In this document: positions 1 through 58,785 of the stretch, piece after piece
How positions within the stretch are numbered: position 1 is the first letter of the stretch
How the letters are laid out: each line of letters starts with the position of its first letter
Assembly (NCBI GenBank): GCA_031423235.1
Contig: JANPFC010000148.1
Location: 1-58,785, forward strand
Direction of reading: 5' to 3'
Origin: Chlamydiota bacterium
Lineage (GTDB): Bacteria; Chlamydiota; Chlamydiia; Chlamydiales; SM23-39
DNA: 58,785 nucleotides
Program-made: the position numbers and the translations under genes
The notes under the pieces: generated by a model
What the model was told of the DNA's origin: nothing
What the model saw: only the letters and a program-made list of their open reading frames with translations
Database searches by the model: none

Positions 1-6
1 GGCAAG

Positions 7-136
7 GACGTTTAGAATTTCGGCTGGTAGATCTAGCATCTTAGTTATTGGTACCTCTGGTTTTTTGCCGGCAAGCAAAATTTTAGGTATCTAAGATACT
101 GATCTACCTTTTTTTATGTCAAAAAATCCTAAAGTC
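7..136. repeat. Degenerate intergenic palindrome (possible decayed MITE)
   Basis: ggtagatctagcatcttag (26-44) pairs with ctaagatactgatctacc (91-108); weaker pairs are tacct/aggta (52-56/85-89) and gacgtttagaattt/aaatcctaaagtc (7-20/124-136). Confidence 0.5.
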
Positions 137-139
137 GAG

Positions 140-226
140 ACAGAGACCACCGAGATAAGAATTGAGAGAATAATATATATCTTCTCAGTTCCTATCTCGG
201 TGATCTCTGTGTGCTCGGTGGTGAAA
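140..226. repeat. REP-like hairpin made of 9-nt periodic CAC(A/C)GAG units
   Basis: 28-bp arms 140-167 and 183-210 (25/28 complementary); right side reads ctcggtgat-ctctgtgtg-ctcggtggtgaaa, period 9. Confidence 0.75.
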
Positions 227-232
227 TATGGG

Positions 233-261
233 GCAGCGGGGGGCGTTTCGCCCCCGACTGC
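233..261. terminator. GC-rich hairpin, possible intrinsic terminator just downstream of spoIID
   Basis: gcag-cggggg..cg ttt cgcccccg-a-ctgc stem-loop 7 bp from the spoIID stop; U-tract weak. Confidence 0.4.
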
Positions 262-268
262 TTCTTGA

Positions 269-1450
269 TTACTTTGGAATTGCGTCGAGATTGTAGAGAT
301 AGGTCTCTGGGAAGAATTTAGAGAGGATCTTCACTGCGTTCTCGCCGTTCTGAGCAAGCGCGTTTGCCGAATAGAGGCAAAGTCCCACTCCGTGTCCTTG
401 GCCAAAGCCTGTAAACACAACCGCATCATCCTTGAGCGAGACTGTGAAGTCTGAGCTCTGGAGGTGGGTTGCGCCGAGGCGGCCTTGCAGGGTGAGGAAA
501 TCGAGATCGATGCTCTGCGCGCCGTCTTTCACACGAACTCCATAGACTTTAGAGGATGTCTTATCAACAAAGAGCTCAAAGGCACTGATTTGACTTACGT
601 TGAGAAGATGGGAGAGGGTCTTCTTGCCAATCTGATAGGTCCATTTGCTTTTTTGACGAGAGAGTGCTGCGTGAGGAGCTTCTACCCCTTTCTCTGGAGC
701 AAATGTGTCTTTGCGGAAAATTTGCGAATAGGGTGCTGTTTTTCCTGCGCTGTTCTCTGTCCAGGCTGTCGCAAAGGGGAGGTCTCTGCCATTATCATTA
801 TGGAGAAGGATGAGGTGGCGGGTGCTCTCAACTGCGCGATCGATGGATGAGTTGGAAACTACAAGGGCTGATCCCTGATAGTTGAGCTCAGAGGCGCTGA
901 CATGCCAGTAGCTGTTCGGGTTCGCACGGGTCGCATGGTAGTAGGCGTCGGTGCGGGCAAGTATGGCAAGCGCTGACATCACTTCTGATTCAAGGGGAGC
1001 GAGGAATTGCGAGGTGAGTTTGGACTTCACAAACGACTCAATATCGATATCGTTCACAATATTGATCGATTCGCCAACGCCGTATATCGCAATGGAACCT
1101 GCATATTGGATCCCGTTGATGAAGATCGATGTTTCCGATGAGCGGGGTTTGATGTAGATCTGGTGGATGCCAGGGAACTCTTCGCCCCATTTAAGTCCAT
1201 TGTCCAGGGCGTGGATCATGAATCTCTTGCCGAGCAGACCGGAGGAGACTCGCGATCCGTCGTGAGGATTGAATATATAGTAGGGCCCTTTCACTTCGAG
1301 TAGGACGCCTTCAGCATCCTTTTCGATGAGAATTTGAATGTTGCGGGGCGCCATCGGTTCGGCTATCCGCTCATAAGAGGTATAATCATCAGCTTGAACG
1401 GTAGATAAAGCGCTGCAGAGAATGGCTGCGGCAAAAAGGGAAGTTTTCAT
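269..1450 (-). CDS. spoIID: SpoIID/LytB-domain protein (chlamydial peptidoglycan glycan-processing homolog)
   Basis: Signal peptide; VNDIDIESFVK, ALAILART, G.GHGVGLC..A..LA..G.....IL..FFP motifs; adjacent to ruvB as in chlamydiae. Confidence 0.85.
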   Translation of the reverse strand: MKTSLFAAAILCSALSTVQADDYTSYERIAEPMAPRNIQILIEKDAEGVLLEVKGPYYIFNPHDGSRVSSGLLGKRFMIHALDNGLKWGEEFPGIHQIYIKPRSSETSIFINGIQYAGSIAIYGVGESINIVNDIDIESFVKSKLTSQFLAPLESEVMSALAILARTDAYYHATRANPNSYWHVSASELNYQGSALVVSNSSIDRAVESTRHLILLHNDNGRDLPFATAWTENSAGKTAPYSQIFRKDTFAPEKGVEAPHAALSRQKSKWTYQIGKKTLSHLLNVSQISAFELFVDKTSSKVYGVRVKDGAQSIDLDFLTLQGRLGATHLQSSDFTVSLKDDAVVFTGFGQGHGVGLCLYSANALAQNGENAVKILSKFFPETYLYNLDAIPK

Positions 1451-2463
1451 TGCATTGACTCCGGTATTTTTTTTGGCCTTCGGCCAAGATGTTCATAGGC
1501 AGCAGCTGTGGCTTCGCGCCCCCGCGGGGTTCGCTTTATCATCCCTTGCAAAATGAGAAAGGGCTCATACACTTCTTCTATTGTATGAGATTCTTCGCCG
1601 CATGCAGCTGCCAAATTATTGAGGCCTACTGGGCCCCCGTCGTGATGATCAATAATAACACTTAGGATTTTTTTGTCCATTTCATCTAATCCACGCTCAT
1701 CAATTGCTAACATTTCTAGCGCTTTGTGAGCCGTAGTTTGATCAATGTGTTTCACTTTTTGAATCTGTGCAAAGTCGCGTACCCAGCGGAGGAGATTATT
1801 TGCGATTCGAGGTGTGCCGCGTGAACGTTTGGCGATTTCTAATGAGGCGTCTTGAATGAGATTAACACCTAAAAGTCTTCCTGATCTTTCGACGATTTGT
1901 TTCAGTGTGGCTGGATCGTAGTAGTCCAGACGGAGTGAGATGAGGAAGCGGGAACGCATCGGTGCGCTGAGAAGTCCTGACCGAGTTGTGGCGCCGACGA
2001 GCGTAAATGGATTGAGTTTGACTTGCACCGTGCGGGCGTTGGGGCCTGAGTCGATCATGAGATCAAGCGAAAAATCTTCCATTGCCGAGTAGAGATATTC
2101 TTCAGCAGATCTAGGCATGCGGTGGATCTCATCTATAAAGAGGACATCGCCGAGTTTTAAGTTTGTGAGTATGCCTGCAAGATCGCCTGGTTTTTCAATG
2201 GATGGACCCGATGTGACGCTGAGCTGAGTTCCCATCGATTTTGCCATAATATGGGCAAGCGTTGTTTTGCCAAGTCCAGGAGGACCGGAAAAGAGGCAGT
2301 GGCCGAGCGCTTCTTTGCGGCTCTTTGCAGCTTCGATGAAAATTTCAAGGCGTGCAAGGACCGCTTCTTGGCCAATAAACTCGCTGAGTTGCTGCGGCCT
2401 CAAGGGGCTTTCAAATGGTGCGTCGGGCTTGGCCCAAGAGGACTCGATAAAAGCTTCGCTCAT
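1447..2463 (-). CDS. ruvB: Holliday junction helicase RuvB
   Basis: LRP..L.EFIGQ, GPPGLGKTTLA, FIDEIHR, RGTPRIAN, RTPRGR. Confidence 0.98.
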   Translation of the reverse strand: MSEAFIESSWAKPDAPFESPLRPQQLSEFIGQEAVLARLEIFIEAAKSRKEALGHCLFSGPPGLGKTTLAHIMAKSMGTQLSVTSGPSIEKPGDLAGILTNLKLGDVLFIDEIHRMPRSAEEYLYSAMEDFSLDLMIDSGPNARTVQVKLNPFTLVGATTRSGLLSAPMRSRFLISLRLDYYDPATLKQIVERSGRLLGVNLIQDASLEIAKRSRGTPRIANNLLRWVRDFAQIQKVKHIDQTTAHKALEMLAIDERGLDEMDKKILSVIIDHHDGGPVGLNNLAAACGEESHTIEEVYEPFLILQGMIKRTPRGREATAAAYEHLGRRPKKIPESMQ

Positions 2464-2537
2464 ATATCAGAAAACTGTAGCAAGAAAACCATTTGAAAAG
2501 CTATACATTACAAAGGCCCCCCACAACAATTGGTATT

Positions 2538-3104
2538 ATGTCACTACGTTCAGACAAATGGATCCGCCGCATGGCGATCGAACAAAAAATGATAGAACCT
2601 TTCGCCGACCGTCAAGTACGCGAAGAGAAAGGGGAGCGATTGGTCAGTTTTGGCCTTTCGAGCTACGGATATGACCTCAGAGTTGCCGAAGAATTTAAAG
2701 TCTTCACCAACGTCCACAACACAATCGTCGATCCGAAAAATTTCAACGACAATGCCTTTGTCGATATCCGTGGAAAGACTTGCATTATCCCTCCGAACTC
2801 TTTTGCTTTGGCAAGAAGCGTCGAGTATTTCCGTATCCCGCGTAATATCTTAACCTTGTGCATCGGAAAATCAACTTATGCCAGATGTGGTATCATCGTG
2901 AACGTCACCCCCTTCGAACCTGAATGGGAGGGTTATGTTACCCTTGAAATCTCAAATACAACTCCTTTGCCTGCAAAAATTTATGCAGGGGAAGGGCTGG
3001 CGCAGGTTCTCTTTTTCATGGCAGAAGAGGTTTGTGAAGTTTCCTACGCAGATAGGAAGGGGAAATATATGAAGCAGATGGAAATCACCTACCCGTGTAT
3101 TTAA
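2538..3104 (+). CDS. dcd: dCTP deaminase
   Basis: [35 protein letters not shown]; start taken at MSLRSDKW. Confidence 0.97.
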
Positions 3105-3115
3105 GAACCTGATAT

Positions 3116-3412
3116 ATGGATAAGAGGGAGTTCAGTATGTCCGTTTGGAGCCGTAGCTGGTGGGTCGTGGTCTTTTGCCTGATTACAGGGCTCGCCCATT
3201 TTCATTTTATCAAGGAAAAAAAGAACGCGATTTCTCTATTGGGGAGTCGGCTTGAGCAGATGGAAATGGAAAAGCTAAAGGCTCTTGAAAGACGGGAGGA
3301 TCTCGAACTCCGGATTGCGTCTCAGAATGACCCTGCCTGGATCGAAATGGTTTTAGTCCGCGATTTAGGGGTTGTGCCAGAAGGGTTCCTCAAAGTACAC
3401 TTTAAAAAATGA
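3116..3412 (+). CDS. FtsB/DivIC-like septum formation initiator protein
   Basis: Single N-terminal TM, coiled coil, DPAWIEMVLVRDLGVVPEG resembling the FtsB C-terminal motif. Confidence 0.65.
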   Translation: MDKREFSMSVWSRSWWVVVFCLITGLAHFHFIKEKKNAISLLGSRLEQMEMEKLKALERREDLELRIASQNDPAWIEMVLVRDLGVVPEGFLKVHFKK

Positions 3413-4632
3413 TTTTCTTTCTCGTTCTCCTTATCGTCCTTTCGGCCTTTCTATCAGGTTCCGAAACGGCTCTCTTCTCCATTTCGCCGCTGACGGTCAA
3501 ATCATACCGAAATACGACCTCTCCGCGGCTCAATTTAATCGGCTATCTCATGGAACGGCCGAGAGAAGTTCTCGTTACGATCATGATTCTGAATATTTTA
3601 GCTAACGTGCTGATTCAGAATACGGTATCTACGATCTTCGACGCTTACGAGAGCTGGGGGTTGAAAATCGGAGTTCCTCTCGCGTTGACACTCATTTTTG
3701 GCGAGGTTTTGCCTAAGTCGCTTGCCCTTCCGAATCATAACGCGGTCGCTTACTGGACGGCGCCTTATATACGCTTTGCGGCGAGTATGCTCCGTCCGAT
3801 TCGGGGCCCGCTTACGAAAATGACCAGCATTATTTCCCGTTTTCTTTTTTTCTTTTTGCGCGAAGAAAAGGAGATCTCTGCCGATGAACTGAGGCACGTT
3901 TTAAAAACCTCTGAAGAGAGGGGCATTCTGATGCCGATCGAGTCTGAACTAATTGGGGGGACTCTTGATCTGCAGCATTCTCATGTTAAAGAGCATATGC
4001 GTCCTCGGGAAGAGATCCTATCCTATGATGTCCAAGAGCCCCTTTCTCAGCTTTTGCATCTTTTTATCGAGAAGGAAATTACGCGGATCCCTATTTGCGA
4101 TGGGGATTTGGAAAATTTGAAGGGGATTTTGACGGCGCGCCAATTTTTCTTTCAGCAAAACCAGATCAAAAGCGGCAAGGATCTCCTCTCTATTTTGAAG
4201 AAGCCCTACTATGTTCCTGAGTCGACCCGCGCATGGACCGCTTTACGCAATTTACGCGAAAGGGGCGTCAGCCTTGCAATGGTAGTCGATGAATATGGGT
4301 CTATTTCAGGGCTGATCACGCAGGAAGATCTAGCTGAGGCTGTGATCGGAGAGATTGTCGATGCTAGAGATACAAAAAGCTTGTACACCCGCTCTAGCGA
4401 GGATGTGATTATCGCAAGCGGCCGGATGGAGCTTGGGGAATTTGAGGAGCTCTTTGGAATTGCCCTCAAGTCGAAAGAAAATATTGTGACCTTAGGCGGC
4501 TGGCTGATTGAGCAATTGGGAGATATCCCAACTACTGGCACAAAGTACGCGACTGATGAATTCCTATTCTATGTCCTTGCTGCCGAACCGAATCGGATCC
4601 GCAGGATCTATGTGCGGAGGCTTAAGAAATGA
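3409..4632 (+). CDS. CNNM/DUF21-CBS-CorC hemolysin-family membrane protein
   Basis: SAFLSGSETALFS, FGEVLPKSLA, VVDEYGSISGLITQED, C-terminal TLGGWL CorC domain. Confidence 0.93.
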   Translation: MIFFLVLLIVLSAFLSGSETALFSISPLTVKSYRNTTSPRLNLIGYLMERPREVLVTIMILNILANVLIQNTVSTIFDAYESWGLKIGVPLALTLIFGEVLPKSLALPNHNAVAYWTAPYIRFAASMLRPIRGPLTKMTSIISRFLFFFLREEKEISADELRHVLKTSEERGILMPIESELIGGTLDLQHSHVKEHMRPREEILSYDVQEPLSQLLHLFIEKEITRIPICDGDLENLKGILTARQFFFQQNQIKSGKDLLSILKKPYYVPESTRAWTALRNLRERGVSLAMVVDEYGSISGLITQEDLAEAVIGEIVDARDTKSLYTRSSEDVIIASGRMELGEFEELFGIALKSKENIVTLGGWLIEQLGDIPTTGTKYATDEFLFYVLAAEPNRIRRIYVRRLKK

Positions 4633-5834
4633 GCAGCAAATACCTTTTGTTAACGCTCCTTGCAGTATCCATACAGGCTTTATTTGCTTTCTTTGAGATG
4701 GCATGCGTCTCATTCAATAAGGTGCGGCTCCAATATTACGTAAGCATCGGGACAAGACGGGCAATATGGCTCAATTACCTCTTAAAGAGCCCATCGCGCC
4801 TTTTTGGAACAACCTTGATCGGCATCACGGCTTCGCTTGTCGTCGGTTCAGAGTGCGCAAGGCATTTTTACGAGTCGATCAACCTTGATCCAGATTGGGC
4901 TTTTGTTACGCAGGTACCCCTTGTTGTAGTCTTTGGCGAATTGGCCCCCATGTTTGCTGCGCGGCGCCATCCCGAGCAATCGGCGATGTTTTGCGTTCCG
5001 CTCATGATTCTCCTCGCTCGGATTCTTACCCCAATTACTTGGACGTTCGATGCGATTTCAAGCCTCATTCACAAAATGATGGGCAAAGAAAATGAAGTCC
5101 CCCTATTTCTGACCCGAGAAGAGGTCCGAATGGCGTTTGAAGAACAGGATGTTGGCACTGACGAATTCAATGCAGCGGTCAGTCAGATCTTTCAACTAAA
5201 GAATCTGACAGCTGGCCAGTTGATGATCCCCCTATCAAAAGTACAGATGGTCCCCTCAAGCGCTACTTTAGCCGAGGTGCGCCACGTCCTAAGCGTCCAT
5301 TACGCCCCAATGATTCCTATTTACCACCGCCATAGCCACAATATTGTCGCAATCGCCACATTGCGGGATCTTCTCCGGATGGATGAGAATAAGAAGGTGA
5401 TCGATTTGGCCCGCTCTCCATGGTTTGTTACGATGGGTACCTCTATCCTGCAGCTTCTGCAGCAGTTTAGACGGAATAATCAGAGTACGGCTGTGATCCT
5501 TGAGCCCTCGGGACAGGCGGCAGGCATTTTGACCCTCGATCAGATTCTGTCCCAAATTTTCGGCGAGGAATCCCAAACAGCTGTCATGGAAGAGAGTTCC
5601 CATTATATTGAGAGAACTCTTTCCGGCGATATGAGTGTTTCTGAGTTCAATAAACAGTTCCAAGCCCAGCTTCCAGAAGGGAAGGGGGATACTTTAAATG
5701 ATCTCATTCTTTCGGAATTGGATCATTTACCCGTAAAGGATGAATCTGTCAGAATTGGCGATCTCGAGTTCACAATCGATGAACCAACGCTTCGCGGTAT
5801 CAAAACACTTTCGGTTCGCTCAATTCAAGAATAA
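4629..5834 (+). CDS. Second CNNM/DUF21-CBS-CorC family protein (tandem paralog)
   Basis: FAFFEMACVSFNK, FGELAPM, CBS pair, CorC-like tail; ATGA overlap with the previous gene. Confidence 0.9.
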   Translation: MSSKYLLLTLLAVSIQALFAFFEMACVSFNKVRLQYYVSIGTRRAIWLNYLLKSPSRLFGTTLIGITASLVVGSECARHFYESINLDPDWAFVTQVPLVVVFGELAPMFAARRHPEQSAMFCVPLMILLARILTPITWTFDAISSLIHKMMGKENEVPLFLTREEVRMAFEEQDVGTDEFNAAVSQIFQLKNLTAGQLMIPLSKVQMVPSSATLAEVRHVLSVHYAPMIPIYHRHSHNIVAIATLRDLLRMDENKKVIDLARSPWFVTMGTSILQLLQQFRRNNQSTAVILEPSGQAAGILTLDQILSQIFGEESQTAVMEESSHYIERTLSGDMSVSEFNKQFQAQLPEGKGDTLNDLILSELDHLPVKDESVRIGDLEFTIDEPTLRGIKTLSVRSIQE

Positions 5835-5911
5835 ATTTATTTTCCTGACGGTACGCCAATTGTAAATAATGAGCGCTTGGGTTAATCTACTCTTCCCACA
5901 TTGGATGGCTA

Positions 5912-6559
5912 ATGGCTGTAGCAACACTTCCCCGTAAACGCTCTGCCTCTCGAAAAAAATCGTTCGCCGTTCGTAAAGAAACAGCGCTTGCCTATATAAA
6001 CTGTATCGAAAGCACCTGGAAAGGGCACGAGCAGTTTGCTTTTTGGCTTATCAAGCGTCTCCATCCAAAAACAGTTGTCGATTTGGGTTTCGATAGAGGG
6101 CTTTCGACCATTGCATTCGCCTATCAAAACAGAGGCCATGTATTTGGAATTGATTGGTTCGATGAGGCAAACTACGCGACAAAATGCTTTGCGCTAGACT
6201 CTGCCTTTAGGAATATTTCCAACGCGATTCGGTTTCACTATGCAAAGAATATCCATCTTATTGTGGGGCCATTTAAAGAAATCGCAAAAACATGGAGCCG
6301 GAAGATCGATATTCTCCATATTGACTGGACCCATACCTATCACGCAACAAAGCAGCACTATGATAACTGGTGCCGGTACCTCACTCCAGATGGGGTGGTC
6401 TTGATTCATGATGTGACGGCCTATCCGACAGAAACGGGGAGGTTTTTCAATGAATTACCGATGCACAAGGTTATTTTCCCTCATGCCCATGGATTAGGTG
6501 TAGCTTCAAATAATGAAAAACTAATTGCTGAAATCCAAACGTTGTTCTTAACTAGCTAG
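5912..6559 (+). CDS. Class I SAM-dependent methyltransferase (Methyltransf_24-like) with basic N-terminal tail
   Basis: VVDLGFDRGLST, FGIDWF, IDILHIDWTHTY, GVVLIHD. Confidence 0.8.
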   Translation: MAVATLPRKRSASRKKSFAVRKETALAYINCIESTWKGHEQFAFWLIKRLHPKTVVDLGFDRGLSTIAFAYQNRGHVFGIDWFDEANYATKCFALDSAFRNISNAIRFHYAKNIHLIVGPFKEIAKTWSRKIDILHIDWTHTYHATKQHYDNWCRYLTPDGVVLIHDVTAYPTETGRFFNELPMHKVIFPHAHGLGVASNNEKLIAEIQTLFLTS

Positions 6560-7717
6560 TTTGAAAAGGGTTCCGAAGTCTAGGATGGAAAGGGCCGTCA
6601 CTCCGATAATTGCATGGGAAACGGTTACTCCAAAAAGCGATTTTTGCTGATCAAATAAAATTCCCCAATAGATTCCAAAAGCAAAGCTAACGATAGCTAA
6701 CCAGAACCCTTTTATTGTATGCATCATTTGAAACATAAGGTTTGAAGTTAGGATCGCCATGAACCCCCGGTTTGGCCCTTGGAAAAAATTTTTAAAGCAG
6801 CTTTGTAAGAAACCCCTTGCGATTAGCTCTTGAATGGGTGTAGTCGCAATGTAAATTGCGGCTATTATGATATGAGATTTGTAGTTCTCTTTTAATTCCG
6901 AAATCGGAATGAGGGGGATTCCTTTAAAGAGATCAAATTGATGAATCAATACCCATTTTAAAACAAAAAGAAAGATAATAAATGGAAGGGAATAGATAAC
7001 TCCTTCTACAGAGTACCGAAACCATTTATAAAATGTCAGTCCATAAAACGAGAGGGGATAGCCAGAACTTTTGATAATATACGTTACTGAAGCCGCAAAA
7101 AAGATAACCAAAATCAACGTGAAAATCGGATCGATATATGCCTTCTGCGAGGGGAAGATTTCAATGAGTTTTGCGATGTTAAACCAGATCGCCGCAATAA
7201 TAAACATGTGAACGATTGTTTTGCTGATTTGATTAAAGGATTGGAGTAATCTCATCTTCTCTTGTAATGAGACAATTAGTCTATCGCCTGTTTTTCGCAG
7301 ATGCTGACTCACCTTTTTTCCAATCTGCAGCATCAGTTTTGAATACAGATTTAATAGGGTTCGGTCTTTTTCGAATGCGTCGAGATCGATGGCTATGATT
7401 TCAGTAGTCTCTGTGGCTCGTACAGAGGCAGATCTTTTCTCGCTTTCAATGTGCGCCATTTCTCCAAAATAATCGCCAGCTTGAAGAATGCCAAGTTCCT
7501 GATATTGTCCGAATTCTTTTTCCTCTTTAAGAACTTCTGCAAAACCGGTCTTTATGATGAATAATTCGCGGCCAATGTCACCTTCTTGGAAAATCCAAGT
7601 CCCTTTTTGAAATGTGAGGGTTTTGATGAAAGGCAGTATCTTTTTTAGTTCATCAACAGAGAATTGGCTAAAGAGCTTATTCTCTCGCAAAAAAGGGATC
7701 AGATTTTCTAAACTCAT
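6548..7717 (-). CDS. Cyclic-nucleotide-binding domain fused to a CPBP (Abi/CAAX) intramembrane domain
   Basis: IFQEGD..LFII..G, GDYFGEMA..RSASVRA cNMP cassette; multi-TM C-terminus with QELIARG, FQMMH and SHAI motifs. Confidence 0.85.
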   Translation of the reverse strand: MSLENLIPFLRENKLFSQFSVDELKKILPFIKTLTFQKGTWIFQEGDIGRELFIIKTGFAEVLKEEKEFGQYQELGILQAGDYFGEMAHIESEKRSASVRATETTEIIAIDLDAFEKDRTLLNLYSKLMLQIGKKVSQHLRKTGDRLIVSLQEKMRLLQSFNQISKTIVHMFIIAAIWFNIAKLIEIFPSQKAYIDPIFTLILVIFFAASVTYIIKSSGYPLSFYGLTFYKWFRYSVEGVIYSLPFIIFLFVLKWVLIHQFDLFKGIPLIPISELKENYKSHIIIAAIYIATTPIQELIARGFLQSCFKNFFQGPNRGFMAILTSNLMFQMMHTIKGFWLAIVSFAFGIYWGILFDQQKSLFGVTVSHAIIGVTALSILDFGTLFKLAS

Positions 7718-7777
7718 AAATGTCTATGTACTGAAAAATCGTTTATTTGGCAAATTTTTTAAATTTGGATTTTCCTG

Positions 7778-10474
7778 ATGCGTCTGCTCTATTTGTATTT
7801 TGTCGGTTATGTTGCTCGGTTTCTCCTTTCGCTTAGGTACAAAGTTGTCATACGGGGCCTTGACGATCTTGTAGAAAGAACCAAGGATTGGAAAGGGATC
7901 CTTTTCATTCCGAACCACATAGCTCATATTGACCCGATTATGATCCTCGCCTATTTCTGGCCGCAGTTTAAGCTGCGTCCAATCATCGTGGAATATATTT
8001 CCCATATTCCCCTCCTTCGCCTCTCTATCCCTCTTATTCGGGGGGTTCTAGTGCCAGATTTCGAAACTTCAATCAATCAATACAAAGTTCGAAAAGCGGA
8101 AAAGGTGATTCAGACGGTCATTGAAGGGCTGGAAGCGCAAGATAATTTTGTGATTTTTCCTTCAGGCAAGTTTAAAAATCAGGGGAAAGAGAAGCTTTCC
8201 GGAGCCTCTATGGTTCATTCTGTGCTTCAGCTAAAGCCTGATGCCCACGTTGTTCTAATACGATTTTCTGGTCTATGGGGCAGCAGTTTTTCAAAAGCTT
8301 TGACGGGGAAATCTCCTTCTATTGTGGAGCAAACTAAAAACGGCGTAAAAACTCTGTTGAAAAATCTCCTGTTTTTTACTCCCCGCAGAAAGGTTTTTAT
8401 CGATGTTTGTGCAGGCCCGTTGGATTTACCGAGAAGTGGGTCTAGAGTTGAAGTCAACCAGTTTCTGGAGAACTGGTATAATCAGTATTCAGATGATGAG
8501 GGAAATATTCATACTTCCGAGCCTCTTAAATTGGTCCGGAATTGTTTTTGGTCGAAAGAAATGCCGAGTGCGGCCATCCCCCCTCCTAGAAATCAGATCG
8601 TGAACACGTCCCAAGGATCTAGGGATATCGAAATGAAAATAGTTCGTGAAATTAGAAAGATTCTCGATCAGCCCAATCTCAATATTTCTCCCGATATGCT
8701 TCTAGGAGATGATCTTGGCATGGACTCTTTGAATATTGCAGAGATGGTCGCTTATCTCTCGAAAAATTACTCAGTTCAAGAGGTTGATTTTGAAGATCTT
8801 CAGAAAGTGGAAGACCTTATAGCTGCCGCGAGTGGGGCTCTTAAGCTTAAGGAGATTGTTGAGGAGGGTGAGAAGTTCAAGTGGCCGCAAGAGGATAACC
8901 GCCCTTCTCCTGAATGCTCAGGTGGGACTACATTCCATGAAGTATTTTTAAACATCTGCCAGAAAATGGGTTCATTTTCTGCGATGGGAGATGATGTTAG
9001 TGGAACGGTTAGCTATAAAAGGTGCAAAAAGGGGGTGCTTGTTCTTGCTGAGGCTTTTAGAAAGTTCCCCGAAAAGCATGTGGCTGTCCTCCTCCCCTCC
9101 TCCGTAGGTTCAACCCTTGTTATTTTAGCGCTCCTTTTTGCTGATAAAATTCCAGTTCCTCTCAATTGGACTCTGGGTCCCCGTTCATTAGAGCAGATGA
9201 TGAAGATATCTGGGGCCAAAAGGGCCATCAGCTCTTGGCGATTCATGGAGAAGATCAACTTTGTTGATTTCGGATCTGTTGCAGACCAAATTGTCCTTCT
9301 AGAAGATATTCGGATGGGATTAACTCTCAAAACAAAGCTAAAAGGGGCAATATTGTCTCTTTTCTCGCCTGTTACGATCTTAAAGAAGCTGAAATTAAGT
9401 CGTCTTGATGAAAATTCCACAGCAGTTATCCTTTTTACAAGCGGTTCTGAATCTACTCCGAAAGGGGTCCCTCTTTCCCATAAGAACATCCTTTCGACCA
9501 TTCGCAACTGTTATAAGAACTTACAGGGGAACTATACATCTAGCGATGCGATGTACGGAATTCTTCCTCAATTTCATTCATTTGGATTTTCAAACTCGAC
9601 TTTCACTCCACTATTTTGCGGGATGCGAGTTGCGTTCTATCCCAATCCTGCAGACAGCCTTGCTTTGGCTGAGGGGATTCATAGGTGGAAAATCACATTT
9701 GTTCCAATCGTCCCCAATTTCTTGAATAAGATCCTTGATGTGGCAAGAGACGATCAATTAAATACGGTTCGATTTTTCATCACCGCAGGGGAAAAGACTC
9801 CCGCAAAACTGTTTGATAGGGTGAAGAATCTGAATACAGGAGCTATTCTACTTGAAGGGTATGGCCTTAGTGAAACTTCTCCCGTCCTTGCCATGATGCA
9901 ATTGGGGAAAACGGATAGGGGAGTAGGGCAGCTTTTCCCAGATGTAGAGGCGATCACCATTCATCCAGAAACCCATCAGCTGATTGAGGAAGGTTCTCAA
10001 GGGGAAGTTTGTGTGCGCGGGCCGAATGTATTTCAAGGCTATATTGGAAACGCCCCATCTCCCTTTATTGAAATCGGAGGAAAATCTTGGTTCCGGACTG
10101 GAGATCTTGGCTATTTGGAAAAAGATCGAACTTTAATTCTGACTGGGCGGCTCAAGCGGTTTGTCAAAATCGGGGGGGAGATGATTAGTCTTGGGGGGAT
10201 TGAGGAGGCGCTTGCGGCAGAGTGCCGTAAACGGGGCCTCTTCAGAGAGGATGTGCCGTCTTTAGCTATCTGCGTTGAAGGGGCGGATAGTGAAAATCCG
10301 AAGCTTATTTTATTTTCGATCTTTGATATGGAAACTGAGTTGGCAAACGATCTTTTAAAAGATTCTGGATTCAGCAATCTCATTAAAATATCTAAAACAC
10401 GGCAGGTTGATGAAATTCCATTGATGGGGACGGGCAAAACCAATTACCGCAGCCTGCAGGCCCAAATCGATTAA
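7778..10474 (+). CDS. Aas-like acyltransferase / ACP / acyl-ACP synthetase fusion
   Basis: PlsC NHIAHID and FPSG; carrier motif DLGMDSL; AMP-binding FTSGSESTPKG, EGYGLSET, FRTGDLG, GRLKRFVKIGGE, GTGK. Confidence 0.88.
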   Translation: MRLLYLYFVGYVARFLLSLRYKVVIRGLDDLVERTKDWKGILFIPNHIAHIDPIMILAYFWPQFKLRPIIVEYISHIPLLRLSIPLIRGVLVPDFETSINQYKVRKAEKVIQTVIEGLEAQDNFVIFPSGKFKNQGKEKLSGASMVHSVLQLKPDAHVVLIRFSGLWGSSFSKALTGKSPSIVEQTKNGVKTLLKNLLFFTPRRKVFIDVCAGPLDLPRSGSRVEVNQFLENWYNQYSDDEGNIHTSEPLKLVRNCFWSKEMPSAAIPPPRNQIVNTSQGSRDIEMKIVREIRKILDQPNLNISPDMLLGDDLGMDSLNIAEMVAYLSKNYSVQEVDFEDLQKVEDLIAAASGALKLKEIVEEGEKFKWPQEDNRPSPECSGGTTFHEVFLNICQKMGSFSAMGDDVSGTVSYKRCKKGVLVLAEAFRKFPEKHVAVLLPSSVGSTLVILALLFADKIPVPLNWTLGPRSLEQMMKISGAKRAISSWRFMEKINFVDFGSVADQIVLLEDIRMGLTLKTKLKGAILSLFSPVTILKKLKLSRLDENSTAVILFTSGSESTPKGVPLSHKNILSTIRNCYKNLQGNYTSSDAMYGILPQFHSFGFSNSTFTPLFCGMRVAFYPNPADSLALAEGIHRWKITFVPIVPNFLNKILDVARDDQLNTVRFFITAGEKTPAKLFDRVKNLNTGAILLEGYGLSETSPVLAMMQLGKTDRGVGQLFPDVEAITIHPETHQLIEEGSQGEVCVRGPNVFQGYIGNAPSPFIEIGGKSWFRTGDLGYLEKDRTLILTGRLKRFVKIGGEMISLGGIEEALAAECRKRGLFREDVPSLAICVEGADSENPKLILFSIFDMETELANDLLKDSGFSNLIKISKTRQVDEIPLMGTGKTNYRSLQAQID

Positions 10475-10478
10475 GATA

Positions 10479-10744
10479 TTTACCACAGAGATACGACTAC
10501 TAAAGAGGAGGGAGAATACTGACGGTTCCCAGAACTTTTGCAGGAGAACAAGAAAAAATAGCAGGGATAACAGGATGGACAGGATGAAAAAATACAGAAT
10601 CGGAAAAGTTTATTAAATCCGATACCGATAAGGCAATTATGACACTTAACTATCCTGACCATCCTGTTATCCCTGCTATTTTTTCTTGTTCTCCTGCAAA
10701 AGTTCTGGAAACAGTCATGCTTCTCTAGGGATCTCTTGTGTAAA
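10479..10744. repeat. Long intergenic inverted repeat with 9-nt periodic CAGGAT units
   Basis: 66-bp arms 10520-10585 and 10652-10717 with 3 mismatches; outer degenerate pair tttaccacagagat / atctcttgtgtaaa; lies between convergent genes. Confidence 0.9.
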
Positions 10745-10778
10745 ACTAATTGCGCATCAGCTGTTTGTTAACTGAGTG

Positions 10779-11906
10779 CTAGGAAGTGAGTTTTCGTAGC
10801 TTGGCGACGATTTGGGACGTGCGGTCAATCACTTGGTCGATCTCCTCGCGCGTGTTCATCCGGCTAAGAGAAAATCGGATCGAGGAACGGGCTGTCTTTC
10901 TGTCGATCCCCATATTAGTAAGGACGCGGGATGGCTCGAGGCTGCCCGAACTGCAGGCAGATCCGTGGCTCACCGCTATGCCAGCTATATCTAGCTGCAT
11001 GAGGAGTGTTTCCCCATCAACGCCAAGAAAGGCTATGTTCGATGTGTTGGAGACTCTGGGACCCTCTCCATTAATTGCAATGTCTGGGATGGAACGGAAA
11101 AGGCCGTTTTCCAAATGGAGACGAAGGTCGGTGAGTGTATTCGTAATGTCTGATTGATTTTCTTGGAGAATCTGAAGAGCTTCGGCAAGTCCAAGTATGC
11201 CGGCAAGGTTCTCTGTTCCTGCGCGCCGCGTGTTCTCTTGGCTTCCTCCCGTGATCTCCGGAGGGAGCTTTATGTCGGACCGAAGATAGAGCGCGCCAAT
11301 CCCTTTCGGCGCATGGAATTTGTGCCCGCTAATGGCTATGGCTGCGATGCCCCGATGGGGGATGAGGGGCTCCTTGCCAATGTAGGAAACTGCATCAATG
11401 AAGAGGGGAATAGAGCGGGTTTCAGCGATTTTGGCAATGGCTTCGAGGTCGATTTTGACTCCCGTTTCTCCATTCGATGCGGATAGAACGATGGCTTTTG
11501 TGTTAGGCCGTATTGCGTCGCTGATTTGGGAGGGGAGGGGTGCGCCCCAAAGGTTCATGGGGAGGTAGGTAACATCGAGTCCAAGGGATTCAAGAGCTTG
11601 GAGTGTCCGATAGGTAGCAGAATGCTCGATGGAAGTGGTTATGACGTGCCCTTTGGTGCCAATACCGCGTAGGAAATAGTTGATGCTTTCTGTGCCTCCA
11701 GAGGTGAACAGGATCTCTTCGGGTTTGGATTTGAAGAAGGCGGCAACCTTTTGTCTGGCTTGAGAGAGGTGGTTGCGGGCTTGCTGGCCAAACCAATGGA
11801 CGCTAGAGGGATTCGCTGGAGGACCGCTCAGGTCCAGTAGCATCGCTTTGAAGACTCTCGGGTCTAGCGCTGTCGTCGCATTGTTGTCTAAGTAGATCCT
11901 TTGCAC
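10779..11906 (-). CDS. iscS: Cysteine desulfurase (IscS/NifS family)
   Basis: YLDNNATT, FTSGGTES, SGHKFHAPKG, GSACSSG. Confidence 0.95.
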   Translation of the reverse strand: MQRIYLDNNATTALDPRVFKAMLLDLSGPPANPSSVHWFGQQARNHLSQARQKVAAFFKSKPEEILFTSGGTESINYFLRGIGTKGHVITTSIEHSATYRTLQALESLGLDVTYLPMNLWGAPLPSQISDAIRPNTKAIVLSASNGETGVKIDLEAIAKIAETRSIPLFIDAVSYIGKEPLIPHRGIAAIAISGHKFHAPKGIGALYLRSDIKLPPEITGGSQENTRRAGTENLAGILGLAEALQILQENQSDITNTLTDLRLHLENGLFRSIPDIAINGEGPRVSNTSNIAFLGVDGETLLMQLDIAGIAVSHGSACSSGSLEPSRVLTNMGIDRKTARSSIRFSLSRMNTREEIDQVIDRTSQIVAKLRKLTS

Positions 11907-12621
11907 TGATAATCTCTGATTGAATCATGAGAATGGTGATATTATCAGAACTGCCTTTAATTTTCGCCTTTTGAATCAGCCTTCTCGAGGCGGTTTCTAT
12001 GTCGGGGGAGCGATTGATAATTTTTTCTATATCTTCAATGGAAAGGACATCGGAGAGGCCGTCTGTACAGAGGAAAAAAAGGTCCCCCGGCTGATGGTCG
12101 GAAACGGCTATTTCAGGGTTGGCTATGGGCGCTGTTCCGACTGCCCTGGTAATCACATTTTTATAGGGGAATGGGGTGTGGGATTCCTTGCCAATTTTTA
12201 GCCACTTGGCAAAGAGAGAGTGGTCTTGCGTGAGGAGCTCGAGCTTTGTATCGCGGAGACGGTAGATCCGGCTGTCTCCTACGTGGGCATAGATCACGGC
12301 AACGTCTGTCCATATGAGACAGCAAAGAGTTGTTCCCATGCCTGAGAGGGCGTCGTCATTCTTGCCGAGCCGGTAGACCCAACTGTTGGCTTTTTCGATG
12401 GCATGTCTTAATTCGATCATCCATTCGATCGGCCCTTGGTTTTTGATTTTTCTTACAGAGTTTGCAAGGTGGTCAATTGCTTCTTTGGCTGCGACTTCTC
12501 CGGCTCTGTGGCCGCCCATCCCATCAGCAATGGCAAAAAATCCAACTTCAGGACAGGCAATCCAGACATCCTCATTATTGGGCCTTGTAACGCCGATGTC
12601 TGATAGTCCGAATGCCTTCAT
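11803..12621 (-). CDS. PP2C-family Ser/Thr protein phosphatase
   Basis: RPNNED, ADGMGGHRAGEVA, GMGTT, HVGDSR, LCTDGL, DNIT. Confidence 0.95.
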   Translation of the reverse strand: MKAFGLSDIGVTRPNNEDVWIACPEVGFFAIADGMGGHRAGEVAAKEAIDHLANSVRKIKNQGPIEWMIELRHAIEKANSWVYRLGKNDDALSGMGTTLCCLIWTDVAVIYAHVGDSRIYRLRDTKLELLTQDHSLFAKWLKIGKESHTPFPYKNVITRAVGTAPIANPEIAVSDHQPGDLFFLCTDGLSDVLSIEDIEKIINRSPDIETASRRLIQKAKIKGSSDNITILMIQSEIISAKDLLRQQCDDSARPESLQSDATGPERSSSESL

Positions 12622-13472
12622 ATACCCGTTGTAAAGCCACCAAAAAGATAGAGATTGATCACACTCACCGCATTGAATGACCCGTGTAAAACCATAGGTG
12701 CTAAGATAGAGCCCCGTTTCTCATAAAGAAAACCGAGAAAGAGAGAGAGGATAAAGAGCGGAGGAATGATCGATATATTACCGAGCGCTTGTCCTGCAGA
12801 GTAGTGAAAGAGGGAAAAGCAAACGGATGTGATTAGTATGGCTTGGCGTGAGCCTATGTGCTGCCGGATATAGGTTTGCAAAAAACCCCGAAAGAGGGTT
12901 TCTTCAATGAGGGGAGCGAGGAAAATAATCGAGATCACCGCCATTCCAAAGTAGAGAGGGCTTTCAAAGGTCGATTTAAGAAATTTAACGGCAATTTGAT
13001 CGGGCAGATGGGTCGCATCAAAGAGTTTTAAGACGATGAATTCAAGGGCTTGGCTTAAAAAGAGGACGAGGGGAAAGGCTAGTACCCACGCGTAAAGGGC
13101 AGACCAAATGTCTTCAGAAAATGAGTGGTCTGTTGTAGTTCTGCATATAATCCCCTTTCTCACTTTTTCTGGAAGCGCTCTTAAGTAGAAAGCGAGAAGG
13201 ATAAAGATAAGGAATGAGACTCCAAAGTTTAGCCAATTTGAATAGGCCATGTAATTGGCCATGACCTGCTTTCTAAAGAGGGCAACGACTATTCCGGTGG
13301 CGAAATAGCTGACAATAAAGTAGATCGCAAACGCCCCTATGACGTGCAAGAGGCGGATCGGCAATATCCATTCAAAGTTCGGGAATTGGAAGAATCCTCT
13401 CTTCGCGCCCATGAAGAGCAGCAGTAGCGCAAGGATCCCGAACGCAATGGTTGCCAGAGCGTCTGAACTCAT
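12618..13472 (-). CDS. CPBP-family intramembrane metalloprotease (CT254-like)
   Basis: APLIEETLFRG, FSLFH, H..FN motifs; multiple TM segments. Confidence 0.9.
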   Translation of the reverse strand: MSSDALATIAFGILALLLLFMGAKRGFFQFPNFEWILPIRLLHVIGAFAIYFIVSYFATGIVVALFRKQVMANYMAYSNWLNFGVSFLIFILLAFYLRALPEKVRKGIICRTTTDHSFSEDIWSALYAWVLAFPLVLFLSQALEFIVLKLFDATHLPDQIAVKFLKSTFESPLYFGMAVISIIFLAPLIEETLFRGFLQTYIRQHIGSRQAILITSVCFSLFHYSAGQALGNISIIPPLFILSLFLGFLYEKRGSILAPMVLHGSFNAVSVINLYLFGGFTTGI

Positions 13473-14101
13473 CTACTTTTTGCCAATAAAATGTAGTCTG
13501 TGATCCGAGTCGCCACTTCTTGAACCAGTTGGGCATGAGCAATACCCATAGGCGATTTTCTAAATGCTTCGGTACCCCAAACTTCGACCGAATAATCGGT
13601 TGGAATGAGAGTTTTCGGAACAAAGTAGCTGTCTCGAATCATCTCTTGAAGAACAATTTTCGGTGCTGCTCCTCTTAAGTCGATCACGCGGAGTCTGATT
13701 CCCATGTTCAGGTTGCTCGATGCTTCCTGTAGCGAGACCCCTTTTGCTTTAACTGGGGCAAATTCGTGCTCTACAAGTTCTAGAAAAGCGACAAATTCTT
13801 CCCCTTGGAATTCCCGTTTCATCCAAGCGAGATCAGTACCAAATGGGTTTTCAGTGAATGGGGATTCTTGTTGCGAATGGACATAAACTTGTCCTGTTCC
13901 GGCAACGAGGTTCATCACACCTTGGGTGAGTTCTTCTGAAAGACTCCAAGATGCATCAAAGGATGTGGTGTCCAGCATGGATGCGACCGCAACAGACGGT
14001 TTCGCTCTTCCATCATCATGGAAACGGCTCATTTGATCGTTTTGATTGTGGCTGCAGCTTGCAGCTGCAAGGGCAATTAGAAAAGCTGGGATACGGCGCA
14101 T
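13469..14101 (-). CDS. Chlamydial CT253-family lipoprotein
   Basis: Lipobox AAASC after MRRIPAFLIAL; WSLSEELT, ELVEH, R+RVIDLR motifs; next to the CT254-like gene. Confidence 0.75.
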   Translation of the reverse strand: MRRIPAFLIALAAASCSHNQNDQMSRFHDDGRAKPSVAVASMLDTTSFDASWSLSEELTQGVMNLVAGTGQVYVHSQQESPFTENPFGTDLAWMKREFQGEEFVAFLELVEHEFAPVKAKGVSLQEASSNLNMGIRLRVIDLRGAAPKIVLQEMIRDSYFVPKTLIPTDYSVEVWGTEAFRKSPMGIAHAQLVQEVATRITDYILLAKSR

Positions 14102-14149
14102 GATCTTCCTCCGGAAATACAAATCTCAAATATACATAGGAAGAAGAAA

Positions 14150-16039
14150 TTAGGAAAGATGAATTGCTAATAGCGAGGAATAGGGGGCAAGTTCGGTCGT
14201 AGATACGGTTAGGCCATCGGTGTTGCAGAATAGCCAATCTTCAGATGTATTGACGACGGTTTTCCAATTGCCTGGCGGAAGGGTGAGGGTGGCCGGCTTG
14301 AAGTCGGCGTTGAAGGCGATGTAGAGGGAAGGGGGGCCTTTCATCATGTAGGCGATGAGGCGGGATTCGGGATCCCAGTTGGTAAACCATTCGACTTCCG
14401 CATCGGTTAGAAATTGAGTGCGGCGCAATTGCGGGTGTTTGTGGCGGAACGCGATGAGGTTGCTGGTAAATTGGAGGATTTTTTGGTTTTGCTTATCCCA
14501 AAGAACCCAATTGATCTCATTGTCTTGAACGTACGGGTTGTTGTTCCCATTACGGGTATGGCCAATTTCATCGCCCATGAGGAGCATCGGGATCCCTTGC
14601 GAAATAAACAGGGCGAGGAGAAAGTTGCGCATTTGTCTTTCGCGTAGCGCGTTGATCGCCGGGTCGTCTGTTGGACCTTCATGGCCGCAATTCCAACTGT
14701 CGTTTTGATTATTCCCGTCGAGGTTATTTTCGCCATTCGCATAGTTGTGCTTGTTTTGGTAGGTGACGAGATCGCGGAGGGTAAAACCGTCATGGGCAGT
14801 GATAAAATTGATGCTGCTTAAGGGGGTTTTTGAGGCGCTGTAGATCATTTCGCTGCCGCAAATGACGTTTGCAAATATTCCTACTTTGGCATCGGTCCCT
14901 TTCAGGAATCTCCGGACGATGTCTCGATACCTGCCGTTCCATTCGGACCAGGGGCCCCATTTCGGGAAGTATCCGAGTTGATAAAGCCCTGTCGCATCCC
15001 AGGCTTCGGCTATGAGTTTGACTTTTGCGATAATAGGGTCTCTTTTTATTGCTGTTAGAATGGGGGGGTGATCAATTGGGTGGCCATTTTGATCTCTTGT
15101 GAGTATTGAGGTGAGATCAAACCTAAATCCATCGATGTGCATCTCTTGAATCCAGTAGTGGAGGCTATCCAGAATGAGCTTTTGAACTACTGGATGATTG
15201 GCGTTGACTGTGTTTCCGCATCCGGTGAAATTGCGGTATTTTCCACTTTTATCGACCATGTAATAGACCGAATTGTCAATCCCTCTGAAATTGGCGTAAT
15301 ATTCGAGGACGTCTTCCTCCCCAGTATGGTTATAAACTACGTCCAAAATTACCTCGATTCCATGCTTGTGGAGCTCCCTTACGAGGGTTTTGAACTCGTT
15401 GATAGGATCGCTGGCTCCATACCAGCCCATTGGAGCGAAGAAATGGAGGGGGTTATATCCCCAGTAGTTGACGAGTCTTTGTTTTGTAATTGGGTCGAAG
15501 TCTTTGCAATGGGTATGGTCAAAGCCAAAAATAGGCATGAGTTCGACGGCGTTGACCCCGAGTTTTTTTAGGTAGGGGATCTTTTCGATGATCCCAAGAT
15601 ATGTGCCTGGATGGGCAACGCCGCTGGAAGGGTGCTTGGTGAAGCCGCGGACGTGCATTTCGTAGATGATGAGGTCGGAACGGGGGATTTTCGGCGGCTG
15701 GTCATTTTGCCAGTCAAATGGGGCAGGCAGAGAAGCGATGGCCCGTTCGGCGCGGATCATCTTCGCGTAAGGATCGATCAGCCAAACATTCGGGTTGTAG
15801 AGGAGCTCTTTAGGCCCTTCGCACCGGTACGCATATTCTAATCCATGAGGGAGATCGGTAATCCCTATATGCCAAATGTCTCCGGTACGATAGAGTGGGA
15901 TCTCTTTTACGGGATTGCCCTTTGAATCAAAGAGTCCCAATGTCACTTTTGTAGCGTGGGAAGAGAAGAGAGCGAAATTCGCGATGGAGCCCTGAATAGA
16001 AAAGCCTAATGGATCTGGGGTTCCTTGATTGAGGTACAT
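14150..16039 (-). CDS. glgX: Glycogen debranching enzyme / isoamylase (GH13)
   Basis: YEMHVRGFT, NYWGY, DVVYNHT, DGFRFDL, IAEAWD, FITAHDGFTL. Confidence 0.95.
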   Translation of the reverse strand: MYLNQGTPDPLGFSIQGSIANFALFSSHATKVTLGLFDSKGNPVKEIPLYRTGDIWHIGITDLPHGLEYAYRCEGPKELLYNPNVWLIDPYAKMIRAERAIASLPAPFDWQNDQPPKIPRSDLIIYEMHVRGFTKHPSSGVAHPGTYLGIIEKIPYLKKLGVNAVELMPIFGFDHTHCKDFDPITKQRLVNYWGYNPLHFFAPMGWYGASDPINEFKTLVRELHKHGIEVILDVVYNHTGEEDVLEYYANFRGIDNSVYYMVDKSGKYRNFTGCGNTVNANHPVVQKLILDSLHYWIQEMHIDGFRFDLTSILTRDQNGHPIDHPPILTAIKRDPIIAKVKLIAEAWDATGLYQLGYFPKWGPWSEWNGRYRDIVRRFLKGTDAKVGIFANVICGSEMIYSASKTPLSSINFITAHDGFTLRDLVTYQNKHNYANGENNLDGNNQNDSWNCGHEGPTDDPAINALRERQMRNFLLALFISQGIPMLLMGDEIGHTRNGNNNPYVQDNEINWVLWDKQNQKILQFTSNLIAFRHKHPQLRRTQFLTDAEVEWFTNWDPESRLIAYMMKGPPSLYIAFNADFKPATLTLPPGNWKTVVNTSEDWLFCNTDGLTVSTTELAPYSSLLAIHLS

Positions 16040-16267
16040 GATTCAAAAAATAAGTTTACGTCTACTCTTTCTTTAACATTGAATTTAAGTTTTGTTTCAA
16101 CTAAAATATTATCAGCAAAAATAACGTCTAAGCGTCAAAGAGACCGATTTTTAGAGGGATATTGAGATTTCCCTTGCAGCCAAGGGTTGCAAAGATTTAT
16201 AAAAGTTTCTGCTCTTTTTACGTTTTGATCATTTGAACTAAAAAACAATCCAGTCAGGAGGAACACA

Positions 16268-16783
16268 ATGTCCTATGAAAACGCCAGAGCGAACTTAAGA
16301 GAGTTCGGCAAGGAGCTAAACCTGGAAGGTTTAGATTTCGACGAGAACAACACCTGTATTCTCGGAATCGATAACACCTTCTCTCTCCATATTACTTATG
16401 AGCCGAATTCAGATCGTCTCTACCTATATTCTCCAATTCTGGATGGTCTTCCAAAAGACGACAGGATCCGCTTAAAACTGTTCGAGCGTTTGCTCGAGGG
16501 TTCTATGCTCGGCGGCCAGATGGCTGGCGGCGGTATTGGCGTTGCACCAAAAGAAGAGTTGATCCTCATGCATTGCGTGATTGACATGGGCCTTGGCGTA
16601 GATGCTGCAGCTCTCCGTAGATTCGCACCGCTTTTCGTAGAAACAGTGGAAAAATGGCGCGAGATTGTGAATAAGGTTTTGGCTGGCGAAGATCCAGGCC
16701 CATTCCAATTCCCAGTACCTCCACCGGATCAAGCAGCCACTTTCGGCGGCTCAAAACCGGGCGAGCGCTACATCAAGATTTAA
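16268..16783 (+). CDS. slc1: Class I type III secretion chaperone Slc1 (CT043-like, CesT family)
   Basis: FDENNTCIL..FSLHITYE..DRLYLY.P+LDGLP, LLEGSMLGGQMAGGG, LILMHC; RBS AGGAGG; next to glgX as in Chlamydia. Confidence 0.88.
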   Translation: MSYENARANLREFGKELNLEGLDFDENNTCILGIDNTFSLHITYEPNSDRLYLYSPILDGLPKDDRIRLKLFERLLEGSMLGGQMAGGGIGVAPKEELILMHCVIDMGLGVDAAALRRFAPLFVETVEKWREIVNKVLAGEDPGPFQFPVPPPDQAATFGGSKPGERYIKI

Positions 16784-18152
16784 GCTCCTCTACCGCCCCC
16801 GCTTCCGGGGGCTTTCCTTTGATTTGTACTAGTTCTTTATAAAGCCACAGCGCCGAACAACGTTTCCGATAGTCTATCTGAAGCATCCGGTGGATCAGCG
16901 GCTTGATTGTCTCAGGGATTCCCGATTTCTCGATTTCCCGTTCGATTTCGTCCATAGTTAGTTTCTCGATTCTCGATTCAATTTGCCTATCGTTTTGGAA
17001 GTTCATAAGCGTTCCGGTTTCCCGATGGAATAGGGAGAATAGAATCATGCCAAAGGACCAGATGTCTGCCTCTTCCGTAGAATGCTTCACCCATTCTCCG
17101 GTTAACTTATGGTCCCAGAAAGAGGCGAGTTTTTCCGGGGCGATATAGGCAAGAGTTCCTGTCCGATTTTCGATGAAATCCCGTTGGTTTTGCCTGCAGG
17201 CTGCGCCGAGATCTCCGATAACCGCTTTGATTTTTCGGCCCGCAATCCCTTTGGCGTGAACTGAAATGAGTATATTTGAGGGTTTTAGATCCCTATGAAT
17301 GATTCCCAAGGAGTGTAAATTGAGGAGTCCGAGAGCCAGTTCCGTAGCGGTTTGGATTTTCTCTTGAAGGGTGAACTGCCATTTGTTGTCGAAGACCCGT
17401 TGCAGATCTCCGCAGTTTAAAAACTCGGTGAGGATATAAAACTTCCCCTCCTGCTCTAATGAAGCTTCAATCTGAAGAAGGCCAGATAATCCTCTCAGTT
17501 CATTTAGGAGTTTCACTTCATTTGCAAGAAGTCTCCAATCCATTTCCTCCAAATATTCACGCCTGGAAATGGCAGCCGCGTAAATTTGCGCGTTCTGGAT
17601 TTTAAGGGCCAACTTCACCCGTTTAATTGAGCCGCTGCCAACGCATTTATCCTTTCTCTTCGTGAATTTGCTAAATAGTATAAATGATTGTCCTTGGCCT
17701 GCAATCAGAGTGCGGATGGCCTGCTTTTTTATACACTTTAGTTCGGCTTGCTGCAGACACCTATTTCCAAGGTGGACCATTCTAGCTACATCATTCTCAG
17801 TTACCTGATCTAAAGTACATCGGTGGACATGTGAATGGAGTTTCTGTATTAAATAGGCTGGAAAGTGTTGGAGGACAGTTTGTATTTCAGCGGCAGTTTC
17901 CATAAAACATCTGAAAATATCTTCATTCAAGACCCAGATCTGCTTTTCGGCTTCATCTAAATAAAGAGTGATTTGCGTGTAGCGATTTTTTAAAAAGAAA
18001 CTGGGGGCCGATTTTCTCGCATGCGCCCAGTGATCGCTATCCTCAAATCCCCGAAATGCGATTTTGAAAAGGCTTGATTCTCCTGGAATTTCCTCTATTG
18101 AGGATGCGAACAGTTTTAAACGGGGGTAATGCAGGGCTGGGGCGACAGACAT
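16773..18152 (-). CDS. Eukaryotic-like Ser/Thr protein kinase with WNK-type lysine placement; candidate effector
   Basis: GSGSIKRV, HRDLKPSNIL, IGDLG, GTLAYIAPE, DIWSFG. Confidence 0.9.
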   Translation of the reverse strand: MSVAPALHYPRLKLFASSIEEIPGESSLFKIAFRGFEDSDHWAHARKSAPSFFLKNRYTQITLYLDEAEKQIWVLNEDIFRCFMETAAEIQTVLQHFPAYLIQKLHSHVHRCTLDQVTENDVARMVHLGNRCLQQAELKCIKKQAIRTLIAGQGQSFILFSKFTKRKDKCVGSGSIKRVKLALKIQNAQIYAAAISRREYLEEMDWRLLANEVKLLNELRGLSGLLQIEASLEQEGKFYILTEFLNCGDLQRVFDNKWQFTLQEKIQTATELALGLLNLHSLGIIHRDLKPSNILISVHAKGIAGRKIKAVIGDLGAACRQNQRDFIENRTGTLAYIAPEKLASFWDHKLTGEWVKHSTEEADIWSFGMILFSLFHRETGTLMNFQNDRQIESRIEKLTMDEIEREIEKSGIPETIKPLIHRMLQIDYRKRCSALWLYKELVQIKGKPPEAGAVEELKS

Positions 18153-18174
18153 TAAAAATCACATGTCAAAAAAA

Positions 18175-19401
18175 TTATTGAATGGTGAATTCTAGTGAAT
18201 CGATCTCTTTTTCTTCTACGGCTTTCTGAATTTGTTTGATGCTGCTCATGACTGTGGAGTGGTCTCTTCCGAAGATATCTCCAATTTTCTGATAGGCGAT
18301 TTTTAGTCTTTCTCTACAGAGATACATGGCGATCTGTCTAGGAAGAGCAACTCCTCGCATTTGCGATTTGCCAAGGATATCTTCGCTTGTGATCCCATAT
18401 TTAGCTGCGACGCTTTTGATGATTCTCTCCGGAGTGAGGGCGTTTTCAGCCTCTTTTTCCAAGAGGTCTTTCAAGAGTCTCTCTCCGATTAAGGTAGTGA
18501 TTGGGCCACCTTTGGAGCGGAGGGCTAGAGCTTGGAGCGCTTGAATTGGGTTTTTGGGGAATTTTTCCACAAGCCATTTGAATATTTCCTCGCCTAGATC
18601 CATTCGCCAGAGAGCGGCCTTTTTTTTCAAAATGGGGAGTGGGCTGGTCTTTCCAACCTCTAGTGAGATTCCCCATTCAAAACGGCTGATAAGACGAGGC
18701 TCCACTTCATGCAGCTGGGGAGGGGGGACATTGGCGCTGATGAGGATGAGTCTGCCGATTGTATGGAGGGTGTTGAATGTGTGGAAAAACTCTTCCTGAG
18801 TAGCCGTTTTGCGAGAGAATATATTTATGTCGTCGATGATGAGGGCGTCGATATCACGGTAGATTTTTCTAAATTCTTGCATTTGGCCGAGGCGGATCGC
18901 TTGCACTACGTGTTCGGTAAAGGTTTCGGCACGAACAAAGAAGACTCTTTTGCCGCTTTTTTCTAAAGCAATGGCAGCTCCCATCAGAAGGTGTGTTTTA
19001 CCTGCTCCTTTGGGTCCATAGAGGTATATTGGGTTAAAAGGGGAGGCTTCAGATAATAACCGGTAGACAACGAGGTTCGGTTCCTCGGGGACGAAGTTCT
19101 CTAGAGTCATCTCTGGGTCGATCGGATCAGGATTGAAGGATAGGGCTCGAGGCTCTTCTTTTTTTACAATGCCAGATTTATCTGTAACCAGATGGACTTT
19201 AATGGGCCTTTGATTGTGATTGAGCAGCCCTTTTAAGCGGGGCCGCACATGTTCTTCAAACCAGCTGATTTGAAACGAGTCCCTAGCTTCAAGGTAGATG
19301 TTGCCCGCATCAAAACGGATGAGTCCAGGGACCCATTTTTTTACAACTTCAGGCCCCAATTCTTGGCTTAACTGCGACAAAAACTGTTGCCATTCATTCA
19401 C
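18175..19401 (-). CDS. dnaA: Chromosomal replication initiator DnaA (yidC-linked chlamydial copy)
   Basis: FNPIYLYG..G.GKTHL, TQEEFFHTFN, RLISRFEWG, RQIAMYLCR, GRDHSTV. Confidence 0.95.
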   Translation of the reverse strand: MNEWQQFLSQLSQELGPEVVKKWVPGLIRFDAGNIYLEARDSFQISWFEEHVRPRLKGLLNHNQRPIKVHLVTDKSGIVKKEEPRALSFNPDPIDPEMTLENFVPEEPNLVVYRLLSEASPFNPIYLYGPKGAGKTHLLMGAAIALEKSGKRVFFVRAETFTEHVVQAIRLGQMQEFRKIYRDIDALIIDDINIFSRKTATQEEFFHTFNTLHTIGRLILISANVPPPQLHEVEPRLISRFEWGISLEVGKTSPLPILKKKAALWRMDLGEEIFKWLVEKFPKNPIQALQALALRSKGGPITTLIGERLLKDLLEKEAENALTPERIIKSVAAKYGITSEDILGKSQMRGVALPRQIAMYLCRERLKIAYQKIGDIFGRDHSTVMSSIKQIQKAVEEKEIDSLEFTIQ

Positions 19402-19407
19402 AGAGCT

Positions 19408-21267
19408 TTACCCCTTTTTGGGTGCCGCATTCATTTTTTTCATCATCCACATTTGCTGGCCGATTCCAAGGAGAGTAGAGAGCATGAAGTAGATGTTAAG
19501 CCCTGATGGGAAGTTATAGAACATGACAGTGAAAAGGACCGCCATCATGTTGCCCATCATTTTTTGCTGCTTCTGGGTGTCGGAGAGCTTGCTAGGATCT
19601 TTTGGCAGTTTAGATGTGAACTTCTGCTGCAAAAACATCGTAATACCCATCAAGATGGGGAGAAGATGGAATTCGTTGCCAATGAACCATATTGGCTGTC
19701 CCCAGCTAAAAAGGAGGTCGGGGGCCGAGAGATCGTCGATCCAGCCTGGAATAAACACGGCGCCGCGCAATGGGAAGCTTGATTTAAGAAGGTAGAACAT
19801 ACCGATCAAAAAGGGCATTTGCAAGAGGACTGGGAAGCAGCCGGTGAGGGGATTGATTCCAGATTCGCGGTAGAGGTTCATCACTTCAGATTGAGCTTTG
19901 CGCGGATCTTTTTTATATTTATCTTGTACAGCCTTCACTTTGGGGGCGATTTCCTGCATCTTGATCGAAGAGCGGATAGACCAGTTGTTGAGCGGATACA
20001 TCATCGCTCTTAGCGCAATCGTAAGGAGAATAATCGACAGGGCCCACGAATGGGTTACCGCGTAGAAAAGCTCCATCAAGAGGAAGAGGAATTTTGCAAA
20101 TGGCTGCGATATGAAGGAGAACCAACCCTGGATGCTGAGGGCAGAGACGTAATCGGGGTTGTAGTTTTGGAGCGGGTCTTCATAGAGAGCATCGAGTTCT
20201 TTGAGGAGGGCGTTGTCGTAGGGTCCTGCAAAGATGCGGAAAGGGGTGATGCCGCTTTTGAGCGGTAGATAGGTGGCGTAGCCTGGATAGCTGGCGGCTG
20301 GATAGAGGTTGTAGCCTGGATCGATCAGGGTGAGGCGGGTAGGGATTGTCGCTCCGTCGATTTGAGCCGTTTTATAGCCAGCTCCAGTTGGTTCGAGCGG
20401 GTCCATGATGATGCCCAAAAAGCCGTTGCAGTTGCTGATCCAGTTTGGCGAAATATTTGAGGCTAGGATTGGCCCTTTTTTGGGTAAATCGATCGTGTCG
20501 ACATCGGAAACTTTGTTTTTTGTGACTTGGATGCGGAGTAGAGGGCTGTAGGAATTGCTGACAATCTCAGCGTCAGGGACGCCTGAGCTCAGCCATAGGC
20601 CTTGAGCATCTCCATCTACACGGATGTCCAAATTAAAGCAGTAGGGTCCGTTGCGAACTTCTGGAATGGTGTACGTTTTGGTGACCTGGGCGCCGCCTAC
20701 AACTCCCTGGAATTCGATCAGATTCTTTTCAAATCGGCTCATCCGAAAATTGACGTTCGCAATGTTTGGATCCTCTCCAACGATGTTCAAACTGTAGTAT
20801 TCTGGCGAGATCGATTTGCCATTGATGCCGCGGCGGAGGAGGGGGTAATAGCCGCCGAGTTTTCCTTCCGAGTGTTCGCCATCTGGAGTTGAGTAGGCAT
20901 GGAGCGGGAAGCGGGCGTTTTGCGGGGATGTTGCGAGGATTTCCCGGTCGAAGTCGATCTCTTTGACGTAGCTATTGGGATTGGAGTTTTTTAAAGGTAA
21001 GTTGATCTCGGCTAAGCTGCCGCCTCTAGAAGAGAAAACGAGCTGCTGATATTCGTTCTCCAGGACGTAGAATGTTTCGCCCTGAGAACTATTGCTAGCT
21101 TGAGCGATAAAGTTATTTGCTTTTTCGAGGGGAGCGGGAGGTATTTCATTCTGAACGACGACCTTCTTCTCTGCGGCTGGCTTTTCGCCATAGTAGTTGT
21201 AAAAGGTGTGTACGCCAAAAAAGGCTAGGCTGACACAAACCATGAAAAGAAGGGTACGTTTATCCAT
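19408..21267 (-). CDS. yidC: Membrane protein insertase YidC
   Basis: MDKRTLLF start, SIILLT, P..GCFPVLLQMP, WIDDLSAPD, FPSGLNIY. Confidence 0.95.
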   Translation of the reverse strand: MDKRTLLFMVCVSLAFFGVHTFYNYYGEKPAAEKKVVVQNEIPPAPLEKANNFIAQASNSSQGETFYVLENEYQQLVFSSRGGSLAEINLPLKNSNPNSYVKEIDFDREILATSPQNARFPLHAYSTPDGEHSEGKLGGYYPLLRRGINGKSISPEYYSLNIVGEDPNIANVNFRMSRFEKNLIEFQGVVGGAQVTKTYTIPEVRNGPYCFNLDIRVDGDAQGLWLSSGVPDAEIVSNSYSPLLRIQVTKNKVSDVDTIDLPKKGPILASNISPNWISNCNGFLGIIMDPLEPTGAGYKTAQIDGATIPTRLTLIDPGYNLYPAASYPGYATYLPLKSGITPFRIFAGPYDNALLKELDALYEDPLQNYNPDYVSALSIQGWFSFISQPFAKFLFLLMELFYAVTHSWALSIILLTIALRAMMYPLNNWSIRSSIKMQEIAPKVKAVQDKYKKDPRKAQSEVMNLYRESGINPLTGCFPVLLQMPFLIGMFYLLKSSFPLRGAVFIPGWIDDLSAPDLLFSWGQPIWFIGNEFHLLPILMGITMFLQQKFTSKLPKDPSKLSDTQKQQKMMGNMMAVLFTVMFYNFPSGLNIYFMLSTLLGIGQQMWMMKKMNAAPKKG

Positions 21268-21337
21268 GTAACTCTCGGGCTGATTAACTAGGGAAGGATA
21301 GCAAAAATTGGAAATTGAAGCAAACAAGTACGGAGAT

Positions 21338-21372
21338 TTAACGCAAAGACGCGGTGCCGCTGAGACACAAAG
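21338..21372. repeat. Solo half-element with 8-nt periodic units
   Basis: ttaa-cgcaaaga-cgcggtgc-cgctgaga-cacaaag, immediately after the TPR gene stop; no partner arm seen. Confidence 0.35.
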
Positions 21373-21377
21373 GGGTT

Positions 21378-23456
21378 TTATTCTTCGCGGGTTTGCTGGA
21401 GCTTGGCTTCCAGCGCCGTGAGGAATTGGGCAAACGCCGAGGTGGCGCGGAGATTATCGAGCCAGTCGTCATCAAGAAGTTCATCAATGGACGGAAGCGA
21501 TCGGGCCCATAGCGCTTTGTAGATGAGTTCCATCCCTTCATGTGTGCGCCCAAGGATCGAATAGAGGCATGCGAGGGTGTAGTAGGCCGCTTCATTGCCG
21601 AGGCGTCCTGCTTTCGTAATTTTTATTTCAGCATCCATATAGAGCTGATTCATGAAGTCGCTATCGAGTGTGTGATGAGCGAGGTGAATGAGGCAAACTC
21701 CCCAATCAAGCCAAATTTGATCATTTTCTTCATCTGCGCGAATAGCTAGCCGAAAGAAATGGACCGCGCGTCTGTAGTATTCAGATTCGCTCGTGATATG
21801 GCCGAGTTGAGAGTAGGAGAGGGCCATCCGGTGGTGAATCCGGGGAAAGTCTGGATCGATCAGGAGCACGTGGGAGAAAATTTCAATCGCCCGTGTGTAG
21901 TGGGACTCTTCTTCAGTAAAGTCGCCGAGCCACTCAAGCGCGCAGGCGTACTCGTAGAGCCATTTCGGGTGGTGGAGGAGAGTATCTTTATGATTTTGAA
22001 GGAGCAGTTCAAAGAGGATGATCGATTGCTCAAGAGTGGGGAGATCATCGAGTATTTCGCTGAATTGGAGAAGGCAGCAGGCCGAATCGAACAGAAGGGC
22101 TGGGCAAGCTGGTTTCAGATCCATGGCTCTAGATAGGAACCGGTGGGCTCTCTCAATTAGGTCTTCATCATCTGTGAGTTCGGCATAGTGCATGTGGACA
22201 AGACCGAGGGCGTGCCATAGTTCTGGATCGCTTCTGTCGATCGAGAGTCCATATTGAAGCTTTTCAATGGCGAGCTCGTAATAATCGGCGTCTTCATAGT
22301 ATTTGCCGAAAGCGATGAGGCAGATTCCATAGGCGTGCCAAAGGTCTGGGTCGTCGGGGAACTGATCGGTCGCTTTAAGGACCTGGTGCTCTGCTTCGAC
22401 GATCAGGTCAAGGCGGGCTGTGATCATACCGAGTGTTGAAAGGCTCTCCACCCACTGGCTGATGATGACGGAGTCTTCTGAATCGAGCTGGGCTGCGCGC
22501 GCGCACTTTTCGATGCTGAGCCGGAGCGATTTCGCGTCGCTATTATGTCTTCCCGATTCGCCGAGGAGCTGTCCCCATCCGAGCCATACGTCCGGATCGC
22601 GGGGAGATATTTTAGAGGCGGCTGAATAGGCGTCGGAGGCTTTGGCCACATACCGCTCGTCGAGCGTATTGATGTAGAGCTGCGAATAGGCTTCTGCAAG
22701 GGACATCCATCCATCAAAATATTGAGGAGAGGCGTTCACTGCTTGCTGCAGGTACTCGATTGACTGGATATAGAGGCGCGACTCGTTGATGAGGAGCCCC
22801 ATTTCGAGGTAGGCTTTGCCGCAATCATTCCAAAATTCAGGAGAGGGCTTCTCTTGGTGGGTTTTGGAGGTCTGGAAGGAATCGATTGCGAGGCGGACGT
22901 CGAGGGCTTCTCCCGAGTGCTGAGCGATCTCAGACCAGGCAATTCCGTTGTCCCAGTGGAGTTCTGCAAGGAGTTCTTTCGGCTGGCCGGCGGAGTGGTC
23001 GAGCGCTTTTTGATATTTGTCTTTCGCTTCAATTAAAAAGTGGTGCTCTTCATGGAATCTGCCGAGTTGTAAGAGGACGTTGCCCCAAGCGACCCATGCA
23101 TCAAAAAAATTGGGTTGGAGCTGGGTGGCGATCTTAAAATTTTTACTTGCGAGGAGGAGCGCTTTCTCTTTCCCTTCTTCCGATCCATACTCGAAGAAGG
23201 CGAGGCCTTGGCGGTACCAGATTTGCGGGTTTTGGCCGTCTAGGTTCGACGCTGCCTCAAAACAGGAGAGGGCTCTTAAGTTGCCTTGCAATAGGGCCAT
23301 TTCCCCTTCGGCCAGATAGCGGTATGCCAACTCTTTTTTTTGCTCTTCCGGCAAATGGCCGCCCTCAATGGCCTCTCTCGGGAGAGAGGTTGAAACAGCT
23401 TTCCTGGGGAAAAACCGGGCGAAGATCCGTCTGAGGGGGGTGGCTTGCATGGTCAT
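21378..23456 (-). CDS. Tetratricopeptide-repeat protein
   Basis: Many ~34-aa helical repeats of the type P....W...G..L (PQIWYRQG, DAWVAWG, PEFWNDCG, PDVWLGWG, PDLWHAYG), ending YTLACLYS. Confidence 0.85.
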   Translation of the reverse strand: MTMQATPLRRIFARFFPRKAVSTSLPREAIEGGHLPEEQKKELAYRYLAEGEMALLQGNLRALSCFEAASNLDGQNPQIWYRQGLAFFEYGSEEGKEKALLLASKNFKIATQLQPNFFDAWVAWGNVLLQLGRFHEEHHFLIEAKDKYQKALDHSAGQPKELLAELHWDNGIAWSEIAQHSGEALDVRLAIDSFQTSKTHQEKPSPEFWNDCGKAYLEMGLLINESRLYIQSIEYLQQAVNASPQYFDGWMSLAEAYSQLYINTLDERYVAKASDAYSAASKISPRDPDVWLGWGQLLGESGRHNSDAKSLRLSIEKCARAAQLDSEDSVIISQWVESLSTLGMITARLDLIVEAEHQVLKATDQFPDDPDLWHAYGICLIAFGKYYEDADYYELAIEKLQYGLSIDRSDPELWHALGLVHMHYAELTDDEDLIERAHRFLSRAMDLKPACPALLFDSACCLLQFSEILDDLPTLEQSIILFELLLQNHKDTLLHHPKWLYEYACALEWLGDFTEEESHYTRAIEIFSHVLLIDPDFPRIHHRMALSYSQLGHITSESEYYRRAVHFFRLAIRADEENDQIWLDWGVCLIHLAHHTLDSDFMNQLYMDAEIKITKAGRLGNEAAYYTLACLYSILGRTHEGMELIYKALWARSLPSIDELLDDDWLDNLRATSAFAQFLTALEAKLQQTREE

Positions 23457-23492
23457 ATTAGTCCGCTATTACTCGATTTGCAAAGGGTCGGA

Positions 23493-24623
23493 TTATAGAT
23501 AAGCGGTTTTTTTTTGCCCAGACATCTCCCGATCTAATTGGCTGTTAATATATTGGGACAAAATAAATCGATTCAACTTAAAATTATCCTTGTGGGGCAT
23601 TTCATCTATAAATAGGAGCGCAATTGGGATCTTATATTTAGGGAGTCGTTTGCTTAATTGATCTTGCAACCATTTTAAATCGAAGGAATTTGCGGCTTTG
23701 ATGACAGCAACGGGACGTTTTCCGAATTCAGGATCATCGATTGGAAGCACTGCGGCTTCGATGATTTCTGGAAGAGCGAGAAGTTCTTGTTCGATCTCTT
23801 CGGGCTGAATATTTTCTCCGCCAGAAATGAACATCCAGTCTTTTCTCCCGATGATTTCTAACTTTCCATTTTCAAAATGGCCTAAATCGCCAGTGGGGAA
23901 CCAATCTTGCGGCGGATCACTTCCTAAGTAGCCTTGAAATAGGCATGGGCCGCGGACAAGAATTTCACCGTCGCTTGCCAGTTGGACTTCTCGGTTAGGC
24001 AAAATGTTTCCATTAAGGGCGACCATCGATCCCATCTCTGTGAGACCATATGTAGTATAGACGGGGAGATGTTTTGGGTAGGAGGAGATGGGGGCGCCGC
24101 CAAGAAGAAGGCAGCGAAGATGCTTATACACAGGGGTAGCTCTATATAAATGGGTGGGCACGTAGGAAAGATGGGTAATATCGGGGCTGTCATCAAGGAC
24201 AATCGTGGCGCGGGCAAGGATGCAGCGGATGATAATGCCGATGCCGCCGACATGATAAAGAGGGAGAGTGAGGCGCCATTGATCTCCAGGTTTAAGATCG
24301 AGGGGGCCGATCGCGGCCATCGCATTTGCGAGGAGGTTATCGAGAGATAAGACGGCGATTTTGGGAGAGGCGGTTGAGCCCGATGTGTAGAGGAGGAGGG
24401 AATTAGGCGGGGCGTTTGTTATCGGGGTTGTGATTGGCAGACGGGGATTGGTTGGGAATATGAAGCTGTTCCTTCTCCAAGAAGCAAACAATTGGGCAAT
24501 GAGGAGGGAGGGGTTTTGAGAGTTTGCGAGATGGTGGAGTTCAGCAAAGGTGAGGGAGAAATCTTTCGAGAGGATGGCTAGCTCATTCGGGGCGTCTCGG
24601 GCCGCATCTTTTAAAGGGCACAT
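23493..24623 (-). CDS. menE: o-succinylbenzoate-CoA ligase (compact)
   Basis: YTSGST..PK, LPLYHVGG, TYGLTE, TGDLG, GRKDWMFISGGENI; men cluster context. Confidence 0.9.
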   Translation of the reverse strand: MCPLKDAARDAPNELAILSKDFSLTFAELHHLANSQNPSLLIAQLFASWRRNSFIFPTNPRLPITTPITNAPPNSLLLYTSGSTASPKIAVLSLDNLLANAMAAIGPLDLKPGDQWRLTLPLYHVGGIGIIIRCILARATIVLDDSPDITHLSYVPTHLYRATPVYKHLRCLLLGGAPISSYPKHLPVYTTYGLTEMGSMVALNGNILPNREVQLASDGEILVRGPCLFQGYLGSDPPQDWFPTGDLGHFENGKLEIIGRKDWMFISGGENIQPEEIEQELLALPEIIEAAVLPIDDPEFGKRPVAVIKAANSFDLKWLQDQLSKRLPKYKIPIALLFIDEMPHKDNFKLNRFILSQYINSQLDREMSGQKKTAYL

Positions 24624-25432
24624 AGCTTGGACATGTCGAGTAGAGGGCTTGAATACCTCCATGAAAAAGTGCCGGAAGAACAGTCGATGGGATTCAGCAG
24701 AATGTCTTCTTCAAGGGCCCGGTAGGTGTCGAGGCCGATGGGGAGTGTGTTATTCGCGAGGTTGGCGATGTGAAGGAGGCCGAGTCCCGATTCGTAGGCT
24801 GAGCTAAGGACGAGGTTGAGATGCGGAGGGACTTTGGGAATGGATCCGACGACGGTTGGTTTGACGACGATGGCTTTGAGTGTGGGAATTTGGCTCCAGT
24901 CTGCACGTATCGATTCGTCAAGTGCTATGGGAAAACGGGTCATTTTCGAAAAATCGACGAGCGCCTCAAAGGTTTTTAGGGGCTCTTCCATGTAGGCAAA
25001 GTCGTCTGGTTTGAAATGGCTTGCGAATTCGAGCGCCTCGCTTAAATTCCAAGCGCGATTGCAATCGAGGCGGAGCCGGGCATGGCGATAGTGCTGCTTG
25101 GTAAGGGAAATGGCTTCACTTAAGGGCAAATGGCCAAGTTTGAGTTTAACTGTGGAAAACCCCTCTCTTGGGCCAAGGGCACAAAGGGGAAGGTGGACAG
25201 ATCGGAGCGGCTTTAGGGCGGATGAGATTCCGAATCGGACAGAGGGAAGAGTGGGCTCGGTTCCAGAACGGATCCAGGCGAGCGCCTCTAATAGAGCCTC
25301 TTCGAGCGTTTCTTTGCTAAATCCGGGAAGCGGGGAGATTTCTCCAAAGCCATTATTCACTTGGAGAACGAGCCCTTCGCGGGTATTCCCGTTTTTCATC
25401 GGGAGTTTATATCGGAAAAGCTGCTTTACCAT
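24611..25432 (-). CDS. menC: o-succinylbenzoate synthase
   Basis: GEISPLPGFS.E, KLK, LRLDCN..W, YMEEP, IALDES, VVKP, SSAYES. Confidence 0.9.
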   Translation of the reverse strand: MVKQLFRYKLPMKNGNTREGLVLQVNNGFGEISPLPGFSKETLEEALLEALAWIRSGTEPTLPSVRFGISSALKPLRSVHLPLCALGPREGFSTVKLKLGHLPLSEAISLTKQHYRHARLRLDCNRAWNLSEALEFASHFKPDDFAYMEEPLKTFEALVDFSKMTRFPIALDESIRADWSQIPTLKAIVVKPTVVGSIPKVPPHLNLVLSSAYESGLGLLHIANLANNTLPIGLDTYRALEEDILLNPIDCSSGTFSWRYSSPLLDMSKLCAL

Positions 25433-26334
25433 ATGAAAATACAAAAAATGAGGGTGTAGAGGATGAGGAGGATGGCGCTGGATTGAAGGACAGAAATCAG
25501 CTCGAGTGGGTCTCTAAACGAGAACACTTTTTTGATCGGGGGGATCGCTGCAAAGAGGACGAGGGATGCAGCGAGGAGTGTAATAGGGGCTCCATAGAAG
25601 ATAATGAGGACAGGGGGGACTGAAAAGGCGAGGAGGAGGGAAATGATATATTCCCAGGTGCCGAATGTGCGCCCAAATCGGACGATGAGTGTCCTTTTAT
25701 TTGCGGCTTTGTCGCTTTTCTCGTCGCGCAAGTTGTTCGCGATGAGAATGGAGCAGGATAGGAGTCCAGGGGCAAGACTTGCAACGAACACCGGCATGTG
25801 AACTGCGCCCGTTTGGAGAAAGTAGGTTCCACATGCGGCTATGGGGCCAAAGAAGGGGAAGACTAGTAGTTCTCCAAGACCGAGATAGCCGAGGGGTTTT
25901 GGCCCTCCAGTGTATAGAATGCCGAAGGCGACGCACGCGAGCGCGAGAAATAGGCTCCAAAGGCCTGCGGCGATCATGAGGGGAATAGCGAGAATCAGGG
26001 CGCATCCAAATATAGCAAGAGTGGCTAGCCACATGGAGCGGGGAGAGATCCATCCTTGATGGGTTGCCCGTTTAGGCCCGTTGCGGAGGGCTGTGTCGGC
26101 GCCGTTGACGAAGTCGAAATAGTCGTTGGCGTAGTTGGTGCCGATTTGGATAAAGAGAGAGAAGAGAAGGGTCAGGGTAAAAATCGGCAGATTTAAATGG
26201 GGGGCCATTGCAGAGCCAATGAGTACAGGACTCAGGCTGGCGATCCACGTTTTGGGTCTGCTCGCGAGAAAGAGCGATTTAAGGGCGCTTGGGGAAGCGG
26301 GCAAAATCGGGTTTGCGCTTTTCATTGAAGGCAT
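25426..26334 (-). CDS. menA: 1,4-dihydroxy-2-naphthoate prenyltransferase
   Basis: [35 protein letters not shown]...D..ANKRTL; exact start uncertain. Confidence 0.93.
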
Positions 26335-27094
26335 TTCGTCCCTCCTGTCCTTCTTCTGTCATGTAAAATAGCATCGTGGCGTTGCCAGCAAGTTCCTGTA
26401 GTCCGGCTTGGCCGTCGCAGTCTGCATTGAGCGCGGCCTTTAGGCAGCGGATGGCGATCGGAGATAGTTCTAGGATTTCTCTGGCCCACTGAACGGTTGT
26501 CTCTTCGAGTTTTTCGTATGGGACGACGATGTTGACAAGTCCCATTTCAAGAGCTTGAGCCGCGCTATATTGCCTGCAGAGAAACCAGATTTCGCGCGCT
26601 TTTTTCTGTCCGATTATGCGGGCGAGGTAGCTCGCACCAAATCCACCGTCGAATGAACCGACTTTGGGTCCTGTCTGTCCGAAGATCGCATTATCGGCAG
26701 CGATGCTGAGATCGCAAATTACGTGAAGGACGTGCCCTCCGCCGATCGCGTAGCCTGCAACCATGGCGATGACAGGTTTTGGACATGAGCGGATTTCTCT
26801 CTGGAAATCAAGTACGTTGAGGCGGTGGACGCCAGCAAAGTCGGCATAGCCATCTGCGCCGCGGATTTTTTGGTCGCCGCCTGAGCAAAAAGCCTCTTTC
26901 CCTTCGCCCGTTAGGATGATGACTCCGATCGTACCGTCGTTGCGGGCGTCATTCAGGGCTTGGCGCATCTCTTCGACTGTGTGGGGGCGGAAGGCGTTCC
27001 GTACTTCGGGGCGGTTGATCGTGATTTTTGCGATGCCTGGAGTTTTGTGGTACTTGATGTCAGTGTAAGATCCGTAGGGAATCCAGAGCGTCAT
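26279..27094 (-). CDS. menB: 1,4-dihydroxy-2-naphthoyl-CoA synthase
   Basis: [38 protein letters not shown]. Confidence 0.98.
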
Positions 27095-27750
27095 AAAGAG
27101 ATCCTTGTTCGAATGATTTCAGCAACTGCTTTTGGGTTTTCTAAGTGAACGATGTGCCCTGCATCGGGTACGAGAATTGGATTTTTGTAGAGCGCGCGGA
27201 ATTTTTCATCTCTATCGCCCACGATCACATGGTCGATTTCGTAACGGGGCTGTTTAGCCAAACTGTAATGGATGAGAGCGGCGGCTAAGCCAGGGACGTT
27301 TTGTTTATTGCGCATCGTAAAATCGGGCTTAAAGTTTTTAAAAATGGATTGATCGTACCAGTGCAAAAGAAACTCGTCAATCGGAAGTTCCAAAAGAAGT
27401 TTTGCCCACTCGGTATCGGTTTGGAGCCGCTTTTGCTTTTCATCTTCGGTTTTTAAACCGGGATGCGCAGACATGATTGTGAGTGAGGCGATTTGCTCGG
27501 GATGTTTGAGAGCGTAGCTCATTGCAATCCGGCCGCCCATCGAGTAACCAACGAGGTGGAAGCGGGGAATGTCGATTTCAATTTCTTTGGCAAAATGTGA
27601 ATCGCCATGTCCCGGCAAATCAATTCCGATGCACTGACAATTAGGTAGAAATGAGCAGATAGATTCCCAATCTTCAGCTCTTCCTAAGAATCCATGGAGG
27701 AATACAAGCGGGATGCCTGATCCTGATTTGAGTGTTTTTTTAGCAAGCAT
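27091..27750 (-). CDS. menH: SHCHC synthase (alpha/beta hydrolase)
   Basis: FLHGFLG, DLPGHG, GYSMGGR, G..D.KF, AGH.VHLENP; directly upstream of menB. Confidence 0.88.
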
Positions 27751-27751
27751 A

Positions 27752-29383
27752 TTAGAAACTAGCCATGACCCCGAAGTGCAGTTTGCTGCCGACGGTGTGG
27801 AATTCAATCTCGTGCATTCTAAATCCCCAGTCAAGGCGTGCAGATAAGTAGTCGGCGATGCTGTAGCGGACGCCAGGGCCGATGCCTATGAGCTGCTGCC
27901 ACTGAGTCTCGCCAGGCGTTTCATGGACGTTTCTGCCCGTTCCGTAGTCAAAAAAGCCAAGGAACGTGAGACTGTCCGGATGTTTGCAGAGGGAGCGGAA
28001 TACGCGGAATGAGGGGCAGTGGAGCTCGAGATTGACGCAGATCGCATCATCGTAATTCACCTCTCTTTCGTCGTAGCCGCGGACGGTGTCGTAGCCGCCT
28101 AAGCCGAACTGCTCGGAAGGGACAAGGTTTTGGCTGGAAACTTGGCTGCGAATGGTTGTGAGGAGCTCAAATTTATAAGGCCATTGCCAAGTGTCTGCAA
28201 TGCCTGCCATCCCATAGATGTAGTGATTGACAGCGCCTGGGTGGAGTTCTGCAAAGTGGCTGTTTTCTTGGTTGGCTACCCATTCACCGGGAGACCAGTT
28301 TAATTCTAGATCGAATGTGATTCTATTGGTCTTCCAGTTTTGGCTGAGTCTATAGCCTGCATATAGCTGGGTGAGGTTGACTGCCTTTGTGACAATGGGT
28401 GCTGCTGCAAGCTGTTCTTCAGAGAAAAATTCGAGGTCGTTATGGAGGTACTTGAAGTCCAATCCAAGCGATAGTTCGTGATAGAGGGGCTTAAACATCG
28501 GTTTGAAGGGGATGTCGTAGCGAAGGCTTGCTTGCGCGCTATGTCCTGAAGAGGGGAAGTCGGTGATATCTGGCTGGACGTGGGAATAGCCGCCGAACAC
28601 GATCAGGAGATGCCTCCATGGAAGGGGGGCAAGGTAGTGGAGCGTGTGAGCCCAGAATTTTTTGTATTCGGGGGCTGTTGTGAACTGGTATGAGATGACG
28701 TGGTCATCCAAAATGCCGCGGGAGTTGAAGCCGGCCCAAATTCTTGTTTCATCTGTCACTTCAACGCCTGTGTTATCGACGCCGGCGTAGACTCTGAGGG
28801 GAAAGCGGTCTTTGACTTGGAGTTCGATATCGGTTTGTCTTTCGCCTGCGCCGGGTGTGAAGAATACGTCTGCATGGCGGAAAGGGTTCCTGTTGATCCA
28901 GGCGATATCATTTAAAAGGATGTTTGTGTCGATAGGGCCGGTTGGGCATAGGCCGATTTCTCTTTGAAAGCTTGCATCTGAGAAGTAGCGGTTGCATTTC
29001 ACTTGAACGCATCCCATCACCCCTTCAACGACGACTAATTGAACCACCCCGTCATTTACTTTTTGGCCTGGGATTTCAACTGTAACAATCGGAAATCCTT
29101 GATCGCGGTAATAGAGAATAACGGCTCTTTTAAGCTCGATGATGTCGTTTTGCGTTAAGGGCTGATCGATGAACCGGCAGGATAGTTCGTTATTGAGTTT
29201 CTCGATTCCTCCAGGAACGCATAGACCCTCTGCTTGAAATCCCCTTACGTCATCGCTATTTGCCGAAGTGTCATGGCTGGGAACGAGCAATACTCCTTTC
29301 AGTTGATGTGTATCGGCTAGCTCGCTTGCCAGAATGGGAGAGATTAGAAGCAAAAAAGCTAGGCATGCAGAAGAAATATTCAT
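27752..29383 (-). CDS. TpsB (ShlB/FhaC/HecB family) two-partner secretion transporter
   Basis: Signal peptide, POTRA-like YRDQGF..V.IP.Q.V..GVV.LVVVEG, GGYDTVRGY, terminal Phe. Confidence 0.92.
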   Translation of the reverse strand: MNISSACLAFLLLISPILASELADTHQLKGVLLVPSHDTSANSDDVRGFQAEGLCVPGGIEKLNNELSCRFIDQPLTQNDIIELKRAVILYYRDQGFPIVTVEIPGQKVNDGVVQLVVVEGVMGCVQVKCNRYFSDASFQREIGLCPTGPIDTNILLNDIAWINRNPFRHADVFFTPGAGERQTDIELQVKDRFPLRVYAGVDNTGVEVTDETRIWAGFNSRGILDDHVISYQFTTAPEYKKFWAHTLHYLAPLPWRHLLIVFGGYSHVQPDITDFPSSGHSAQASLRYDIPFKPMFKPLYHELSLGLDFKYLHNDLEFFSEEQLAAAPIVTKAVNLTQLYAGYRLSQNWKTNRITFDLELNWSPGEWVANQENSHFAELHPGAVNHYIYGMAGIADTWQWPYKFELLTTIRSQVSSQNLVPSEQFGLGGYDTVRGYDEREVNYDDAICVNLELHCPSFRVFRSLCKHPDSLTFLGFFDYGTGRNVHETPGETQWQQLIGIGPGVRYSIADYLSARLDWGFRMHEIEFHTVGSKLHFGVMASF

Positions 29384-32300
29384 AACTGATCCAATTTAAG
29401 GGTGCGGTAATTTTTATATTGTTCATGGGCGATTTCGTAACTCATATCCGCGGGCGCTTCCACGTAAGCGGTTTGGTTGAAGCGGACCCAAGTTGGGATA
29501 TAGGAAATTGTATTGTAAGCAAAATGGACTCTCCAGCTATATAAAGCTTCTGTCGAGGCGGGGGTGAATTCAGTTAGAAATACTTTCTCGAAGGCTCCTG
29601 AGGCGATCACCCCTTTGTAAAATAGGGTGAACATGGGTGCGAGAGGATTTACAAATGTGCTATTTGCATCTCCAAAGTAAACAAACCAGAGTTCTTGGTC
29701 TGTATCCACTAATTCTGGACCTTTAGTGAAAGATGCACCGTTCAGCGTGCCGCCAACAGTTACGTTTGACTGAGTGGATGCAAAAATGCGGAGGGGACCC
29801 ATTCCTGTTGTATAACCGTCGATAGCAGATCCAGCTTCTGTTATGAAGAATGCGTTAGTGCCGACGCTTGGAGGCGAGGGGTTATTATTGTCTGTGACTA
29901 AAGTGATTCCTCCCGTGCTATCGTTTGTGATGGCAGAGAATTCATTGAGGGAGATGGTTCTTCCCGCAATGAGCAAAATATCTCCAGTTCCCCCTCCGGC
30001 AACGGTGATTACGGCGGGGTTTCCGGCAGTGCCTGCTAGAATAATGTCATTTCCAACTGGGTCATGGATGTATCCGCCGCCGGCAGTAAAAATCGTGGCT
30101 CCAGACCCGGAGGCTGCGGTGGGGGACCCGTTTAATGTAAGATTGGCGGAAGGGTTTGTCAGTGTGAAATCGATGGTGTCTGTATCGAATATTCCGGAGT
30201 TGCCGATGAGTGCGCGCATGTCATTTCCTGGGCCGCCTGTCAATGTGATCCCGTTTGGACCTGTGGAAGTGATCGATATGATTCCATTTGGTAAAGGGCC
30301 CATGGGCGGAAGGTTTGATCCTCCTCCAACTGTAATTCCAGTACCTAAAAAACCGAGAAATATGGGAGAGCCAGGTCCGCCCATTATGGAGTAGTCTTTA
30401 CCCGTTAGAGTGGTATTCCCAGTTCCGGAACCGAAAGCCGACCCGATCACCGCACATGAGTTTCCTCCGTCAAGGATGTAATCTCCAGCAATCGTACAGG
30501 TGGTCGAGCCGCCGAAGAGCGTTCCGATGACAGCAAATGCGACATCACCAGTTCCGCCCGTTAGGGTGCAATTTCCTGTCCCATTTTGACCTGTAAGTGT
30601 GACGGTCACCGGGCCAAAGCCCGAAGCGATTCCTGCAAGTTCGACGTTTCCTTGGAGTAGAAGATCTCCACCAATAGTCACATTGACGAGATCGTTTCCA
30701 TTCACTCCAGTTAATTCAGGCATTAAAGATGCACCTCCTGAACCTATAGCGTGAAAGTTTCCTGCAACAGAGAGCGTGATATTTGAGCTGCTAAAGCTGC
30801 TAGAGGAAGCTGCAATATCGCCCCCTTCCAAGAAACAACTATTTGCTCCTGCGGTAGTAGTTGTTATATTAAGAGAAGCTCCTCCTTGAATGAGGTTGCC
30901 AGCCATGCTGCCGCCATTCATCGCTAACGTTCCCGTTCTGATGAGAGTATTATCACCATTGATAGTTGGTTTAGCGGAGGGGTTAGCGCCCCCCTGCATA
31001 GTAATATCAGCACAATAAATTGTGAGATTTCCAGCCGCGGCGGATCTTTGTATTTCGCTTATTGCTAGCGCTGTGGTTGTGCCTAGAGAGACTGCACCCA
31101 TAGGGGTTAGCATGGTTCCAATGGAAATATTTCCTGGCGCCGCTATCGAGGCGGAAGATCCTAAAGAATCACTCGGCTGTAGTAAAATTGTGCCGCCTCC
31201 TGTAACAGCAACCTCTGCAACTCCGTATCCTCTGATCTCTCCAGCAAAACCGGCTCCTCCACCGTATATATTCAGAGCGGTTGCTGCATTTACAGAAATA
31301 GTTCCGCTGTTTGATGAAAGGCTAGAAAGAGCCATGAGAGTATGATCCGAGCGGCCGATATTCACTGTTGGCGCGTTAACTGAAATTGCATCTACTCCGA
31401 CTCCAAAAGCTGCAGTTACATCAACTGCCGCTTGGATGTCGATTGTGCTGCCAGCATCTGTTGCAACCAGAGTCAGAGTATTCGAAGCGAACCAAATAAC
31501 TGGAGATATTACGGTGATGCTTCCAGTCCCCCCGACCATCCCTGTTGTGCTCGCGTTTATGCAGACGTTATTGGTCCCAAGGGCACCGGTTAGTGTGGAA
31601 GCTTTGATATTGGAGGTTGGGTTGACGCCGAAGTCGAAGTCGTGATTACATGGAGCTATGCCTACATTAATCACAAAACCTGTGTCGGCTGGCGTCTCAT
31701 CGATTGTTACTGCGCATGGGTCAAAGAGGAGTGTTCCTCCTTTCCCAAAGGGGGCTGCGGTATTTACCTTTCCTTCTGGGTCGATTTCAAGAAGGCCTTT
31801 GCTTGACAGTTCGACGAGGCCGCCATCTCCGCCATTTGGGCCGCCCTGAGCTGAGATCTCACCATGAAATCCCGTTCCGGCATCACTCCAAACAATCACT
31901 TTCCCACCGTCGCCGCCGTCTCTTCCATCTGCATGGATGGATGCTCCTTTTTCGATCAGAGTGATCGATGCGTTGAGGATTTCTGGATTTTTCCCTTGGT
32001 AGCCGCCGCCGACAAGAACGGTCCCGCCACCAGAAACATCAATGCGGGCGCCGTCTCGTAAAACAACTTGGTCCCCAAGAATACGCACTTCGCCGTTCCC
32101 AGCTGAAATAGGTCCGGAGACAGAAACAAAACCTTCTTCAGCGAAGAGGAAAACTTCGCCGTTCCGATTTTCGATGCGGGTGGCATCGGTTTGCCCTTTG
32201 TAATTGATCGCCATCGAGTAGGCGTTGCCGTCTGCTTTCAGTTCAGCCCTGAGGGCGTCGATTTTCCCCTCATGGGTAATGCCTGTATCGGCCTTTTCAG

Positions 32301-32907
32301 CAGGCGCCTTCAGCCGGATAAATAGCCGTTCGCCTGTTGGTTTTAGGACGATCTCTTGACCTGCTCCCATTGCAACGGTCCCTTTCGGAGCTTGGAGGCT
32401 GCCCTGATTATCCACTGTGTAGCCGAGGAGAATGACGTCTCCGTCCCAAGCATTGATTTGGCCGTAGTTGGTGATGGGACTGTTTGCGTCGCCCTTGAAG
32501 AGGATTTCTGAATTGGAAACAAAGTCTGCATCGAGAATATCCAAAGTGGAGGCGAGGAATGAGGCGGTGTTGATAACGGAATCTTTCCCAACGATTACGC
32601 CTGAGGGATTGATGAGATAGACTTTGCCATTGGCCTCGAGGGTTCCCATAAGCTGACTCATATGGCCGCCGGTCACACGGTTGAGCACCGCTGCATCGGA
32701 ACTCGGTTGGAGAAAGCGGGTGAGTTCGCCAGGACTGATCGAGAATTCATTCCAGTGGATCACAGCTTTGTCGCTTGCGGTGATATGGAGCGTGTTAGCG
32801 TCCATCTTTTGGAGAGTCACCGCTCCTGCTGCAACATTTGGATCTTGGGGATTGCCGAAGAGTGCAAAAGTGAACCCAAGTATAGGGATTGCAAGGAAGC
32901 GATTCAT
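29380..32907 (-). CDS. TpsA filamentous-hemagglutinin-like exoprotein
   Basis: Signal peptide; TPS domain I.W.EFSI, LNRVTG, G.L.ANG.VYLINPSG; GG.VELS motif; long Gly/Thr-rich beta-helix-like region; overlaps tpsB. Confidence 0.92.
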   Translation of the reverse strand: MNRFLAIPILGFTFALFGNPQDPNVAAGAVTLQKMDANTLHITASDKAVIHWNEFSISPGELTRFLQPSSDAAVLNRVTGGHMSQLMGTLEANGKVYLINPSGVIVGKDSVINTASFLASTLDILDADFVSNSEILFKGDANSPITNYGQINAWDGDVILLGYTVDNQGSLQAPKGTVAMGAGQEIVLKPTGERLFIRLKAPAEKADTGITHEGKIDALRAELKADGNAYSMAINYKGQTDATRIENRNGEVFLFAEEGFVSVSGPISAGNGEVRILGDQVVLRDGARIDVSGGGTVLVGGGYQGKNPEILNASITLIEKGASIHADGRDGGDGGKVIVWSDAGTGFHGEISAQGGPNGGDGGLVELSSKGLLEIDPEGKVNTAAPFGKGGTLLFDPCAVTIDETPADTGFVINVGIAPCNHDFDFGVNPTSNIKASTLTGALGTNNVCINASTTGMVGGTGSITVISPVIWFASNTLTLVATDAGSTIDIQAAVDVTAAFGVGVDAISVNAPTVNIGRSDHTLMALSSLSSNSGTISVNAATALNIYGGGAGFAGEIRGYGVAEVAVTGGGTILLQPSDSLGSSASIAAPGNISIGTMLTPMGAVSLGTTTALAISEIQRSAAAGNLTIYCADITMQGGANPSAKPTINGDNTLIRTGTLAMNGGSMAGNLIQGGASLNITTTTAGANSCFLEGGDIAASSSSFSSSNITLSVAGNFHAIGSGGASLMPELTGVNGNDLVNVTIGGDLLLQGNVELAGIASGFGPVTVTLTGQNGTGNCTLTGGTGDVAFAVIGTLFGGSTTCTIAGDYILDGGNSCAVIGSAFGSGTGNTTLTGKDYSIMGGPGSPIFLGFLGTGITVGGGSNLPPMGPLPNGIISITSTGPNGITLTGGPGNDMRALIGNSGIFDTDTIDFTLTNPSANLTLNGSPTAASGSGATIFTAGGGYIHDPVGNDIILAGTAGNPAVITVAGGGTGDILLIAGRTISLNEFSAITNDSTGGITLVTDNNNPSPPSVGTNAFFITEAGSAIDGYTTGMGPLRIFASTQSNVTVGGTLNGASFTKGPELVDTDQELWFVYFGDANSTFVNPLAPMFTLFYKGVIASGAFEKVFLTEFTPASTEALYSWRVHFAYNTISYIPTWVRFNQTAYVEAPADMSYEIAHEQYKNYRTLKLDQL

Positions 32908-33004
32908 AGAAACTCCAATTTTTGGCTCGCCGTTTTCAAAATATTTCTAGCCAGCATATTCACCGAATCTTACACTGCACTCTACATTTTTAAAAGAGGA
33001 ATTC

Positions 33005-34030
33005 ATGCGGCAATTGTTTGCGGTATTTACGGTGATTTGCGCCTCCATGTATGGCGAATGCGGACCTGGGATAAAACTGTTTGGCGGAAATTCGAATCCT
33101 TTGCTTACTGAAGCGGTCGCAAAGTGTTTGGATACTGAAGTGAGCAAGGCAATAGTCAGCAAGTTCAATGATGGGGAAATCCGGATTCAGATTTTGGATA
33201 ATGTGCGAAATTGCGATGTATTCATCTTGCAGTCCACCTGCATTAGCGAAGATTCAACCGTAAATGATAATCTCATGGAGCTTTATTTGATGGTCAGGGC
33301 CATGAAACGGTCGTCTGCGAAATCGGTAACAGCGGTCATTCCCTATTTTGGCTATGCACGGCAAGATCGGAAGACGATTAGCCGGGTTCCTATTTCCGCA
33401 TCGGATGTGGCGATGCTTTTGGAAGTGGCTGGCGCCGATCATGTGGTGGCAGTCGACTTGCACTGCGGTCAGATTCAAGGATTTTTCCACGAAACACCAG
33501 TTGATAATCTCTATGCATCGACGATTTTCGTCCCTTATGTTGCAAGGCTTGGGCTCTATGATCCGGTGATTGTCTCCCCCGATGCCGGTGGAGTTGAGCG
33601 GGCGAAGAATTTCATCGAAGGGCTCCAATCGCTAGGCGTCCCTTCCAAGATGGCAATCATCGTTAAACAAAGAGCTGATGCAGGAGTGATCGAGTCGATG
33701 AATTTGGTAGGTAAAGTGCGGGGCAGCGATGTGGTGATTGTCGACGATATTTGCGATACTGCAGGGACGCTTGTTCAGGCCGCTAAAGAACTGAAAGAAC
33801 AGGGGGCGAGAAGGGTATTTGCTTGTATTACGCATCCGATTCTCTCTGGTCCTGCGTGCATGAGGATTGGAGATTCTTGCTTGGAAGAGCTGGTTGTGGC
33901 AGACACGATTCCGCTTAGAGGGGATGTTCCGAGAAATGTAAGGCAGCTTTCGGTGGCGCCGCTCATTGCGAATGCAATCTTGCGGATTACGAATGGCGAA
34001 TCGATCTCCGATTTATTTAAGTACAATTAG
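33005..34030 (+). CDS. prs: Ribose-phosphate pyrophosphokinase with signal-peptide-like N-terminal extension
   Basis: FNDGEI, PYFGYARQDRK, DLH..QIQGFF, VSPDAGG, VDDICDTAGT, ITHP. Confidence 0.95.
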   Translation: MRQLFAVFTVICASMYGECGPGIKLFGGNSNPLLTEAVAKCLDTEVSKAIVSKFNDGEIRIQILDNVRNCDVFILQSTCISEDSTVNDNLMELYLMVRAMKRSSAKSVTAVIPYFGYARQDRKTISRVPISASDVAMLLEVAGADHVVAVDLHCGQIQGFFHETPVDNLYASTIFVPYVARLGLYDPVIVSPDAGGVERAKNFIEGLQSLGVPSKMAIIVKQRADAGVIESMNLVGKVRGSDVVIVDDICDTAGTLVQAAKELKEQGARRVFACITHPILSGPACMRIGDSCLEELVVADTIPLRGDVPRNVRQLSVAPLIANAILRITNGESISDLFKYN

Positions 34031-34051
34031 CTATCGTTGGGATTGTCAAGG

Positions 34052-34135
34052 AACATGATATGAAGGATATAATGATACGCATGATAAAAAATAATTTTAT
34101 TATCAAGTGTATCATTATATCCTTCATATCATGTT
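34052..34135. repeat. Intergenic hairpin with 8/9-nt periodic GATA units
   Basis: 36-bp arms 34052-34087 and 34100-34135, 2 mismatches, outer 27 bp perfect; lies between convergent genes. Confidence 0.85.
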
Positions 34136-34141
34136 ATTTGT

Positions 34142-36466
34142 CTAGTCTTGCGGGCCGTTGAGGGAGTCGATAGACCGGAGGCATTCAGCGAATAGCTCGA
34201 TTTGCAGAGGGTCAAGGCCCACAGTGAGGCGAGCGGTCGAGCTCTTTTCTCCAAATAGCATGCCGAAATTAGGATGGTATAGACCAAAGGTTCTCCGGTA
34301 AAACATCGGCTGGCCCTCTTCCATACATTTCAAGTAAAGCGGGCCGCCTACAAGCGCAGAGCTTCGGATTTTATGCAGCGGCCCTGATACACGAATGTCA
34401 ATAAAGGAGGGGAGAGCATCGGCATCAACTGGAATAATTCTATATTCCGAGGTTTTTTTGAAGAGTCTCTCAGGGACTGCATTGAGGAGTTTACGGGTGT
34501 TTTCAAAGATCGTTTTTCGATATTGATCCAAGTGGGGAACTGCATACCGATAAGCGAGGCAAAACCAACTTGCGCTCAACCGATCAGTCAAAAGCGAGGG
34601 GTCTTGGGTAAGGAGGTCAAAGGGGGCCCATTTCGGGTCGCGGTTGTGAATCATGTAGAAGGGGGCTCCCGCATAGTTGTCCATGCCGAACAGATCAAAC
34701 TTCAGTCCGCTTTTGTAACAGACGATGTTGAGAATGCCGCATTCGATCTCTTTCTGAAATTGGGTGAGGAGGTCGCCTACTTGGGGCGAGTCGATCAGAT
34801 CAATCGTACAATCTATGGCGGCTGTAAGGGGTTTCCCTTGCCGCAAGTTCAAAGCTTTGCTGAGGATTCCTCCGATGTTTTCTTGTTTGTAAGAGGGGAT
34901 TTCAGGTTCGGTCCGCTTTAAGACAGGATTGAATTGGACGAGGATGAGATCTGCCTCCAAGAAATCCTCTTCGCTTGCTTCCTCAGTAGATTTAGCGTTA
35001 TAAAGCTCGGTAGAGATCCCTACGCATTCGAAATAAGTGTTTTCTCCATAGAGGACTTTAGGGGCAGAGCCTTGGAGCTTTTCAACAGCCTTAAAAATCC
35101 CCGTGATGCTCGCCATTGCGCAAGAGTGGATGCTGCATGAGGTTAAGGGTCTTAAGGTTGAGGGGATAGAGGTAAGCTTGCTTAAATAGATCGGAGAGAA
35201 ATCAGCGGCGGAAAATGGGGCGGCGACTTCGAGTAGGTTTGATATGTGGGCAAAGATCTCTTCAAAATGGATGGCTGTTTCATGGAAGGGTGTGCTATTT
35301 TTTTCGTTTGCAATGGTTTTCAGCTCCTCCTCAATCTTTGACAGTGAGAGATTTGCTACGCCTGATCGGGTCGGATTCTGAAAGATTCCATCCCACTTCT
35401 CTTTAGGAACAGAATCAAATAGCCCCTTTAGAATGCTAAGAGCTCCCTGAACCATCAGATCTTTTTCCGGTCTGTCCGATTTCCAGTCAAAGGTGTTGAG
35501 AAAGGCGAAGTTGGGATGTTGAGGAGTTGAGAAAAGGCTGCAGCAGATATTGGATAGAGGGGAGGAACGATTGAGTTCTATTAGATTCGCTGTAATTCCC
35601 GATTGAGAAACCCAGTCTAAAAGATATCGATAGTCCTCTTCAGAAGACGATTGCGTCAGGGGGAGAATTCTTATGGCTCCGATTCCTCCGCACTCCACTT
35701 GCTGAATGCAAATCATCTCTTGTTTGGTTTGGGATAGCGTGGTGCGGAAGCTTTCCCATTCTTGAAGCCACTTTTCTGGGGTTTTTTCGGCAATGGCATG
35801 GGTTAGGTCGACGATGACTTTTCCTGTGGCCGCGGTCAGCTTTTGGATGTCATCCGGAGATGAAATTTCAAGATGCGAGGGGAGATATTCACTTATGTTG
35901 TAAGGACGAGTCAATATCAGCGGGTATGATTCGGGCTGTGGAAGCTGTTTTTTTAAGTCGTTCGACCGGTTGGCGTAGGTTCGAGAGGTTTGTCTTCCAG
36001 GATCTCTTGCATAACAGTTGGTTGTCTCTGGGTTTACTTGAATGGAATAGCCAAACATAGGACAAATCCAATCGATTTCTGCATTGTAGAACCCATTTGC
36101 CTTGGCTAGCCATCTCTTTTCCAGGAAGGCAAGAAGCTCTTTGTCTTGCTCTGAAGGGGTGGGTATTTGAGAAAGGAGCGCACGATGGGTGTGCCAGGAA
36201 CTTTGAGATGAGGGGATTGTTTCGGAACCTGGTCTGAATGCCTCAATACAGGTTTTTTGGGCTGCAGCACTTAGTAAACGGCTGAGAGCGAGACATTCAT
36301 TTCCATAGCTCGTGGCCCAAGGAGTGGGTTGGAAAAGAACCCATCCGGTTAATGCCCAATGGGAGGCGCACCTCAGGATTTCTCCCGTGGCAAGATAGAG
36401 AAGTGAATGGTTCCAGCAAAAAGCACTTATAAATAGGAACGCAAGTAACTTTGTTCTACTGCGCAT
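34142..36466 (-). CDS. Hypothetical exported protein with a C-terminal PLP-dependent (Cys/Met-metabolism-like) domain
   Basis: 774-aa ORF with signal-like N-terminus; SCAMASI, YFE, IDCT, KSGLKFDLFGMD parallel SGMAAI / VDNT / S.TKY..GH.D. Confidence 0.6.
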   Translation of the reverse strand: MRSRTKLLAFLFISAFCWNHSLLYLATGEILRCASHWALTGWVLFQPTPWATSYGNECLALSRLLSAAAQKTCIEAFRPGSETIPSSQSSWHTHRALLSQIPTPSEQDKELLAFLEKRWLAKANGFYNAEIDWICPMFGYSIQVNPETTNCYARDPGRQTSRTYANRSNDLKKQLPQPESYPLILTRPYNISEYLPSHLEISSPDDIQKLTAATGKVIVDLTHAIAEKTPEKWLQEWESFRTTLSQTKQEMICIQQVECGGIGAIRILPLTQSSSEEDYRYLLDWVSQSGITANLIELNRSSPLSNICCSLFSTPQHPNFAFLNTFDWKSDRPEKDLMVQGALSILKGLFDSVPKEKWDGIFQNPTRSGVANLSLSKIEEELKTIANEKNSTPFHETAIHFEEIFAHISNLLEVAAPFSAADFSPIYLSKLTSIPSTLRPLTSCSIHSCAMASITGIFKAVEKLQGSAPKVLYGENTYFECVGISTELYNAKSTEEASEEDFLEADLILVQFNPVLKRTEPEIPSYKQENIGGILSKALNLRQGKPLTAAIDCTIDLIDSPQVGDLLTQFQKEIECGILNIVCYKSGLKFDLFGMDNYAGAPFYMIHNRDPKWAPFDLLTQDPSLLTDRLSASWFCLAYRYAVPHLDQYRKTIFENTRKLLNAVPERLFKKTSEYRIIPVDADALPSFIDIRVSGPLHKIRSSALVGGPLYLKCMEEGQPMFYRRTFGLYHPNFGMLFGEKSSTARLTVGLDPLQIELFAECLRSIDSLNGPQD

Positions 36467-36478
36467 ACAATTGGTTAT

Positions 36479-38038
36479 CTAGCCAATTGTCTGCCTGTTG
36501 TCAATGGAAACGAAACTTTTCTGATATTGATGGTTTTGTTTTCTGTCTGTAAATAACTCGATAATTGCGGGTTGGCCCACTTCGAATGCTTTTTCTAAGC
36601 TGTCGAAAGGGAAATAGGGGATATTGAAAAGAGCTGCGGCTTTTTCAAAAGTGAGATCGTGGGCTGCGGCCCAAAGCTCTTCAAAATGGGGCGAGGCGGC
36701 AATCGGTAAATGGTGGAAAATCCCTCCTCCGAAATTATTGGAAATAAGGAGGATGACAGGAAATTTTGTCTTCTTTAAAAGCGGGAGGGAATTGATGTCG
36801 TGAAGAGCTGTTTGATCTCCGATAATACCGAGGATGGGCATCTCTTCGGAAAGACCAGCGATGGTTGCGATGTTTCCGTCGATTCCAGAGAGGCCCCGGT
36901 TGGCAAAAAAGCCGCCGCATTCTTCAGGAAATAAAAAATGGTCTCCATCTCGGATAGGCATCCCATTGCCCAGGAATACACCATATTCCGGAGGGAGGAT
37001 GGAACTGATTTTGCGCATTGCATGAGCTTCTGTGAAGGTTCCGGTTTCGGCAAAGAGAGGCTCCCGGTCTTCCCACGCATCAAGCCAATTGATGTCTGTA
37101 TTCCCATCAAAAGTGAGACAGAATTCGGGGATGTCCGATTGCACTCTTCCGGTTAAAATCCTTTCGGGATCCTGCAGAGAGGGCCATGGACTGATGTGAA
37201 CGTATTCAGGCCTGATTGATTTCATCCATTCAAGGATCCTTTTTGAGGTCATCCGCTCTCCAAAATGGAGAACGAGTTCGGGGGCGGGCTTATCTATCCA
37301 GTCAAAGTACTTAATTTGCTCTACGGTCGAGTATAGCCGAGCATTCGAGAGGATGTCGGCGCAAACAGGCCAGCGGAGCCGTTCGGCAAGCTCTAGGACG
37401 GCTAGTACGTCATCTGGATTGGGGAGGCGGCCAATGAGAATGAGCCCTTTCGATTTTTCGGTCTTGTAGTTGTCCACACGGTGGCGGGGAAAGTGGAGGT
37501 CGATCCGTTTGCCCTGCATGATCTTTAGGTTGGGCTGGTATAGGGGCTCCCGAAAGGGGCAGTTGATGTGGATGGGGCCGGGCGGATTTTGCAGAGCGTA
37601 GAAAATTCCTTGCGCCATCATCGATCGGAAGTATTTTTCATCTAAATCTGTGGTTAAATCGGCTTGCCATCTCACAAAAGGCTGAAAGATTTTTACCTGA
37701 TCGGCGGTCTGATTGGCGCTGCAGTCTCTCAGTTCATGGGGTCTGTCAGCTGTAAGGATGATCATCGGAGTGGAGGTATGGTGGGCTTCCATGATACTTG
37801 GCAAAAGATTGCCCACAGCAGTTCCAGAGGTTGCAATGACCGCTGCCGGAGTATGCGTCGCCTTACCGATACCGAGTGCATAAAATCCGAGGCCCCTTTC
37901 ATCGTAATGGACATGGATCTTTACTAACGGGTGCTCTGCTGCGGCCGAGACAAGGGGGGTGCTTCTCGATCCAGGGGCTATGCAAAAATGTCTAACCCCT
38001 TGCTGCACCAGTTGGTCGATTATCCAAGTTTCAGGCAT
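36479..38038 (-). CDS. menD: SEPHCHC synthase
   Basis: CIAPGSRSTPL, DERGLGF, TSGTAVGN, ADRP, NRGLSGIDG, NNFGGGIF; start taken at MPETWIIDQL. Confidence 0.96.
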   Translation of the reverse strand: MPETWIIDQLVQQGVRHFCIAPGSRSTPLVSAAAEHPLVKIHVHYDERGLGFYALGIGKATHTPAAVIATSGTAVGNLLPSIMEAHHTSTPMIILTADRPHELRDCSANQTADQVKIFQPFVRWQADLTTDLDEKYFRSMMAQGIFYALQNPPGPIHINCPFREPLYQPNLKIMQGKRIDLHFPRHRVDNYKTEKSKGLILIGRLPNPDDVLAVLELAERLRWPVCADILSNARLYSTVEQIKYFDWIDKPAPELVLHFGERMTSKRILEWMKSIRPEYVHISPWPSLQDPERILTGRVQSDIPEFCLTFDGNTDINWLDAWEDREPLFAETGTFTEAHAMRKISSILPPEYGVFLGNGMPIRDGDHFLFPEECGGFFANRGLSGIDGNIATIAGLSEEMPILGIIGDQTALHDINSLPLLKKTKFPVILLISNNFGGGIFHHLPIAASPHFEELWAAAHDLTFEKAAALFNIPYFPFDSLEKAFEVGQPAIIELFTDRKQNHQYQKSFVSIDNRQTIG

Positions 38039-38042
38039 GGTT

Positions 38043-38804
38043 TTAGTGGGCAGGTGCATAGGTTGTCTGCGATTGAGAGGAAGCAACCGCCACAACCGCC
38101 ACGACTGTTCCAATGAGCGCCAAGCCCCCAACGGCAGGCCCCCAAGCAAAGCCGGCTGCTTGTCCAGCCGCAGATGCAGCCCCTAGGGGGCCGCTTTGGA
38201 AGGGGACGCCTCCAGCAGGGATCTCAAAATTAGATAAGTCTAGAGGAGCTGGTCTAGCAGGTAGCGGTTTCGGGGCTCTTGACTGAGAAGAGACTGAAGC
38301 AAATTGGGAGGGGCCGATATCGAGCGTACCTCCTTGGTTTGTAGCAATGAGATTTCCAGAGGAGCTGCCCAGGTATAGGTCTCCCTGGTAGATGCGCGCT
38401 TCGAGAACGGTTCCACGAACTCCAATGGTCGCATTCGCTGTCCGAAGTTCAAAATTTTCAGGATTTTTCTTGGCGATTAAGCCGGTCGAAACACGAACGC
38501 CGCCTTTAGATAATTTGGAGATGAACTTATTGCCCTCTGCATAGGCATTGATGGTGTATCGGGAACCTGGAATTAGAAGGATGAGAGTTCCATCGAGGAA
38601 TTGGATTTGCCCTTTTGTTGAGGCATCGCTGATCAATGTGTCACCGAGAAAGATTTCTGAATCTTGCCCTAAAACTCTTGTTTTCTGATCGGCATCGATA
38701 GCTTTAAGGGCGCCTTCAACAGCAACCACATTTCCAACTCGATCTAAGCATACGCCTGCCGCAGCGGCAAACACAAAACAGACACACCACAGAAAATTTC
38801 TCAT
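38043..38804 (-). CDS. FecR-domain protein with signal peptide and C-terminal hydrophobic tail
   Basis: VG.V..V.G, GDTL, I.F.DGT.+.L...S, L..GG+R, F.LRTANATIGVRGT. Confidence 0.85.
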   Translation of the reverse strand: MRNFLWCVCFVFAAAAGVCLDRVGNVVAVEGALKAIDADQKTRVLGQDSEIFLGDTLISDASTKGQIQFLDGTLILLIPGSRYTINAYAEGNKFISKLSKGGVRVSTGLIAKKNPENFELRTANATIGVRGTVLEARIYQGDLYLGSSSGNLIATNQGGTLDIGPSQFASVSSQSRAPKPLPARPAPLDLSNFEIPAGGVPFQSGPLGAASAAGQAAGFAWGPAVGGLALIGTVVAVVAVASSQSQTTYAPAH

Positions 38805-38888
38805 TGGCACTCCTATCCAAAGACTAAAGCGTGCTCCAGAGGCGGGTTTTTTTCAACAATTTGTTCGACTTTTAAAGTCATAATCGGC

Positions 38889-40820
38889 ATGGCAAGGGGA
38901 ATGAACAGAGAGAAAGGGATCGTCGTTCTCATATCTTTGGCTATCGTGGCCTTGGTCGGCCTCGTCATGTATTTTCAACCTCCATTTATCAACCATTGGA
39001 TCGTAAATGTTGAAAGCGACACTTACGACCGGCAAGTGAGGCGCTTTCATCGTCCGCTCCCTCCCCACCCATCCATTGCGATTGTCGCGATCGATGACAA
39101 GAGCATTGCTGAAGAGGGGAGATGGCCTTGGAATCGGGAAAAGATGGCCCAGCTTGCTCTCGAGTTAGATCGATTGGGCGCAAAAGTCATCGCTTTCGAT
39201 ATGGTTTTTTCAGAGGCGGAAGAAAATCCAGTGGATGCTGTCATTCGGGCAGCTCCAGCTCTTGCTCAAGAGCTGGCGGCCGTCAAGCCCAAATTGGATA
39301 GCGATTCGGCCTTTGCGTCTGCTCTAAAAAAAGGGGCATTCACTTTGGGATTTGCTTTTGCATCCAATGGGAAGAGAGTGGGGCTATTGCCTCCGCCCAT
39401 CCTCGAATTATCTGAAAAAGATCTTGAGAAGACTCTCATTCCCCATATGAATGGCTACATCGGGAACTTGGCTCAATTTCAACAAGGGGCAAAGCAGGGT
39501 GGTTTCATCAATGCGATGATCGATTCCGACGGGATCCTCCGCTTTTCTCCTCTTTTAATGCGCGATCATGAGAAAGTTTACCCTTCCCTTTCACTGCAAG
39601 CAGCCCAACTTTTCCTCTCAGTTCCCTTTTCCGGCATCACCGCCTCAAACTTGGGTGAAAATCAGCTTATTCAAGGGATCCATCTGGGAAACCTGACCAT
39701 TCCAACCGACCCTTGGGGACGGATTTTAATTCCCTATCGCGGCTTGCCCTTCTCTTTCCCGTACATCTCTGCAACCGATGTGTTGCATGGTAAAATCGAA
39801 GAGGAGCAAGTGCGCGGCAAGCTGATCTTTATCGGCAATTCTGCAACCGCTTCCTCCGATCTGCTCACAACTGCGATTTCGCCAGCTTTTCCAGGCGTTG
39901 AAGTGCAGGCGACAATCGCCAGCGGGATTATAGATGACTATCTCCCCTATAAGCCTAACTGGGGTAGAGGGGTGGCGATTGCGATCGTACTGATTCTAGG
40001 CGGCATTGCTGCCCTCACGTTTCCATTCATCAGCCGCACAGCCGCATTTTTATATTCTATTTTGATTATCGTGCTATTAGAGGGGATCAACTATTGGCTA
40101 TGGACTCGCTATGCGATTGTCCTATCTTTCTTTTTCCCCATGCCAACGCTCGTTACTATTTTTATTCTCGATTTGATCAGCGTCTACATCTCAGATATGC
40201 AGCAAAAAAAAGAGATCAAACAGATTTTCGGACAGTACGTCCCATCGGATTTTCTTGAGCAGCTGATCAAAAAGAAAGGTTCGTTCACTTTGGCGGGCGA
40301 AAGCAAAGAACTCAGTTTCCTCTTTGCCGATATTTGGGATTTCTCCTCTTTAGCTGAGCCTTTATCAACAGTAGAGCTGAAAGAGTTTTTGACTCAATAC
40401 TTCACGAAGATGAATGAGACTATTTTTGCTGAAAAGGGGATTTTAGATAAGTATGTGAGAGATCAGATTTCAGCATTCTGGGGAGCCCCATTCTCTGAGC
40501 CAAGACACGCTTATCTAGCAGTCAAAACAGCTCTTGCTATGCAGGCAAATCTTCCCTTACGGAATATGCATATGGGTATCGGGATTAATACGGGTATCTC
40601 CCATGTCGGAGATATGGGGTCCAAATACACCCGCTCTTACACTGCCATTGGTTATCCAGTCGATTTGGCCCACCATTTAAAGACGCTGACAAAACAGTAT
40701 TCAGTTCCAATTCTCGTCGGTGAAGAGACTTGGAAATTAACGCAGAATGACTTCAAATATCGGAAAATTGACCAGATCCAATTTCATGGGAAGACCCTAG
40801 ATATATACGAACCTTCCTAA
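38889..40820 (+). CDS. CHASE2-domain class III adenylate/guanylate cyclase family protein (degenerate active site)
   Basis: IVAIDD.SI...GRWPW.R, IAFDMVF, DSDGILR, GKLIFIG, PGVEV, 3 TMs, LFADI..F, DKY..D, FWGAP, GIGINTG. Confidence 0.9.
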   Translation: MARGMNREKGIVVLISLAIVALVGLVMYFQPPFINHWIVNVESDTYDRQVRRFHRPLPPHPSIAIVAIDDKSIAEEGRWPWNREKMAQLALELDRLGAKVIAFDMVFSEAEENPVDAVIRAAPALAQELAAVKPKLDSDSAFASALKKGAFTLGFAFASNGKRVGLLPPPILELSEKDLEKTLIPHMNGYIGNLAQFQQGAKQGGFINAMIDSDGILRFSPLLMRDHEKVYPSLSLQAAQLFLSVPFSGITASNLGENQLIQGIHLGNLTIPTDPWGRILIPYRGLPFSFPYISATDVLHGKIEEEQVRGKLIFIGNSATASSDLLTTAISPAFPGVEVQATIASGIIDDYLPYKPNWGRGVAIAIVLILGGIAALTFPFISRTAAFLYSILIIVLLEGINYWLWTRYAIVLSFFFPMPTLVTIFILDLISVYISDMQQKKEIKQIFGQYVPSDFLEQLIKKKGSFTLAGESKELSFLFADIWDFSSLAEPLSTVELKEFLTQYFTKMNETIFAEKGILDKYVRDQISAFWGAPFSEPRHAYLAVKTALAMQANLPLRNMHMGIGINTGISHVGDMGSKYTRSYTAIGYPVDLAHHLKTLTKQYSVPILVGEETWKLTQNDFKYRKIDQIQFHGKTLDIYEPS

Positions 40821-41317
40821 ATGGGGGAGACTTTTGCAGTGTCCTTAGGACAGCAGAACATTTCTTTCCGTAATGAACAGCCTAAAGTACAAAGACACAA
40901 AAGACAGCATGGGATCGCCGCGAGACATTTTGAACAGTTTTCAGCACCCTTTATGCGTCCACCCAATTTCATGAGAGGAACGTTCTCTGCTTTGCAGCAG
41001 CACCAGTTTTCATCTGACGGAGTGTGGCAGGCAATCCTTTTAACAATACAGGGTTCGCAGCGGGCTAATTCCCATTTATTAATCGTAAAGCGGATCTTGT
41101 CATAAGGGGATGATGCTGCTTGAATTCTTATATCGATTGCTGAGCCGAAGGCATCAAAGGTCCGTCTTTTTGTTCGAGGCGTCAATGGGAGGTTATGATT
41201 CGCGGGGAGGAGGCCGTCTGGAGATCTTGGCGAAGGAGGGGCTAATAAATCAGGGTTCCTTATAGGCTCAACCATCGACTGGCGCGGAGGCGGTATAATT
41301 GATAGGTTGTATGACAT
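40817..41317 (-). CDS. Small Pro/Ser-rich, Cys-rich hypothetical protein (candidate effector)
   Basis: 166-aa ORF with AAGGA RBS, preceded by an AT-rich region with TGTATAAT; WCCCK, PCCLLCLC, FCCP clusters. Confidence 0.6.
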   Translation of the reverse strand: MSYNLSIIPPPRQSMVEPIRNPDLLAPPSPRSPDGLLPANHNLPLTPRTKRRTFDAFGSAIDIRIQAASSPYDKIRFTINKWELARCEPCIVKRIACHTPSDENWCCCKAENVPLMKLGGRIKGAENCSKCLAAIPCCLLCLCTLGCSLRKEMFCCPKDTAKVSPI

Positions 41318-41450
41318 AATTTCCTTGTTTATTTGTTTAATTATACAGATAACAATAATTTATTGTTAGTTTAAACTATTATTTGTAAAAATAATTTTAT
41401 TCCGATATTTGTTGCAATTTCGAAAACTGGTGTGTAGTTTTCAGAGGTAT

Positions 41451-42833
41451 ATGGAAACAATATCTTCGCGTGAAAAATGGGGTACCCTGATCAGCTGTTC
41501 TCTCAGCAGCTTCGTAGGCTTCATTGATTTTGCAATCGTCAATACAGCTCTGCCTGCTATCGGAGAGAGCCTTTCGGCATCGATGCTTCAGCTGCAATGG
41601 GTCATGAACGCGTTCATCTTAATGATGAGCGTTTTTCCTGCAACGATGGGCAGAGTTTCCGACATTCTCGGCCGGCGCTTTATCAATATTCTCGGGGTTG
41701 TCCTTTTCGGTGCAGCCTCTTTAGTCGGGGGAATGGCTACAAGCGCCACCCTTTTAATCATCTGCCGCCTTTTTCAGGGGATTGGCTGTGCTGCCATCAT
41801 TCCAAGCTCCCTTGCTCTTATTACGCATGCCTTCCCTCCTGAAGAAAAGGGGAGGGCCTTTGGGTTTTGGGCTGGAATCACAGGGATCGGATTTGCTCTG
41901 GGTCCTGTATTAGGAGGGATCCTTGTGAGCACCCTTACTTGGAATTGGATTTTCTACATAAATATCCCCTTTGCCATCGCGAGCCTGATCCTCAATTTTC
42001 TCTTTGTTAAAGAATCAAAAAATACCACCTCGGAAAAGAAAATCGATCCGATCGGATTTATTCTCCTCTCCGTTGGAATTTGTTCATTGGTCGTAGCCTT
42101 AATGCATACTCTTGATTGGGGATGGACATCTTCCTACACCCTCTTTTTCTTTGGCCTCTCAATCGTAAGCATGATTTGTTTTTACCGATCAGAAACTAAA
42201 TGTCCCTATCCGATCATCCCCTTCACTGCTTTCTCGAACAGAACATTTTTATCCTCTGTGGTTGTCTTGTTTTGCATCTTTTTCATCATCACGCCAACTA
42301 TTTTCCTCATCCCTCTCTATCTTCAAATTGTGCGGGGAGAACCAGCTTACATTGCCGGGCTTATGCTCCTTCCGATTACGGGAATCTTGGCTGTCTTTTC
42401 GCCGATTGTCGGCCATTTAGTAGATAAAACCTCTTCTAAAATGTTGATTTTAGCCGGATTATTTTTCCTCCTTATCAGCATTGTTCTGCAGACTTTTTTT
42501 CAAGCAGACACATCTGTGGTCTGGGTGCTGGTCTCCCTGTTTTTTATGGGGTTCGGCTGGACTTTTGGACGAAATCCAGCATCGACGCAAGGAATTACGG
42601 CACTTCCTTCGCACCTTACTGGCGCAGCAACCGGAGTGATTTGGACTTTTCTCAATCTCGGAGGATCCATGGGACTTGCAATAGCAGGAACAGTCTTCCG
42701 AAAATTCTATGAGCCGACAGAGACCCACGCAGCCTTCATCCAAGGGTACCACTGGGCCATGATTCTATTATCAGTTGTGGGAGTATTCATCATTCTCTTC
42801 ACAGCCCTCAGACGTCAGAACCTACCCAACTAA
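41451..42833 (+). CDS. MFS drug:H+ antiporter (DHA2/EmrB-QacA family)
   Basis: D.AIVNTALPAI, LQWVMNA, GRVSD.LGRR, GPVLGG, WIFYINIP. Confidence 0.92.
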   Translation: METISSREKWGTLISCSLSSFVGFIDFAIVNTALPAIGESLSASMLQLQWVMNAFILMMSVFPATMGRVSDILGRRFINILGVVLFGAASLVGGMATSATLLIICRLFQGIGCAAIIPSSLALITHAFPPEEKGRAFGFWAGITGIGFALGPVLGGILVSTLTWNWIFYINIPFAIASLILNFLFVKESKNTTSEKKIDPIGFILLSVGICSLVVALMHTLDWGWTSSYTLFFFGLSIVSMICFYRSETKCPYPIIPFTAFSNRTFLSSVVVLFCIFFIITPTIFLIPLYLQIVRGEPAYIAGLMLLPITGILAVFSPIVGHLVDKTSSKMLILAGLFFLLISIVLQTFFQADTSVVWVLVSLFFMGFGWTFGRNPASTQGITALPSHLTGAATGVIWTFLNLGGSMGLAIAGTVFRKFYEPTETHAAFIQGYHWAMILLSVVGVFIILFTALRRQNLPN

Positions 42834-42957
42834 AAGTTTTCAGCCGATTTTCGATTTAAAATTGGGGGGTAATATACCGAAGAATATTCGAGAATCGGGA
42901 AATTTTTTACCACCCGCGAACAAAGTTCGCTAGAGAACACAGAGCTCACAGAGCCAA

Positions 42958-43098
42958 TTAAACTTTTAGTCGACGTTTCCGAAGGCGCAATTCATATATT
43001 AAACAAGTCTCATAAGCTGATTCCAAAAGCCCTGGTCCAAGAGATCGATGAATGTCTATGGCTGCCCCAATGATTTTGCCTGTGAGAATATTTTCCTC
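42958..43098 (-). pseudogene. Internally deleted GxxExxY protein gene
   Basis: EENILTGKIIGAAIDIHRSLGPGLLESAYETCLIYEL is the family N-terminus (GLLESAY); stops after 46 aa, lacking the nuclease core; no start codon inside the repeats. Confidence 0.85.
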
Positions 43099-43166
43099 CT
43101 CTGTGAGCTCTGTGTTCTCTAGCGAACTTTGTTCGCGGGTGGTAAAAAATTTCCCGATTCTTGAAC

Positions 43167-43330
43167 TATACTGCGCTCGGTTTGAAACTTGGAATTTTAA
43201 ACGCGCCAAAACCGCTATAATCGACGATCGTAAACTGGTTCATATTTCTAATATTGACCAGTTTACGATCGTCGATTATAGCGAGTTTTCGCGCGGCTCA
43301 AAATCAAAGTTTCAAGCCGAGCGCAGTATA
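43167..43330. mobile_element. 164-bp palindromic MITE with TA target duplication, nested in the right arm of the composite element
   Basis: Ends TATACTGCGCTCGG / CCGAGCGCAGTATA; perfect 27-bp inner stem 43213-43239 / 43257-43283. Confidence 0.75.
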
Positions 43331-43414
43331 ACTTCGGTATAGTTGGATAGGTTCCAAGATGCTTTGCCAAAAAAATGATTGAACGGTATGCTCTTCCTTT
43401 TTTTTGGAGATCCC

Positions 43415-44233
43415 GTGAAAAAATTATTAAGCCTGTCGCTACTTATTTCAATTTTTGCTTTTGGCAACGATAAATGGAATGGCGCCGACTACAACAAACA
43501 TTCTGAAGAACAGAAAGCTGCTGCTAAGAGAACTCTGAGTTCGCTAAATTTCTCTGGAGATGAAAAAGTGCTGGATATTGGCTGCGGCGACGGGTATCTC
43601 ACCTCGCTGATTGCAGGCCAGGTATCGGAAGCGGTGGGTATTGATCTATCTCCATCGATGGTTGAATTTGCTGCAACGGAATTTGGGGGAGATCATTTGC
43701 AATTCAGAGTCCTTGACGCCCGTCTTCTCGATTATGAAAATAAGTTCGACCTAATCACTTCATTTACAACTCTTCACTGGGTTCCTGAGCAGCTCACTGT
43801 ATTGAAAGGGATCGAACGGGCCTTATGCGCTGGGGGAAAGATGATCATCGACATGCCTACTGCGCTGCCTAAACCGATGCTCCAAGCAGTGGAAGAAAAA
43901 ATGGTCCAAAAACGATGGTGTTCCTATTTTGAAGACTTTGTCCCTGGATGGCGTTTCTTTACTGCAGCAGAGTACGAGGTGCTTCTCGACCAAACAAATC
44001 TTCAAGCAGAAATGATTGTGCAGGTCCCTGTCCCATTTACATTTCCTACAAAGCAAGCATTTCTGGGGGTTTTAAAGCAGTGGTTTCCTTACCTGATCCC
44101 TTTGCCAGAAGATCAAAAGCTAGTTTTCCTTGAACAAGTGGTAGATCGGTATTTGGAGCTAATGCCTCCTGCTGAACAGGGGCGCCCACAGTTTATTGTG
44201 AACCGCCTCCATGTGGAAGCAACGAAGCTTTAA
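43415..44233 (+). CDS. Class I SAM-dependent methyltransferase (Tam-like) with signal-peptide-like N-terminus
   Basis: WNGADY, VLDIGCGDG, GIDLS..MV, FDLITS..TLHW; GTG start after GGAGA. Confidence 0.88.
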   Translation: MKKLLSLSLLISIFAFGNDKWNGADYNKHSEEQKAAAKRTLSSLNFSGDEKVLDIGCGDGYLTSLIAGQVSEAVGIDLSPSMVEFAATEFGGDHLQFRVLDARLLDYENKFDLITSFTTLHWVPEQLTVLKGIERALCAGGKMIIDMPTALPKPMLQAVEEKMVQKRWCSYFEDFVPGWRFFTAAEYEVLLDQTNLQAEMIVQVPVPFTFPTKQAFLGVLKQWFPYLIPLPEDQKLVFLEQVVDRYLELMPPAEQGRPQFIVNRLHVEATKL

Positions 44234-45045
44234 TTAATATTTTCGATTTTGTAGAGGGAGAACACTCCCTCTTTTATCAGAGATTGAGTCAGAATATGCC
44301 TCACCCCTTCCATTTTGTAAGTAGATAGGCGGGAAATAAATGCCGCTTGATCCGGCGGGACTTGAGGATTGTCCTTTTCAGTTAGAAGCGCGGCATGCGT
44401 ATGGCTTAAAAATGGAGCCGACGTGCTCTCTTTCGGGTTTTGATAGAAGGCTTTGGAGACTTTTGCCGCAGTAAACTTCTCTTTCCCTTGCGGCGTAATG
44501 ACGACACCGAAAAAGAGGGCTCTTTGATTCGGGGAGTCTTCCTTGGCAGCCCAATACTCTTCTTCCATTTCTCCGTTGATGTTTTCGTGGAAAATCGGCG
44601 GCTTTTTCAAATAAGTCGACTCTAAATTTGCGAAGAGTGCGTCCCCAACGATTGCAAATCCCAACGGATACTCTTTTGCAATCGCAGCATAAAAATCTTC
44701 CAATGAAATAGGTTGAGAATACTTTGCAGAAACAAGAGCATCTGGCTGATCTTTGCTATCGACACCTATTAAGAATGGGGTTTTCACAAACTGCGCATTG
44801 CTTTCGGTTTGTAAATGGGCAGATGCATCTATAAAACAGACGTGGGCAACCTTGTTGCAGATGAGAGTTTCTCCAAGGAATTTGACGTTGCTAAATGTCC
44901 CTGCGCCAAGCGCAAAAGCTAAAGAGGGGAGTGAGAGGTGTTGCACTATTAAGGGAGATACTTTGCCGCTCAGGACATAATTCACATCGCCGAGTATTTT
45001 CAGCTGGGTTGCGTGATGGTATCGTTGAAGATAGGTCAAAGCCAT
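44230..45045 (-). CDS. Hypothetical protein, possibly ALDC/PTD012-like metal-binding fold
   Basis: 271-aa ORF; ALGAG near the N-terminus and SHTH near the C-terminus. Confidence 0.55.
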   Translation of the reverse strand: MALTYLQRYHHATQLKILGDVNYVLSGKVSPLIVQHLSLPSLAFALGAGTFSNVKFLGETLICNKVAHVCFIDASAHLQTESNAQFVKTPFLIGVDSKDQPDALVSAKYSQPISLEDFYAAIAKEYPLGFAIVGDALFANLESTYLKKPPIFHENINGEMEEEYWAAKEDSPNQRALFFGVVITPQGKEKFTAAKVSKAFYQNPKESTSAPFLSHTHAALLTEKDNPQVPPDQAAFISRLSTYKMEGVRHILTQSLIKEGVFSLYKIENIN

Positions 45046-45086
45046 AAATTTTGCTTATGAACTTATCGCAATAAAATGTCTCGTTC

Positions 45087-46040
45087 TTAAATAAAAATCC
45101 CATCATAGAGTTTGAGTTTTTGATTGAGTTCGTCCCATTCTTCTTCAGGATCTGAACCTTCGACAATCCCGGTTCCGGAATAGAGAGTGGCTGTTTTTCC
45201 TTTGATAAGACATGAGCGGATACCTACGATCCATTCTGATGCCTCCGGCGTACTCCATCCGAAGGCTCCCCCATAAAGCCCCCGCTCGAATGGCTCGAGT
45301 TCGCGAATAACCGAATAAGCCTTGTCCTTTGGCGTTCCACAAAGGGCTGGCGTTGGATGGAGGCTCTGCAGGATCTCTTCATCTGTTGCAACTGCTTTCA
45401 GTTTTCCCGAACACTTGCTGTATAGATGCTGCACATTTTGTGTCTGATGAATCGAAATGGGGGTGAATGTGGGTGATGCTATGCAGAGAGGAGAGAGGGC
45501 GTTTTTGAGGTAGACTTGGACGGGGGAAAATTCTCGGAGGTCTTTTTCGCTTGATAGTAGTTGAGCGGCAAGGGATTCGTCCTCCGCTTTAGTTTTCCCT
45601 CTCTTGCGGGTACCGGCAATCGCTTCGCTGAGGATTTCCCGGCGATTCCGGACAAATAGTCGTTCAGGCGTGGCCCCAAGAAAAGCCTCGGTTTCTGATT
45701 GAACGCAGAAGACAAATGCTCCTTGAGCTTTGGCTTTTAGTGCGGCGGCTATCGCGAACGGATTGGGTACAGTCTCAAGTTCGAGCGTGCAGGTACGGGC
45801 CAAAACAACTTTCTCCAACTCTTTCCGCCGGATCAATTCGAGGGCTTTTTCAACGCCATGAATCCACATTTCGCGCGTTGGCAGATAGGTCCTCTTGAGA
45901 ACTTTTACAGATTGAGGAGGCGGTAATTTGGTTTGCTGCGTGGAAAATGTTAGGTCTTTCCCCGTAGAAAAGGGTCTAATGTGAAAGGTGCAATGGGGGG
46001 GAGGGAGCTTCCCTTCCCGATCGGACCAGAAAAATTTCAA
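45087..46040 (-). CDS. menF: Isochorismate synthase
   Basis: KVVLAR, FLGATPERL, EAIAGT..RG, LHPTPALCG.P, RGLYGG, IRS, G.GIV.GS...EW.E; TTG start overlapping the menG stop. Confidence 0.93.
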   Translation of the reverse strand: MKFFWSDREGKLPPPHCTFHIRPFSTGKDLTFSTQQTKLPPPQSVKVLKRTYLPTREMWIHGVEKALELIRRKELEKVVLARTCTLELETVPNPFAIAAALKAKAQGAFVFCVQSETEAFLGATPERLFVRNRREILSEAIAGTRKRGKTKAEDESLAAQLLSSEKDLREFSPVQVYLKNALSPLCIASPTFTPISIHQTQNVQHLYSKCSGKLKAVATDEEILQSLHPTPALCGTPKDKAYSVIRELEPFERGLYGGAFGWSTPEASEWIVGIRSCLIKGKTATLYSGTGIVEGSDPEEEWDELNQKLKLYDGIFI

Positions 46041-46726
46041 CTCTTTTCTCCGACATAGAGTGTGACACTGCCAAGATTCATCGGGATCTCGCGGATACGG
46101 GTAAAACCTGCTTCTTTCATGAGAATGCAAAAGTCTTTTCCAGATGGGAAATGTTCAATGGTCTGGTTGAGATACTTGTAGGCTGAGTAGTTCTTCGAAA
46201 TCAGACCTGCGATACGGGGGAGTATGTGTCTGAGATAGAAGAGGAAAAAGCCGCGGATCGGTTTTGGCGGGAGAGAAAATTCTAAAATCAGGCATCGCCC
46301 TTTGGTCTTCAAAACGCGGTGGATCTCTTTGAGCGAGCGGGTGGGGTCGGTCACGTTCCGAATACCAAATGAAAATGTAGCCGCATCAAAACTCATGGGC
46401 TTGAAAGGGAGTTTCTCTGCATCGGCGCGGATAAATTCCATTTTGCTCGGGATTTTCCTCTTTGCGATTTCGAGCATTTCAAGCGAGAGGTCAATTCCGG
46501 TAATTGATTGAATGGAGGCTTGACTTTTGATGATGGCTAGAGCTTGATCGCCTGTTCCAGTTGCTAAATCGAGTATTTTTAGATTTTTGTGAGGGGGAAG
46601 AAACTTTGCGACTTTTTTTCGCCACCTTTGATCCATTCCAAAAGATACGATTCGATTTGTTTTATCGTATGTCGGAGATATCCGGTCGAACATTTTCCAG
46701 ACATCTTCACGTGATGGATCGGTCAT
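46037..46726 (-). CDS. menG: Demethylmenaquinone methyltransferase (UbiE/MenG)
   Basis: MFDRI..TYD..N..SFG.D..WR, LDLATGTGD, FGIRNV, ILEFS, AY.YL. Confidence 0.95.
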   Translation of the reverse strand: MTDPSREDVWKMFDRISPTYDKTNRIVSFGMDQRWRKKVAKFLPPHKNLKILDLATGTGDQALAIIKSQASIQSITGIDLSLEMLEIAKRKIPSKMEFIRADAEKLPFKPMSFDAATFSFGIRNVTDPTRSLKEIHRVLKTKGRCLILEFSLPPKPIRGFFLFYLRHILPRIAGLISKNYSAYKYLNQTIEHFPSGKDFCILMKEAGFTRIREIPMNLGSVTLYVGEKS

Positions 46727-46907
46727 TGAATTTCCTTAGGTAGCGCTCAGTTTTATCACAATCAGAGTGCGGTTGTAAACGCTCTTTTTCCTGTACCCCA
46801 TTTTAGGGATGTATGGTTCTGAATTGATAATAATAATTTTAATTGTATGTATTAATATTATGTTAATATTAATTAGTTATAATATTCGCAATCTTAATGG
46901 AGTTAAT

Positions 46908-48353
46908 ATGTCTGTGATTTCTGGAATAAGGGTATTAGACCCCAAAGTGCGCGAAACATTTCGTGCTCAATCACCTAGGTCTTGCATGGCTACTTTGGGG
47001 AAGATAGTATTTGCCCCCTTAACCATCGCTAAGAGTGCATTTCATTTAGGTAGAACTGTACTTCAAACTGTTTTCCAGCCCTATATTTATCATGCTTCAT
47101 CAGCTAAATTTAAACAGAAACTGGACTGCGAAAGGCTAGAAAAATCTCGAGAGGATTTGCGTCAAATTGGAGGAAGCACAGTCGCTATTCAAACAACGGA
47201 TGGGGATTGGATTGAAGCGATGTATTTTGATGTGAATGAATTTAAATCTGCGATGGTTAGCCATGGGGGCAGATTTATTGTGGATCCATCAGGAAAACAG
47301 TATCTTCGTTCGTACAGTGATGAATTGACTGAGACCCTTCGCAAGACTATGAAGCTGGAAGGGAGATTTGTTGTGGATCCTGACGTGGAGGATGATCTCG
47401 TTTTTGAAGTGGAACTTACAAAGTCAGCGCCATTAGATCCGGAAGTATCTCAAAGACAGGTAATGATTTTGACTCAAGGGAACGGTGGTATTTTTGAAAA
47501 AGATCGCGCTAGCGTCGCTGCGACCCTGCTTAAGGGGCAGAGCTGCATGGTATTCAATGTTCGAGGCACTGGCAGAAGTCACGGCAAGCCGAACGAAGAC
47601 CGGTCATATCGCGATATCGAAGCGGTATACCAATACTTGATTCATAAGGGATTCACCCCTGATCAAATGTGTGTGAATGGGTATTGTTTGGGCGCCGGCT
47701 TGGCTGTAGATCTCGCTTCCCGCCATCCTGTCAATCTTATATTGGATCGCCCATTCGCTAGGATTGGAGATGTAATGGCCGATGTGGCTCGCGATTACAT
47801 TGTTGAGCTAGTCAAATTAGATCCGGAAAATCCGAGAACTCAAATGATCGGAAATTTTACTTCAGATGCTGTTTCCTCTGTGATCGACCATTTTGTTATT
47901 AGCTATAATAACAAATCTAAATTGCCTCGAGTGAGAGGCTCAATTCTTTATGTTCATTCTGATAAAGATGAAGTGATTCCTGTCAGAAGCCGGGAGAAAA
48001 TGAAGGAGGCTCTAAAGGTTTGCCCAAATGCGACCATTCAAACTTCAGATGCATTTGAACATTGCGAGCCTTGGGATGAAGCAACTGAGCAAGTTCATCA
48101 AGATCATTCTAGACGTTACGGGATGGCCCGTCGTTATCCAAATACATCTATCCCCCCTTCACTTGCGTTGGACCGCTTATCCAGACACCCAATTTTCCGA
48201 TTAACAGATACGAAATTCAAGGCTTCCGCCCTAGTTGGGGCTGCAGCTGCAACTGGCGGGGTGCCCGCTGTTGTTACTACATCTGTAGTGCTTGGTGCTA
48301 GGGAAGGGTATAAGCGAAGAAAAGCGCTCAAAGACTCTCAAATGGGGATGTGA
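46908..48353 (+). CDS. Alpha/beta hydrolase (ABHD16-like) with Cys at the nucleophile elbow; candidate effector
   Basis: QGNGGIFE, FNVRGTG.S.G.P, GYCLG, LILDRPF, DKDEVI, FEH; GGAG RBS and AT-rich upstream region. Confidence 0.75.
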   Translation: MSVISGIRVLDPKVRETFRAQSPRSCMATLGKIVFAPLTIAKSAFHLGRTVLQTVFQPYIYHASSAKFKQKLDCERLEKSREDLRQIGGSTVAIQTTDGDWIEAMYFDVNEFKSAMVSHGGRFIVDPSGKQYLRSYSDELTETLRKTMKLEGRFVVDPDVEDDLVFEVELTKSAPLDPEVSQRQVMILTQGNGGIFEKDRASVAATLLKGQSCMVFNVRGTGRSHGKPNEDRSYRDIEAVYQYLIHKGFTPDQMCVNGYCLGAGLAVDLASRHPVNLILDRPFARIGDVMADVARDYIVELVKLDPENPRTQMIGNFTSDAVSSVIDHFVISYNNKSKLPRVRGSILYVHSDKDEVIPVRSREKMKEALKVCPNATIQTSDAFEHCEPWDEATEQVHQDHSRRYGMARRYPNTSIPPSLALDRLSRHPIFRLTDTKFKASALVGAAAATGGVPAVVTTSVVLGAREGYKRRKALKDSQMGM

Positions 48354-49728
48354 TTCTATAGCTTATAGACTTTTTGTTCGTCGATAGTTTCAGAAGCGAA
48401 GCGATTAGGAAAAACATCAATTTCCCGTGCTGGAACAGGATGGGATAGAAGTCGCAGCATCCAATAAAGATAAATCCTACAAGTAATGAGGCAAAGGTCG
48501 CGGTTTCAACTGTGATCGGGCTTGTAATTGCCGATTTTAATAGCATTCCTATGAAAAAGAGGAGGGCTGCTACAGAAATAAGCCCGGTTTCACAGGCGAG
48601 AAAAAGAAAAATATTGTGAGGCGCGGTAGAGCAAACATAGGCGCGGGTATCTTTTGGAAAATACTGGGTGGCCATTTCAGAAAATTGGGTGTAGCCAAGC
48701 CCTAAAAGCGGGTGGTCTTTAATAATCCCAAGTGCTGTAACTTGATGGAATTTCCGAATGTCATCAGAGTCTTTTGCCAAGGGAGTATAACTAATGACCC
48801 CGCCGCGTTGGAGGTATTGGTTGTAGAGTAGGGATCCAGAGAGGATAAATGCGATCGCAGCGACAGCTCCAATTTGCTGGAGCTTTTGATTTTTATAGCC
48901 CCATTTGTACGCCATGATTAAGAGCCAAATAGCTGTTGCGATCATCCAGCCAAAAAGGGCTGATCTTGAATAGGTGATGCTTAACGCAAAAAACTGAATG
49001 GGTATAGTGAGGGATAGTAGCCAATTTCTTTTTTTGGATAGCATGAGAAGAGCATAGGTAGAGATAAGAGAAAGGACCATAAAGCCGCCTAGCACATTCG
49101 CATGGGTGAATGTGCCTGATGCGCGGATAACAGCTACAGTCGGAGATGTACGGTGGATTAGCTGATCAATGAGCCAGCGGCTTCCATCGTGGATAGTGAA
49201 AATTGTCTGCTGATTGGTTTCGCCAAGGATCCGGAGGCCAAGGGGCGCCTGATTGAAGTATTGGGCAATGGCAACAAGGGTTTGAAAGAGTCCTGCTGCG
49301 ACTATCGCAATCAAGATATAGCGGGTGATTTTTGTGTCCTCTTCAACGGAAAATGCGTTTGATAGAAAAGAAAATAGGGCGATGGGGGTGAAAAGCTGCA
49401 AGAGGCGGGTATAGGGGATTGGGTAATTGAAGAATGGGGAGACGGCAATGGATAAAAGGGCGCATATAAATACAATCCAAAGGGGATTGCCGAACATCTT
49501 CTTAAGGGGAATCCGGTACCAGAAGAGCCCAATGCAGAAAAGAGCAAGGGCTATGAGATCGGAAACGTAAAAGTAGATCTTTTTTTCGTAGCTTTGCGAT
49601 ACCTCGAGCCCTTGCGGGATCAGAGTGAGCGAATAAAACCGAAAAAGCTTATCGTATTTATGCTCAATCGGTATCGCAAAGGCTAAAAGGACTAGTAGTC
49701 CAATGGAAATCAGTAACTTTTTAGGCAT
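48328..49728 (-). CDS. O-antigen ligase (WaaL/Wzy_C) family membrane protein
   Basis: RASGTFTHAN, TYSRSA, HPLLGLG, HNIFL...E.G; multiple TMs. Confidence 0.88.
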   Translation of the reverse strand: MPKKLLISIGLLVLLAFAIPIEHKYDKLFRFYSLTLIPQGLEVSQSYEKKIYFYVSDLIALALFCIGLFWYRIPLKKMFGNPLWIVFICALLSIAVSPFFNYPIPYTRLLQLFTPIALFSFLSNAFSVEEDTKITRYILIAIVAAGLFQTLVAIAQYFNQAPLGLRILGETNQQTIFTIHDGSRWLIDQLIHRTSPTVAVIRASGTFTHANVLGGFMVLSLISTYALLMLSKKRNWLLSLTIPIQFFALSITYSRSALFGWMIATAIWLLIMAYKWGYKNQKLQQIGAVAAIAFILSGSLLYNQYLQRGGVISYTPLAKDSDDIRKFHQVTALGIIKDHPLLGLGYTQFSEMATQYFPKDTRAYVCSTAPHNIFLFLACETGLISVAALLFFIGMLLKSAITSPITVETATFASLLVGFIFIGCCDFYPILFQHGKLMFFLIASLLKLSTNKKSISYRITSPFESL

Positions 49729-49729
49729 C

Positions 49730-51544
49730 TCAACGAGAGTGCCGTTTCCTGTCCATTTCCGTCAAATATACTTTTCTTAAACGGATAAAATTCGGCGTCA
49801 CTTCCACTAGCTCGTCATCAGCGATATAGTCAATCGCCTGTTCGAGGGTGAATTTGCGCGGAGGAGTGAGGATGATGTTCTCATCGCTTCCTGCAGCGCG
49901 GACGTTTGTGAGCTGCTTCGATTTAGTTGCATTCACAACCATATCGTTATCGCGTGTGTGCTCTCCGACAATCATCCCTTCGTAAACTTCATCGCCTGGC
50001 TTCACAAAGAGTGAGCCACGCTCTTGAAGGTTGAAGAGTCCGTAGCCGTTCGCTTTTCCGCCGCTATTGGAGATGAGAACTCCACGTGCACGTCCAGCCA
50101 TCTCGCCTTTCCAAGGGGCAAAGACTTCGAAGATAGATGTGAGGACGCCAAGACCTGATGTGCGAGTGAGGAAGTCGTTCCGGTAGCCCATGAGGCCTCT
50201 TGTCGGGACGAGGAATTGCATGGTGGTTAAGCCGTGCTCCGATGTCTCGAGAGAGCGCATTTCTCCCTTGCGGCGGGAAAGGTCATCAATCACTGTTCCA
50301 GAGAAATTCTCGGGAACTTCGACGTGGACCCTCTCCATAGGTTCCATCAGAACGCCATCAACGGTTTTCGTGATCACTTTCGGTTTGGAAATAGCAACTT
50401 CATACCCTTCGCGGCGCATCGCTTCAATCAGGACGGCAAGGTGGAGTTCGCCTCGTCCGCAAACGCGGATGGCGTCGTCGCGGTCTGCGATCTCTTCGAT
50501 CTTCAGAGAAATATTGGCCCGCTTTTCCTTCATGAGGCGCTCGCGGAGCTTGTTCATCGTTACGTGCTTACCGTCTTTGCCGACAAATGGGCTCGTATTG
50601 ATGGAGAATTCGACGGACACAGTCGGTTCAGCAAGGGTGATAGGAGGCAATTGGTGGATTTCAGTTGGATCGCAGAGCGTGTCGCCGATCTCAATGTCAG
50701 GAATGCCTGAGAGGACAACGATATCGCCTGCGCCTGCATCGTTGATCTCAACTTCTTTCAGTCCAAGGTGGCCTTCAATACGGATGATTTTATGGGTCGT
50801 ATGGTTCCCGTTTCGGTCGACTCGTGTGACCATGTCGTTTTTCTTGATGGTCCCTTCCAAAATCCGTCCGCAAGCTTGACGGCCTACGTAGTCGTCGTAG
50901 CTAAGTGTAGCTGCCTGCATAAGAAATGGGAGCGTGACGTTTCCTGCTGGGGCTGGGGCCTTGCTAAGGATCATCTCAAAGAGGGGGGTTAGGTCTTTTG
51001 GCTCGTCTCCGATTTTGTCGATTGCATAGCCGTTGAAGCCCGATGCATAAATATAGGAGAAGTCGAGCTGTTCGTCATTCGCGCCGAGTTCGAGGAAGAG
51101 GTCGAAAGTGAGGTTGAGGGCTCGATCTGGGTTTGCGTGGGGACGGTCGATCTTGTTCAATACGACGATTGGCCTTAAACCCATTTTGAGGGCTTGCGAA
51201 AGGACGAATCGGGTCTGCGGCATAGGACCTTCTTGGGCGTCGATGAGGAGAAGGACGCAGTTGACCATACCCAATACTCGCTCTACCTCGCCAGAAAAGT
51301 CAGCGTGGCCAGGGGTGTCGATGATATTGATCTTGTAATCTTTATAATTGACGCAGGTGTGCTTGGCAAATATCGTGATGCCCCGCTCTTTTTCCTGGTC
51401 GTAGCTGTCCATGACCCTCTCAGGGATCTTTTCATGTTCGCGGAAAATGTGGCCTTGTTTTAAAAGGTTATCGAGAAGGGTTGTCTTCCCGTGGTCAATG
51501 TGAGCGATGATCGCGATATTGCGTATTTTTTCTGGGTCGTGCAT
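49730..51544 (-). CDS. typA: Translational GTPase TypA/BipA
   Basis: [47 protein letters not shown]. Confidence 0.98.
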
Positions 51545-51634
51545 ATGGGAGTCAATCTTAAAGAATATAGCATTTAATTTCTAGAGATAAATGGATGAAT
51601 GGGCTACACTTTGGGCCACTAAATTAGGGCTAAT

Positions 51635-53059
51635 ATGGACGAGCAGGAATCCGAATCCCAGACTGGCCGCATCGACGATCTGCTGAAAGAAAAATTGGAA
51701 AAAGCTTTCCATACGCAGACATCCAAAGTCCGTTTGCACGATATTGCCAAAATCGCTTGCGAACACTCTCCGATCGACCTTGCCTACGCTGCCAGCCACC
51801 TCCCCCCCAATGTCCGTCCTGTCCTCTATGAGAATCTCCCGAATAGGGATGACAAGATCAAATTTTTAGTCAACACAGACAGCGACACCCGCCTGGCCCT
51901 TTTCCGCCAGCTCGACGATGTGGAATTGAAGAAAATTTTCGAGCGGATGCCGACTGATGAAGCGGTATGGGTCGTCGACGATATGCCGGAGCGGAGATTC
52001 CGCAGGCTGATGGATCTGATCGACTCCAAAAAAGCGAACCGGATTCGGGAGCTGAAAAAGCACGACCGGAAGAGCGCCGGAAGACTCATGACCTCCGAAT
52101 TCTTCGCTTTCAAGATGGACATGACGATCGGCGAGGCGGCAGCTTACATACGGGACAACCCCCGTATTGATTTTACTAAGGGTATCTTTATTTTAAATCA
52201 TACCGGCGAGCTTCAGGGCTTTGTCCCCGCCCGGAATATGATGATCAATCCCCACACGACCCCTCTAAGGCAGGTCATGCGTCCAGTTCTCCATAAAGTG
52301 ACTGTAGATGCGACCCGCGAAGAGGTGATCGACATTGTAGAGCGTTATAAAATTTCCTCACTTCCCGTCGTCGATATCGATAACGAGCTCATAGGGGTTG
52401 TTTCCCACGAGGATATCGTTGAGGCGATGGAAGATCTGGCGGATGAGACGATTGCCCGGATGGCGGGTACCAACGAAAAATTCACCTCCCACGATCCTAT
52501 CCTCCGTAGATTTCTGACCCGGGCTCCCTGGCTCCTGGTGACCCTTTTAGCTGGACTTATTAATGTCGGCGTTATGTCCTCCTTTCAGAAGCATGAAGGG
52601 GGCTTTTTGACCTTTGCCCTGTTTTTCGTCCCCCTTATTACGGGTATGTCTGGAAATATAGGTCTGCAGTGCAGTACGGTTCTTGTCCGAATTATGGCGG
52701 TCGGCGGTCTTTCGGGCGGCAGCCGCAAAGATATCATTGTGAAAGAACTCCTCAGCGGCCTCTTTACTGGATCGATCTTCGGCGTTGGATGCGGAATCAT
52801 CGTCTATTTCCTCGATTTCATCAGCGGCAATGCTCTCGGCTCAACAACTCCTGGCGCCGTTTCAGCTATTGTCAGCATTGGACTTATCGGCGGATGCTTT
52901 GCTGGAACGTTTCTTGGTGTATTTTCTCCTTTATTCTTCTCGCGAATCGGCGTTGATCCAGCAATTGCTGCAGGTCCAATCGTCACTGCGTTCAACGATT
53001 TTCTTTCGATGACCATCTATTTTGTCATCGCTTGGGGTGTTAGTAATTTTTTCTTTTAA
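51635..53059 (+). CDS. mgtE: Magnesium transporter MgtE
   Basis: AGRLMT CBS pair, RAPWL, FVPLI.GMSGN.G.Q, DPAIAAGPIVT..ND. Confidence 0.95.
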   Translation: MDEQESESQTGRIDDLLKEKLEKAFHTQTSKVRLHDIAKIACEHSPIDLAYAASHLPPNVRPVLYENLPNRDDKIKFLVNTDSDTRLALFRQLDDVELKKIFERMPTDEAVWVVDDMPERRFRRLMDLIDSKKANRIRELKKHDRKSAGRLMTSEFFAFKMDMTIGEAAAYIRDNPRIDFTKGIFILNHTGELQGFVPARNMMINPHTTPLRQVMRPVLHKVTVDATREEVIDIVERYKISSLPVVDIDNELIGVVSHEDIVEAMEDLADETIARMAGTNEKFTSHDPILRRFLTRAPWLLVTLLAGLINVGVMSSFQKHEGGFLTFALFFVPLITGMSGNIGLQCSTVLVRIMAVGGLSGGSRKDIIVKELLSGLFTGSIFGVGCGIIVYFLDFISGNALGSTTPGAVSAIVSIGLIGGCFAGTFLGVFSPLFFSRIGVDPAIAAGPIVTAFNDFLSMTIYFVIAWGVSNFFF

Positions 53060-53111
53060 ATTCCCTTTTTTTGTCATTGAGTTTATGCCCGTTTTCGAGT
53101 ACGCTGGTTGT

Positions 53112-55921
<2,810 letters not shown>

Positions 55922-55929
55922 GGGTTTTC

Positions 55930-58401
55930 ATGTCGTATACAAAAGATGAGTCGATTGTACCGCGCAATGTCGAAGAAGAGATGAAGGAGAGTTACCTTCG
56001 TTATTCGATGTCGGTTATTATTTCACGCGCTCTTCCGGATGTGCGAGACGGCCTCAAACCGTCCCAGCGCCGCATCCTCTACGCCATGAGGCAGCTCAAT
56101 TTGACGCCTGGCGCGAAACACCGTAAATGCGCCAAGATATCGGGCGATACTTCGGGCGATTACCACCCTCACGGCGAAACGGTTATTTACCCAACGCTTG
56201 TCCGTCTTGCTCAAGACTGGGTCATGCGCTATACCCTTATCAACGGCCAGGGTAACTTTGGATCGATTGACGGAGATCCACCTGCCGCGATGCGTTATAC
56301 AGAAGCGCGCCTCACTGTGGCTGCAATGGCTCTTATGGAAGACCTCGACAAAGAAACGGTCGATATGGTCCCCAACTATGACGAGACCAAAGACGAGCCG
56401 ACTGTATTTCCAGCTAAATTCCCGAACCTCCTTTGCAACGGCTCCTCAGGGATTGCCGTGGGTATGGCGACCAATATCCCGCCTCACAACTTAGTTGAGC
56501 TGATCGATGCCACACTCCTGGTTCTAGACAACCGGAATACGACGATCGATGAGATCATGAAAGTGATGCCAGGTCCTGACTTTCCTACAGGCGGTATCAT
56601 TTGCGGATACCGCGGGATCAAAGAGGCCTACCATACAGGGCGGGGCAAACTCATGCTCCGCGCAGAAATGCGGGTCGAAGATATTGCGAACAACCGTCAG
56701 CAGATTGTCGTCGATGAAATTCCCTACAACGTCAACAAGTCTAGGCTGATTGAGCGGATCGCTGAATTGATCAACGAAAAGACGATCACGGGCCTTTCAG
56801 ACATCCGCGATGAATCGGATAAAGACGGCCTTCGTATCGTTCTTGAAATGAAACGGGGCGAACTCTCCGACGTGATCATTAACCAGCTCTATAAAAATAG
56901 CGACCTGCAGATCACTTTCGGCTGCAACATGCTTGCGCTTGACCACGGCCTTCCACGGACGATGAACGTCAAGCACTTCATGTCTGCTTGGATCGACCAC
57001 CGAATTGAAGTGATCCGCCGTAGAACTCGCTTTGAGCTTGCAAAAGCCGAAGCGCGCGCCCACATCCTTGAAGGCTACCTGAAAGCTCTCGACCACCTCG
57101 ACGAGGTTGTTAAAGTGATCCGCGCCTCATCAAGTAGAGATGCGGCACGCACCGAGTTGATGATGCGTTTCAACCTCTCTGAGAAGCAGGCGAATGCCGT
57201 TCTAGACCTCCGCCTCTATCAACTGACAGGCTTGGAAGCTGAGAAGCTCGAAGCTGAGTACAAAGATCTCCTCATGAAAATCGCCCATTTTAGAGCGGTT
57301 TTGGCCTCAGAAGAGCTCGTCCGCGGAGTGATCCGGGAAGAACTCGAAGAAGTCAAACGGGGACATAAGTCTGAGCGTAAAACCAAGATCGTTGCTGCAG
57401 AAGGGGAATTCGCAATGGAAGACCTCATTGCCGATGAGCAAGTGGTTATTGCGATCTCCAACGACGACTACATTAAGCGTATGCCGATCGACATGTTCCG
57501 CGAACAGCGCCGAGGAGGCGCCGGCGTCACGGGAATGGAGATGAAAAAAGAGACCGACATTTTGAAAAACATCTATGTCGCCTCTACGCACGATTACCTC
57601 CTCATTTTCACAACACTTGGCCGTTGCTACTGGACGAAAGTTTGGCAGATCCCTGATGCGGGCAGACGAACTAAAGGTCGTCCGATTATCAATCTCCTTG
57701 AAGACCTCAGCGAGAATGAGAAAGTGGCTGCAATTCTTAAAGTGAAGACTTTTGAAGAAGAAGGCGCATCGATCCTCCTCGCCACCAAAAATGGCGTTGT
57801 GAAGAAGACTGAGCTATCGGAATTCAGCAACCCAAGACGAAAAGGGGTATACGCCCTCAACATCGACGAAGGGGACGAGCTCATTGCTGCCCGCATGACC
57901 CATCCGGCACAGCAAATCATGCTCTTTACCCGCAACGGGATGGCTGTCCGCTTTGATGAATCGCTCGTCCGCTCCGTCGGCAGAGTGGCCCGCGGCGTAC
58001 GCGGCGTGACTCTCAGGAATGAGACTGACAAGGTTGTGAGCTGCGAAGTAGTGACTCCAGAAGAGAATATCCTCGTTGTCTGCGAAAACGGGTTTGGCAA
58101 GAGATCTAAAGTCGATGATTTCCGCCAGACTAACCGTGGCGGCGTAGGCGTCCGTTCGATCATCACTTCTGAAAGGAATGGAATGGTTGTCGGAGCTCTC
58201 AGCGTCACCGACTCTGATGGCGTACTCCTTATGTCTGCAGAAGGGCAAGCAGTCCGGATCCCGATGCGGGATGTCCGCGTTATGGGCAGGTCGACACAAG
58301 GCGTCCGTCTCGTTAATCTCAAAGACGAAGACGATCTCGTCGTCGGCGCTCAGAAGATCGAAGCAGTTGCAGAATTGCCCGAGATCAAGCCCGAATCATA
58401 A
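55930..58401 (+). CDS. gyrA: DNA gyrase subunit A
   Basis: [24 protein letters not shown], GyrA-box QRRGGAG, beta-pinwheel repeats. Confidence 0.99.
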
Positions 58402-58409
58402 TCTTTCCC

Positions 58410-58434
58410 GCGGGGAGGCAAACTCCCCGCTTTC
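58410..58434 (+). terminator. Intrinsic terminator after gyrA
   Basis: gcggggag-gcaaa-ctccccgc followed by tttc. Confidence 0.7.
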
Positions 58435-58489
58435 AATAAATTCTTAATCTTGATAAGTTCTCCGCTCCTCAACAACCAAGGAGTGTTTT

Positions 58490-58644
58490 ATGGCTTCAAT
58501 GACCGTTAGTTCAGCCACAGCAGCTTATGCTGGTGTTTCTCGCCAATTTCCTCAGATTGACATGTCCAATCCAGCAGATAGTTTCTTCAAATTGATCCGC
58601 ACTGGAAAATATCAAGATAGCGAAACCGAATATGGGGCAAAAAC
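58490..58644 (+). pseudogene. 5' part of a gene (Ser/Ala-rich, effector-like N-terminus) interrupted by an IS
   Basis: AAGGAG RBS and ATG at 58490; the frame runs into the IS end at 58645 and stops at 58681. Confidence 0.55.
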
Positions 58645-58785
58645 CTTGTCGTTACCCACAAATGTTAAGCAAATATTTTGAATCCTCAACAGCCCATGCT
58701 CATGCCAAGCTCCACTCCTCTGCGCATATCTCGCAGTCTGAGCCACCCATACCAGAGAGTCTGCCATCCAGGATTGCCGTCTGAT
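58645..58785 (-). mobile_element. End of an IS4-family (IS50/Tn5-like) insertion sequence, extending beyond the window
   Basis: 19-bp end CTTGTCGTTACCCACAAAT matches the IS50 outside end CTGACTCTTATACACAAGT at 11/19; transposase C-terminus lies just inside. Confidence 0.75.
58686..58784 (-). CDS. C-terminal fragment of an IS4/Tn5-family transposase (partial, window edge)
   Basis: Manual translation SDGNPGWQTLWYGWLRLRDMRRGVELGMSMGC* matches the DG.PGW.TLW.G..RL motif of Tn5-like dimerisation domains. Confidence 0.8.
   Translation of the reverse strand, partial: SDGNPGWQTLWYGWLRLRDMRRGVELGMSMGC

What the first reader, a model, noticed from the sequence alone, without database searches (positions are those of the whole stretch)
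140..43161. Window-wide family of REP/REPIN-like palindromes sharing an 8-9-nt periodic grammar
Seen: five intergenic sites carry short motifs repeated every 8-9 nt, four of them as facing arms of long hairpins. CAC(A/C)GAG type occurs at 140-226, 42931-43121 and the outer shell 10479/10744; CAGGAT type at 10562-10675; (A)TGATA/GGATA type at 34052-34135; CGCAAAGA type at 21338-21372. Three share an outer motif (tttcaccaccgag on the minus strand at 214-226, tttaccacagag at 10479, tttaccac at 42906). All lie just downstream of a stop codon, two between convergent genes. Inference: several sequence classes with one architecture, one physically linked to a GxxExxY gene, parallels REP/REPIN classes served by RAYT proteins, but here with a PD-(D/E)XK-type partner. 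The hairpins may also act as RNA-stability or termination elements.
Basis: partly seen in the sequence, partly recalled or inferred. Interest (0 to 1): 0.8.

Follow-up and report, generated by a model that had tools for sequence, protein, structure and literature searches.

The report
Hairpin relics of GxxExxY nuclease cassettes
The odd periodic hairpins between genes are worn-down copies of small selfish cassettes that carry a little-studied nuclease gene, and the same nuclease-plus-repeat design turns up across many bacterial and some archaeal phyla.

Summary
Four of the five sites are strong hairpins, the fifth is a weak solo array, and the 8-10-nt periodicity is far above chance genome-wide.

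Intact genes here and in relatives sit between inverted arrays of phased short motifs. Each window class matches a gene-bearing cassette, in this genome (CACAGAG, CAGGAT) or in a relative (ATGATA; CACCGAG and the outer shell by short matches). Site 42887-43165 still holds an internally deleted gene.

In 51 of 80 loci from many phyla the anatomy is TYACC + 3 x CRCNGAG, gene, then the mirror image. A second protein clade uses xxxGAT motifs.

Heptamers match between arms (0.94) but the spacers do not (0.50). This favours phased protein-binding sites over a simple stem.

The RAYT-like mobilising role is not shown. The CACAGAG class rides inside IS630-family TA-targeting elements of about 20 copies, and another class has CAGGG ends with 10-bp duplications.

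A 94%-identical strain lacks the 34047-34140 hairpin.

My searches of the held literature found no description of this gene-repeat link.

Verdict: real, a new variant of MITE/REPIN/IVS-like elements; the mechanism is inferred.

The parts
1..139 (.). End of an unrelated insertion sequence (terminal 19 nt AAAAAATCCTAAAGTCGAG) that has cut off the left arm of hairpin 1
   Evidence: The same end occurs at 8 places in the genome. All 7 junctions that have flanking sequence lie inside heptamer arrays.
140..226 (.). Class F hairpin (CACCGAG/CACAGAG). The truncated left arm is 140-172. The right arm is 178-226 and ends in the cap GGTGGTGAAA.
   Evidence: arms. (z -6.97). One search shows 9 gene-less copies of this class in the genome. 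By my reading, its arms resemble the CACCGAG-type arms of gene-bearing loci L012 and L015. In one search the window copy itself gave only short array matches (28-31 nt) to other loci; a related class F copy (C126) matched L037, L012 and L015.
228..258 (.). GC-rich terminal module (GGGGCAGCGGGGGG-loop-CCCCCGAC) that ends the right arm of class F elements
   Evidence: Present at both ends of complete class F copies. It also occurs in arms of gene-bearing cassettes in relatives.
10479..10492 (+). Left half of a degenerate outer shell (TTTACCACAGAGAT), a clade I cap plus first heptamer
   Evidence: Read. A 15-nt exact match to the arm repeats that flank the GxxExxY gene of L013, from a same-genus genome.
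10512..10585 (+). Left arm of the class C hairpin; the CAGGAT array is at 10562-10585
   Evidence: 74-nt arms, 92%. A 20-nt exact match to both arms of the intact GxxExxY gene at G000:C61:9231-9557.
10652..10725 (-). Right arm of the class C hairpin; the mirrored array is at 10652-10675
   Evidence: A second gene-less copy lies at C92:5299-5439.
10730..10745 (-). Right half of the degenerate outer shell
   Evidence: Read. Its reverse complement matches 10479-10492 at 12 of 14 positions. Weak.
21338..21372 (+). Solo degenerate array (CGCAAAGA CGCGGTGC CGCTGAGA CACAAAGG, 8-nt period). Possibly a decayed single arm.
   Evidence: Read. One search lists it as an unpaired array. No hairpin (z -0.28). 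No significant match to gene-bearing loci. This is the weakest part.
34047..34140 (.). Class G hairpin (ATGATA/AGGATA array, clade II grammar), gene-less
   Evidence: (z -15.44). 22-37-nt matches at 92-100% to the arms flanking the clade II GxxExxY gene of L026. Other copies lie at C61:5665-5799 and C87:6-49. Absent from the orthologous locus of a 94%-identical strain (joint 34030 to 34154, 123 nt replaced by 19).
42875..42899 (+). IS630-like terminal inverted repeat (TACCGAAGAATATTCGAGAATCGGG) preceded by TA. It is the outer shell of the class B element.
   Evidence: Read. The same type of end borders 19 identical contig-end copies and the intact class B copies. It also borders the IS630-family element with a DDE_3 transposase in L070.
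42887..42953 (+). Arm of the class B cassette (cap TTTACCAC, small palindrome GCGAAC..GTTCGC, then CACAGAG-CT-CACAGAG)
   Evidence: 67 nt, 99%. Searches show many copies.
42958..43098 (-). Internally deleted GxxExxY gene. It keeps the N-terminal 45 or so residues, including GPGLLESAYE, and the last 5 codons plus the stop.
   Evidence: PF13366 match at 42964-43086, 39.8 bits against a cut-off of 22, profile positions 3-43 of 117. Translation.
43099..43165 (-). Second arm of the class B cassette. Its outer IS630-like end is truncated where the next repeat begins.
43167..43330 (.). A separate 164-nt palindromic MITE (TATACTGCGCTCGG...) abutting the class B element. It is not a heptamer-array element.
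   Evidence: I4, I5. 93-100% identical copies or contig-end fragments (79-166 nt aligned) on more than 20 contigs. Summed contig depth is 238 against 8.67 for unique sequence.

Best explanation
The sites are relics of 'GxxExxY cassettes'.

Anatomy. A cassette is a unit of about 430-520 bp (up to about 760). It holds a roughly 120-aa Cas4-like PD-(D/E)XK nuclease gene (PF13366/TIGR04256). The gene is bracketed by inverted arrays of about three phased short motifs that read toward it. Clade I arrays are capped by T(T/C)ACC and use the heptamer C(A/G)CN(G/A)AG every 9-10 nt. Clade II arrays use xxxGAT motifs every 8-9 nt.

In this genome (probably Chlamydiota, by my inference) many copies have lost the gene and survive as hairpins. 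Site 3 is caught mid-decay. Some gene-less forms have multiplied. Cassettes are often nested in other mobile shells: an IS630-family TA-targeting element for class B, and CAGGG ends with 10-bp duplications for class A.

Shown: the anatomy, the gene-repeat link across phyla, the decay series, the multi-copy state and one presence/absence polymorphism.

Inferred, about 0.5: each heptamer is a discrete, phased binding site for the cassette's own nuclease acting as an oligomer.

Inferred, about 0.25: that nuclease acts at cassette ends to move or maintain cassettes, and the hairpins in trans. This would be a PD-(D/E)XK analogue of RAYT/REPIN.

Plausible but untested side-effect: as long stems just after stop codons, the hairpins probably also end or stabilise transcripts.
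For: 1. Each of the 4 intact PF13366 genes in the genome is flanked by its own motif class. The 6 fragments include window site 3.
2. 29 of 33 genes in this genome and its relatives have flanking inverted repeats above their shuffle maxima.
3. 54 of 78 testable cross-phylum loci score >=35. Six of the 54 are copies from one assembly.
4. 44 of 60 loci score >=35 against 0 of 120 shifted controls.
5. 51 of 80 loci fit the strict pattern cap + 3 heptamers, gene, mirror.
6. Clade II: the 6 loci and 8 of 10 further testable loci carry GAT-type arrays. Clade II is separated from clade I by a branch with 100% support.
7. Heptamers are element-specific. Identical pairs within an element are 0.598 against 0.239 shuffled (maximum 0.275 of 1000). 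Within one arm the figures are 0.577 against 0.239. The heptamer type does not track GC content.
8. Arm-to-arm identity is 0.94 at heptamer positions (0.88 at the variable ones) but 0.50 in the spacers, while spacer length is equal in 101 of 104 cases.
9. The catalytic residues D, ExK and QxxxY and the motif GxxExxY are invariant in 29 sequences. The model has pLDDT 95.8. The fold is nearest Cas4 SSO0001, Z 8.1. Cas4 HMMs match weakly, E 4.5e-6.
10. Decay and spread. Site 3 is an internal deletion. Class D hairpins share loop sequences in 3-4 copies. Class F has 9 gene-less copies.
11. Gene and arrays co-occur in related genomes, odds ratio 38.
12. Hairpin 34047-34140 is missing in a 94%-identical strain.
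Against: No binding, cleavage or transposition was tested.

Class B, which includes window site 3, lies inside IS630-family ends with TA flanks. An IS630-family element carrying the cassette as a passenger exists in about 19-21 copies here, and in 6 copies in a Waddliaceae assembly. For that class a DDE transposase suffices for spread.

I saw no target-site duplication around the minimal cassettes in the cross-phylum loci.

Four-helix-bundle (PF05635) genes, which are not nucleases, show the same periodic-inverted-repeat design with other motifs: 7 of 7 testable. The design therefore does not need a nuclease.

24 of 78 cross-phylum loci and 4 of 33 relatives' loci lack a clear inverted repeat.

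Within clade I the heptamer variants cluster only weakly on the protein tree: 44 changes against 55.9 shuffled.

Spacer identity of 0.50 is still above random, so pairing may matter too.

Site 5 is weak.
Confidence: 0.55

Rival explanations
1. Ordinary MITEs with a passenger. The hairpins and cassettes are moved only by DDE transposases of host insertion sequences (IS630 family for class B, others for other classes). GxxExxY is a hitch-hiking gene, and the arrays are its own operator or other regulatory site, not transposition ends.
For: An IS630-family element (DDE_3, E 2e-34) carries the cassette between the transposase gene and one end. It has 6 copies in L070-L075.

In this genome 19 contig ends share the cassette's 3' part plus an IS630-like end followed by TA. 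At least 18 others share the IS630 left end with a transposase start. A 461-nt contig has depth 182.9 against 8.67 for unique sequence. DDE_3 genes are present.

Class A ends in CAGGG, with 10-bp direct repeats in 2 of 3 complete copies.
Against: Most cross-phylum cassettes end at the TYACC cap with no recognisable IS shell. The cap and arrays are conserved across phyla while everything outside them differs. Classes D and F have no TA/IS630-type ends. An operator role does not explain why gene-less arm pairs multiply.
Confidence: 0.3
2. RNA-level, IVS-like element. The arms matter as a long RNA stem that RNase III cuts, releasing or insulating the cassette transcript from read-through host transcripts. 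The periodic look comes from slippage plus palindrome correction.
For: Size and design resemble the 428-444-nt intervening sequence of Coxiella 23S rRNA: a 28-bp stem, a small ORF, and excision by RNase III in vitro (passages of PMC4990558 read).

The IVS-type four-helix-bundle genes in relatives share the periodic-arm design.

All window sites lie just downstream of stop codons. The stems are very stable.
Against: Spacers between heptamers are only 0.50 identical between arms while heptamers are 0.94. Selection is therefore on the units, not on an unbroken stem.

Direct copies within one arm stay alike (0.577 against 0.239), which pairing does not require.

The cap TYACC and the count of three units are conserved across phyla.
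Confidence: 0.2
3. Host-serving REP-like repeats. The hairpins are kept because they terminate transcription, stabilise mRNA or bind host proteins, and the link to GxxExxY genes is secondary.
For: Intergenic position after stop codons, two between convergent genes. Strong stems.
Against: Hairpin 34047-34140 is dispensable in a 94%-identical strain. The classes differ between related genomes, and the arrays track the presence of the gene. Site 3 and several other copies are visibly decaying gene cassettes.
Confidence: 0.1
4. Chance low-complexity sequence or an assembly artefact.
For: Many copies lie at contig ends (52 of 91 unpaired arrays lie within 300 nt of an end).
Against: Periodicity is 141 pairs against 2 in the shuffle. 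A reversed-pattern control gives 0-1 per genome against up to 130. The same design is found in complete and long-contig genomes.
Confidence: 0.01

Closest known systems
REP/REPIN repeats with RAYT transposases
   Same: Short palindromic repeats scattered between genes, often as inverted doublets. There are several classes per genome, each tied to one gene that is itself flanked by that class. Definitions were taken from the search listing and abstracts of PMC3337134 and PMC3116915.
   Different: The partner here is a Cas4-like PD-(D/E)XK protein, not an HUH tyrosine transposase; no PF01797 gene is in the genome. The repeats are phased arrays of three 7-mers with a TYACC cap, not GTAG/CGTC-tagged palindromes (the tag is known to me from the title and abstract of PMC3733652 only). 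Gene copies are multiple, and site 3 and some other copies arise by internal deletion. No catalytic link is shown.
MITEs derived from IS630/Tc1-mariner-type insertion sequences
   Same: Terminal inverted repeats, TA flanks, no transposase, high copy number, and origin by internal deletion. All of this holds for class B.
   Different: The periodic arrays are an inner module, distinct from the IS630 ends. They occur across phyla without any IS630 shell. Classes D and F lack such ends.
23S rRNA intervening sequences carrying an S23p four-helix-bundle ORF (PF05635)
   Same: A selfish unit of about 430-450 nt made of a terminal stem and one small ORF of unknown function, with unknown means of spread (PMC4990558, passages read). 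PF05635 genes in relatives show the same periodic inverted-repeat flanks.
   Different: The cargo here is a nuclease and the location is intergenic. Whether GxxExxY cassettes ever sit in rRNA could not be tested (searches failed).
Cas4 / RecB-family nucleases
   Same: The fold and the motif order E, D, ExK, QxxxY.
   Different: Only about 120 aa. The similarity is weak (Z 8.1; Foldseek best E 1.8e-3). There is no CRISPR context. Whether the iron-sulfur cysteines are present was not examined.
Transposon ends with several phased subterminal binding sites (Tn7, Mu, CACTA elements). This comparison is recalled, not taken from any call.
   Same: Inverted arrays of repeated short sites at a fixed phase, at both ends of an element.
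   Different: Those sites are bound by DDE transposases. Here no transposase is encoded within the minimal unit.

Membership tests
GxxExxY protein (PF13366 PDDEXK_3 / TIGR04256) | Profile score over the curated cut-off | tested here: met
   The window remnant scores 39.8 bits against a cut-off of 22 but covers only profile positions 3-43 of 117. Intact genomic copies score 129.5-139.6 bits in Pfam and 133.6-140.4 bits in TIGR04256 against a cut-off of 35.
GxxExxY protein (PF13366 PDDEXK_3 / TIGR04256) | Intact catalytic core (D, ExK, QxxxY) after the GxxExxY helix | tested here: not met
   Met in intact copies: invariant G21 G23 E26 Y29 D66 E76 K78, with Q90 and Y94 nearly invariant, in 29 sequences. 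The window copy has lost this part by internal deletion, so it is a pseudogene.
REP/REPIN-RAYT system | HUH Y1 transposase (RAYT) partner gene | tested here: not met
   PF01797 gives 0 matches at E <= 0.01 in the genome (96.9% complete). The control rings in 6 of 14 known genomes.
REP/REPIN-RAYT system | Dispersed intergenic palindromic repeats as inverted doublets, with the partner gene flanked by its own class | tested here: met
   155 arrays and 32 convergent pairs. The genes are flanked by their own class.
REP/REPIN-RAYT system | GTAG or CGTC tag at one end of the palindrome | tested here: not met
   The conserved end is T(T/C)ACC in 51 of 80 loci. The tag criterion is known to me only from the title and abstract of PMC3733652.
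MITE (non-autonomous DDE-transposon derivative) | Terminal inverted repeats, target duplication, no transposase, many copies | tested here: inconclusive
   Class B has an IS630-like end plus TA and many copies. Window site 3 keeps one such end (42875-42899), and the other is truncated. Class A has 10-bp direct repeats in 2 of 3 complete copies. For classes C, D, F and G no duplication could be defined.
IS630 family (shell of class B) | DDE_3 transposase, TA target, matching inverted ends | tested here: met
   L070 has DDE_3 at E 2e-34 plus HTH domains, and ends TATACC...GGTATA. The genome has 3 DDE_3 matches. TA follows the shared end in 19 of 19 contig ends.
23S rRNA intervening sequence elements | Insertion in a 23S rRNA helix and excision by RNase III | not testable with these tools
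   The window sites are intergenic, between protein-coding ORFs. The rRNA search failed twice. No RNA data are available.
Cas4 / RecB nuclease family | Shared fold and motifs | tested here: inconclusive
   VIA-align Z 8.1 to SSO0001, with other PD-(D/E)XK enzymes at Z 6.8-7.8. Foldseek best E 1.8e-3. Cas4 HMMs match at E 4.5e-6 over residues 54-101. No PDB sequence match.

The most novel reading that the evidence does not exclude
GxxExxY cassettes are a previously unrecognised, pan-phylum class of autonomous mobile element. A minimal Cas4-like PD-(D/E)XK nuclease binds phased heptamer arrays at its own ends and mobilises both the cassette and its gene-less hairpins. This would be a second, independent invention of the RAYT/REPIN lifestyle. 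The four-helix-bundle 'IVS protein' cassettes, with their own periodic arms, would be a sister class. That would finally give the rRNA intervening sequences an origin.
Probability: 0.25. Interest if true: 0.9.

Novelty: new variant of a known kind. Interest (0 to 1): 0.75.

Why it matters
PF13366/TIGR04256 is a large, widely scattered family. A 2012 survey lists its function as 'Unknown' and notes 'multiple transfers' (PMC3424549, passage read).

A conserved DNA signature around the gene gives the family a testable partner: its own heptamer arrays. It also gives a likely lifestyle as a selfish cassette.

The signature explains a class of intergenic hairpins and assembly breaks in environmental Chlamydiota. 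It offers a simple rule for annotating such relics: TYACC + 3 x CRCNGAG, mirrored.

It links these cassettes by design to the long-unexplained ORF-bearing intervening sequences of 23S rRNA.

If the protein reads the heptamers, the many natural protein/heptamer variants would be a ready-made set for studying DNA-recognition specificity in a 120-aa nuclease.

Tried and rejected
- Chance or low complexity: rejected.
- Known RNA family: no Rfam match in the window at gathering score.
- Phage families: no PHROG match.
- Solved relatives by sequence: none.
- Empty-site comparison in 13 same-genus genomes. Coding DNA is only 64-75% identical and the flanking genes are mostly on different contigs, so no clean empty sites were obtained.
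- Target duplications around the minimal cassettes in cross-phylum loci: none seen by eye.
- Heptamer type against GC content: no tie.
- Heptamer type against the protein tree within clade I: only weak clustering. The careful tree search did not finish, so a quick tree was used.
- Expression: no RNA holder listed.
- Whether cassettes occur in 23S rRNA: the rRNA search failed twice and the question was dropped.
- The search for related loci with the 29-sequence alignment had no usable conserved stretch. It was repeated with 10 closer sequences, so the cross-phylum sample is biased toward clade I relatives of class B.
- Literature. Searches for GxxExxY (3 papers), PDDEXK_3 (1), TIGR04256/PF13366/IPR026350 (2), CACAGAG + heptamer + terminal inverted repeats + nuclease (7), IVS + four helix bundle (14), and Chlamydiae + MITE/palindromic repeats (409 held at least 2 of the 4 terms; the 10 top-ranked were listed and seen) gave nothing on a gene-repeat link. 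Curated family descriptions (TIGRFAMs, InterPro) could not be read and may say more.
- No complex prediction was run.

Full report
**What is in the window**

The window is contig C148 of a 2.56-Mb draft genome: 148 contigs, 47% GC, 96.9% complete. Its gene content includes CesT, a Ser/Thr kinase, DnaA, YidC and menaquinone genes. The nearest named homologues of the cassette protein come from Parachlamydiaceae and Waddliaceae assemblies. Together these suggest Chlamydiota; that placement is my inference.

Two of them were folded and are far more stable than shuffles (z -6.97 and -15.44). The fifth site, 21338-21372, is only a degenerate solo array with an 8-nt period and no hairpin (z -0.28).

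All five sites lie just after a stop codon. Two lie between convergent ORFs. Rfam finds nothing in the window.

**The periodicity is real**

Genome-wide, same-strand CRCNGAG pairs at 8/9/10 nt number 35/76/30. A block shuffle gives 0/2/0, and neighbouring spacings of 11-15 nt give 0-7. The CAGGAT, AACGAT and ATGATA/GGATA motifs show the same 8-9-nt peak.

With a slightly relaxed heptamer, the genome has 155 arrays. They form 32 convergent pairs: 29 with loops of 9-226 nt and 3 with loops of 373-481 nt that hold a gene. Of the 91 unpaired arrays, 52 lie within 300 nt of a contig end. So these repeats break the assembly.

**The key link to a gene**

The loop of the 42887-43165 hairpin encodes, on the minus strand...IIGAAIDIHRSLGPGLLESAYE.... 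This is a PF13366 match of 39.8 bits against a cut-off of 22, covering profile positions 3-43 of 117. Comparison with the intact copy at C53 shows an internal deletion that keeps the first 45 or so residues and the last five codons.

The genome has 4 intact PF13366 genes and 6 fragments. Each intact gene sits between long inverted repeats that carry its own motif:

| Locus | Class | Motif |
|---|---|---|
| C75 | A | CGCAGAG |
| C53 | B | CACAGAG |
| C61 | C | CAGGAT |
| C90 | D | CACAGAG, other spacing |
| split gene C38/C69 | E | AACGAT |

The window classes map onto these cassettes as follows.
- The CAGGAT hairpin (10512-10725) shares 20-nt exact matches with both arms of the C61 gene.
- The ATGATA/GGATA hairpin (34047-34140) matches the arms of a clade II gene in a related genome, L026.
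- The first hairpin (140-226, class F) has 9 gene-less copies here. By my reading its arms resemble the CACCGAG-type arms of gene-bearing elements in relatives (L012, L015). In one search the window copy itself gave only short array matches; a related class F copy matched L037, L012 and L015.
- The degenerate outer shell at 10479 matches the arm repeats of L013.

**Generality**

I aligned 350 nt upstream against the reverse complement of 350 nt downstream of each gene.
- 29 of 33 genes in this genome and 22 of its relatives exceed their own shuffle maximum. 28 of 33 score >=35. Four (L016, L017, L033, L032) have no repeat.
- 54 of 78 testable loci from a genome-collection scan score >=35. The scan covers Chlamydiota, Verrucomicrobiota, Chloroflexota, Planctomycetota, Acidobacteriota, Thermodesulfobacteriota, Pseudomonadota, Bacteroidota, Methanosarcinales and others. 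Six of the 54 are copies from one assembly.
- With windows shifted by 800 nt as a control, the figures are 44 of 60 real loci against 0 of 120 controls.
- A second protein clade, separated by a branch with 100% support, uses GAT-type motifs instead. This holds for the 6 clade II loci and for 8 of 10 further testable loci from other Chlamydiota families.

Across 41 related genomes, the array pattern and the gene co-occur: 19 both, 4 gene only, 2 arrays only, 16 neither. The odds ratio is 38 and Fisher p is 5.8e-6. Kin are not independent, so the p value overstates the case. The reversed-pattern control gives 0-1 hits per genome.

**What the arrays look like functionally**

Heptamer variants are element-specific. 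The fraction of identical heptamer pairs within an element is 0.598, against 0.239 when heptamers are shuffled among elements (maximum 0.275 in 1000 shuffles). Direct copies within one arm give 0.577 against 0.239. The variant does not follow GC content.

Between the two arms of one element:
- heptamer positions are 0.94 identical, and 0.88 at the variable positions;
- spacers are 0.50 identical (99 of 198);
- spacer length is equal in 101 of 104 cases.

Selection therefore acts on discrete units at a fixed phase of about one helical turn, more than on an unbroken stem. This is my main reason to read the units as protein-binding sites. That the binder is the cassette's own protein is inference. 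It rests on the element-specific variants and on the change of motif grammar with protein clade.

**The protein**

Residues G21, G23, E26, Y29, D66, E76 and K78 are invariant, and Q90 and Y94 nearly so, in 29 sequences. This gives the E / D / ExK / QxxxY order of RecB- and Cas4-type nucleases; that assignment is my recall.

The AlphaFold model is confident (pLDDT 95.8). Its best structural neighbours are:
- Cas4 SSO0001, Z 8.1;
- the BpuSI nuclease domain, Z 7.8;
- Hjc, Z 6.8;
- Foldseek best E 1.8e-3.

Cas4 HMMs match weakly, at E 4.5e-6. There is no PDB sequence relative.

**Mobility, and the complication**

Gene-less forms have multiplied. Class D hairpins share the same loop in 3-4 copies, and class F has 9 copies without an assembled gene.

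In run X2, a contig of a 94%-identical strain joins 34030 to 34154, with 19 other letters in place of the 123 nt that include hairpin 34047-34140. The matching side is only 26 letters, so this is a moderate result.

Class B, however, is nested in an IS630-family shell.
- 19 contig ends share an identical 140 nt: the 3' end of a GxxExxY gene, its array, the cap, then ...CGATTCTTGAACTTTTTTCGGTA, followed by TA and unique flanks.
- At least 18 other ends share the matching left end with a transposase start.
- A 461-nt contig of this repeat has depth 182.9 against 8.67 for unique sequence.
- A Waddliaceae assembly has six copies of an IS630-family element (DDE_3, E 2e-34) that carries the cassette as a passenger.
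- The intact class B copies are this shell with the transposase deleted. Window site 3 is a further deletion. It keeps one IS630-like end at 42875-42899 and is cut at the other end by a 164-nt MITE.

Class A ends in CAGGG, with 10-bp direct repeats in 2 of 3 complete copies. That this resembles ISAs1-type ends is recalled and was not tested.

For at least class B, then, a DDE transposase can explain the spread. The minimal cassettes in other phyla show no such shell and no duplication that I could see.

**A parallel family**

PF05635 four-helix-bundle genes encode the 'IVS protein' of 23S rRNA intervening sequences. In relatives they are flanked by inverted repeats in 7 of 7 testable loci. The scores are 37-144 against controls of 20-26. 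The motifs are different short periodic ones: GGGCAC with period 6, and TGAAATC and AAACGCAA with period 8.

The Coxiella IVS is a 428-444-nt stem-plus-ORF unit whose origin is unclear (PMC4990558, passages read). This makes IVS elements the closest design relative. It also shows that the design does not require a nuclease.

**Comparison and verdict**

The elements behave like REPINs or MITEs: dispersed intergenic hairpins in classes, each tied to a flanked gene. They are not members of the REP/RAYT family. The genome has no RAYT gene and the repeats have no GTAG-type tag.

My searches of the held papers found no description of the gene-repeat link. A 2012 survey lists PF13366 as function 'Unknown'. 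Curated database notes could not be read.

My estimates are:
- about 0.9 that the window sites, except perhaps site 5, are relics of GxxExxY cassettes;
- about 0.5 that the arrays are binding sites for the cassette protein;
- about 0.25 that this protein itself mobilises them.

Noticed in passing
window 1-139; also G000 C24, C60, C73, C81, C96, C136: An insertion sequence with terminal repeat AAAAAATCCTAAAGTCGAG is inserted inside heptamer arrays at all 7 junctions that have flanks. It seems to target these arrays, as some insertion sequences target REPs (that comparison is recalled).
   Followed up: partly
window 43167-43330: A 164-nt palindromic MITE (TATACTGCGCTCGG...CCGAGCGCAGTATA) with 93-100% identical copies or contig-end fragments on more than 20 contigs, many at contig ends. 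Summed contig depth is 238 against 8.67 for unique sequence.
   Followed up: partly
L148-L153, L159 (relatives); G000:C97:21649-21942: Four-helix-bundle genes (PF05635, the 23S rRNA IVS protein family) are flanked by inverted repeats built from other short periodic motifs (GGGCAC, TGAAATC, AAACGCAA). In G000 one such gene lies next to a class B GxxExxY remnant.
   Followed up: partly
G040:C1 (L161-L170): The array-pattern counts (39 forward, 36 reverse hits) suggest a few dozen copies of a ~330-nt element with ends CATACGCATCAAC; 10 loci were read. It has inside-out CACAGAG arrays (caps facing each other across a T-rich 15 nt) at its centre. Each copy that was read sits inside a CAGGAT-type hairpin. 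This is nesting in the opposite sense to window site 2.
   Followed up: partly
G034: A genome with 61 PF13366 matches, most of them identical C-terminal fragments (profile positions 66-117). Arrays lie about 258 nt apart. This looks like a burst of one deletion derivative.
   Followed up: no
L013:33-275: Five tandem copies, at a 57-nt period, of the TTACCACAGAGATA arm upstream of a GxxExxY gene.
   Followed up: no
G000 C97:~22290-22330 and C85:~32790-32830: A tiny palindromic insert of about 36 nt (TATACCGAAG...CTTCGGTATA), with IS630-like ends, sits inside a GxxExxY pseudogene and inside a class D hairpin. It may be a minimal MITE or an excision footprint.
   Followed up: no
window 228-258; arms in L011, L037, L084, L148, L159; G000 classes D and F: A GC-rich mini-hairpin module (GGGGG-AAG/CTT-CCCCC with CCCC flanks) recurs at the outer ends of both GxxExxY and four-helix-bundle cassettes in this bacterial family.
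   Followed up: no
G000:C75:2164-2511: The class A GxxExxY gene has one in-frame TAG. It is otherwise full-length.
   Followed up: no
tree: The GxxExxY protein tree mixes phyla freely (for example Chlamydiota with Anaerolineae, and Phycisphaerae with Bacteroidota). This fits frequent horizontal transfer.
   Followed up: no

Follow-up and report, generated by a model that had tools for sequence, protein, structure and literature searches.

A chlamydial family of putative CAMK-like kinases with a WNK-style displaced lysine

WNK kinases are the textbook exception among protein kinases, their catalytic lysine having moved to another strand. The site thereby freed on strand β3 and a leucine of the DLG motif help them to bind chloride. 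In WNK1, the lysine (Lys233) is placed in the glycine-rich loop/strand β2 (PMC5346417, PMC3415842, PMC12599244), and the chloride pocket contains the DLGL leucines Leu369 and Leu371 (PMC5346417). Among bacteria, the description of the Legionella pan-kinome reports that nearly all of its new families retain the lysine corresponding to PKA K72 (PMC9758233). Bacterial pseudokinase families without the β3 lysine are also known, namely ActPs1–3, GLW, CP1, DYD and DLHK (PMC12599244).

Here we compare with these systems a kinase gene in a 58,785-nucleotide stretch of DNA from an environmental chlamydia, a Chlamydiota bacterium (the window). A sequence-only reading of the window had proposed an active kinase with WNK-type lysine relocation, possibly a secreted effector, beside the gene of Slc1, a chaperone of type III secretion. 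Our analysis indicates that the gene probably encodes an accessory, CAMK-like Ser/Thr kinase of a chlamydial family that reached a WNK-style displaced lysine independently.

The kinase gene (16773..18152, minus strand) is an open reading frame of 459 amino acids. In its product, disordered residues 1–14 lead into an N-terminal domain, after which come the kinase domain and a C-terminal tail of modest length, and the full-length protein was modeled by AlphaFold2 with a pLDDT of 94.1 and a pTM of 0.90. Pfam, sequence, profile and fold matches outlined a CAMK-like catalytic domain at residues 160–445 (16818..17675, minus strand). Within it, residues 168–435 matched positions 4–255 of the 263 in the Pfam Pkinase profile PF00069 (E = 4.9e-39; 134.7 bits, cut-off 31.7). 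The elements expected from this profile are in place apart from one: the αC Glu, HRD Asp, catalytic-loop Asn, DFG Asp and APE are present as E212, D288, N293, D314 and A338-P-E340, respectively, whereas the β3 (VAIK) lysine is replaced by Ala194.

The motifs were located by translation, all on the minus strand. The glycine loop GSGSIKRV spans residues 172–179 (17616..17639), its assignment being shared by an alignment to the N-terminal kinase domain of RSK2, and the Mg-binding motif DLG occupies residues 314–316 (17205..17213), followed by Ala317. The αC glutamate is Glu212 (17517..17519), the catalytic loop HRDLKPSN covers residues 286–293 (17274..17297) and the APE motif covers residues 338–340 (17133..17141); conservation agreed with translation for these three. 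In the RSK2 alignment, the lysine of YAMK fell on Ala194 (17571..17573), within QIYAAAISRR, and the third loop glycine of GQGSFG fell on Lys177 (17622-17624), the proposed ATP-anchoring lysine. The sequence-only reading had reported a β3 strand devoid of the VAIK lysine, this loop and DLG motif, and an otherwise intact set of catalytic motifs. All of this was borne out, and the alignment placed no other lysine at the β3 position. An independent assembly, from another study and a near-identical strain, spans both the Lys177 and Ala194 codons and shows no difference. The sequence observation is confirmed as real.

We then aligned the kinase with six close homologues (seven sequences, 39–64% identity). 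K177, G172, G174, E212, H286-R-D288, N293, D314, G316 and APE were invariant in all seven, and none carried a lysine at the β3 position. Control domains were drawn from 80 loci of unrelated phyla, kept from 567 generic kinases that matched degenerate HRDLKPSN/APE patterns. They gave 81 domain rows, of which 79 were canonical, none had the loop lysine and two were gapped at those columns. The arrangement is therefore beyond chance, since K177 is invariant in the close family and absent from all 79 alignable control domains. Lys180 and Arg197 were considered as alternative anchors and rejected because neither covaries with loss of the β3 lysine: each is likewise present in relatives whose β3 lysine is intact (e.g. 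P0141 and P0154). Collectively, these data support an otherwise intact kinase in which the glycine-loop lysine is the sole candidate for anchoring ATP.

We take the site of Lys177 to be that of WNK1 Lys233, exactly at the third glycine (GxGxxK). The residues stand where a WNK kinase has them, with no lysine in β3 and one in the glycine loop/β2, and a catalytic role for Lys177 is suggested by this placement. In the mechanism that we propose, the lysine anchoring the ATP phosphates would have left strand β3 (now Ala194) for the third-glycine site on the neighboring strand β2. From there, Lys177 could reach the phosphates and pair with Glu212, and the enzyme would be active.

The lysine swap extends far beyond the close homologues. 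A wider alignment held 327 domain rows (154 proteins and 24 open reading frames of loci, some rows being duplicates), 145 of which covered both columns. The loop lysine alone was found in 69 of these domains and the β3 lysine alone in 63; none had both, ten had neither, two had a loop arginine and one had a β3 arginine. The β3 residue of loop-lysine relatives was A, G, L, S, M or T. DLG was present in 35 of 65 loop-lysine domains versus 6 of 62 canonical ones. In an alignment of 54 sequences, D288, N293 and D314 were invariant, and K177, E212, H286, K290 and G316 were at least 90% conserved. A family profile search of 201 genomes, from which the 30 best loci were taken, yielded 43 non-window domain rows in other chlamydial families; 22 had the loop lysine, none was canonical and 21 could not be aligned at the N-lobe. 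The swap thus characterizes a large family of chlamydial kinases, with loop and β3 lysines being mutually exclusive.

Both lysine states occurred in one clade of 68 rows with an SH-aLRT support of 100 (57 loop-lysine, 8 canonical and 3 other). A relatedness-aware test of the covariation found 3 independent pairs when confined to branches with good support, and 8 over the whole tree; the sign test gave a p of ~0.5. With about three well-supported independent switches this test has no power, so the covariation does not count as repeated independent evidence. A literature search, whose reach stopped short of the bacterial Ser/Thr kinase atlas, returned no description of a chlamydial loop-lysine kinase family. 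Such a large family apparently has not been described.

Upstream of the catalytic domain, the protein carries a family-specific N-terminal domain at residues 15–135 (17748..18110, minus strand), with five strands plus helices. This domain was confidently folded in the full model and also when predicted alone (pLDDT 88.4). A Pfam scan gave no match to it. VIA found no known fold (best Z 2.9; none of 48161 chains at Z ≥ 5), and the best Foldseek match had an E value of 0.078, nothing being significant. The weak matches were mostly kinase N-lobes (Z 2.1–2.9, Foldseek E ≥ 0.078), too weak to identify the domain as a degenerate N-lobe. A single-protein query of 201 genomes of the order, a sample with no congeneric genome, found the domain in the genome of the window only.

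The kinase gene itself was shown to be accessory and fast-evolving. Its syntenic orthologues show 39% and 28% identity, whereas the genes next to them show 57–95%. In a near-identical strain, the kinase gene differed by 12 SNPs, 7 of them non-synonymous, and slc1 by 2 SNPs, both synonymous. Several genomes contain at least eight matches to the family, including tandem arrays. In the genome of the window, the paralogue L006 has the degenerate motifs MHGDLTADN and DLD, and canonical kinases are encoded at loci L001 and L002.

We next considered where such a kinase might act. We lean slightly towards secretion, in which case the kinase would act on host proteins. The Legionella LegK family, NleH, SteC and YpkA are likewise eukaryote-like kinases, from bacteria that are intracellular or associated with a host. 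They are secreted effectors, however, whereas the chlamydial kinase is likened to them on sequence grounds and falls outside the LegK1 cut-off: the NCBIfam LegK1 model gave a sub-threshold match (E = 4.5e-14; 51.9 bits against 550). A competing account is that of an intrabacterial signaling kinase co-transcribed with yidC-dnaA rather than a host-directed effector. Indeed, the gene follows dnaA (18175..19401, minus strand) on the same strand after a gap of 22 bp, and no promoter-like site was found between the two. Chlamydiae also have housekeeping Hanks-type kinases, and the genome of the window has canonical ones at L001 and L002. Against this, some genomes of a single genus have the gene and others lack it, its divergence is extreme relative to its neighbors and its paralogues have expanded in particular lineages; Pfam finds no sensor domain, and the best relatives are eukaryotic CAMK-type kinases. 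We regard intrabacterial signaling as a minority possibility that still deserves attention.

The kinase might instead be an Slc1-dependent type III effector, its adjacency to slc1 marking a chaperone–cargo pair. The 3′ ends of the two convergent genes do overlap by 11 bp (16773..16783), as the sequence-only reading had noted, and the convergent pairing is kept in four genomes of the genus. The N-terminus offers indirect signs: residues 1–8 have a pLDDT below 50, disorder spans 8–14 residues and no acidic residue precedes Glu20. The family is expanded and fast-evolving in the manner of effectors, and C. trachomatis Slc1 is reported to engage several effectors (PMC3930595, PMC3576375). The junction nevertheless looks much the same where the kinase is missing. 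Of 29 loci from other genomes, 18 have the ancestral neighbor dnaA running convergently into slc1, frequently overlapping it by 4 bp, and the kinase occurs there in 0 of 29; in four of five further genomes of the same genus, dnaA lies directly against slc1 and the kinase is absent. The adjacency and the 11-bp overlap thus lose their force as an argument, and the overlap was discarded as a sign of coupling because slc1 overlaps or abuts dnaA equally in genomes without the kinase. Among 47 kinase loci, only the four syntenic orthologues of one genus adjoin slc1, and the other 43 have no slc1 neighbor. Consistently, C. trachomatis slc1 is described as unlinked from its effector genes (PMC3930595). 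Moreover, residues 15–135 are predicted to be compact and packed on the kinase domain, not to form an extended chaperone-binding stretch. Cargo status is therefore unlikely. The two genes are neighbors because an accessory, fast-evolving kinase gene separates dnaA from slc1 in four genomes of one genus; this position is most simply an accident of gene location and no evidence for escort by Slc1.

Loss of the β3 lysine could also mean a pseudokinase, which would bind ATP or serve as a non-catalytic scaffold, Lys177 being structural or incidental. The canonical lysine is indeed absent, 10 of the 145 related domains have neither lysine (some relatives may thus be inactive), and both the degeneration of L006 and the fast evolution of the kinase gene fit this idea. 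There is also bacterial precedent: the ActPs1–3, GLW, CP1, DYD and DLHK families are Hanks-type proteins without the canonical lysine, for which other basic residues are discussed as compensation (PMC12599244). As characterized in that source, however, they come from actinobacteria, proteobacteria, firmicutes and cyanobacteria, none being chlamydial, and have arginine substitutions or degraded HRD/DFG motifs, none being described with a glycine-loop lysine (PMC12599244). In contrast, the chlamydial relatives keep all other catalytic residues down to ~21–25% identity, the loop lysine never coexists with a β3 lysine and two relatives have a loop arginine. Inactivity is accordingly quite improbable for the kinase of the window, and we retain the reading of an independently displaced lysine in a presumably active enzyme.

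The affinities of the family bear on how the displacement arose. When the family profile was searched against the PDB, the best 60 of 2783 matches all belonged to the CAMK group (Rad53 at 2.8e-53, CDPK, CaMKII, PhK and MELK). CAMK-group kinases also came top among the matches listed in single-sequence, N-lobe-only and Foldseek searches. No WNK chain was found in the best 60 PDB sequence matches for the whole protein, the N-lobe alone or the family profile, nor among the Foldseek matches listed. Structural re-ranking by VIA left all kinases level at Z 25–27, a tie that is uninformative about WNK, of which there was none among the 50 matches listed. The ESM Atlas returned only generic kinase clusters, PDIK1L-like ones being nearest, and the 11 NCBIfam matches of the kinase were all far under their cut-offs. 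The CAMK group and the N-terminal kinase of RSK2 matched best across the whole catalytic domain at 20–27% identity, but they keep the β3 lysine and the GxGxxG loop and lack the chlamydial N-terminal domain. We thus call the family CAMK-like, by similarity rather than by a group-level phylogeny.

The likeness to WNK consists of the missing β3 lysine, the loop/β2 lysine in its stead, DLG for DFG and the retained αC Glu. The differences are equally specific. The β3 residue here is Ala, Gly or Leu rather than Cys, the host is a bacterium, Pfam finds no further WNK-associated domain and relatives with the canonical lysine fall within the clade of the chlamydial family. The chloride pocket is incomplete as well: in D314-L315-G316-A317 the first leucine is present, and Ala317 takes the place of the second WNK1 leucine. 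Because WNK is missing from the top matches listed and CAMK-group kinases appear there instead, the likeness is likely convergent, on the basis of these matches and not of a tree. Of the two origins offered by the sequence-only reading, convergent or acquired, the first agrees with the CAMK-group matches, and acquisition from WNK does not, as WNK was never listed. Descent from a host-derived eukaryotic WNK, with the lysine position inherited, might be suggested by the common GxGxxK loop, the missing β3 lysine, DLG, GEGSFKT-like loops in relatives and the life of Chlamydiae inside eukaryotes, but is hardly credible given the CAMK-group top matches, the canonical-lysine members of the same clade, the kinase domain as the only Pfam domain and the Ala after DLG where WNK1 has its second pocket leucine (PMC5346417).

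A second, independent and much larger WNK-like case would show that the displaced-lysine solution is repeatable. Since canonical and displaced members share one clade, it would also offer natural intermediates. Analogy with WNK would allow a bolder picture, in which environmental chlamydiae have expanded a host-directed family whose kinases all use the loop lysine, are sensitive to an ion or small ligand and switch on only in the host cytosol, and in which the coexistence of both lysine states in the clade records how a catalytic residue migrates from strand to strand; we consider this picture very improbable. More practically, motif rules flag such kinases as 'dead', so probable host-manipulating enzymes of Chlamydiae may be misjudged. 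Our results point to an expanded, fast-evolving and unstudied kinase family outside the Chlamydiaceae.

The neighboring gene (16268..16783, plus strand) encodes a CesT-family type III secretion chaperone of 171 amino acids. Residues 9–131 matched Pfam CesT (PF05932) at E = 2.5e-27, the PDB matches included ShcA (7.9e-5) and STM2138 (5.6e-4), and NCBIfam gave no match. Relatives are named 'CesT family type III secretion system chaperone [Chlamydiia/Chlamydiales ...]' in databases. None of the matches carries the name Slc1; the probable counterpart of the chaperone is Slc1 (CT043), which stands in the gene order CT042/CT043. Like C. trachomatis Slc1, it belongs to the CesT family, is near-universal in the order (193 of 200 genomes, mostly single copy) and lies beside glgX, here a glgX-like debranching enzyme gene (14150..16039, minus strand) assigned from its open reading frame, Pfam and synteny. 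It is thus probably the Slc1 orthologue and a core chaperone of the order. Metatranscriptome contigs from one study covered slc1 at 16231-16627 and none lay on the kinase gene; such contigs cannot show absence, and they may derive from DNA. Behind slc1, a terminator-like hairpin with seven G-C pairs and a T-rich tail (16795..16812, plus strand) falls within the stretch of the kinase gene that codes for PPEAGA. The chaperone gene adjoins glgX both in the genus of the window and in a small-genome family (f35), with whose proteins the chaperone shares 54–57% identity.

The kinase gene (window 16773–18152, minus strand) is an uninterrupted 459-codon ORF whose product matches the Pfam Pkinase family over residues 168–435 (E = 4.9e-39), and Pfam detected nothing but this kinase domain in the protein. 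Translation of the exact coordinates confirmed GSGSIKRV, QIYAAAISRR, Glu212, HRDLKPSN, DLG and APE, all at the places where the sequence-only reading had put its motifs. In a HMMER alignment with the N-terminal kinase of RSK2, GQGSFG fell over GSGSIK and YAMK over YAAA. Ala194 is therefore found where strand β3 normally has its lysine, and Lys177 takes the place of the third loop glycine, a position we equate exactly with that of WNK1 Lys233. In three papers this catalytic lysine of WNK1 lies in the glycine-rich loop or strand β2, and β3 carries a cysteine (PMC5346417, PMC3415842, PMC12599244). The codons for Lys177 and Ala194 are identical in a near-identical strain, assembled independently from another study's metagenome.

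Six close homologues, all metagenomic, share 40–64% BLASTP identity with the kinase, and below them the matches fall off sharply, to RSK-type kinases of eukaryotes (E = 2.5e-25 or weaker). An exhaustive representative search returned 29 proteins at E ≤1e-30 and 1344 at E ≤1e-10. In the alignment of the kinase with its six homologues, G172, G174, K177, E212, H286-R-D288, N293, D314, G316 and APE are invariant, and the β3 position is A, G or L. We then aligned to the family profile 154 proteins from the homologue searches and 24 ORFs taken from genome loci, giving 327 domain rows, of which 145 (a few duplicated) had residues at both lysine columns. The loop lysine occurred without the β3 lysine in 69 rows and the β3 lysine without the loop lysine in 63; the remainder had neither lysine (10), arginine in the loop (2) or arginine at β3 (1). 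That none of the 145 rows carries both lysines is striking, yet these are not 145 independent observations: well-supported branches force only about 3 lysine switches, and an independent-pairs test of exclusivity had 3 pairs (p about 0.5), too few for power.

The branches come from a quick IQ-TREE tree of 102 distinct domains, from which rows under 220 residues, rows gapped at either column and duplicates had been dropped. Its two clades, separated with SH-aLRT 100, hold 68 rows (57 loop-lysine, 8 canonical and 3 other) and 34 rows (30 canonical, 3 other and a single loop-lysine row on a long branch). Both states therefore exist inside the family, and the window's kinase sits in an 11-row clade that is entirely loop-lysine (support 95). 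The lysine relocation proposed from the sequence thus stands, in sequence and in evolution alike.

Of 201 genomes searched in the order, 186 matched a 54-sequence family profile at E ≤1e-25, a count that includes housekeeping kinases, and several genomes held at least 8 matches. The 30 best loci, drawn from many families of chlamydiae, gave 43 domain rows outside the window: 22 with the loop lysine, none canonical, and 21 local alignments that stop short of the N-lobe. As a control, 80 generic bacterial kinase loci gave 81 domain rows, 79 of them canonical, 2 gapped and none with the loop lysine. By these counts the arrangement is specific to this kinase lineage. In other chlamydial genomes, family kinases also stand in tandem arrays, with four ORFs between 4578 and 9331 (minus strand) at one locus (L022, G072:C10) and further arrays in G086 (L019), G177:C20, and G202:C45 and C15; together with the genomes holding at least 8 matches, they indicate lineage-specific expansions. 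The window's own genome (2.56 Mb in 148 contigs, 96.9% complete, the window being contig C148) also encodes two other kinases of note. One (L004, contig C119, 1324–2697, plus strand; 457 aa) carries the catalytic-loop sequence HGDIK, VAIM for VAIK and QGTYKTARK in the loop region, and is probably another kinase lacking the β3 lysine, its loop alignment being ambiguous. The other, a paralogue in a 520-aa frame (L006, contig C101, 7616–8866, minus strand), matches profile positions 8–427 and so includes the N-terminal domain; it is likely a pseudokinase copy because its motifs are degenerate (MHGDLTADN, DLD).

Resemblance to WNK does not extend to the search matches. No WNK chain appeared among the best 60 PDB sequence matches of the kinase (126 at E ≤1e-10), among the best 60 of its N-lobe alone, or among the best 60 of 2783 matches to the family profile. 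Those 60 profile matches were all CAMK-group kinases, including Rad53 (2.8e-53), CDPKs, CaMKII, phosphorylase kinase, MELK, STK33, SIK3 and AMPK. The best Foldseek matches of the AlphaFold2 model, itself confident (pLDDT 94.1, pTM 0.90), were CaMKII, MELK, PhK, ULK1, DCLK1 and RSK2, and structural re-ranking with VIA left all kinases level at Z 25–27. Convergence of the loop lysine with WNK, judged from these search matches, is thus well supported but not proven. A WNK-like DLG is commoner in loop-lysine domains (35/65) than in canonical ones (6/62), whereas Ala317 stands in for the second chloride-pocket leucine of WNK1 (PMC5346417). Our literature search, whose scope excluded the atlas behind PMC12599244, found no account of a WNK-type loop lysine in kinases of chlamydiae or other bacteria. 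That 2025 review covers seven bacterial pseudokinase families, none of them from chlamydiae, and mentions WNK only by analogy. A chlamydial pangenome paper names the pseudokinase Pkn5 and CopN, the latter termed a serine/threonine protein kinase (PMC8242063), and a Legionella pan-kinome study reports the PKA K72 equivalent retained in almost all novel families (PMC9758233).

WNK precedent and conservation together suggest how such a kinase might work. Strands β2 and β3 adjoin in the N-lobe sheet of kinases. From the end of the glycine loop, a long side chain could extend into the space usually occupied by the β3 lysine; there Lys177 would bind the α and β phosphates and pair with Glu212, and phosphate transfer would proceed as usual through Asp288, Asn293 and Asp314. 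The protein is probably an active, convergent loop-lysine kinase. Being expanded, fast-evolving, accessory, eukaryote-like and devoid of a Pfam-detected sensor domain, it may, on a slight balance, be secreted into the host. An internal signalling role, with co-transcription with dnaA (18175–19401, minus strand), which ends 22 bp before the kinase start, is a tentative alternative that overlaps with the kinase simply not being secreted. A pseudokinase, the other main rival, is quite improbable. Outside the kinase domain, residues 1–8 are modelled as disordered, and residues 15–135 are confidently predicted to fold into five strands and several helices, a domain for which no significant fold match was found (VIA best Z 2.9, none of 48161 chains reaching Z 5; Foldseek best E 0.078).

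The chaperone gene (16268–16783, plus strand) is a 171-codon ORF assigned to the CesT family of type III chaperones (E = 2.5e-27), and its 3′ end shares 11 bp (16773–16783) with that of the kinase gene. We read its product as a putative Slc1 orthologue, a name assigned by reading rather than by database match. Of the 200 genomes scored in the order, 193 carry it, usually as a single copy; among the 153 of high quality the figure is 151. Identity across its 120 best database relatives is 77–96%. The gene adjoins glgX here (glgX-like debranching enzyme, 14150–16039, minus strand), in the window's genus and, at 54–57% identity, in a chlamydial family with small genomes (f35; 1.0–1.2 Mb, GC about 0.38–0.41), an arrangement matching the CT042/CT043 gene order. 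At one locus of that family (L169, G252:C1), glgX is split into overlapping ORFs (0–782 and 641–1459, minus strand), which may reflect a frameshift or a pseudogene. Beyond glgX lies a DUF7499 protein (13469–14122, minus strand; E = 1.6e-53) whose N-terminus resembles, by eye, a lipoprotein signal; it recurs at the same position, with 74–75% identity, in two genomes of the genus. On the other flank, beyond dnaA, lies a 639-codon ORF that looks YidC-like in sequence (19408–21327, minus strand).

The sequence-only reading had linked the kinase to Slc1 by gene position, but the pairing is simply accounted for. Beyond slc1, dnaA is found within 1.5 kb at 18 of 29 loci from other genomes, often with a 4-bp overlap, and the kinase occupies the junction at none of the 29. 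Among five further genomes of the genus, dnaA stands directly against slc1 in four, and the fifth contig stops at slc1; at one kinase-less locus of the genus (L163, G054:C2), about 215 bp separate slc1 (ending at 2016) from dnaA (ending at 2231). The kinase lies between dnaA and slc1 in the window's genome, G083, G077 and G099; of the 47 kinase loci inspected, which span 190,831 bp, no others have slc1 as neighbour. In syntenic genomes, kinase identity is down to 39% and 28%, compared with 95% and 91% for the chaperone and 57–95% for the neighbours; against the near-identical strain, the kinase has 12 SNPs (7 non-synonymous) and slc1 has 2, both synonymous. In C. trachomatis, slc1 and its cargo genes are unlinked (PMC3930595). 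Adjacency is thus weak evidence for chaperoning. Slc1 as chaperone of the kinase is doubtful, and, pending evidence to the contrary, the pairing counts as a positional accident.

A terminator-like hairpin (16795–16812, plus strand; GCCCCCG-CTTC-CGGGGGC) with a 7-bp G-C stem and a T-rich tail lies immediately behind the slc1 stop. Its opposite strand encodes the conserved C-terminal PPEAGA motif of the kinase (residues about 447–452), which reads PPETGA or PPELGG in relatives; G083 has the same hairpin-over-motif design with PPELGG. Most of the 11 loci folded, kinase-less ones included, have a hairpin behind slc1, and where the kinase is absent it is a textbook terminator. The slc1 terminator may therefore impose the peptide motif as an RNA-structure constraint. 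Bioreactor metatranscriptome contigs match slc1 over window 16231–16627 with one difference, so that a near-identical strain's chaperone gene is represented in an RNA library, where DNA carry-over is possible.

What the first reader, a model, noticed from the sequence alone, without database searches (positions are those of the whole stretch)
42873..43341. GxxExxY nuclease remnant packaged between long inverted repeats: a non-autonomous element of a possibly undescribed mobile system
Seen: perfect 63-bp inverted repeats (42891-42953 / 43099-43161) tightly enclose a 141-bp minus-strand fragment, EENILTGKIIGAAIDIHRSLGPGLLESAY...ELRLRK-RRLKV*. If the nested 43169-43330 segment is removed, the arms extend in exact register to 81 bp (76/81) and end in TATACCGAAG...CTTCGGTATA. 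The inner arm ends are 9-nt periodic (agagaacac-agagctcac-agag) and include a mini-hairpin, gcgaac-aaa-gttcgc. Known: GxxExxY proteins are about 130 aa, PD-(D/E)XK-like, and I know of no established function. Inference: the fragment joins the gene's N-terminus to what may be its last residues, like an internally deleted MITE derived from an autonomous IR-GxxExxY-IR unit. That would make GxxExxY either the mobiliser or the cargo of these repeats.
Basis: partly seen in the sequence, partly recalled or inferred. Interest (0 to 1): 0.85.

Follow-up and report, generated by a model that had tools for sequence, protein, structure and literature searches.

The report
IS630-derived MITE with GxxExxY remnant
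This is a dead, hitch-hiking copy of an ordinary IS630-type jumping gene that carries the remains of a small nuclease gene, and that gene family turns out to sit between inverted arrays of a seven-letter repeat in many bacterial phyla.

Summary
A 67-nt, 99% inverted repeat encloses a 47-codon GxxExxY (PF13366/TIGR04256) remnant. A 160-nt palindromic MITE is nested in the right arm.

The arms are composite.
- The outer ~25 nt (TA|TACCGAAG...GAGAATCGG) match the ends of an IS630-family insertion sequence. About 19 contig ends carry its transposase side and about 19-21 carry its GxxExxY side, always with a TA duplication.
- The window copy is an internally deleted (222 nt), non-autonomous derivative. 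Contig C53 holds a copy with the full-length gene.

The inner ~45 nt of each arm are the cassette's own arms: three CAC(A/G)GAG units at 8-10-nt spacing, inverted on the two sides of the gene.
- 57 of 80 GxxExxY loci from many phyla show this architecture.
- Units are far better conserved between the two arms than spacers (6% vs 40% mismatch).
- Such arrays occur only in genomes that have a GxxExxY gene (17 of 24 vs 0 of 17).
- The published Coxiella 23S rRNA intervening sequence has the same design.

My few full-text searches found no description of this for GxxExxY. What the arms do is not shown.

The parts
42873..42874 (.). TA, left copy of the putative target-site duplication
   Evidence: Sequence. 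All 19 of 19 related contig ends shown read ...CGGTA+TA before unique DNA.
42875..42899 (.). Outer arm: IS630-type terminal inverted repeat, right-end type (TACCGAAGAATATTCGAGAATCGGG)
   Evidence: It shares TACC-N9-10-(T/C)NNAGAATCGG with four other ends: the high-copy end, the transposase-side end, the C89 remnant end and the Waddliaceae IS630 ends.
42909..42953 (-). Cassette 3' arm. On the gene's strand it reads CTCTGTG-AG-CTCTGTG-TT-CTCT[18-nt mini-hairpin]GTGGT, so there are three heptamer units and the outermost is split by the mini-hairpin.
   Evidence: It matches the canonical ACCACAGAG-NN-CACAGAG-NN-CACAGAG arms of other GxxExxY loci. The 'split unit' reading is inference.
42958..43098 (-). 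GxxExxY gene remnant: N-terminal ~37 codons joined to the last 5 codons plus the stop. The 222-nt internal deletion has its junction near 42976/42977, and the catalytic D...ExK region is lost.
   Evidence: Other copies diverge from the window at 42975-42980 (joints and loose ends).
43099..43143 (-). Cassette 5' arm (ACCAC[mini-hairpin]AGAG-AA-CACAGAG-CT-CACAGAG on the gene's strand)
43153..43166 (.). Inner part of the right outer TIR (CCCGATTCTTGAAC), cut off from its tip by the nested MITE
   Evidence: It is in register with the left arm once 43169-43330 is removed.
43169..43328 (.). Nested 160-nt palindromic MITE 'B' (TACTGCGCTCGG...CCGAGCGCAGTA), with TA at 43167-68 and 43329-30
   Evidence: I2, I3. 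There are 36 loci in the genome, 10 of at least 150 nt and 18 touching contig ends.
43331..43339 (.). Tip of the right outer TIR (ACTTCGGTA)
43340..43341 (.). TA, right copy of the putative target-site duplication

Best explanation
The feature is a decayed, non-autonomous derivative (a MITE) of an IS630-family insertion sequence that carries a GxxExxY gene cassette as a passenger.

Each long arm has two layers.
- The outer ~25 nt is an IS630-type terminal inverted repeat. A DDE transposase supplied in trans would recognise it and insert at TA, duplicating it. This step is inferred from family knowledge.
- The inner ~45 nt is the GxxExxY cassette's own arm: three CACAGAG units at 9-nt spacing, inverted on the two sides of the gene.

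In this copy the gene lost 222 nt, including the D...ExK catalytic core, so it encodes no nuclease. The transposase-side end was replaced by a second right-end type arm, probably by recombination or conversion between the cassette's inverted arms (inferred). Another TA-specific palindromic MITE then landed in the right TIR.

The cassette itself (arm-gene-arm) is a conserved module found across phyla and inside unrelated transposable elements. The most likely role of its arms is as repeated recognition sites for a sequence-specific factor, possibly GxxExxY itself. This is inferred and not shown.
For: Composite arms and IS630 identity:
- Five loci of a Waddliaceae MAG share a ~1.7-kb unit ending TACCTCTTCAAATTGAAGAATCGG... 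/ ...GGTA, flanked by TA.
- That unit holds a GxxExxY cassette and a 345-aa ORF scoring 226.5 bits (cut-off 100) on NF033545, IS630 family transposase.

In this genome:
- 19 contig ends carry TA|TACCGTTCGTGATTCAAGAATCGG followed by the N-terminus of a 69-73% identical transposase.
- 19 contig ends, plus 3 shorter ones, carry an identical 117-140-nt end made of the GxxExxY C-terminus, the 3' arm and ...CGATTCTTGAACTTTTTTCGGTA|TA.
- C89 holds a transposase C-terminal remnant, an arm remnant and this TIR.
- The copies on C53, C97, C126, C142 and C93 join 72 nt of the transposase-side end directly to the 5' arm.
- C53 is the copy with the full-length gene, and the window differs from it by a 222-nt deletion.

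Read data:
- Summed contig depth in the probable source run is about 8.5 on the flanks and 118-308 on the arms.
- A 1,770-nt contig of another run has ~1.1 kb, then 5' arm plus gene start, then 245 nt where the window has its deletion, then the other arm. Its loose end reads the high-copy TIR.

Cassette as a general module:
- Flank inverted-repeat score has a median of 41 against 20 for cross-locus controls. 30 of 76 loci exceed the control 99th percentile.
- 57 of 80 loci have at least 2 sense units within 200 nt upstream and antisense units within 200 nt downstream; 4 of 80 have neither.
- Between the two arms of a cassette, unit columns mismatch in 136 of 2247 cases (6.1%) and spacer columns in 197 of 496 (39.7%).
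- Paralogues in one genome each have their own unit variant in both arms.
- Arrays occur in 17 of 24 genomes with PF13366 and in 0 of 17 without it.
Against: - No full-length copy of the IS is assembled in this genome. That the transposase-side and GxxExxY-side ends belong to one element rests on equal counts, deletion derivatives, the C89 remnant and one foreign contig whose middle I could not read.
- No empty site for the window's insertion was found, so the TA duplication is inferred from flanks only.
- The window copy has two right-type ends rather than a left and a right end.
- 0 of 11 IS630 loci fetched from relatives carry a GxxExxY gene, so the association is lineage-specific.
- A second cassette family in this genome (C90 type) has ~95-nt arms without IS630 ends and about 10 gene-less hairpin copies. 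IS630 therefore does not explain all spread of such units.
- For the arms' role, the S23p (PF05635) genes, which are not nucleases, have the same kind of arms. This weakens 'GxxExxY binds its own arms'.
Confidence: 0.75

Rival explanations
1. One reading: IR-GxxExxY-IR is an autonomous mobile unit. The ~120-aa PD-(D/E)XK protein cuts at, or otherwise acts on, its own flanking arms. The window copy is its internally deleted MITE, moved in trans by full-length copies.
For: - Intact genes keep D66 and E76 invariant and K78 in at least 90% of 63 sequences.
- The AF2 model (pLDDT 92.3) has a PD-(D/E)XK-like fold; the nearest solved folds are lambda exonuclease, Cas4 and Hjc.
- Arms are unit-specific per paralogue, and units are conserved far above spacers.
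- Arrays are found only in genomes with the gene, and often far outnumber it: G040 has 2 genes and 138 arrays, G030 has 1 and 45.
- The C90 cassette is absent from the orthologous site in 5 relatives.
- About 10 gene-less hairpins of its arm type are dispersed in the genome.
- The cassette occurs inside unrelated elements, so the module itself must move somehow. These are IS630 in two orientations, an IS5-like ORF in G034, and a 700-nt TIR element with 8-bp duplications.
Against: - The window family's ends and TA duplication are IS630-type, and an IS630 transposase is present in about 19 copies. No GxxExxY activity is needed for this element.
- In every multi-copy case I resolved (this genome, G034, G040, L066/L078, the Waddliaceae MAG), the copies are bounded by outer repeats of another element, not by the heptamer arms.
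- A nuclease alone does not explain strand transfer or target duplications.
- PF05635 genes have analogous arms without being nucleases.
- Foldseek E-values are weak (best 0.0095).
Confidence: 0.15
2. The inner arms work mainly as RNA. Transcribed with the gene, they pair into a ~25-30-bp stem that RNase III cuts, as in 23S rRNA intervening sequences. This releases or insulates the ORF-bearing loop from whatever transcript the cassette sits in. The window's long IR would then be the relic of such a stem.
For: - The Coxiella IVS has a 28-bp stem of terminal inverted repeats and three tandem heptamers (GACAGAT) upstream of its S23p ORF. RNase III cuts in the stem at the first repeat (PMC4990558, passages read).
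- In several loci the 5' arm ends too close to the start codon for a promoter to fit between them, so the arm is probably transcribed.
- The window element folds as one long stem.
- PF05635 genes outside rRNA have the same kind of arms.
Against: - Mismatches between arms show no wobble bias: 85 G.U-type against 70 A.C-type on the sense strand, p = 0.26.
- Spacers inside the arms are 40% mismatched while units are 6% mismatched. This fits sequence recognition better than pairing.
- Pairing alone does not explain why one heptamer is repeated three times, or why CAC(A/G)GAG is conserved across phyla.
- There was no Rfam match.
- The window copy lies between two genes, not in rRNA.
Confidence: 0.2
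3. The locus is an assembly chimera of repeats, not a real nested structure.
For: The assembly is fragmented at these repeats: 31 of 44 arm loci lie near contig ends. The interior of the element is covered only by short contigs in the public run.
Against: - In the probable source run, a 27-kb contig runs from the left flank to 42915 with no difference.
- A 5-kb contig runs from 43301 into the right flank with no difference.
- Short contigs tile 42947-43126 and 43185-43333.
- The same architecture recurs on C19, C126, C142 and C53.
Confidence: 0.03

Closest known systems
IS630 / Tc1-mariner family insertion sequences and their MITEs (TA-specific)
   Same: - The element is flanked by TA.
- Its terminal inverted repeats are shared with an element encoding an NF033545 IS630-family transposase.
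- Many internally deleted, transposase-less copies exist.
- There are nested insertions at TA.
   Different: - The parent IS carries a passenger gene cassette with its own long inverted arms. The MITE's IR is therefore 81 nt, and only its outer third is transposon end.
- The window copy has two right-type ends.
23S rRNA intervening sequences with an S23p ORF (Coxiella, Leptospira); PMC4990558, passages read
   Same: - A small ORF lies between terminal inverted repeats that form a ~28-bp stem.
- The arms contain three tandem heptamers (GACAGAT there, CACAGAG here).
- Gene decay occurs with retention of the arms.
   Different: - The element is not in rRNA.
- The ORF is a PD-(D/E)XK GxxExxY protein, not a four-helix-bundle S23p.
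- RNase III processing was not tested here.
- Here the module rides inside transposable elements.
REPIN-RAYT systems
   Same: - A single small gene is flanked by its cognate palindromic repeats in inverted orientation.
- Each paralogue has its own repeat variant.
- Gene-less palindromic copies are dispersed, and were found only in genomes that have the gene.
   Different: - The protein has a PD-(D/E)XK fold; it is not a Y1 (IS200/IS605-like) transposase.
- The repeats are arrays of a heptamer, not single REP hairpins.
- In the cases resolved here, the dispersed copies sit inside other TIR-bounded elements.

Membership tests
IS630-family MITE | Terminal inverted repeats like those of an IS630-family IS in the same or a related genome | tested here: met
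   TACC-N9-10-NNAGAATCGG is shared by the window arms, the high-copy end, the transposase-side ends and the Waddliaceae IS630.
IS630-family MITE | TA target-site duplication | tested here: inconclusive
   TA lies on both sides and after all 19 of 19 related ends. No empty site was found to prove duplication.
IS630-family MITE | No transposase inside, and a cognate transposase elsewhere in the genome | tested here: met
   The only ORF inside is the GxxExxY remnant. Transposase N-termini sit at 19 contig ends, and there is a C-terminal remnant on C89. No full-length gene is assembled.
IS630-family MITE | Multiple copies with internal deletions of different extent | tested here: met
   There are 44 arm-related loci. 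The full gene is on C53, partial genes are on the window, C19, C126, C142, C72 and C129, and arms alone are at C53:28602-28759.
GxxExxY protein (TIGR04256 / PF13366) | HMM score above the curated cut-off | tested here: met
   42.8 bits against 35 and 40.8 against 22, but only model positions 2-38 of 116 are covered.
GxxExxY protein (TIGR04256 / PF13366) | PD-(D/E)XK catalytic core (D...E-x-K) | tested here: not met
   The core is deleted in the window copy. It is present in C53 and in the family: D66 and E76 are invariant and K78 is in at least 90% of sequences.
23S rRNA intervening sequence | Terminal inverted repeats with tandem heptamers enclosing a small ORF | tested here: met
   compared with PMC4990558.
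23S rRNA intervening sequence | Located in helix 25 or 45 of 23S rRNA and excised by RNase III | tested here: not met
   The element lies between an MFS transporter gene and a methyltransferase gene. There was no rRNA match in the 14 cassette loci scanned. Excision is not testable here.
REPIN-RAYT system | Y1 (RAYT) transposase gene | tested here: not met
   The gene is PF13366 with a PD-(D/E)XK-like fold.
REPIN-RAYT system | Gene flanked by cognate inverted repeats, with gene-less copies dispersed and restricted to genomes that have the gene | tested here: met

The most novel reading that the evidence does not exclude
GxxExxY genes and their inverted heptamer arrays form a widespread, undescribed class of selfish cassette. 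It would be a relative in design of the 23S rRNA intervening sequences and of REPIN-RAYT systems.

In this reading a ~120-aa PD-(D/E)XK protein recognises 7-nt units repeated three times on each side of its own gene and in gene-less hairpins. The module moves between chromosomal sites and into transposable elements of several families.
Probability: 0.3. Interest if true: 0.85.

Novelty: new variant of a known kind. Interest (0 to 1): 0.6.

Why it matters
Taken alone, the window feature is ordinary: a dead MITE of an IS630-type element.

Following it up gives the first concrete handle on a large protein family of unknown function. The 2012 PD-(D/E)XK survey lists the family as 'Unknown'. The term GxxExxY appears in only 3 papers of the searched library, and I read the passage in 1 of them.

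The genes sit in a conserved cassette whose arms are inverted arrays of a heptamer, and this architecture is shared with the long-unexplained S23p-bearing intervening sequences of 23S rRNA. That turns 'what are IVS elements and GxxExxY proteins for' into simple experiments: binding or cleavage of the arrays, and RNase III processing.

It also has a practical use. It explains low-complexity N-terminal extensions (TELTE..., TEDTE...-like) on annotated GxxExxY proteins as read-through of the 5' arm. It also flags these arrays as a cause of assembly breaks.

Tried and rejected
- **Empty site for the window insertion.** A DNA search of 13 same-genus genomes found only one orthologue of the methyltransferase flank (G008, 69% identity), and its upstream neighbour is not the MFS gene. 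Contigs of four public runs showed no joint skipping 42873-43341. This is not informative either way.
- **Interior of the high-copy IS.** It is not in the assembly. An exact 28-nt scan of metagenome contigs gave 0 hits. I could not read the 1,770-nt contig of run X4 that probably spans it.
- **RNA evidence.** No RNA holder was listed among the 7 runs.
- **Rfam.** Across 14 cassette loci there was only one sub-threshold hit (mir-4861, 35.1 bits against a gathering score of 100), which I take as chance.
- **Sequence search of the PDB** with the family profile gave 0 matches at E <= 1.
- **Wobble test** for an RNA stem gave 85 against 70, p = 0.26, so no signal.
- **Heptamer type on the protein tree.** There were 22 changes among 50 rows. 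I did not shuffle the labels, so I draw only the qualitative point that close relatives often differ.
- **IS630 relatives with a cassette.** 0 of 11 fetched loci carry one.
- **Complex prediction** was not used, because no protein-protein claim is made.
- **Rejected reading:** I first read the ~20 identical GxxExxY-side ends as both ends of a fold-back element. I dropped this after finding 19 transposase-side ends.

Full report
**1. The observation**

The window is contig C148 of a 2.56-Mb, 148-contig genome.
- The repeat finder reports arms 42887-42953 and 43099-43165, 67 nt, 99% complementary, 145 nt apart. It also reports a second, nearly complete palindrome at 43167-43330.
- The minus-strand ORF 42958-43209 matches PF13366 (PDDEXK_3) at E 3.3e-10, but only over profile positions 3-39 of 117. 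It matches TIGR04256 'GxxExxY protein' at 42.8 bits against a cut-off of 35.
- Read, removing 43169-43330 brings the arms into register over 81 nt with five mismatches. They end TATACCGAAG / CTTCGGTATA.
- The element folds at z = -14.25 against 200 shuffles.

The flanking genes are an MFS transporter and a class I methyltransferase.

**2. It is a deletion derivative of a full-length unit**

- Arm-related sequence occurs at 44 loci of the genome, and 31 of them lie near contig ends.
- G000:C53:16650-17159 has the same arms around an intact 122-codon GxxExxY gene.
- Aligned to it, the window copy lacks 222 nt. This joins codon ~37 to the last five codons and removes the D...E-x-K core.
- A same-genus genome (G003:C59) has another full-length copy between the same inner arms.
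- Other copies (C19, C126, C142, C72, C129, C53:28602-28759) carry larger deletions, down to arms alone.

**3. The outer third of the arm is an IS630 end**

*A reference element.* Five loci of a long-contig Waddliaceae MAG, returned by a search with GxxExxY proteins, share a ~1.7-kb unit.
- It begins TA|TACCTCTTCAAATTGAAGAATCGG and ends ...GAGAGGTA|TA.
- It contains a GxxExxY cassette and, convergent with it, a 345-aa ORF.
- That ORF scores 226.5 bits on NF033545, IS630 family transposase, against a cut-off of 100.

*Shared termini.* The window's termini (TACCGAAGAATATTCGAGAATCGGG) share the TACC...AGAATCGG frame with this element.

*This genome.*
- 19 contig ends carry an identical 117-140-nt end made of the GxxExxY C-terminus, the 3' arm and ...CGATTCTTGAACTTTTTTCGGTA. 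Three more carry shorter pieces.
- In all 19 of 19 shown, TA follows CGGTA before unique DNA.
- Another 19 contig ends carry TA|TACCGTTCGTGATTCAAGAATCGG, a promoter-like stretch and the first ~20-60 codons of a transposase 69-73% identical to the Waddliaceae one.
- The 140-nt length of these ends fits an assembler stopping one k-mer into a repeat. This is my inference.
- C89 keeps a transposase C-terminal remnant followed by an arm remnant and the TIR.
- C53, C97, C126, C142 and C93 join 72 nt of the transposase-side end directly to the 5' arm, so they are transposase-deleted copies.

*Public runs.* In the probable source run, summed contig depth is about 8.5 on the flanks and 118-308 on the arms. 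In another run, a 1,770-nt contig carries, in order:
- ~1.1 kb that is not on the window;
- the 5' arm plus the gene start;
- 245 nt at the point where the window has its deletion;
- the other arm;
- a loose end that reads the high-copy TIR.

*Conclusion for this section.* The simplest reading is an IS630-family IS in about 19-20 copies, with the order TIR-transposase-cassette-TIR. Its interior collapsed out of the assembly. That both end types belong to one element is inferred, not shown.

The window copy has right-end type sequence on both sides. I attribute this to recombination or conversion between the cassette's inverted arms (inference).

**4. The inner part of the arm belongs to the gene family, not to the IS**

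*IS630 without the cassette.* An IS630 relative in G002 ends directly after its transposase, without a cassette. 0 of 11 IS630 loci fetched from relatives contain a GxxExxY gene.

*GxxExxY with its own arms.* Every GxxExxY gene of this genome has its own inverted arms built of ~9-nt periodic units, with different sequences.

*Across phyla.* I fetched the best 80 GxxExxY loci from 185,579 species genomes. They include five copies of the Waddliaceae IS. They cover Acidobacteriota, Chloroflexota, Planctomycetota, Bacteroidota, Chlamydiota, Cyanobacteriota, Nitrospirota, Verrucomicrobiota, a Methanothrix MAG and others.
- For the 76 loci with enough flank, the best upstream/downstream inverted match scored a median of 41. 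Cross-locus controls scored 20. 30 of 76 exceeded the control 99th percentile.
- The arms read ACCAC(A/G)GAG-NN-CAC(A/G)GAG-NN-CAC(A/G)GAG upstream, with the reverse complement just after the stop codon.
- 57 of 80 loci have at least two sense units within 200 nt upstream and at least two antisense units within 200 nt downstream. 9 have the upstream side only, 10 the downstream side only, and 4 neither.
- No unit pair lies inside a gene.
- Unit spacing is 8-10 nt in 93 of 104 cases.

*The window's arm.* It fits this pattern if the 18-nt mini-hairpin is read as an insertion into the first unit: ACCAC[CCGCGAACAAAGTTCGCT]AGAG. The insertion is present in both arms (inference).

**5. What the arms look like functionally**

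- Among 100 cassettes examined, 74 distinct ones had an ungapped arm match of score at least 30.
- Between the two arms of a cassette, unit columns mismatch in 136 of 2247 cases (6.1%) and spacer columns in 197 of 496 (39.7%).
- Mismatches are not biased to G.U on the sense strand: 85 against 70, p = 0.26.
- Paralogues in one genome carry different unit variants, each the same in both of its arms. Examples are CACAGAG, CGCAAAG, CACAGAT, CACGAAT and CAGGAT in G041 and G042.
- Close relatives on the protein tree often differ in unit type, with 22 changes among 50 rows and no shuffle control. The six units of a cassette therefore evolve in concert.
- Across 41 genomes of the order, CACRGAG double units occur in 17 of 24 genomes with a PF13366 match and in 0 of 17 without one. 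Fisher p is 2.5e-6, but kin are not independent.
- The reversed control pattern is absent from 37 of the 41 genomes.
- Arrays often far outnumber genes: G040 has 2 genes and 138 arrays, and G030 has 1 gene and 45 arrays.

These points favour sequence-specific recognition of the units over simple base pairing. They do not say by what.

The protein keeps D66 and E76 invariant and K78 in at least 90% of 63 sequences. It models with pLDDT 92.3 as a PD-(D/E)XK-like fold. The nearest solved structures are lambda exonuclease, Cas4 and Hjc, at weak E-values of 0.0095 or worse. No solved relative is found by sequence.

**6. Is the cassette itself mobile?**

*Evidence for:*
- The C90 cassette of this genome is missing from the orthologous intergenic site in five same-genus genomes (G011, G012, G013, G002, G003). 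Their flanks lie 0-45 nt apart.
- About 10 gene-less hairpins with C90-type arms are dispersed in the genome.
- L101 and L127, and L066 and L078, share 82-85% identity only across the cassette region, in unrelated flanks.
- The cassette sits in unrelated carriers. These are IS630 in two orientations (and this genome), an IS5-like transposase ORF in G034, and a 700-nt TIR element with 8-bp duplications.

*Evidence against self-mobility:* in each multi-copy case I could resolve, the repeated unit is bounded by outer repeats of another element, not by the heptamer arms.

I therefore rate 'passenger that somehow gets into transposable elements' above 'self-mobilising'.

**7. Comparison with what is known**

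*23S rRNA intervening sequence.* The closest published design is the Coxiella 23S rRNA intervening sequence. It has a 28-bp stem of terminal inverted repeats and three tandem heptamers (GACAGAT) before an S23p ORF. RNase III cuts in the stem, and the origin is still called unclear (PMC4990558, passages read).

*S23p genes outside rRNA.* I checked PF05635 (S23p) genes in five genomes. The 15 loci examined also lie between inverted arrays of short tandem repeats, with other unit sequences. A 2013 paper notes such genes inserted in cas operons but says nothing of flanking repeats (PMC3936711, passage read).

*Literature on GxxExxY.*
- 'GxxExxY' appears in 3 papers. I read the one passage in 1 of them, and it is incidental.
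- 'PDDEXK_3', 'PF13366' and 'TIGR04256' appear in 2 papers. One lists the function as 'Unknown'. The other I saw only in the search listing.
- Supplements were not available.
- Within these searches I found no description of the arms.

*REPIN-RAYT.* This resemblance is recalled from memory, and the defining Y1 transposase is absent.

**8. Verdict**

The feature itself is an ordinary, dead IS630-type MITE with a gene remnant and a nested MITE. The interest lies in the inner arms, which form a conserved, apparently undescribed cassette architecture for a large family of unknown function, linked by design to the rRNA intervening sequences.

Noticed in passing
window 43169-43328 (and 36 loci genome-wide): A 160-nt almost fully palindromic TA-flanked MITE (TACTGCGCTCGG...CCGAGCGCAGTA). 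Half of its 36 loci (18) touch contig ends. No parent IS was identified.
   Followed up: partly
G000:C38:~51690-51870 and G000:C69:1-60: A third palindromic TA-flanked MITE (TACCCGTTCCACCTCAAAC...) splits a GxxExxY gene of another subtype. The gene's second half starts contig C69.
   Followed up: no
G000:C97:~22190-22230 and G000:C85:~32795-32830: A 36-nt mini-element made of two IS630 TIR tips back to back (TATACCG.AGCCGATTCT.GAATCAACTTCGGTATA). In both places it sits where most of a GxxExxY cassette has been deleted.
   Followed up: no
L181-L197 (G041-G045): Genes of the 23S_rRNA_IVP / S23p family (PF05635) outside rRNA are also flanked by inverted arrays of short tandem repeats. Examples of the units are TTGAGGG, GTCGAGG, TATCAGC and AGGGATG. 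All 5 genomes examined had both PF13366 and PF05635 genes.
   Followed up: partly
G034:C30:108800-109830 (L045): A tandem array of a 343-nt unit, each unit holding a truncated GxxExxY cassette. G034 has 64 PF13366 matches, mostly identical C-terminal fragments. At least 9 of 13 copies examined lie inside an IS5-like transposase ORF.
   Followed up: partly
G040:C1 (L209-L217): A single-contig genome with 2 GxxExxY genes but 138 heptamer double units. Most lie in a ~290-nt dispersed element bounded by CATACGCATCAACTTAAGG inverted repeats. In its centre the pyrimidine array comes before the purine array, which is the opposite order to gene-bearing cassettes. The same CTTAGGTTGATGCGTATG motif borders the C90-type arms of this genome.
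   Followed up: partly
L066:957-1654 and L078:957-1653: A ~700-nt element with GCTACTCTTT... terminal inverted repeats and 8-bp direct duplications (TGCCCCCG, CCCGGGGA). It carries a GxxExxY gene and no transposase, in two Bacteroidota MAGs.
   Followed up: no
G000:C53:16640-17070; L054:1087-1563: The longest ORFs start at an ATG just upstream of the 5' arm and read through it. This gives N-terminal peptides such as MNFSTTREQSSLENTELTE and MDFFTTELTEPTERR. The window lineage has no ATG between the arm and the conserved N-terminus. The true start codon is unclear.
   Followed up: no
G000:C75:2164-2511 and G000:C14:10226-10330: A GxxExxY gene with one in-frame TAG, between ~65-nt arms of CGCAGAG-type units. 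A heavily deleted remnant of the same type lies on C14.
   Followed up: no
G000:C39 (whole contig, 1788 nt): A second, different IS630-family transposase is split into two overlapping frames (903-1433 and 377-1003, minus strand). An ~85-nt direct repeat occurs at the contig start and near 1440, so this may be a collapsed or circularised repeat contig.
   Followed up: no
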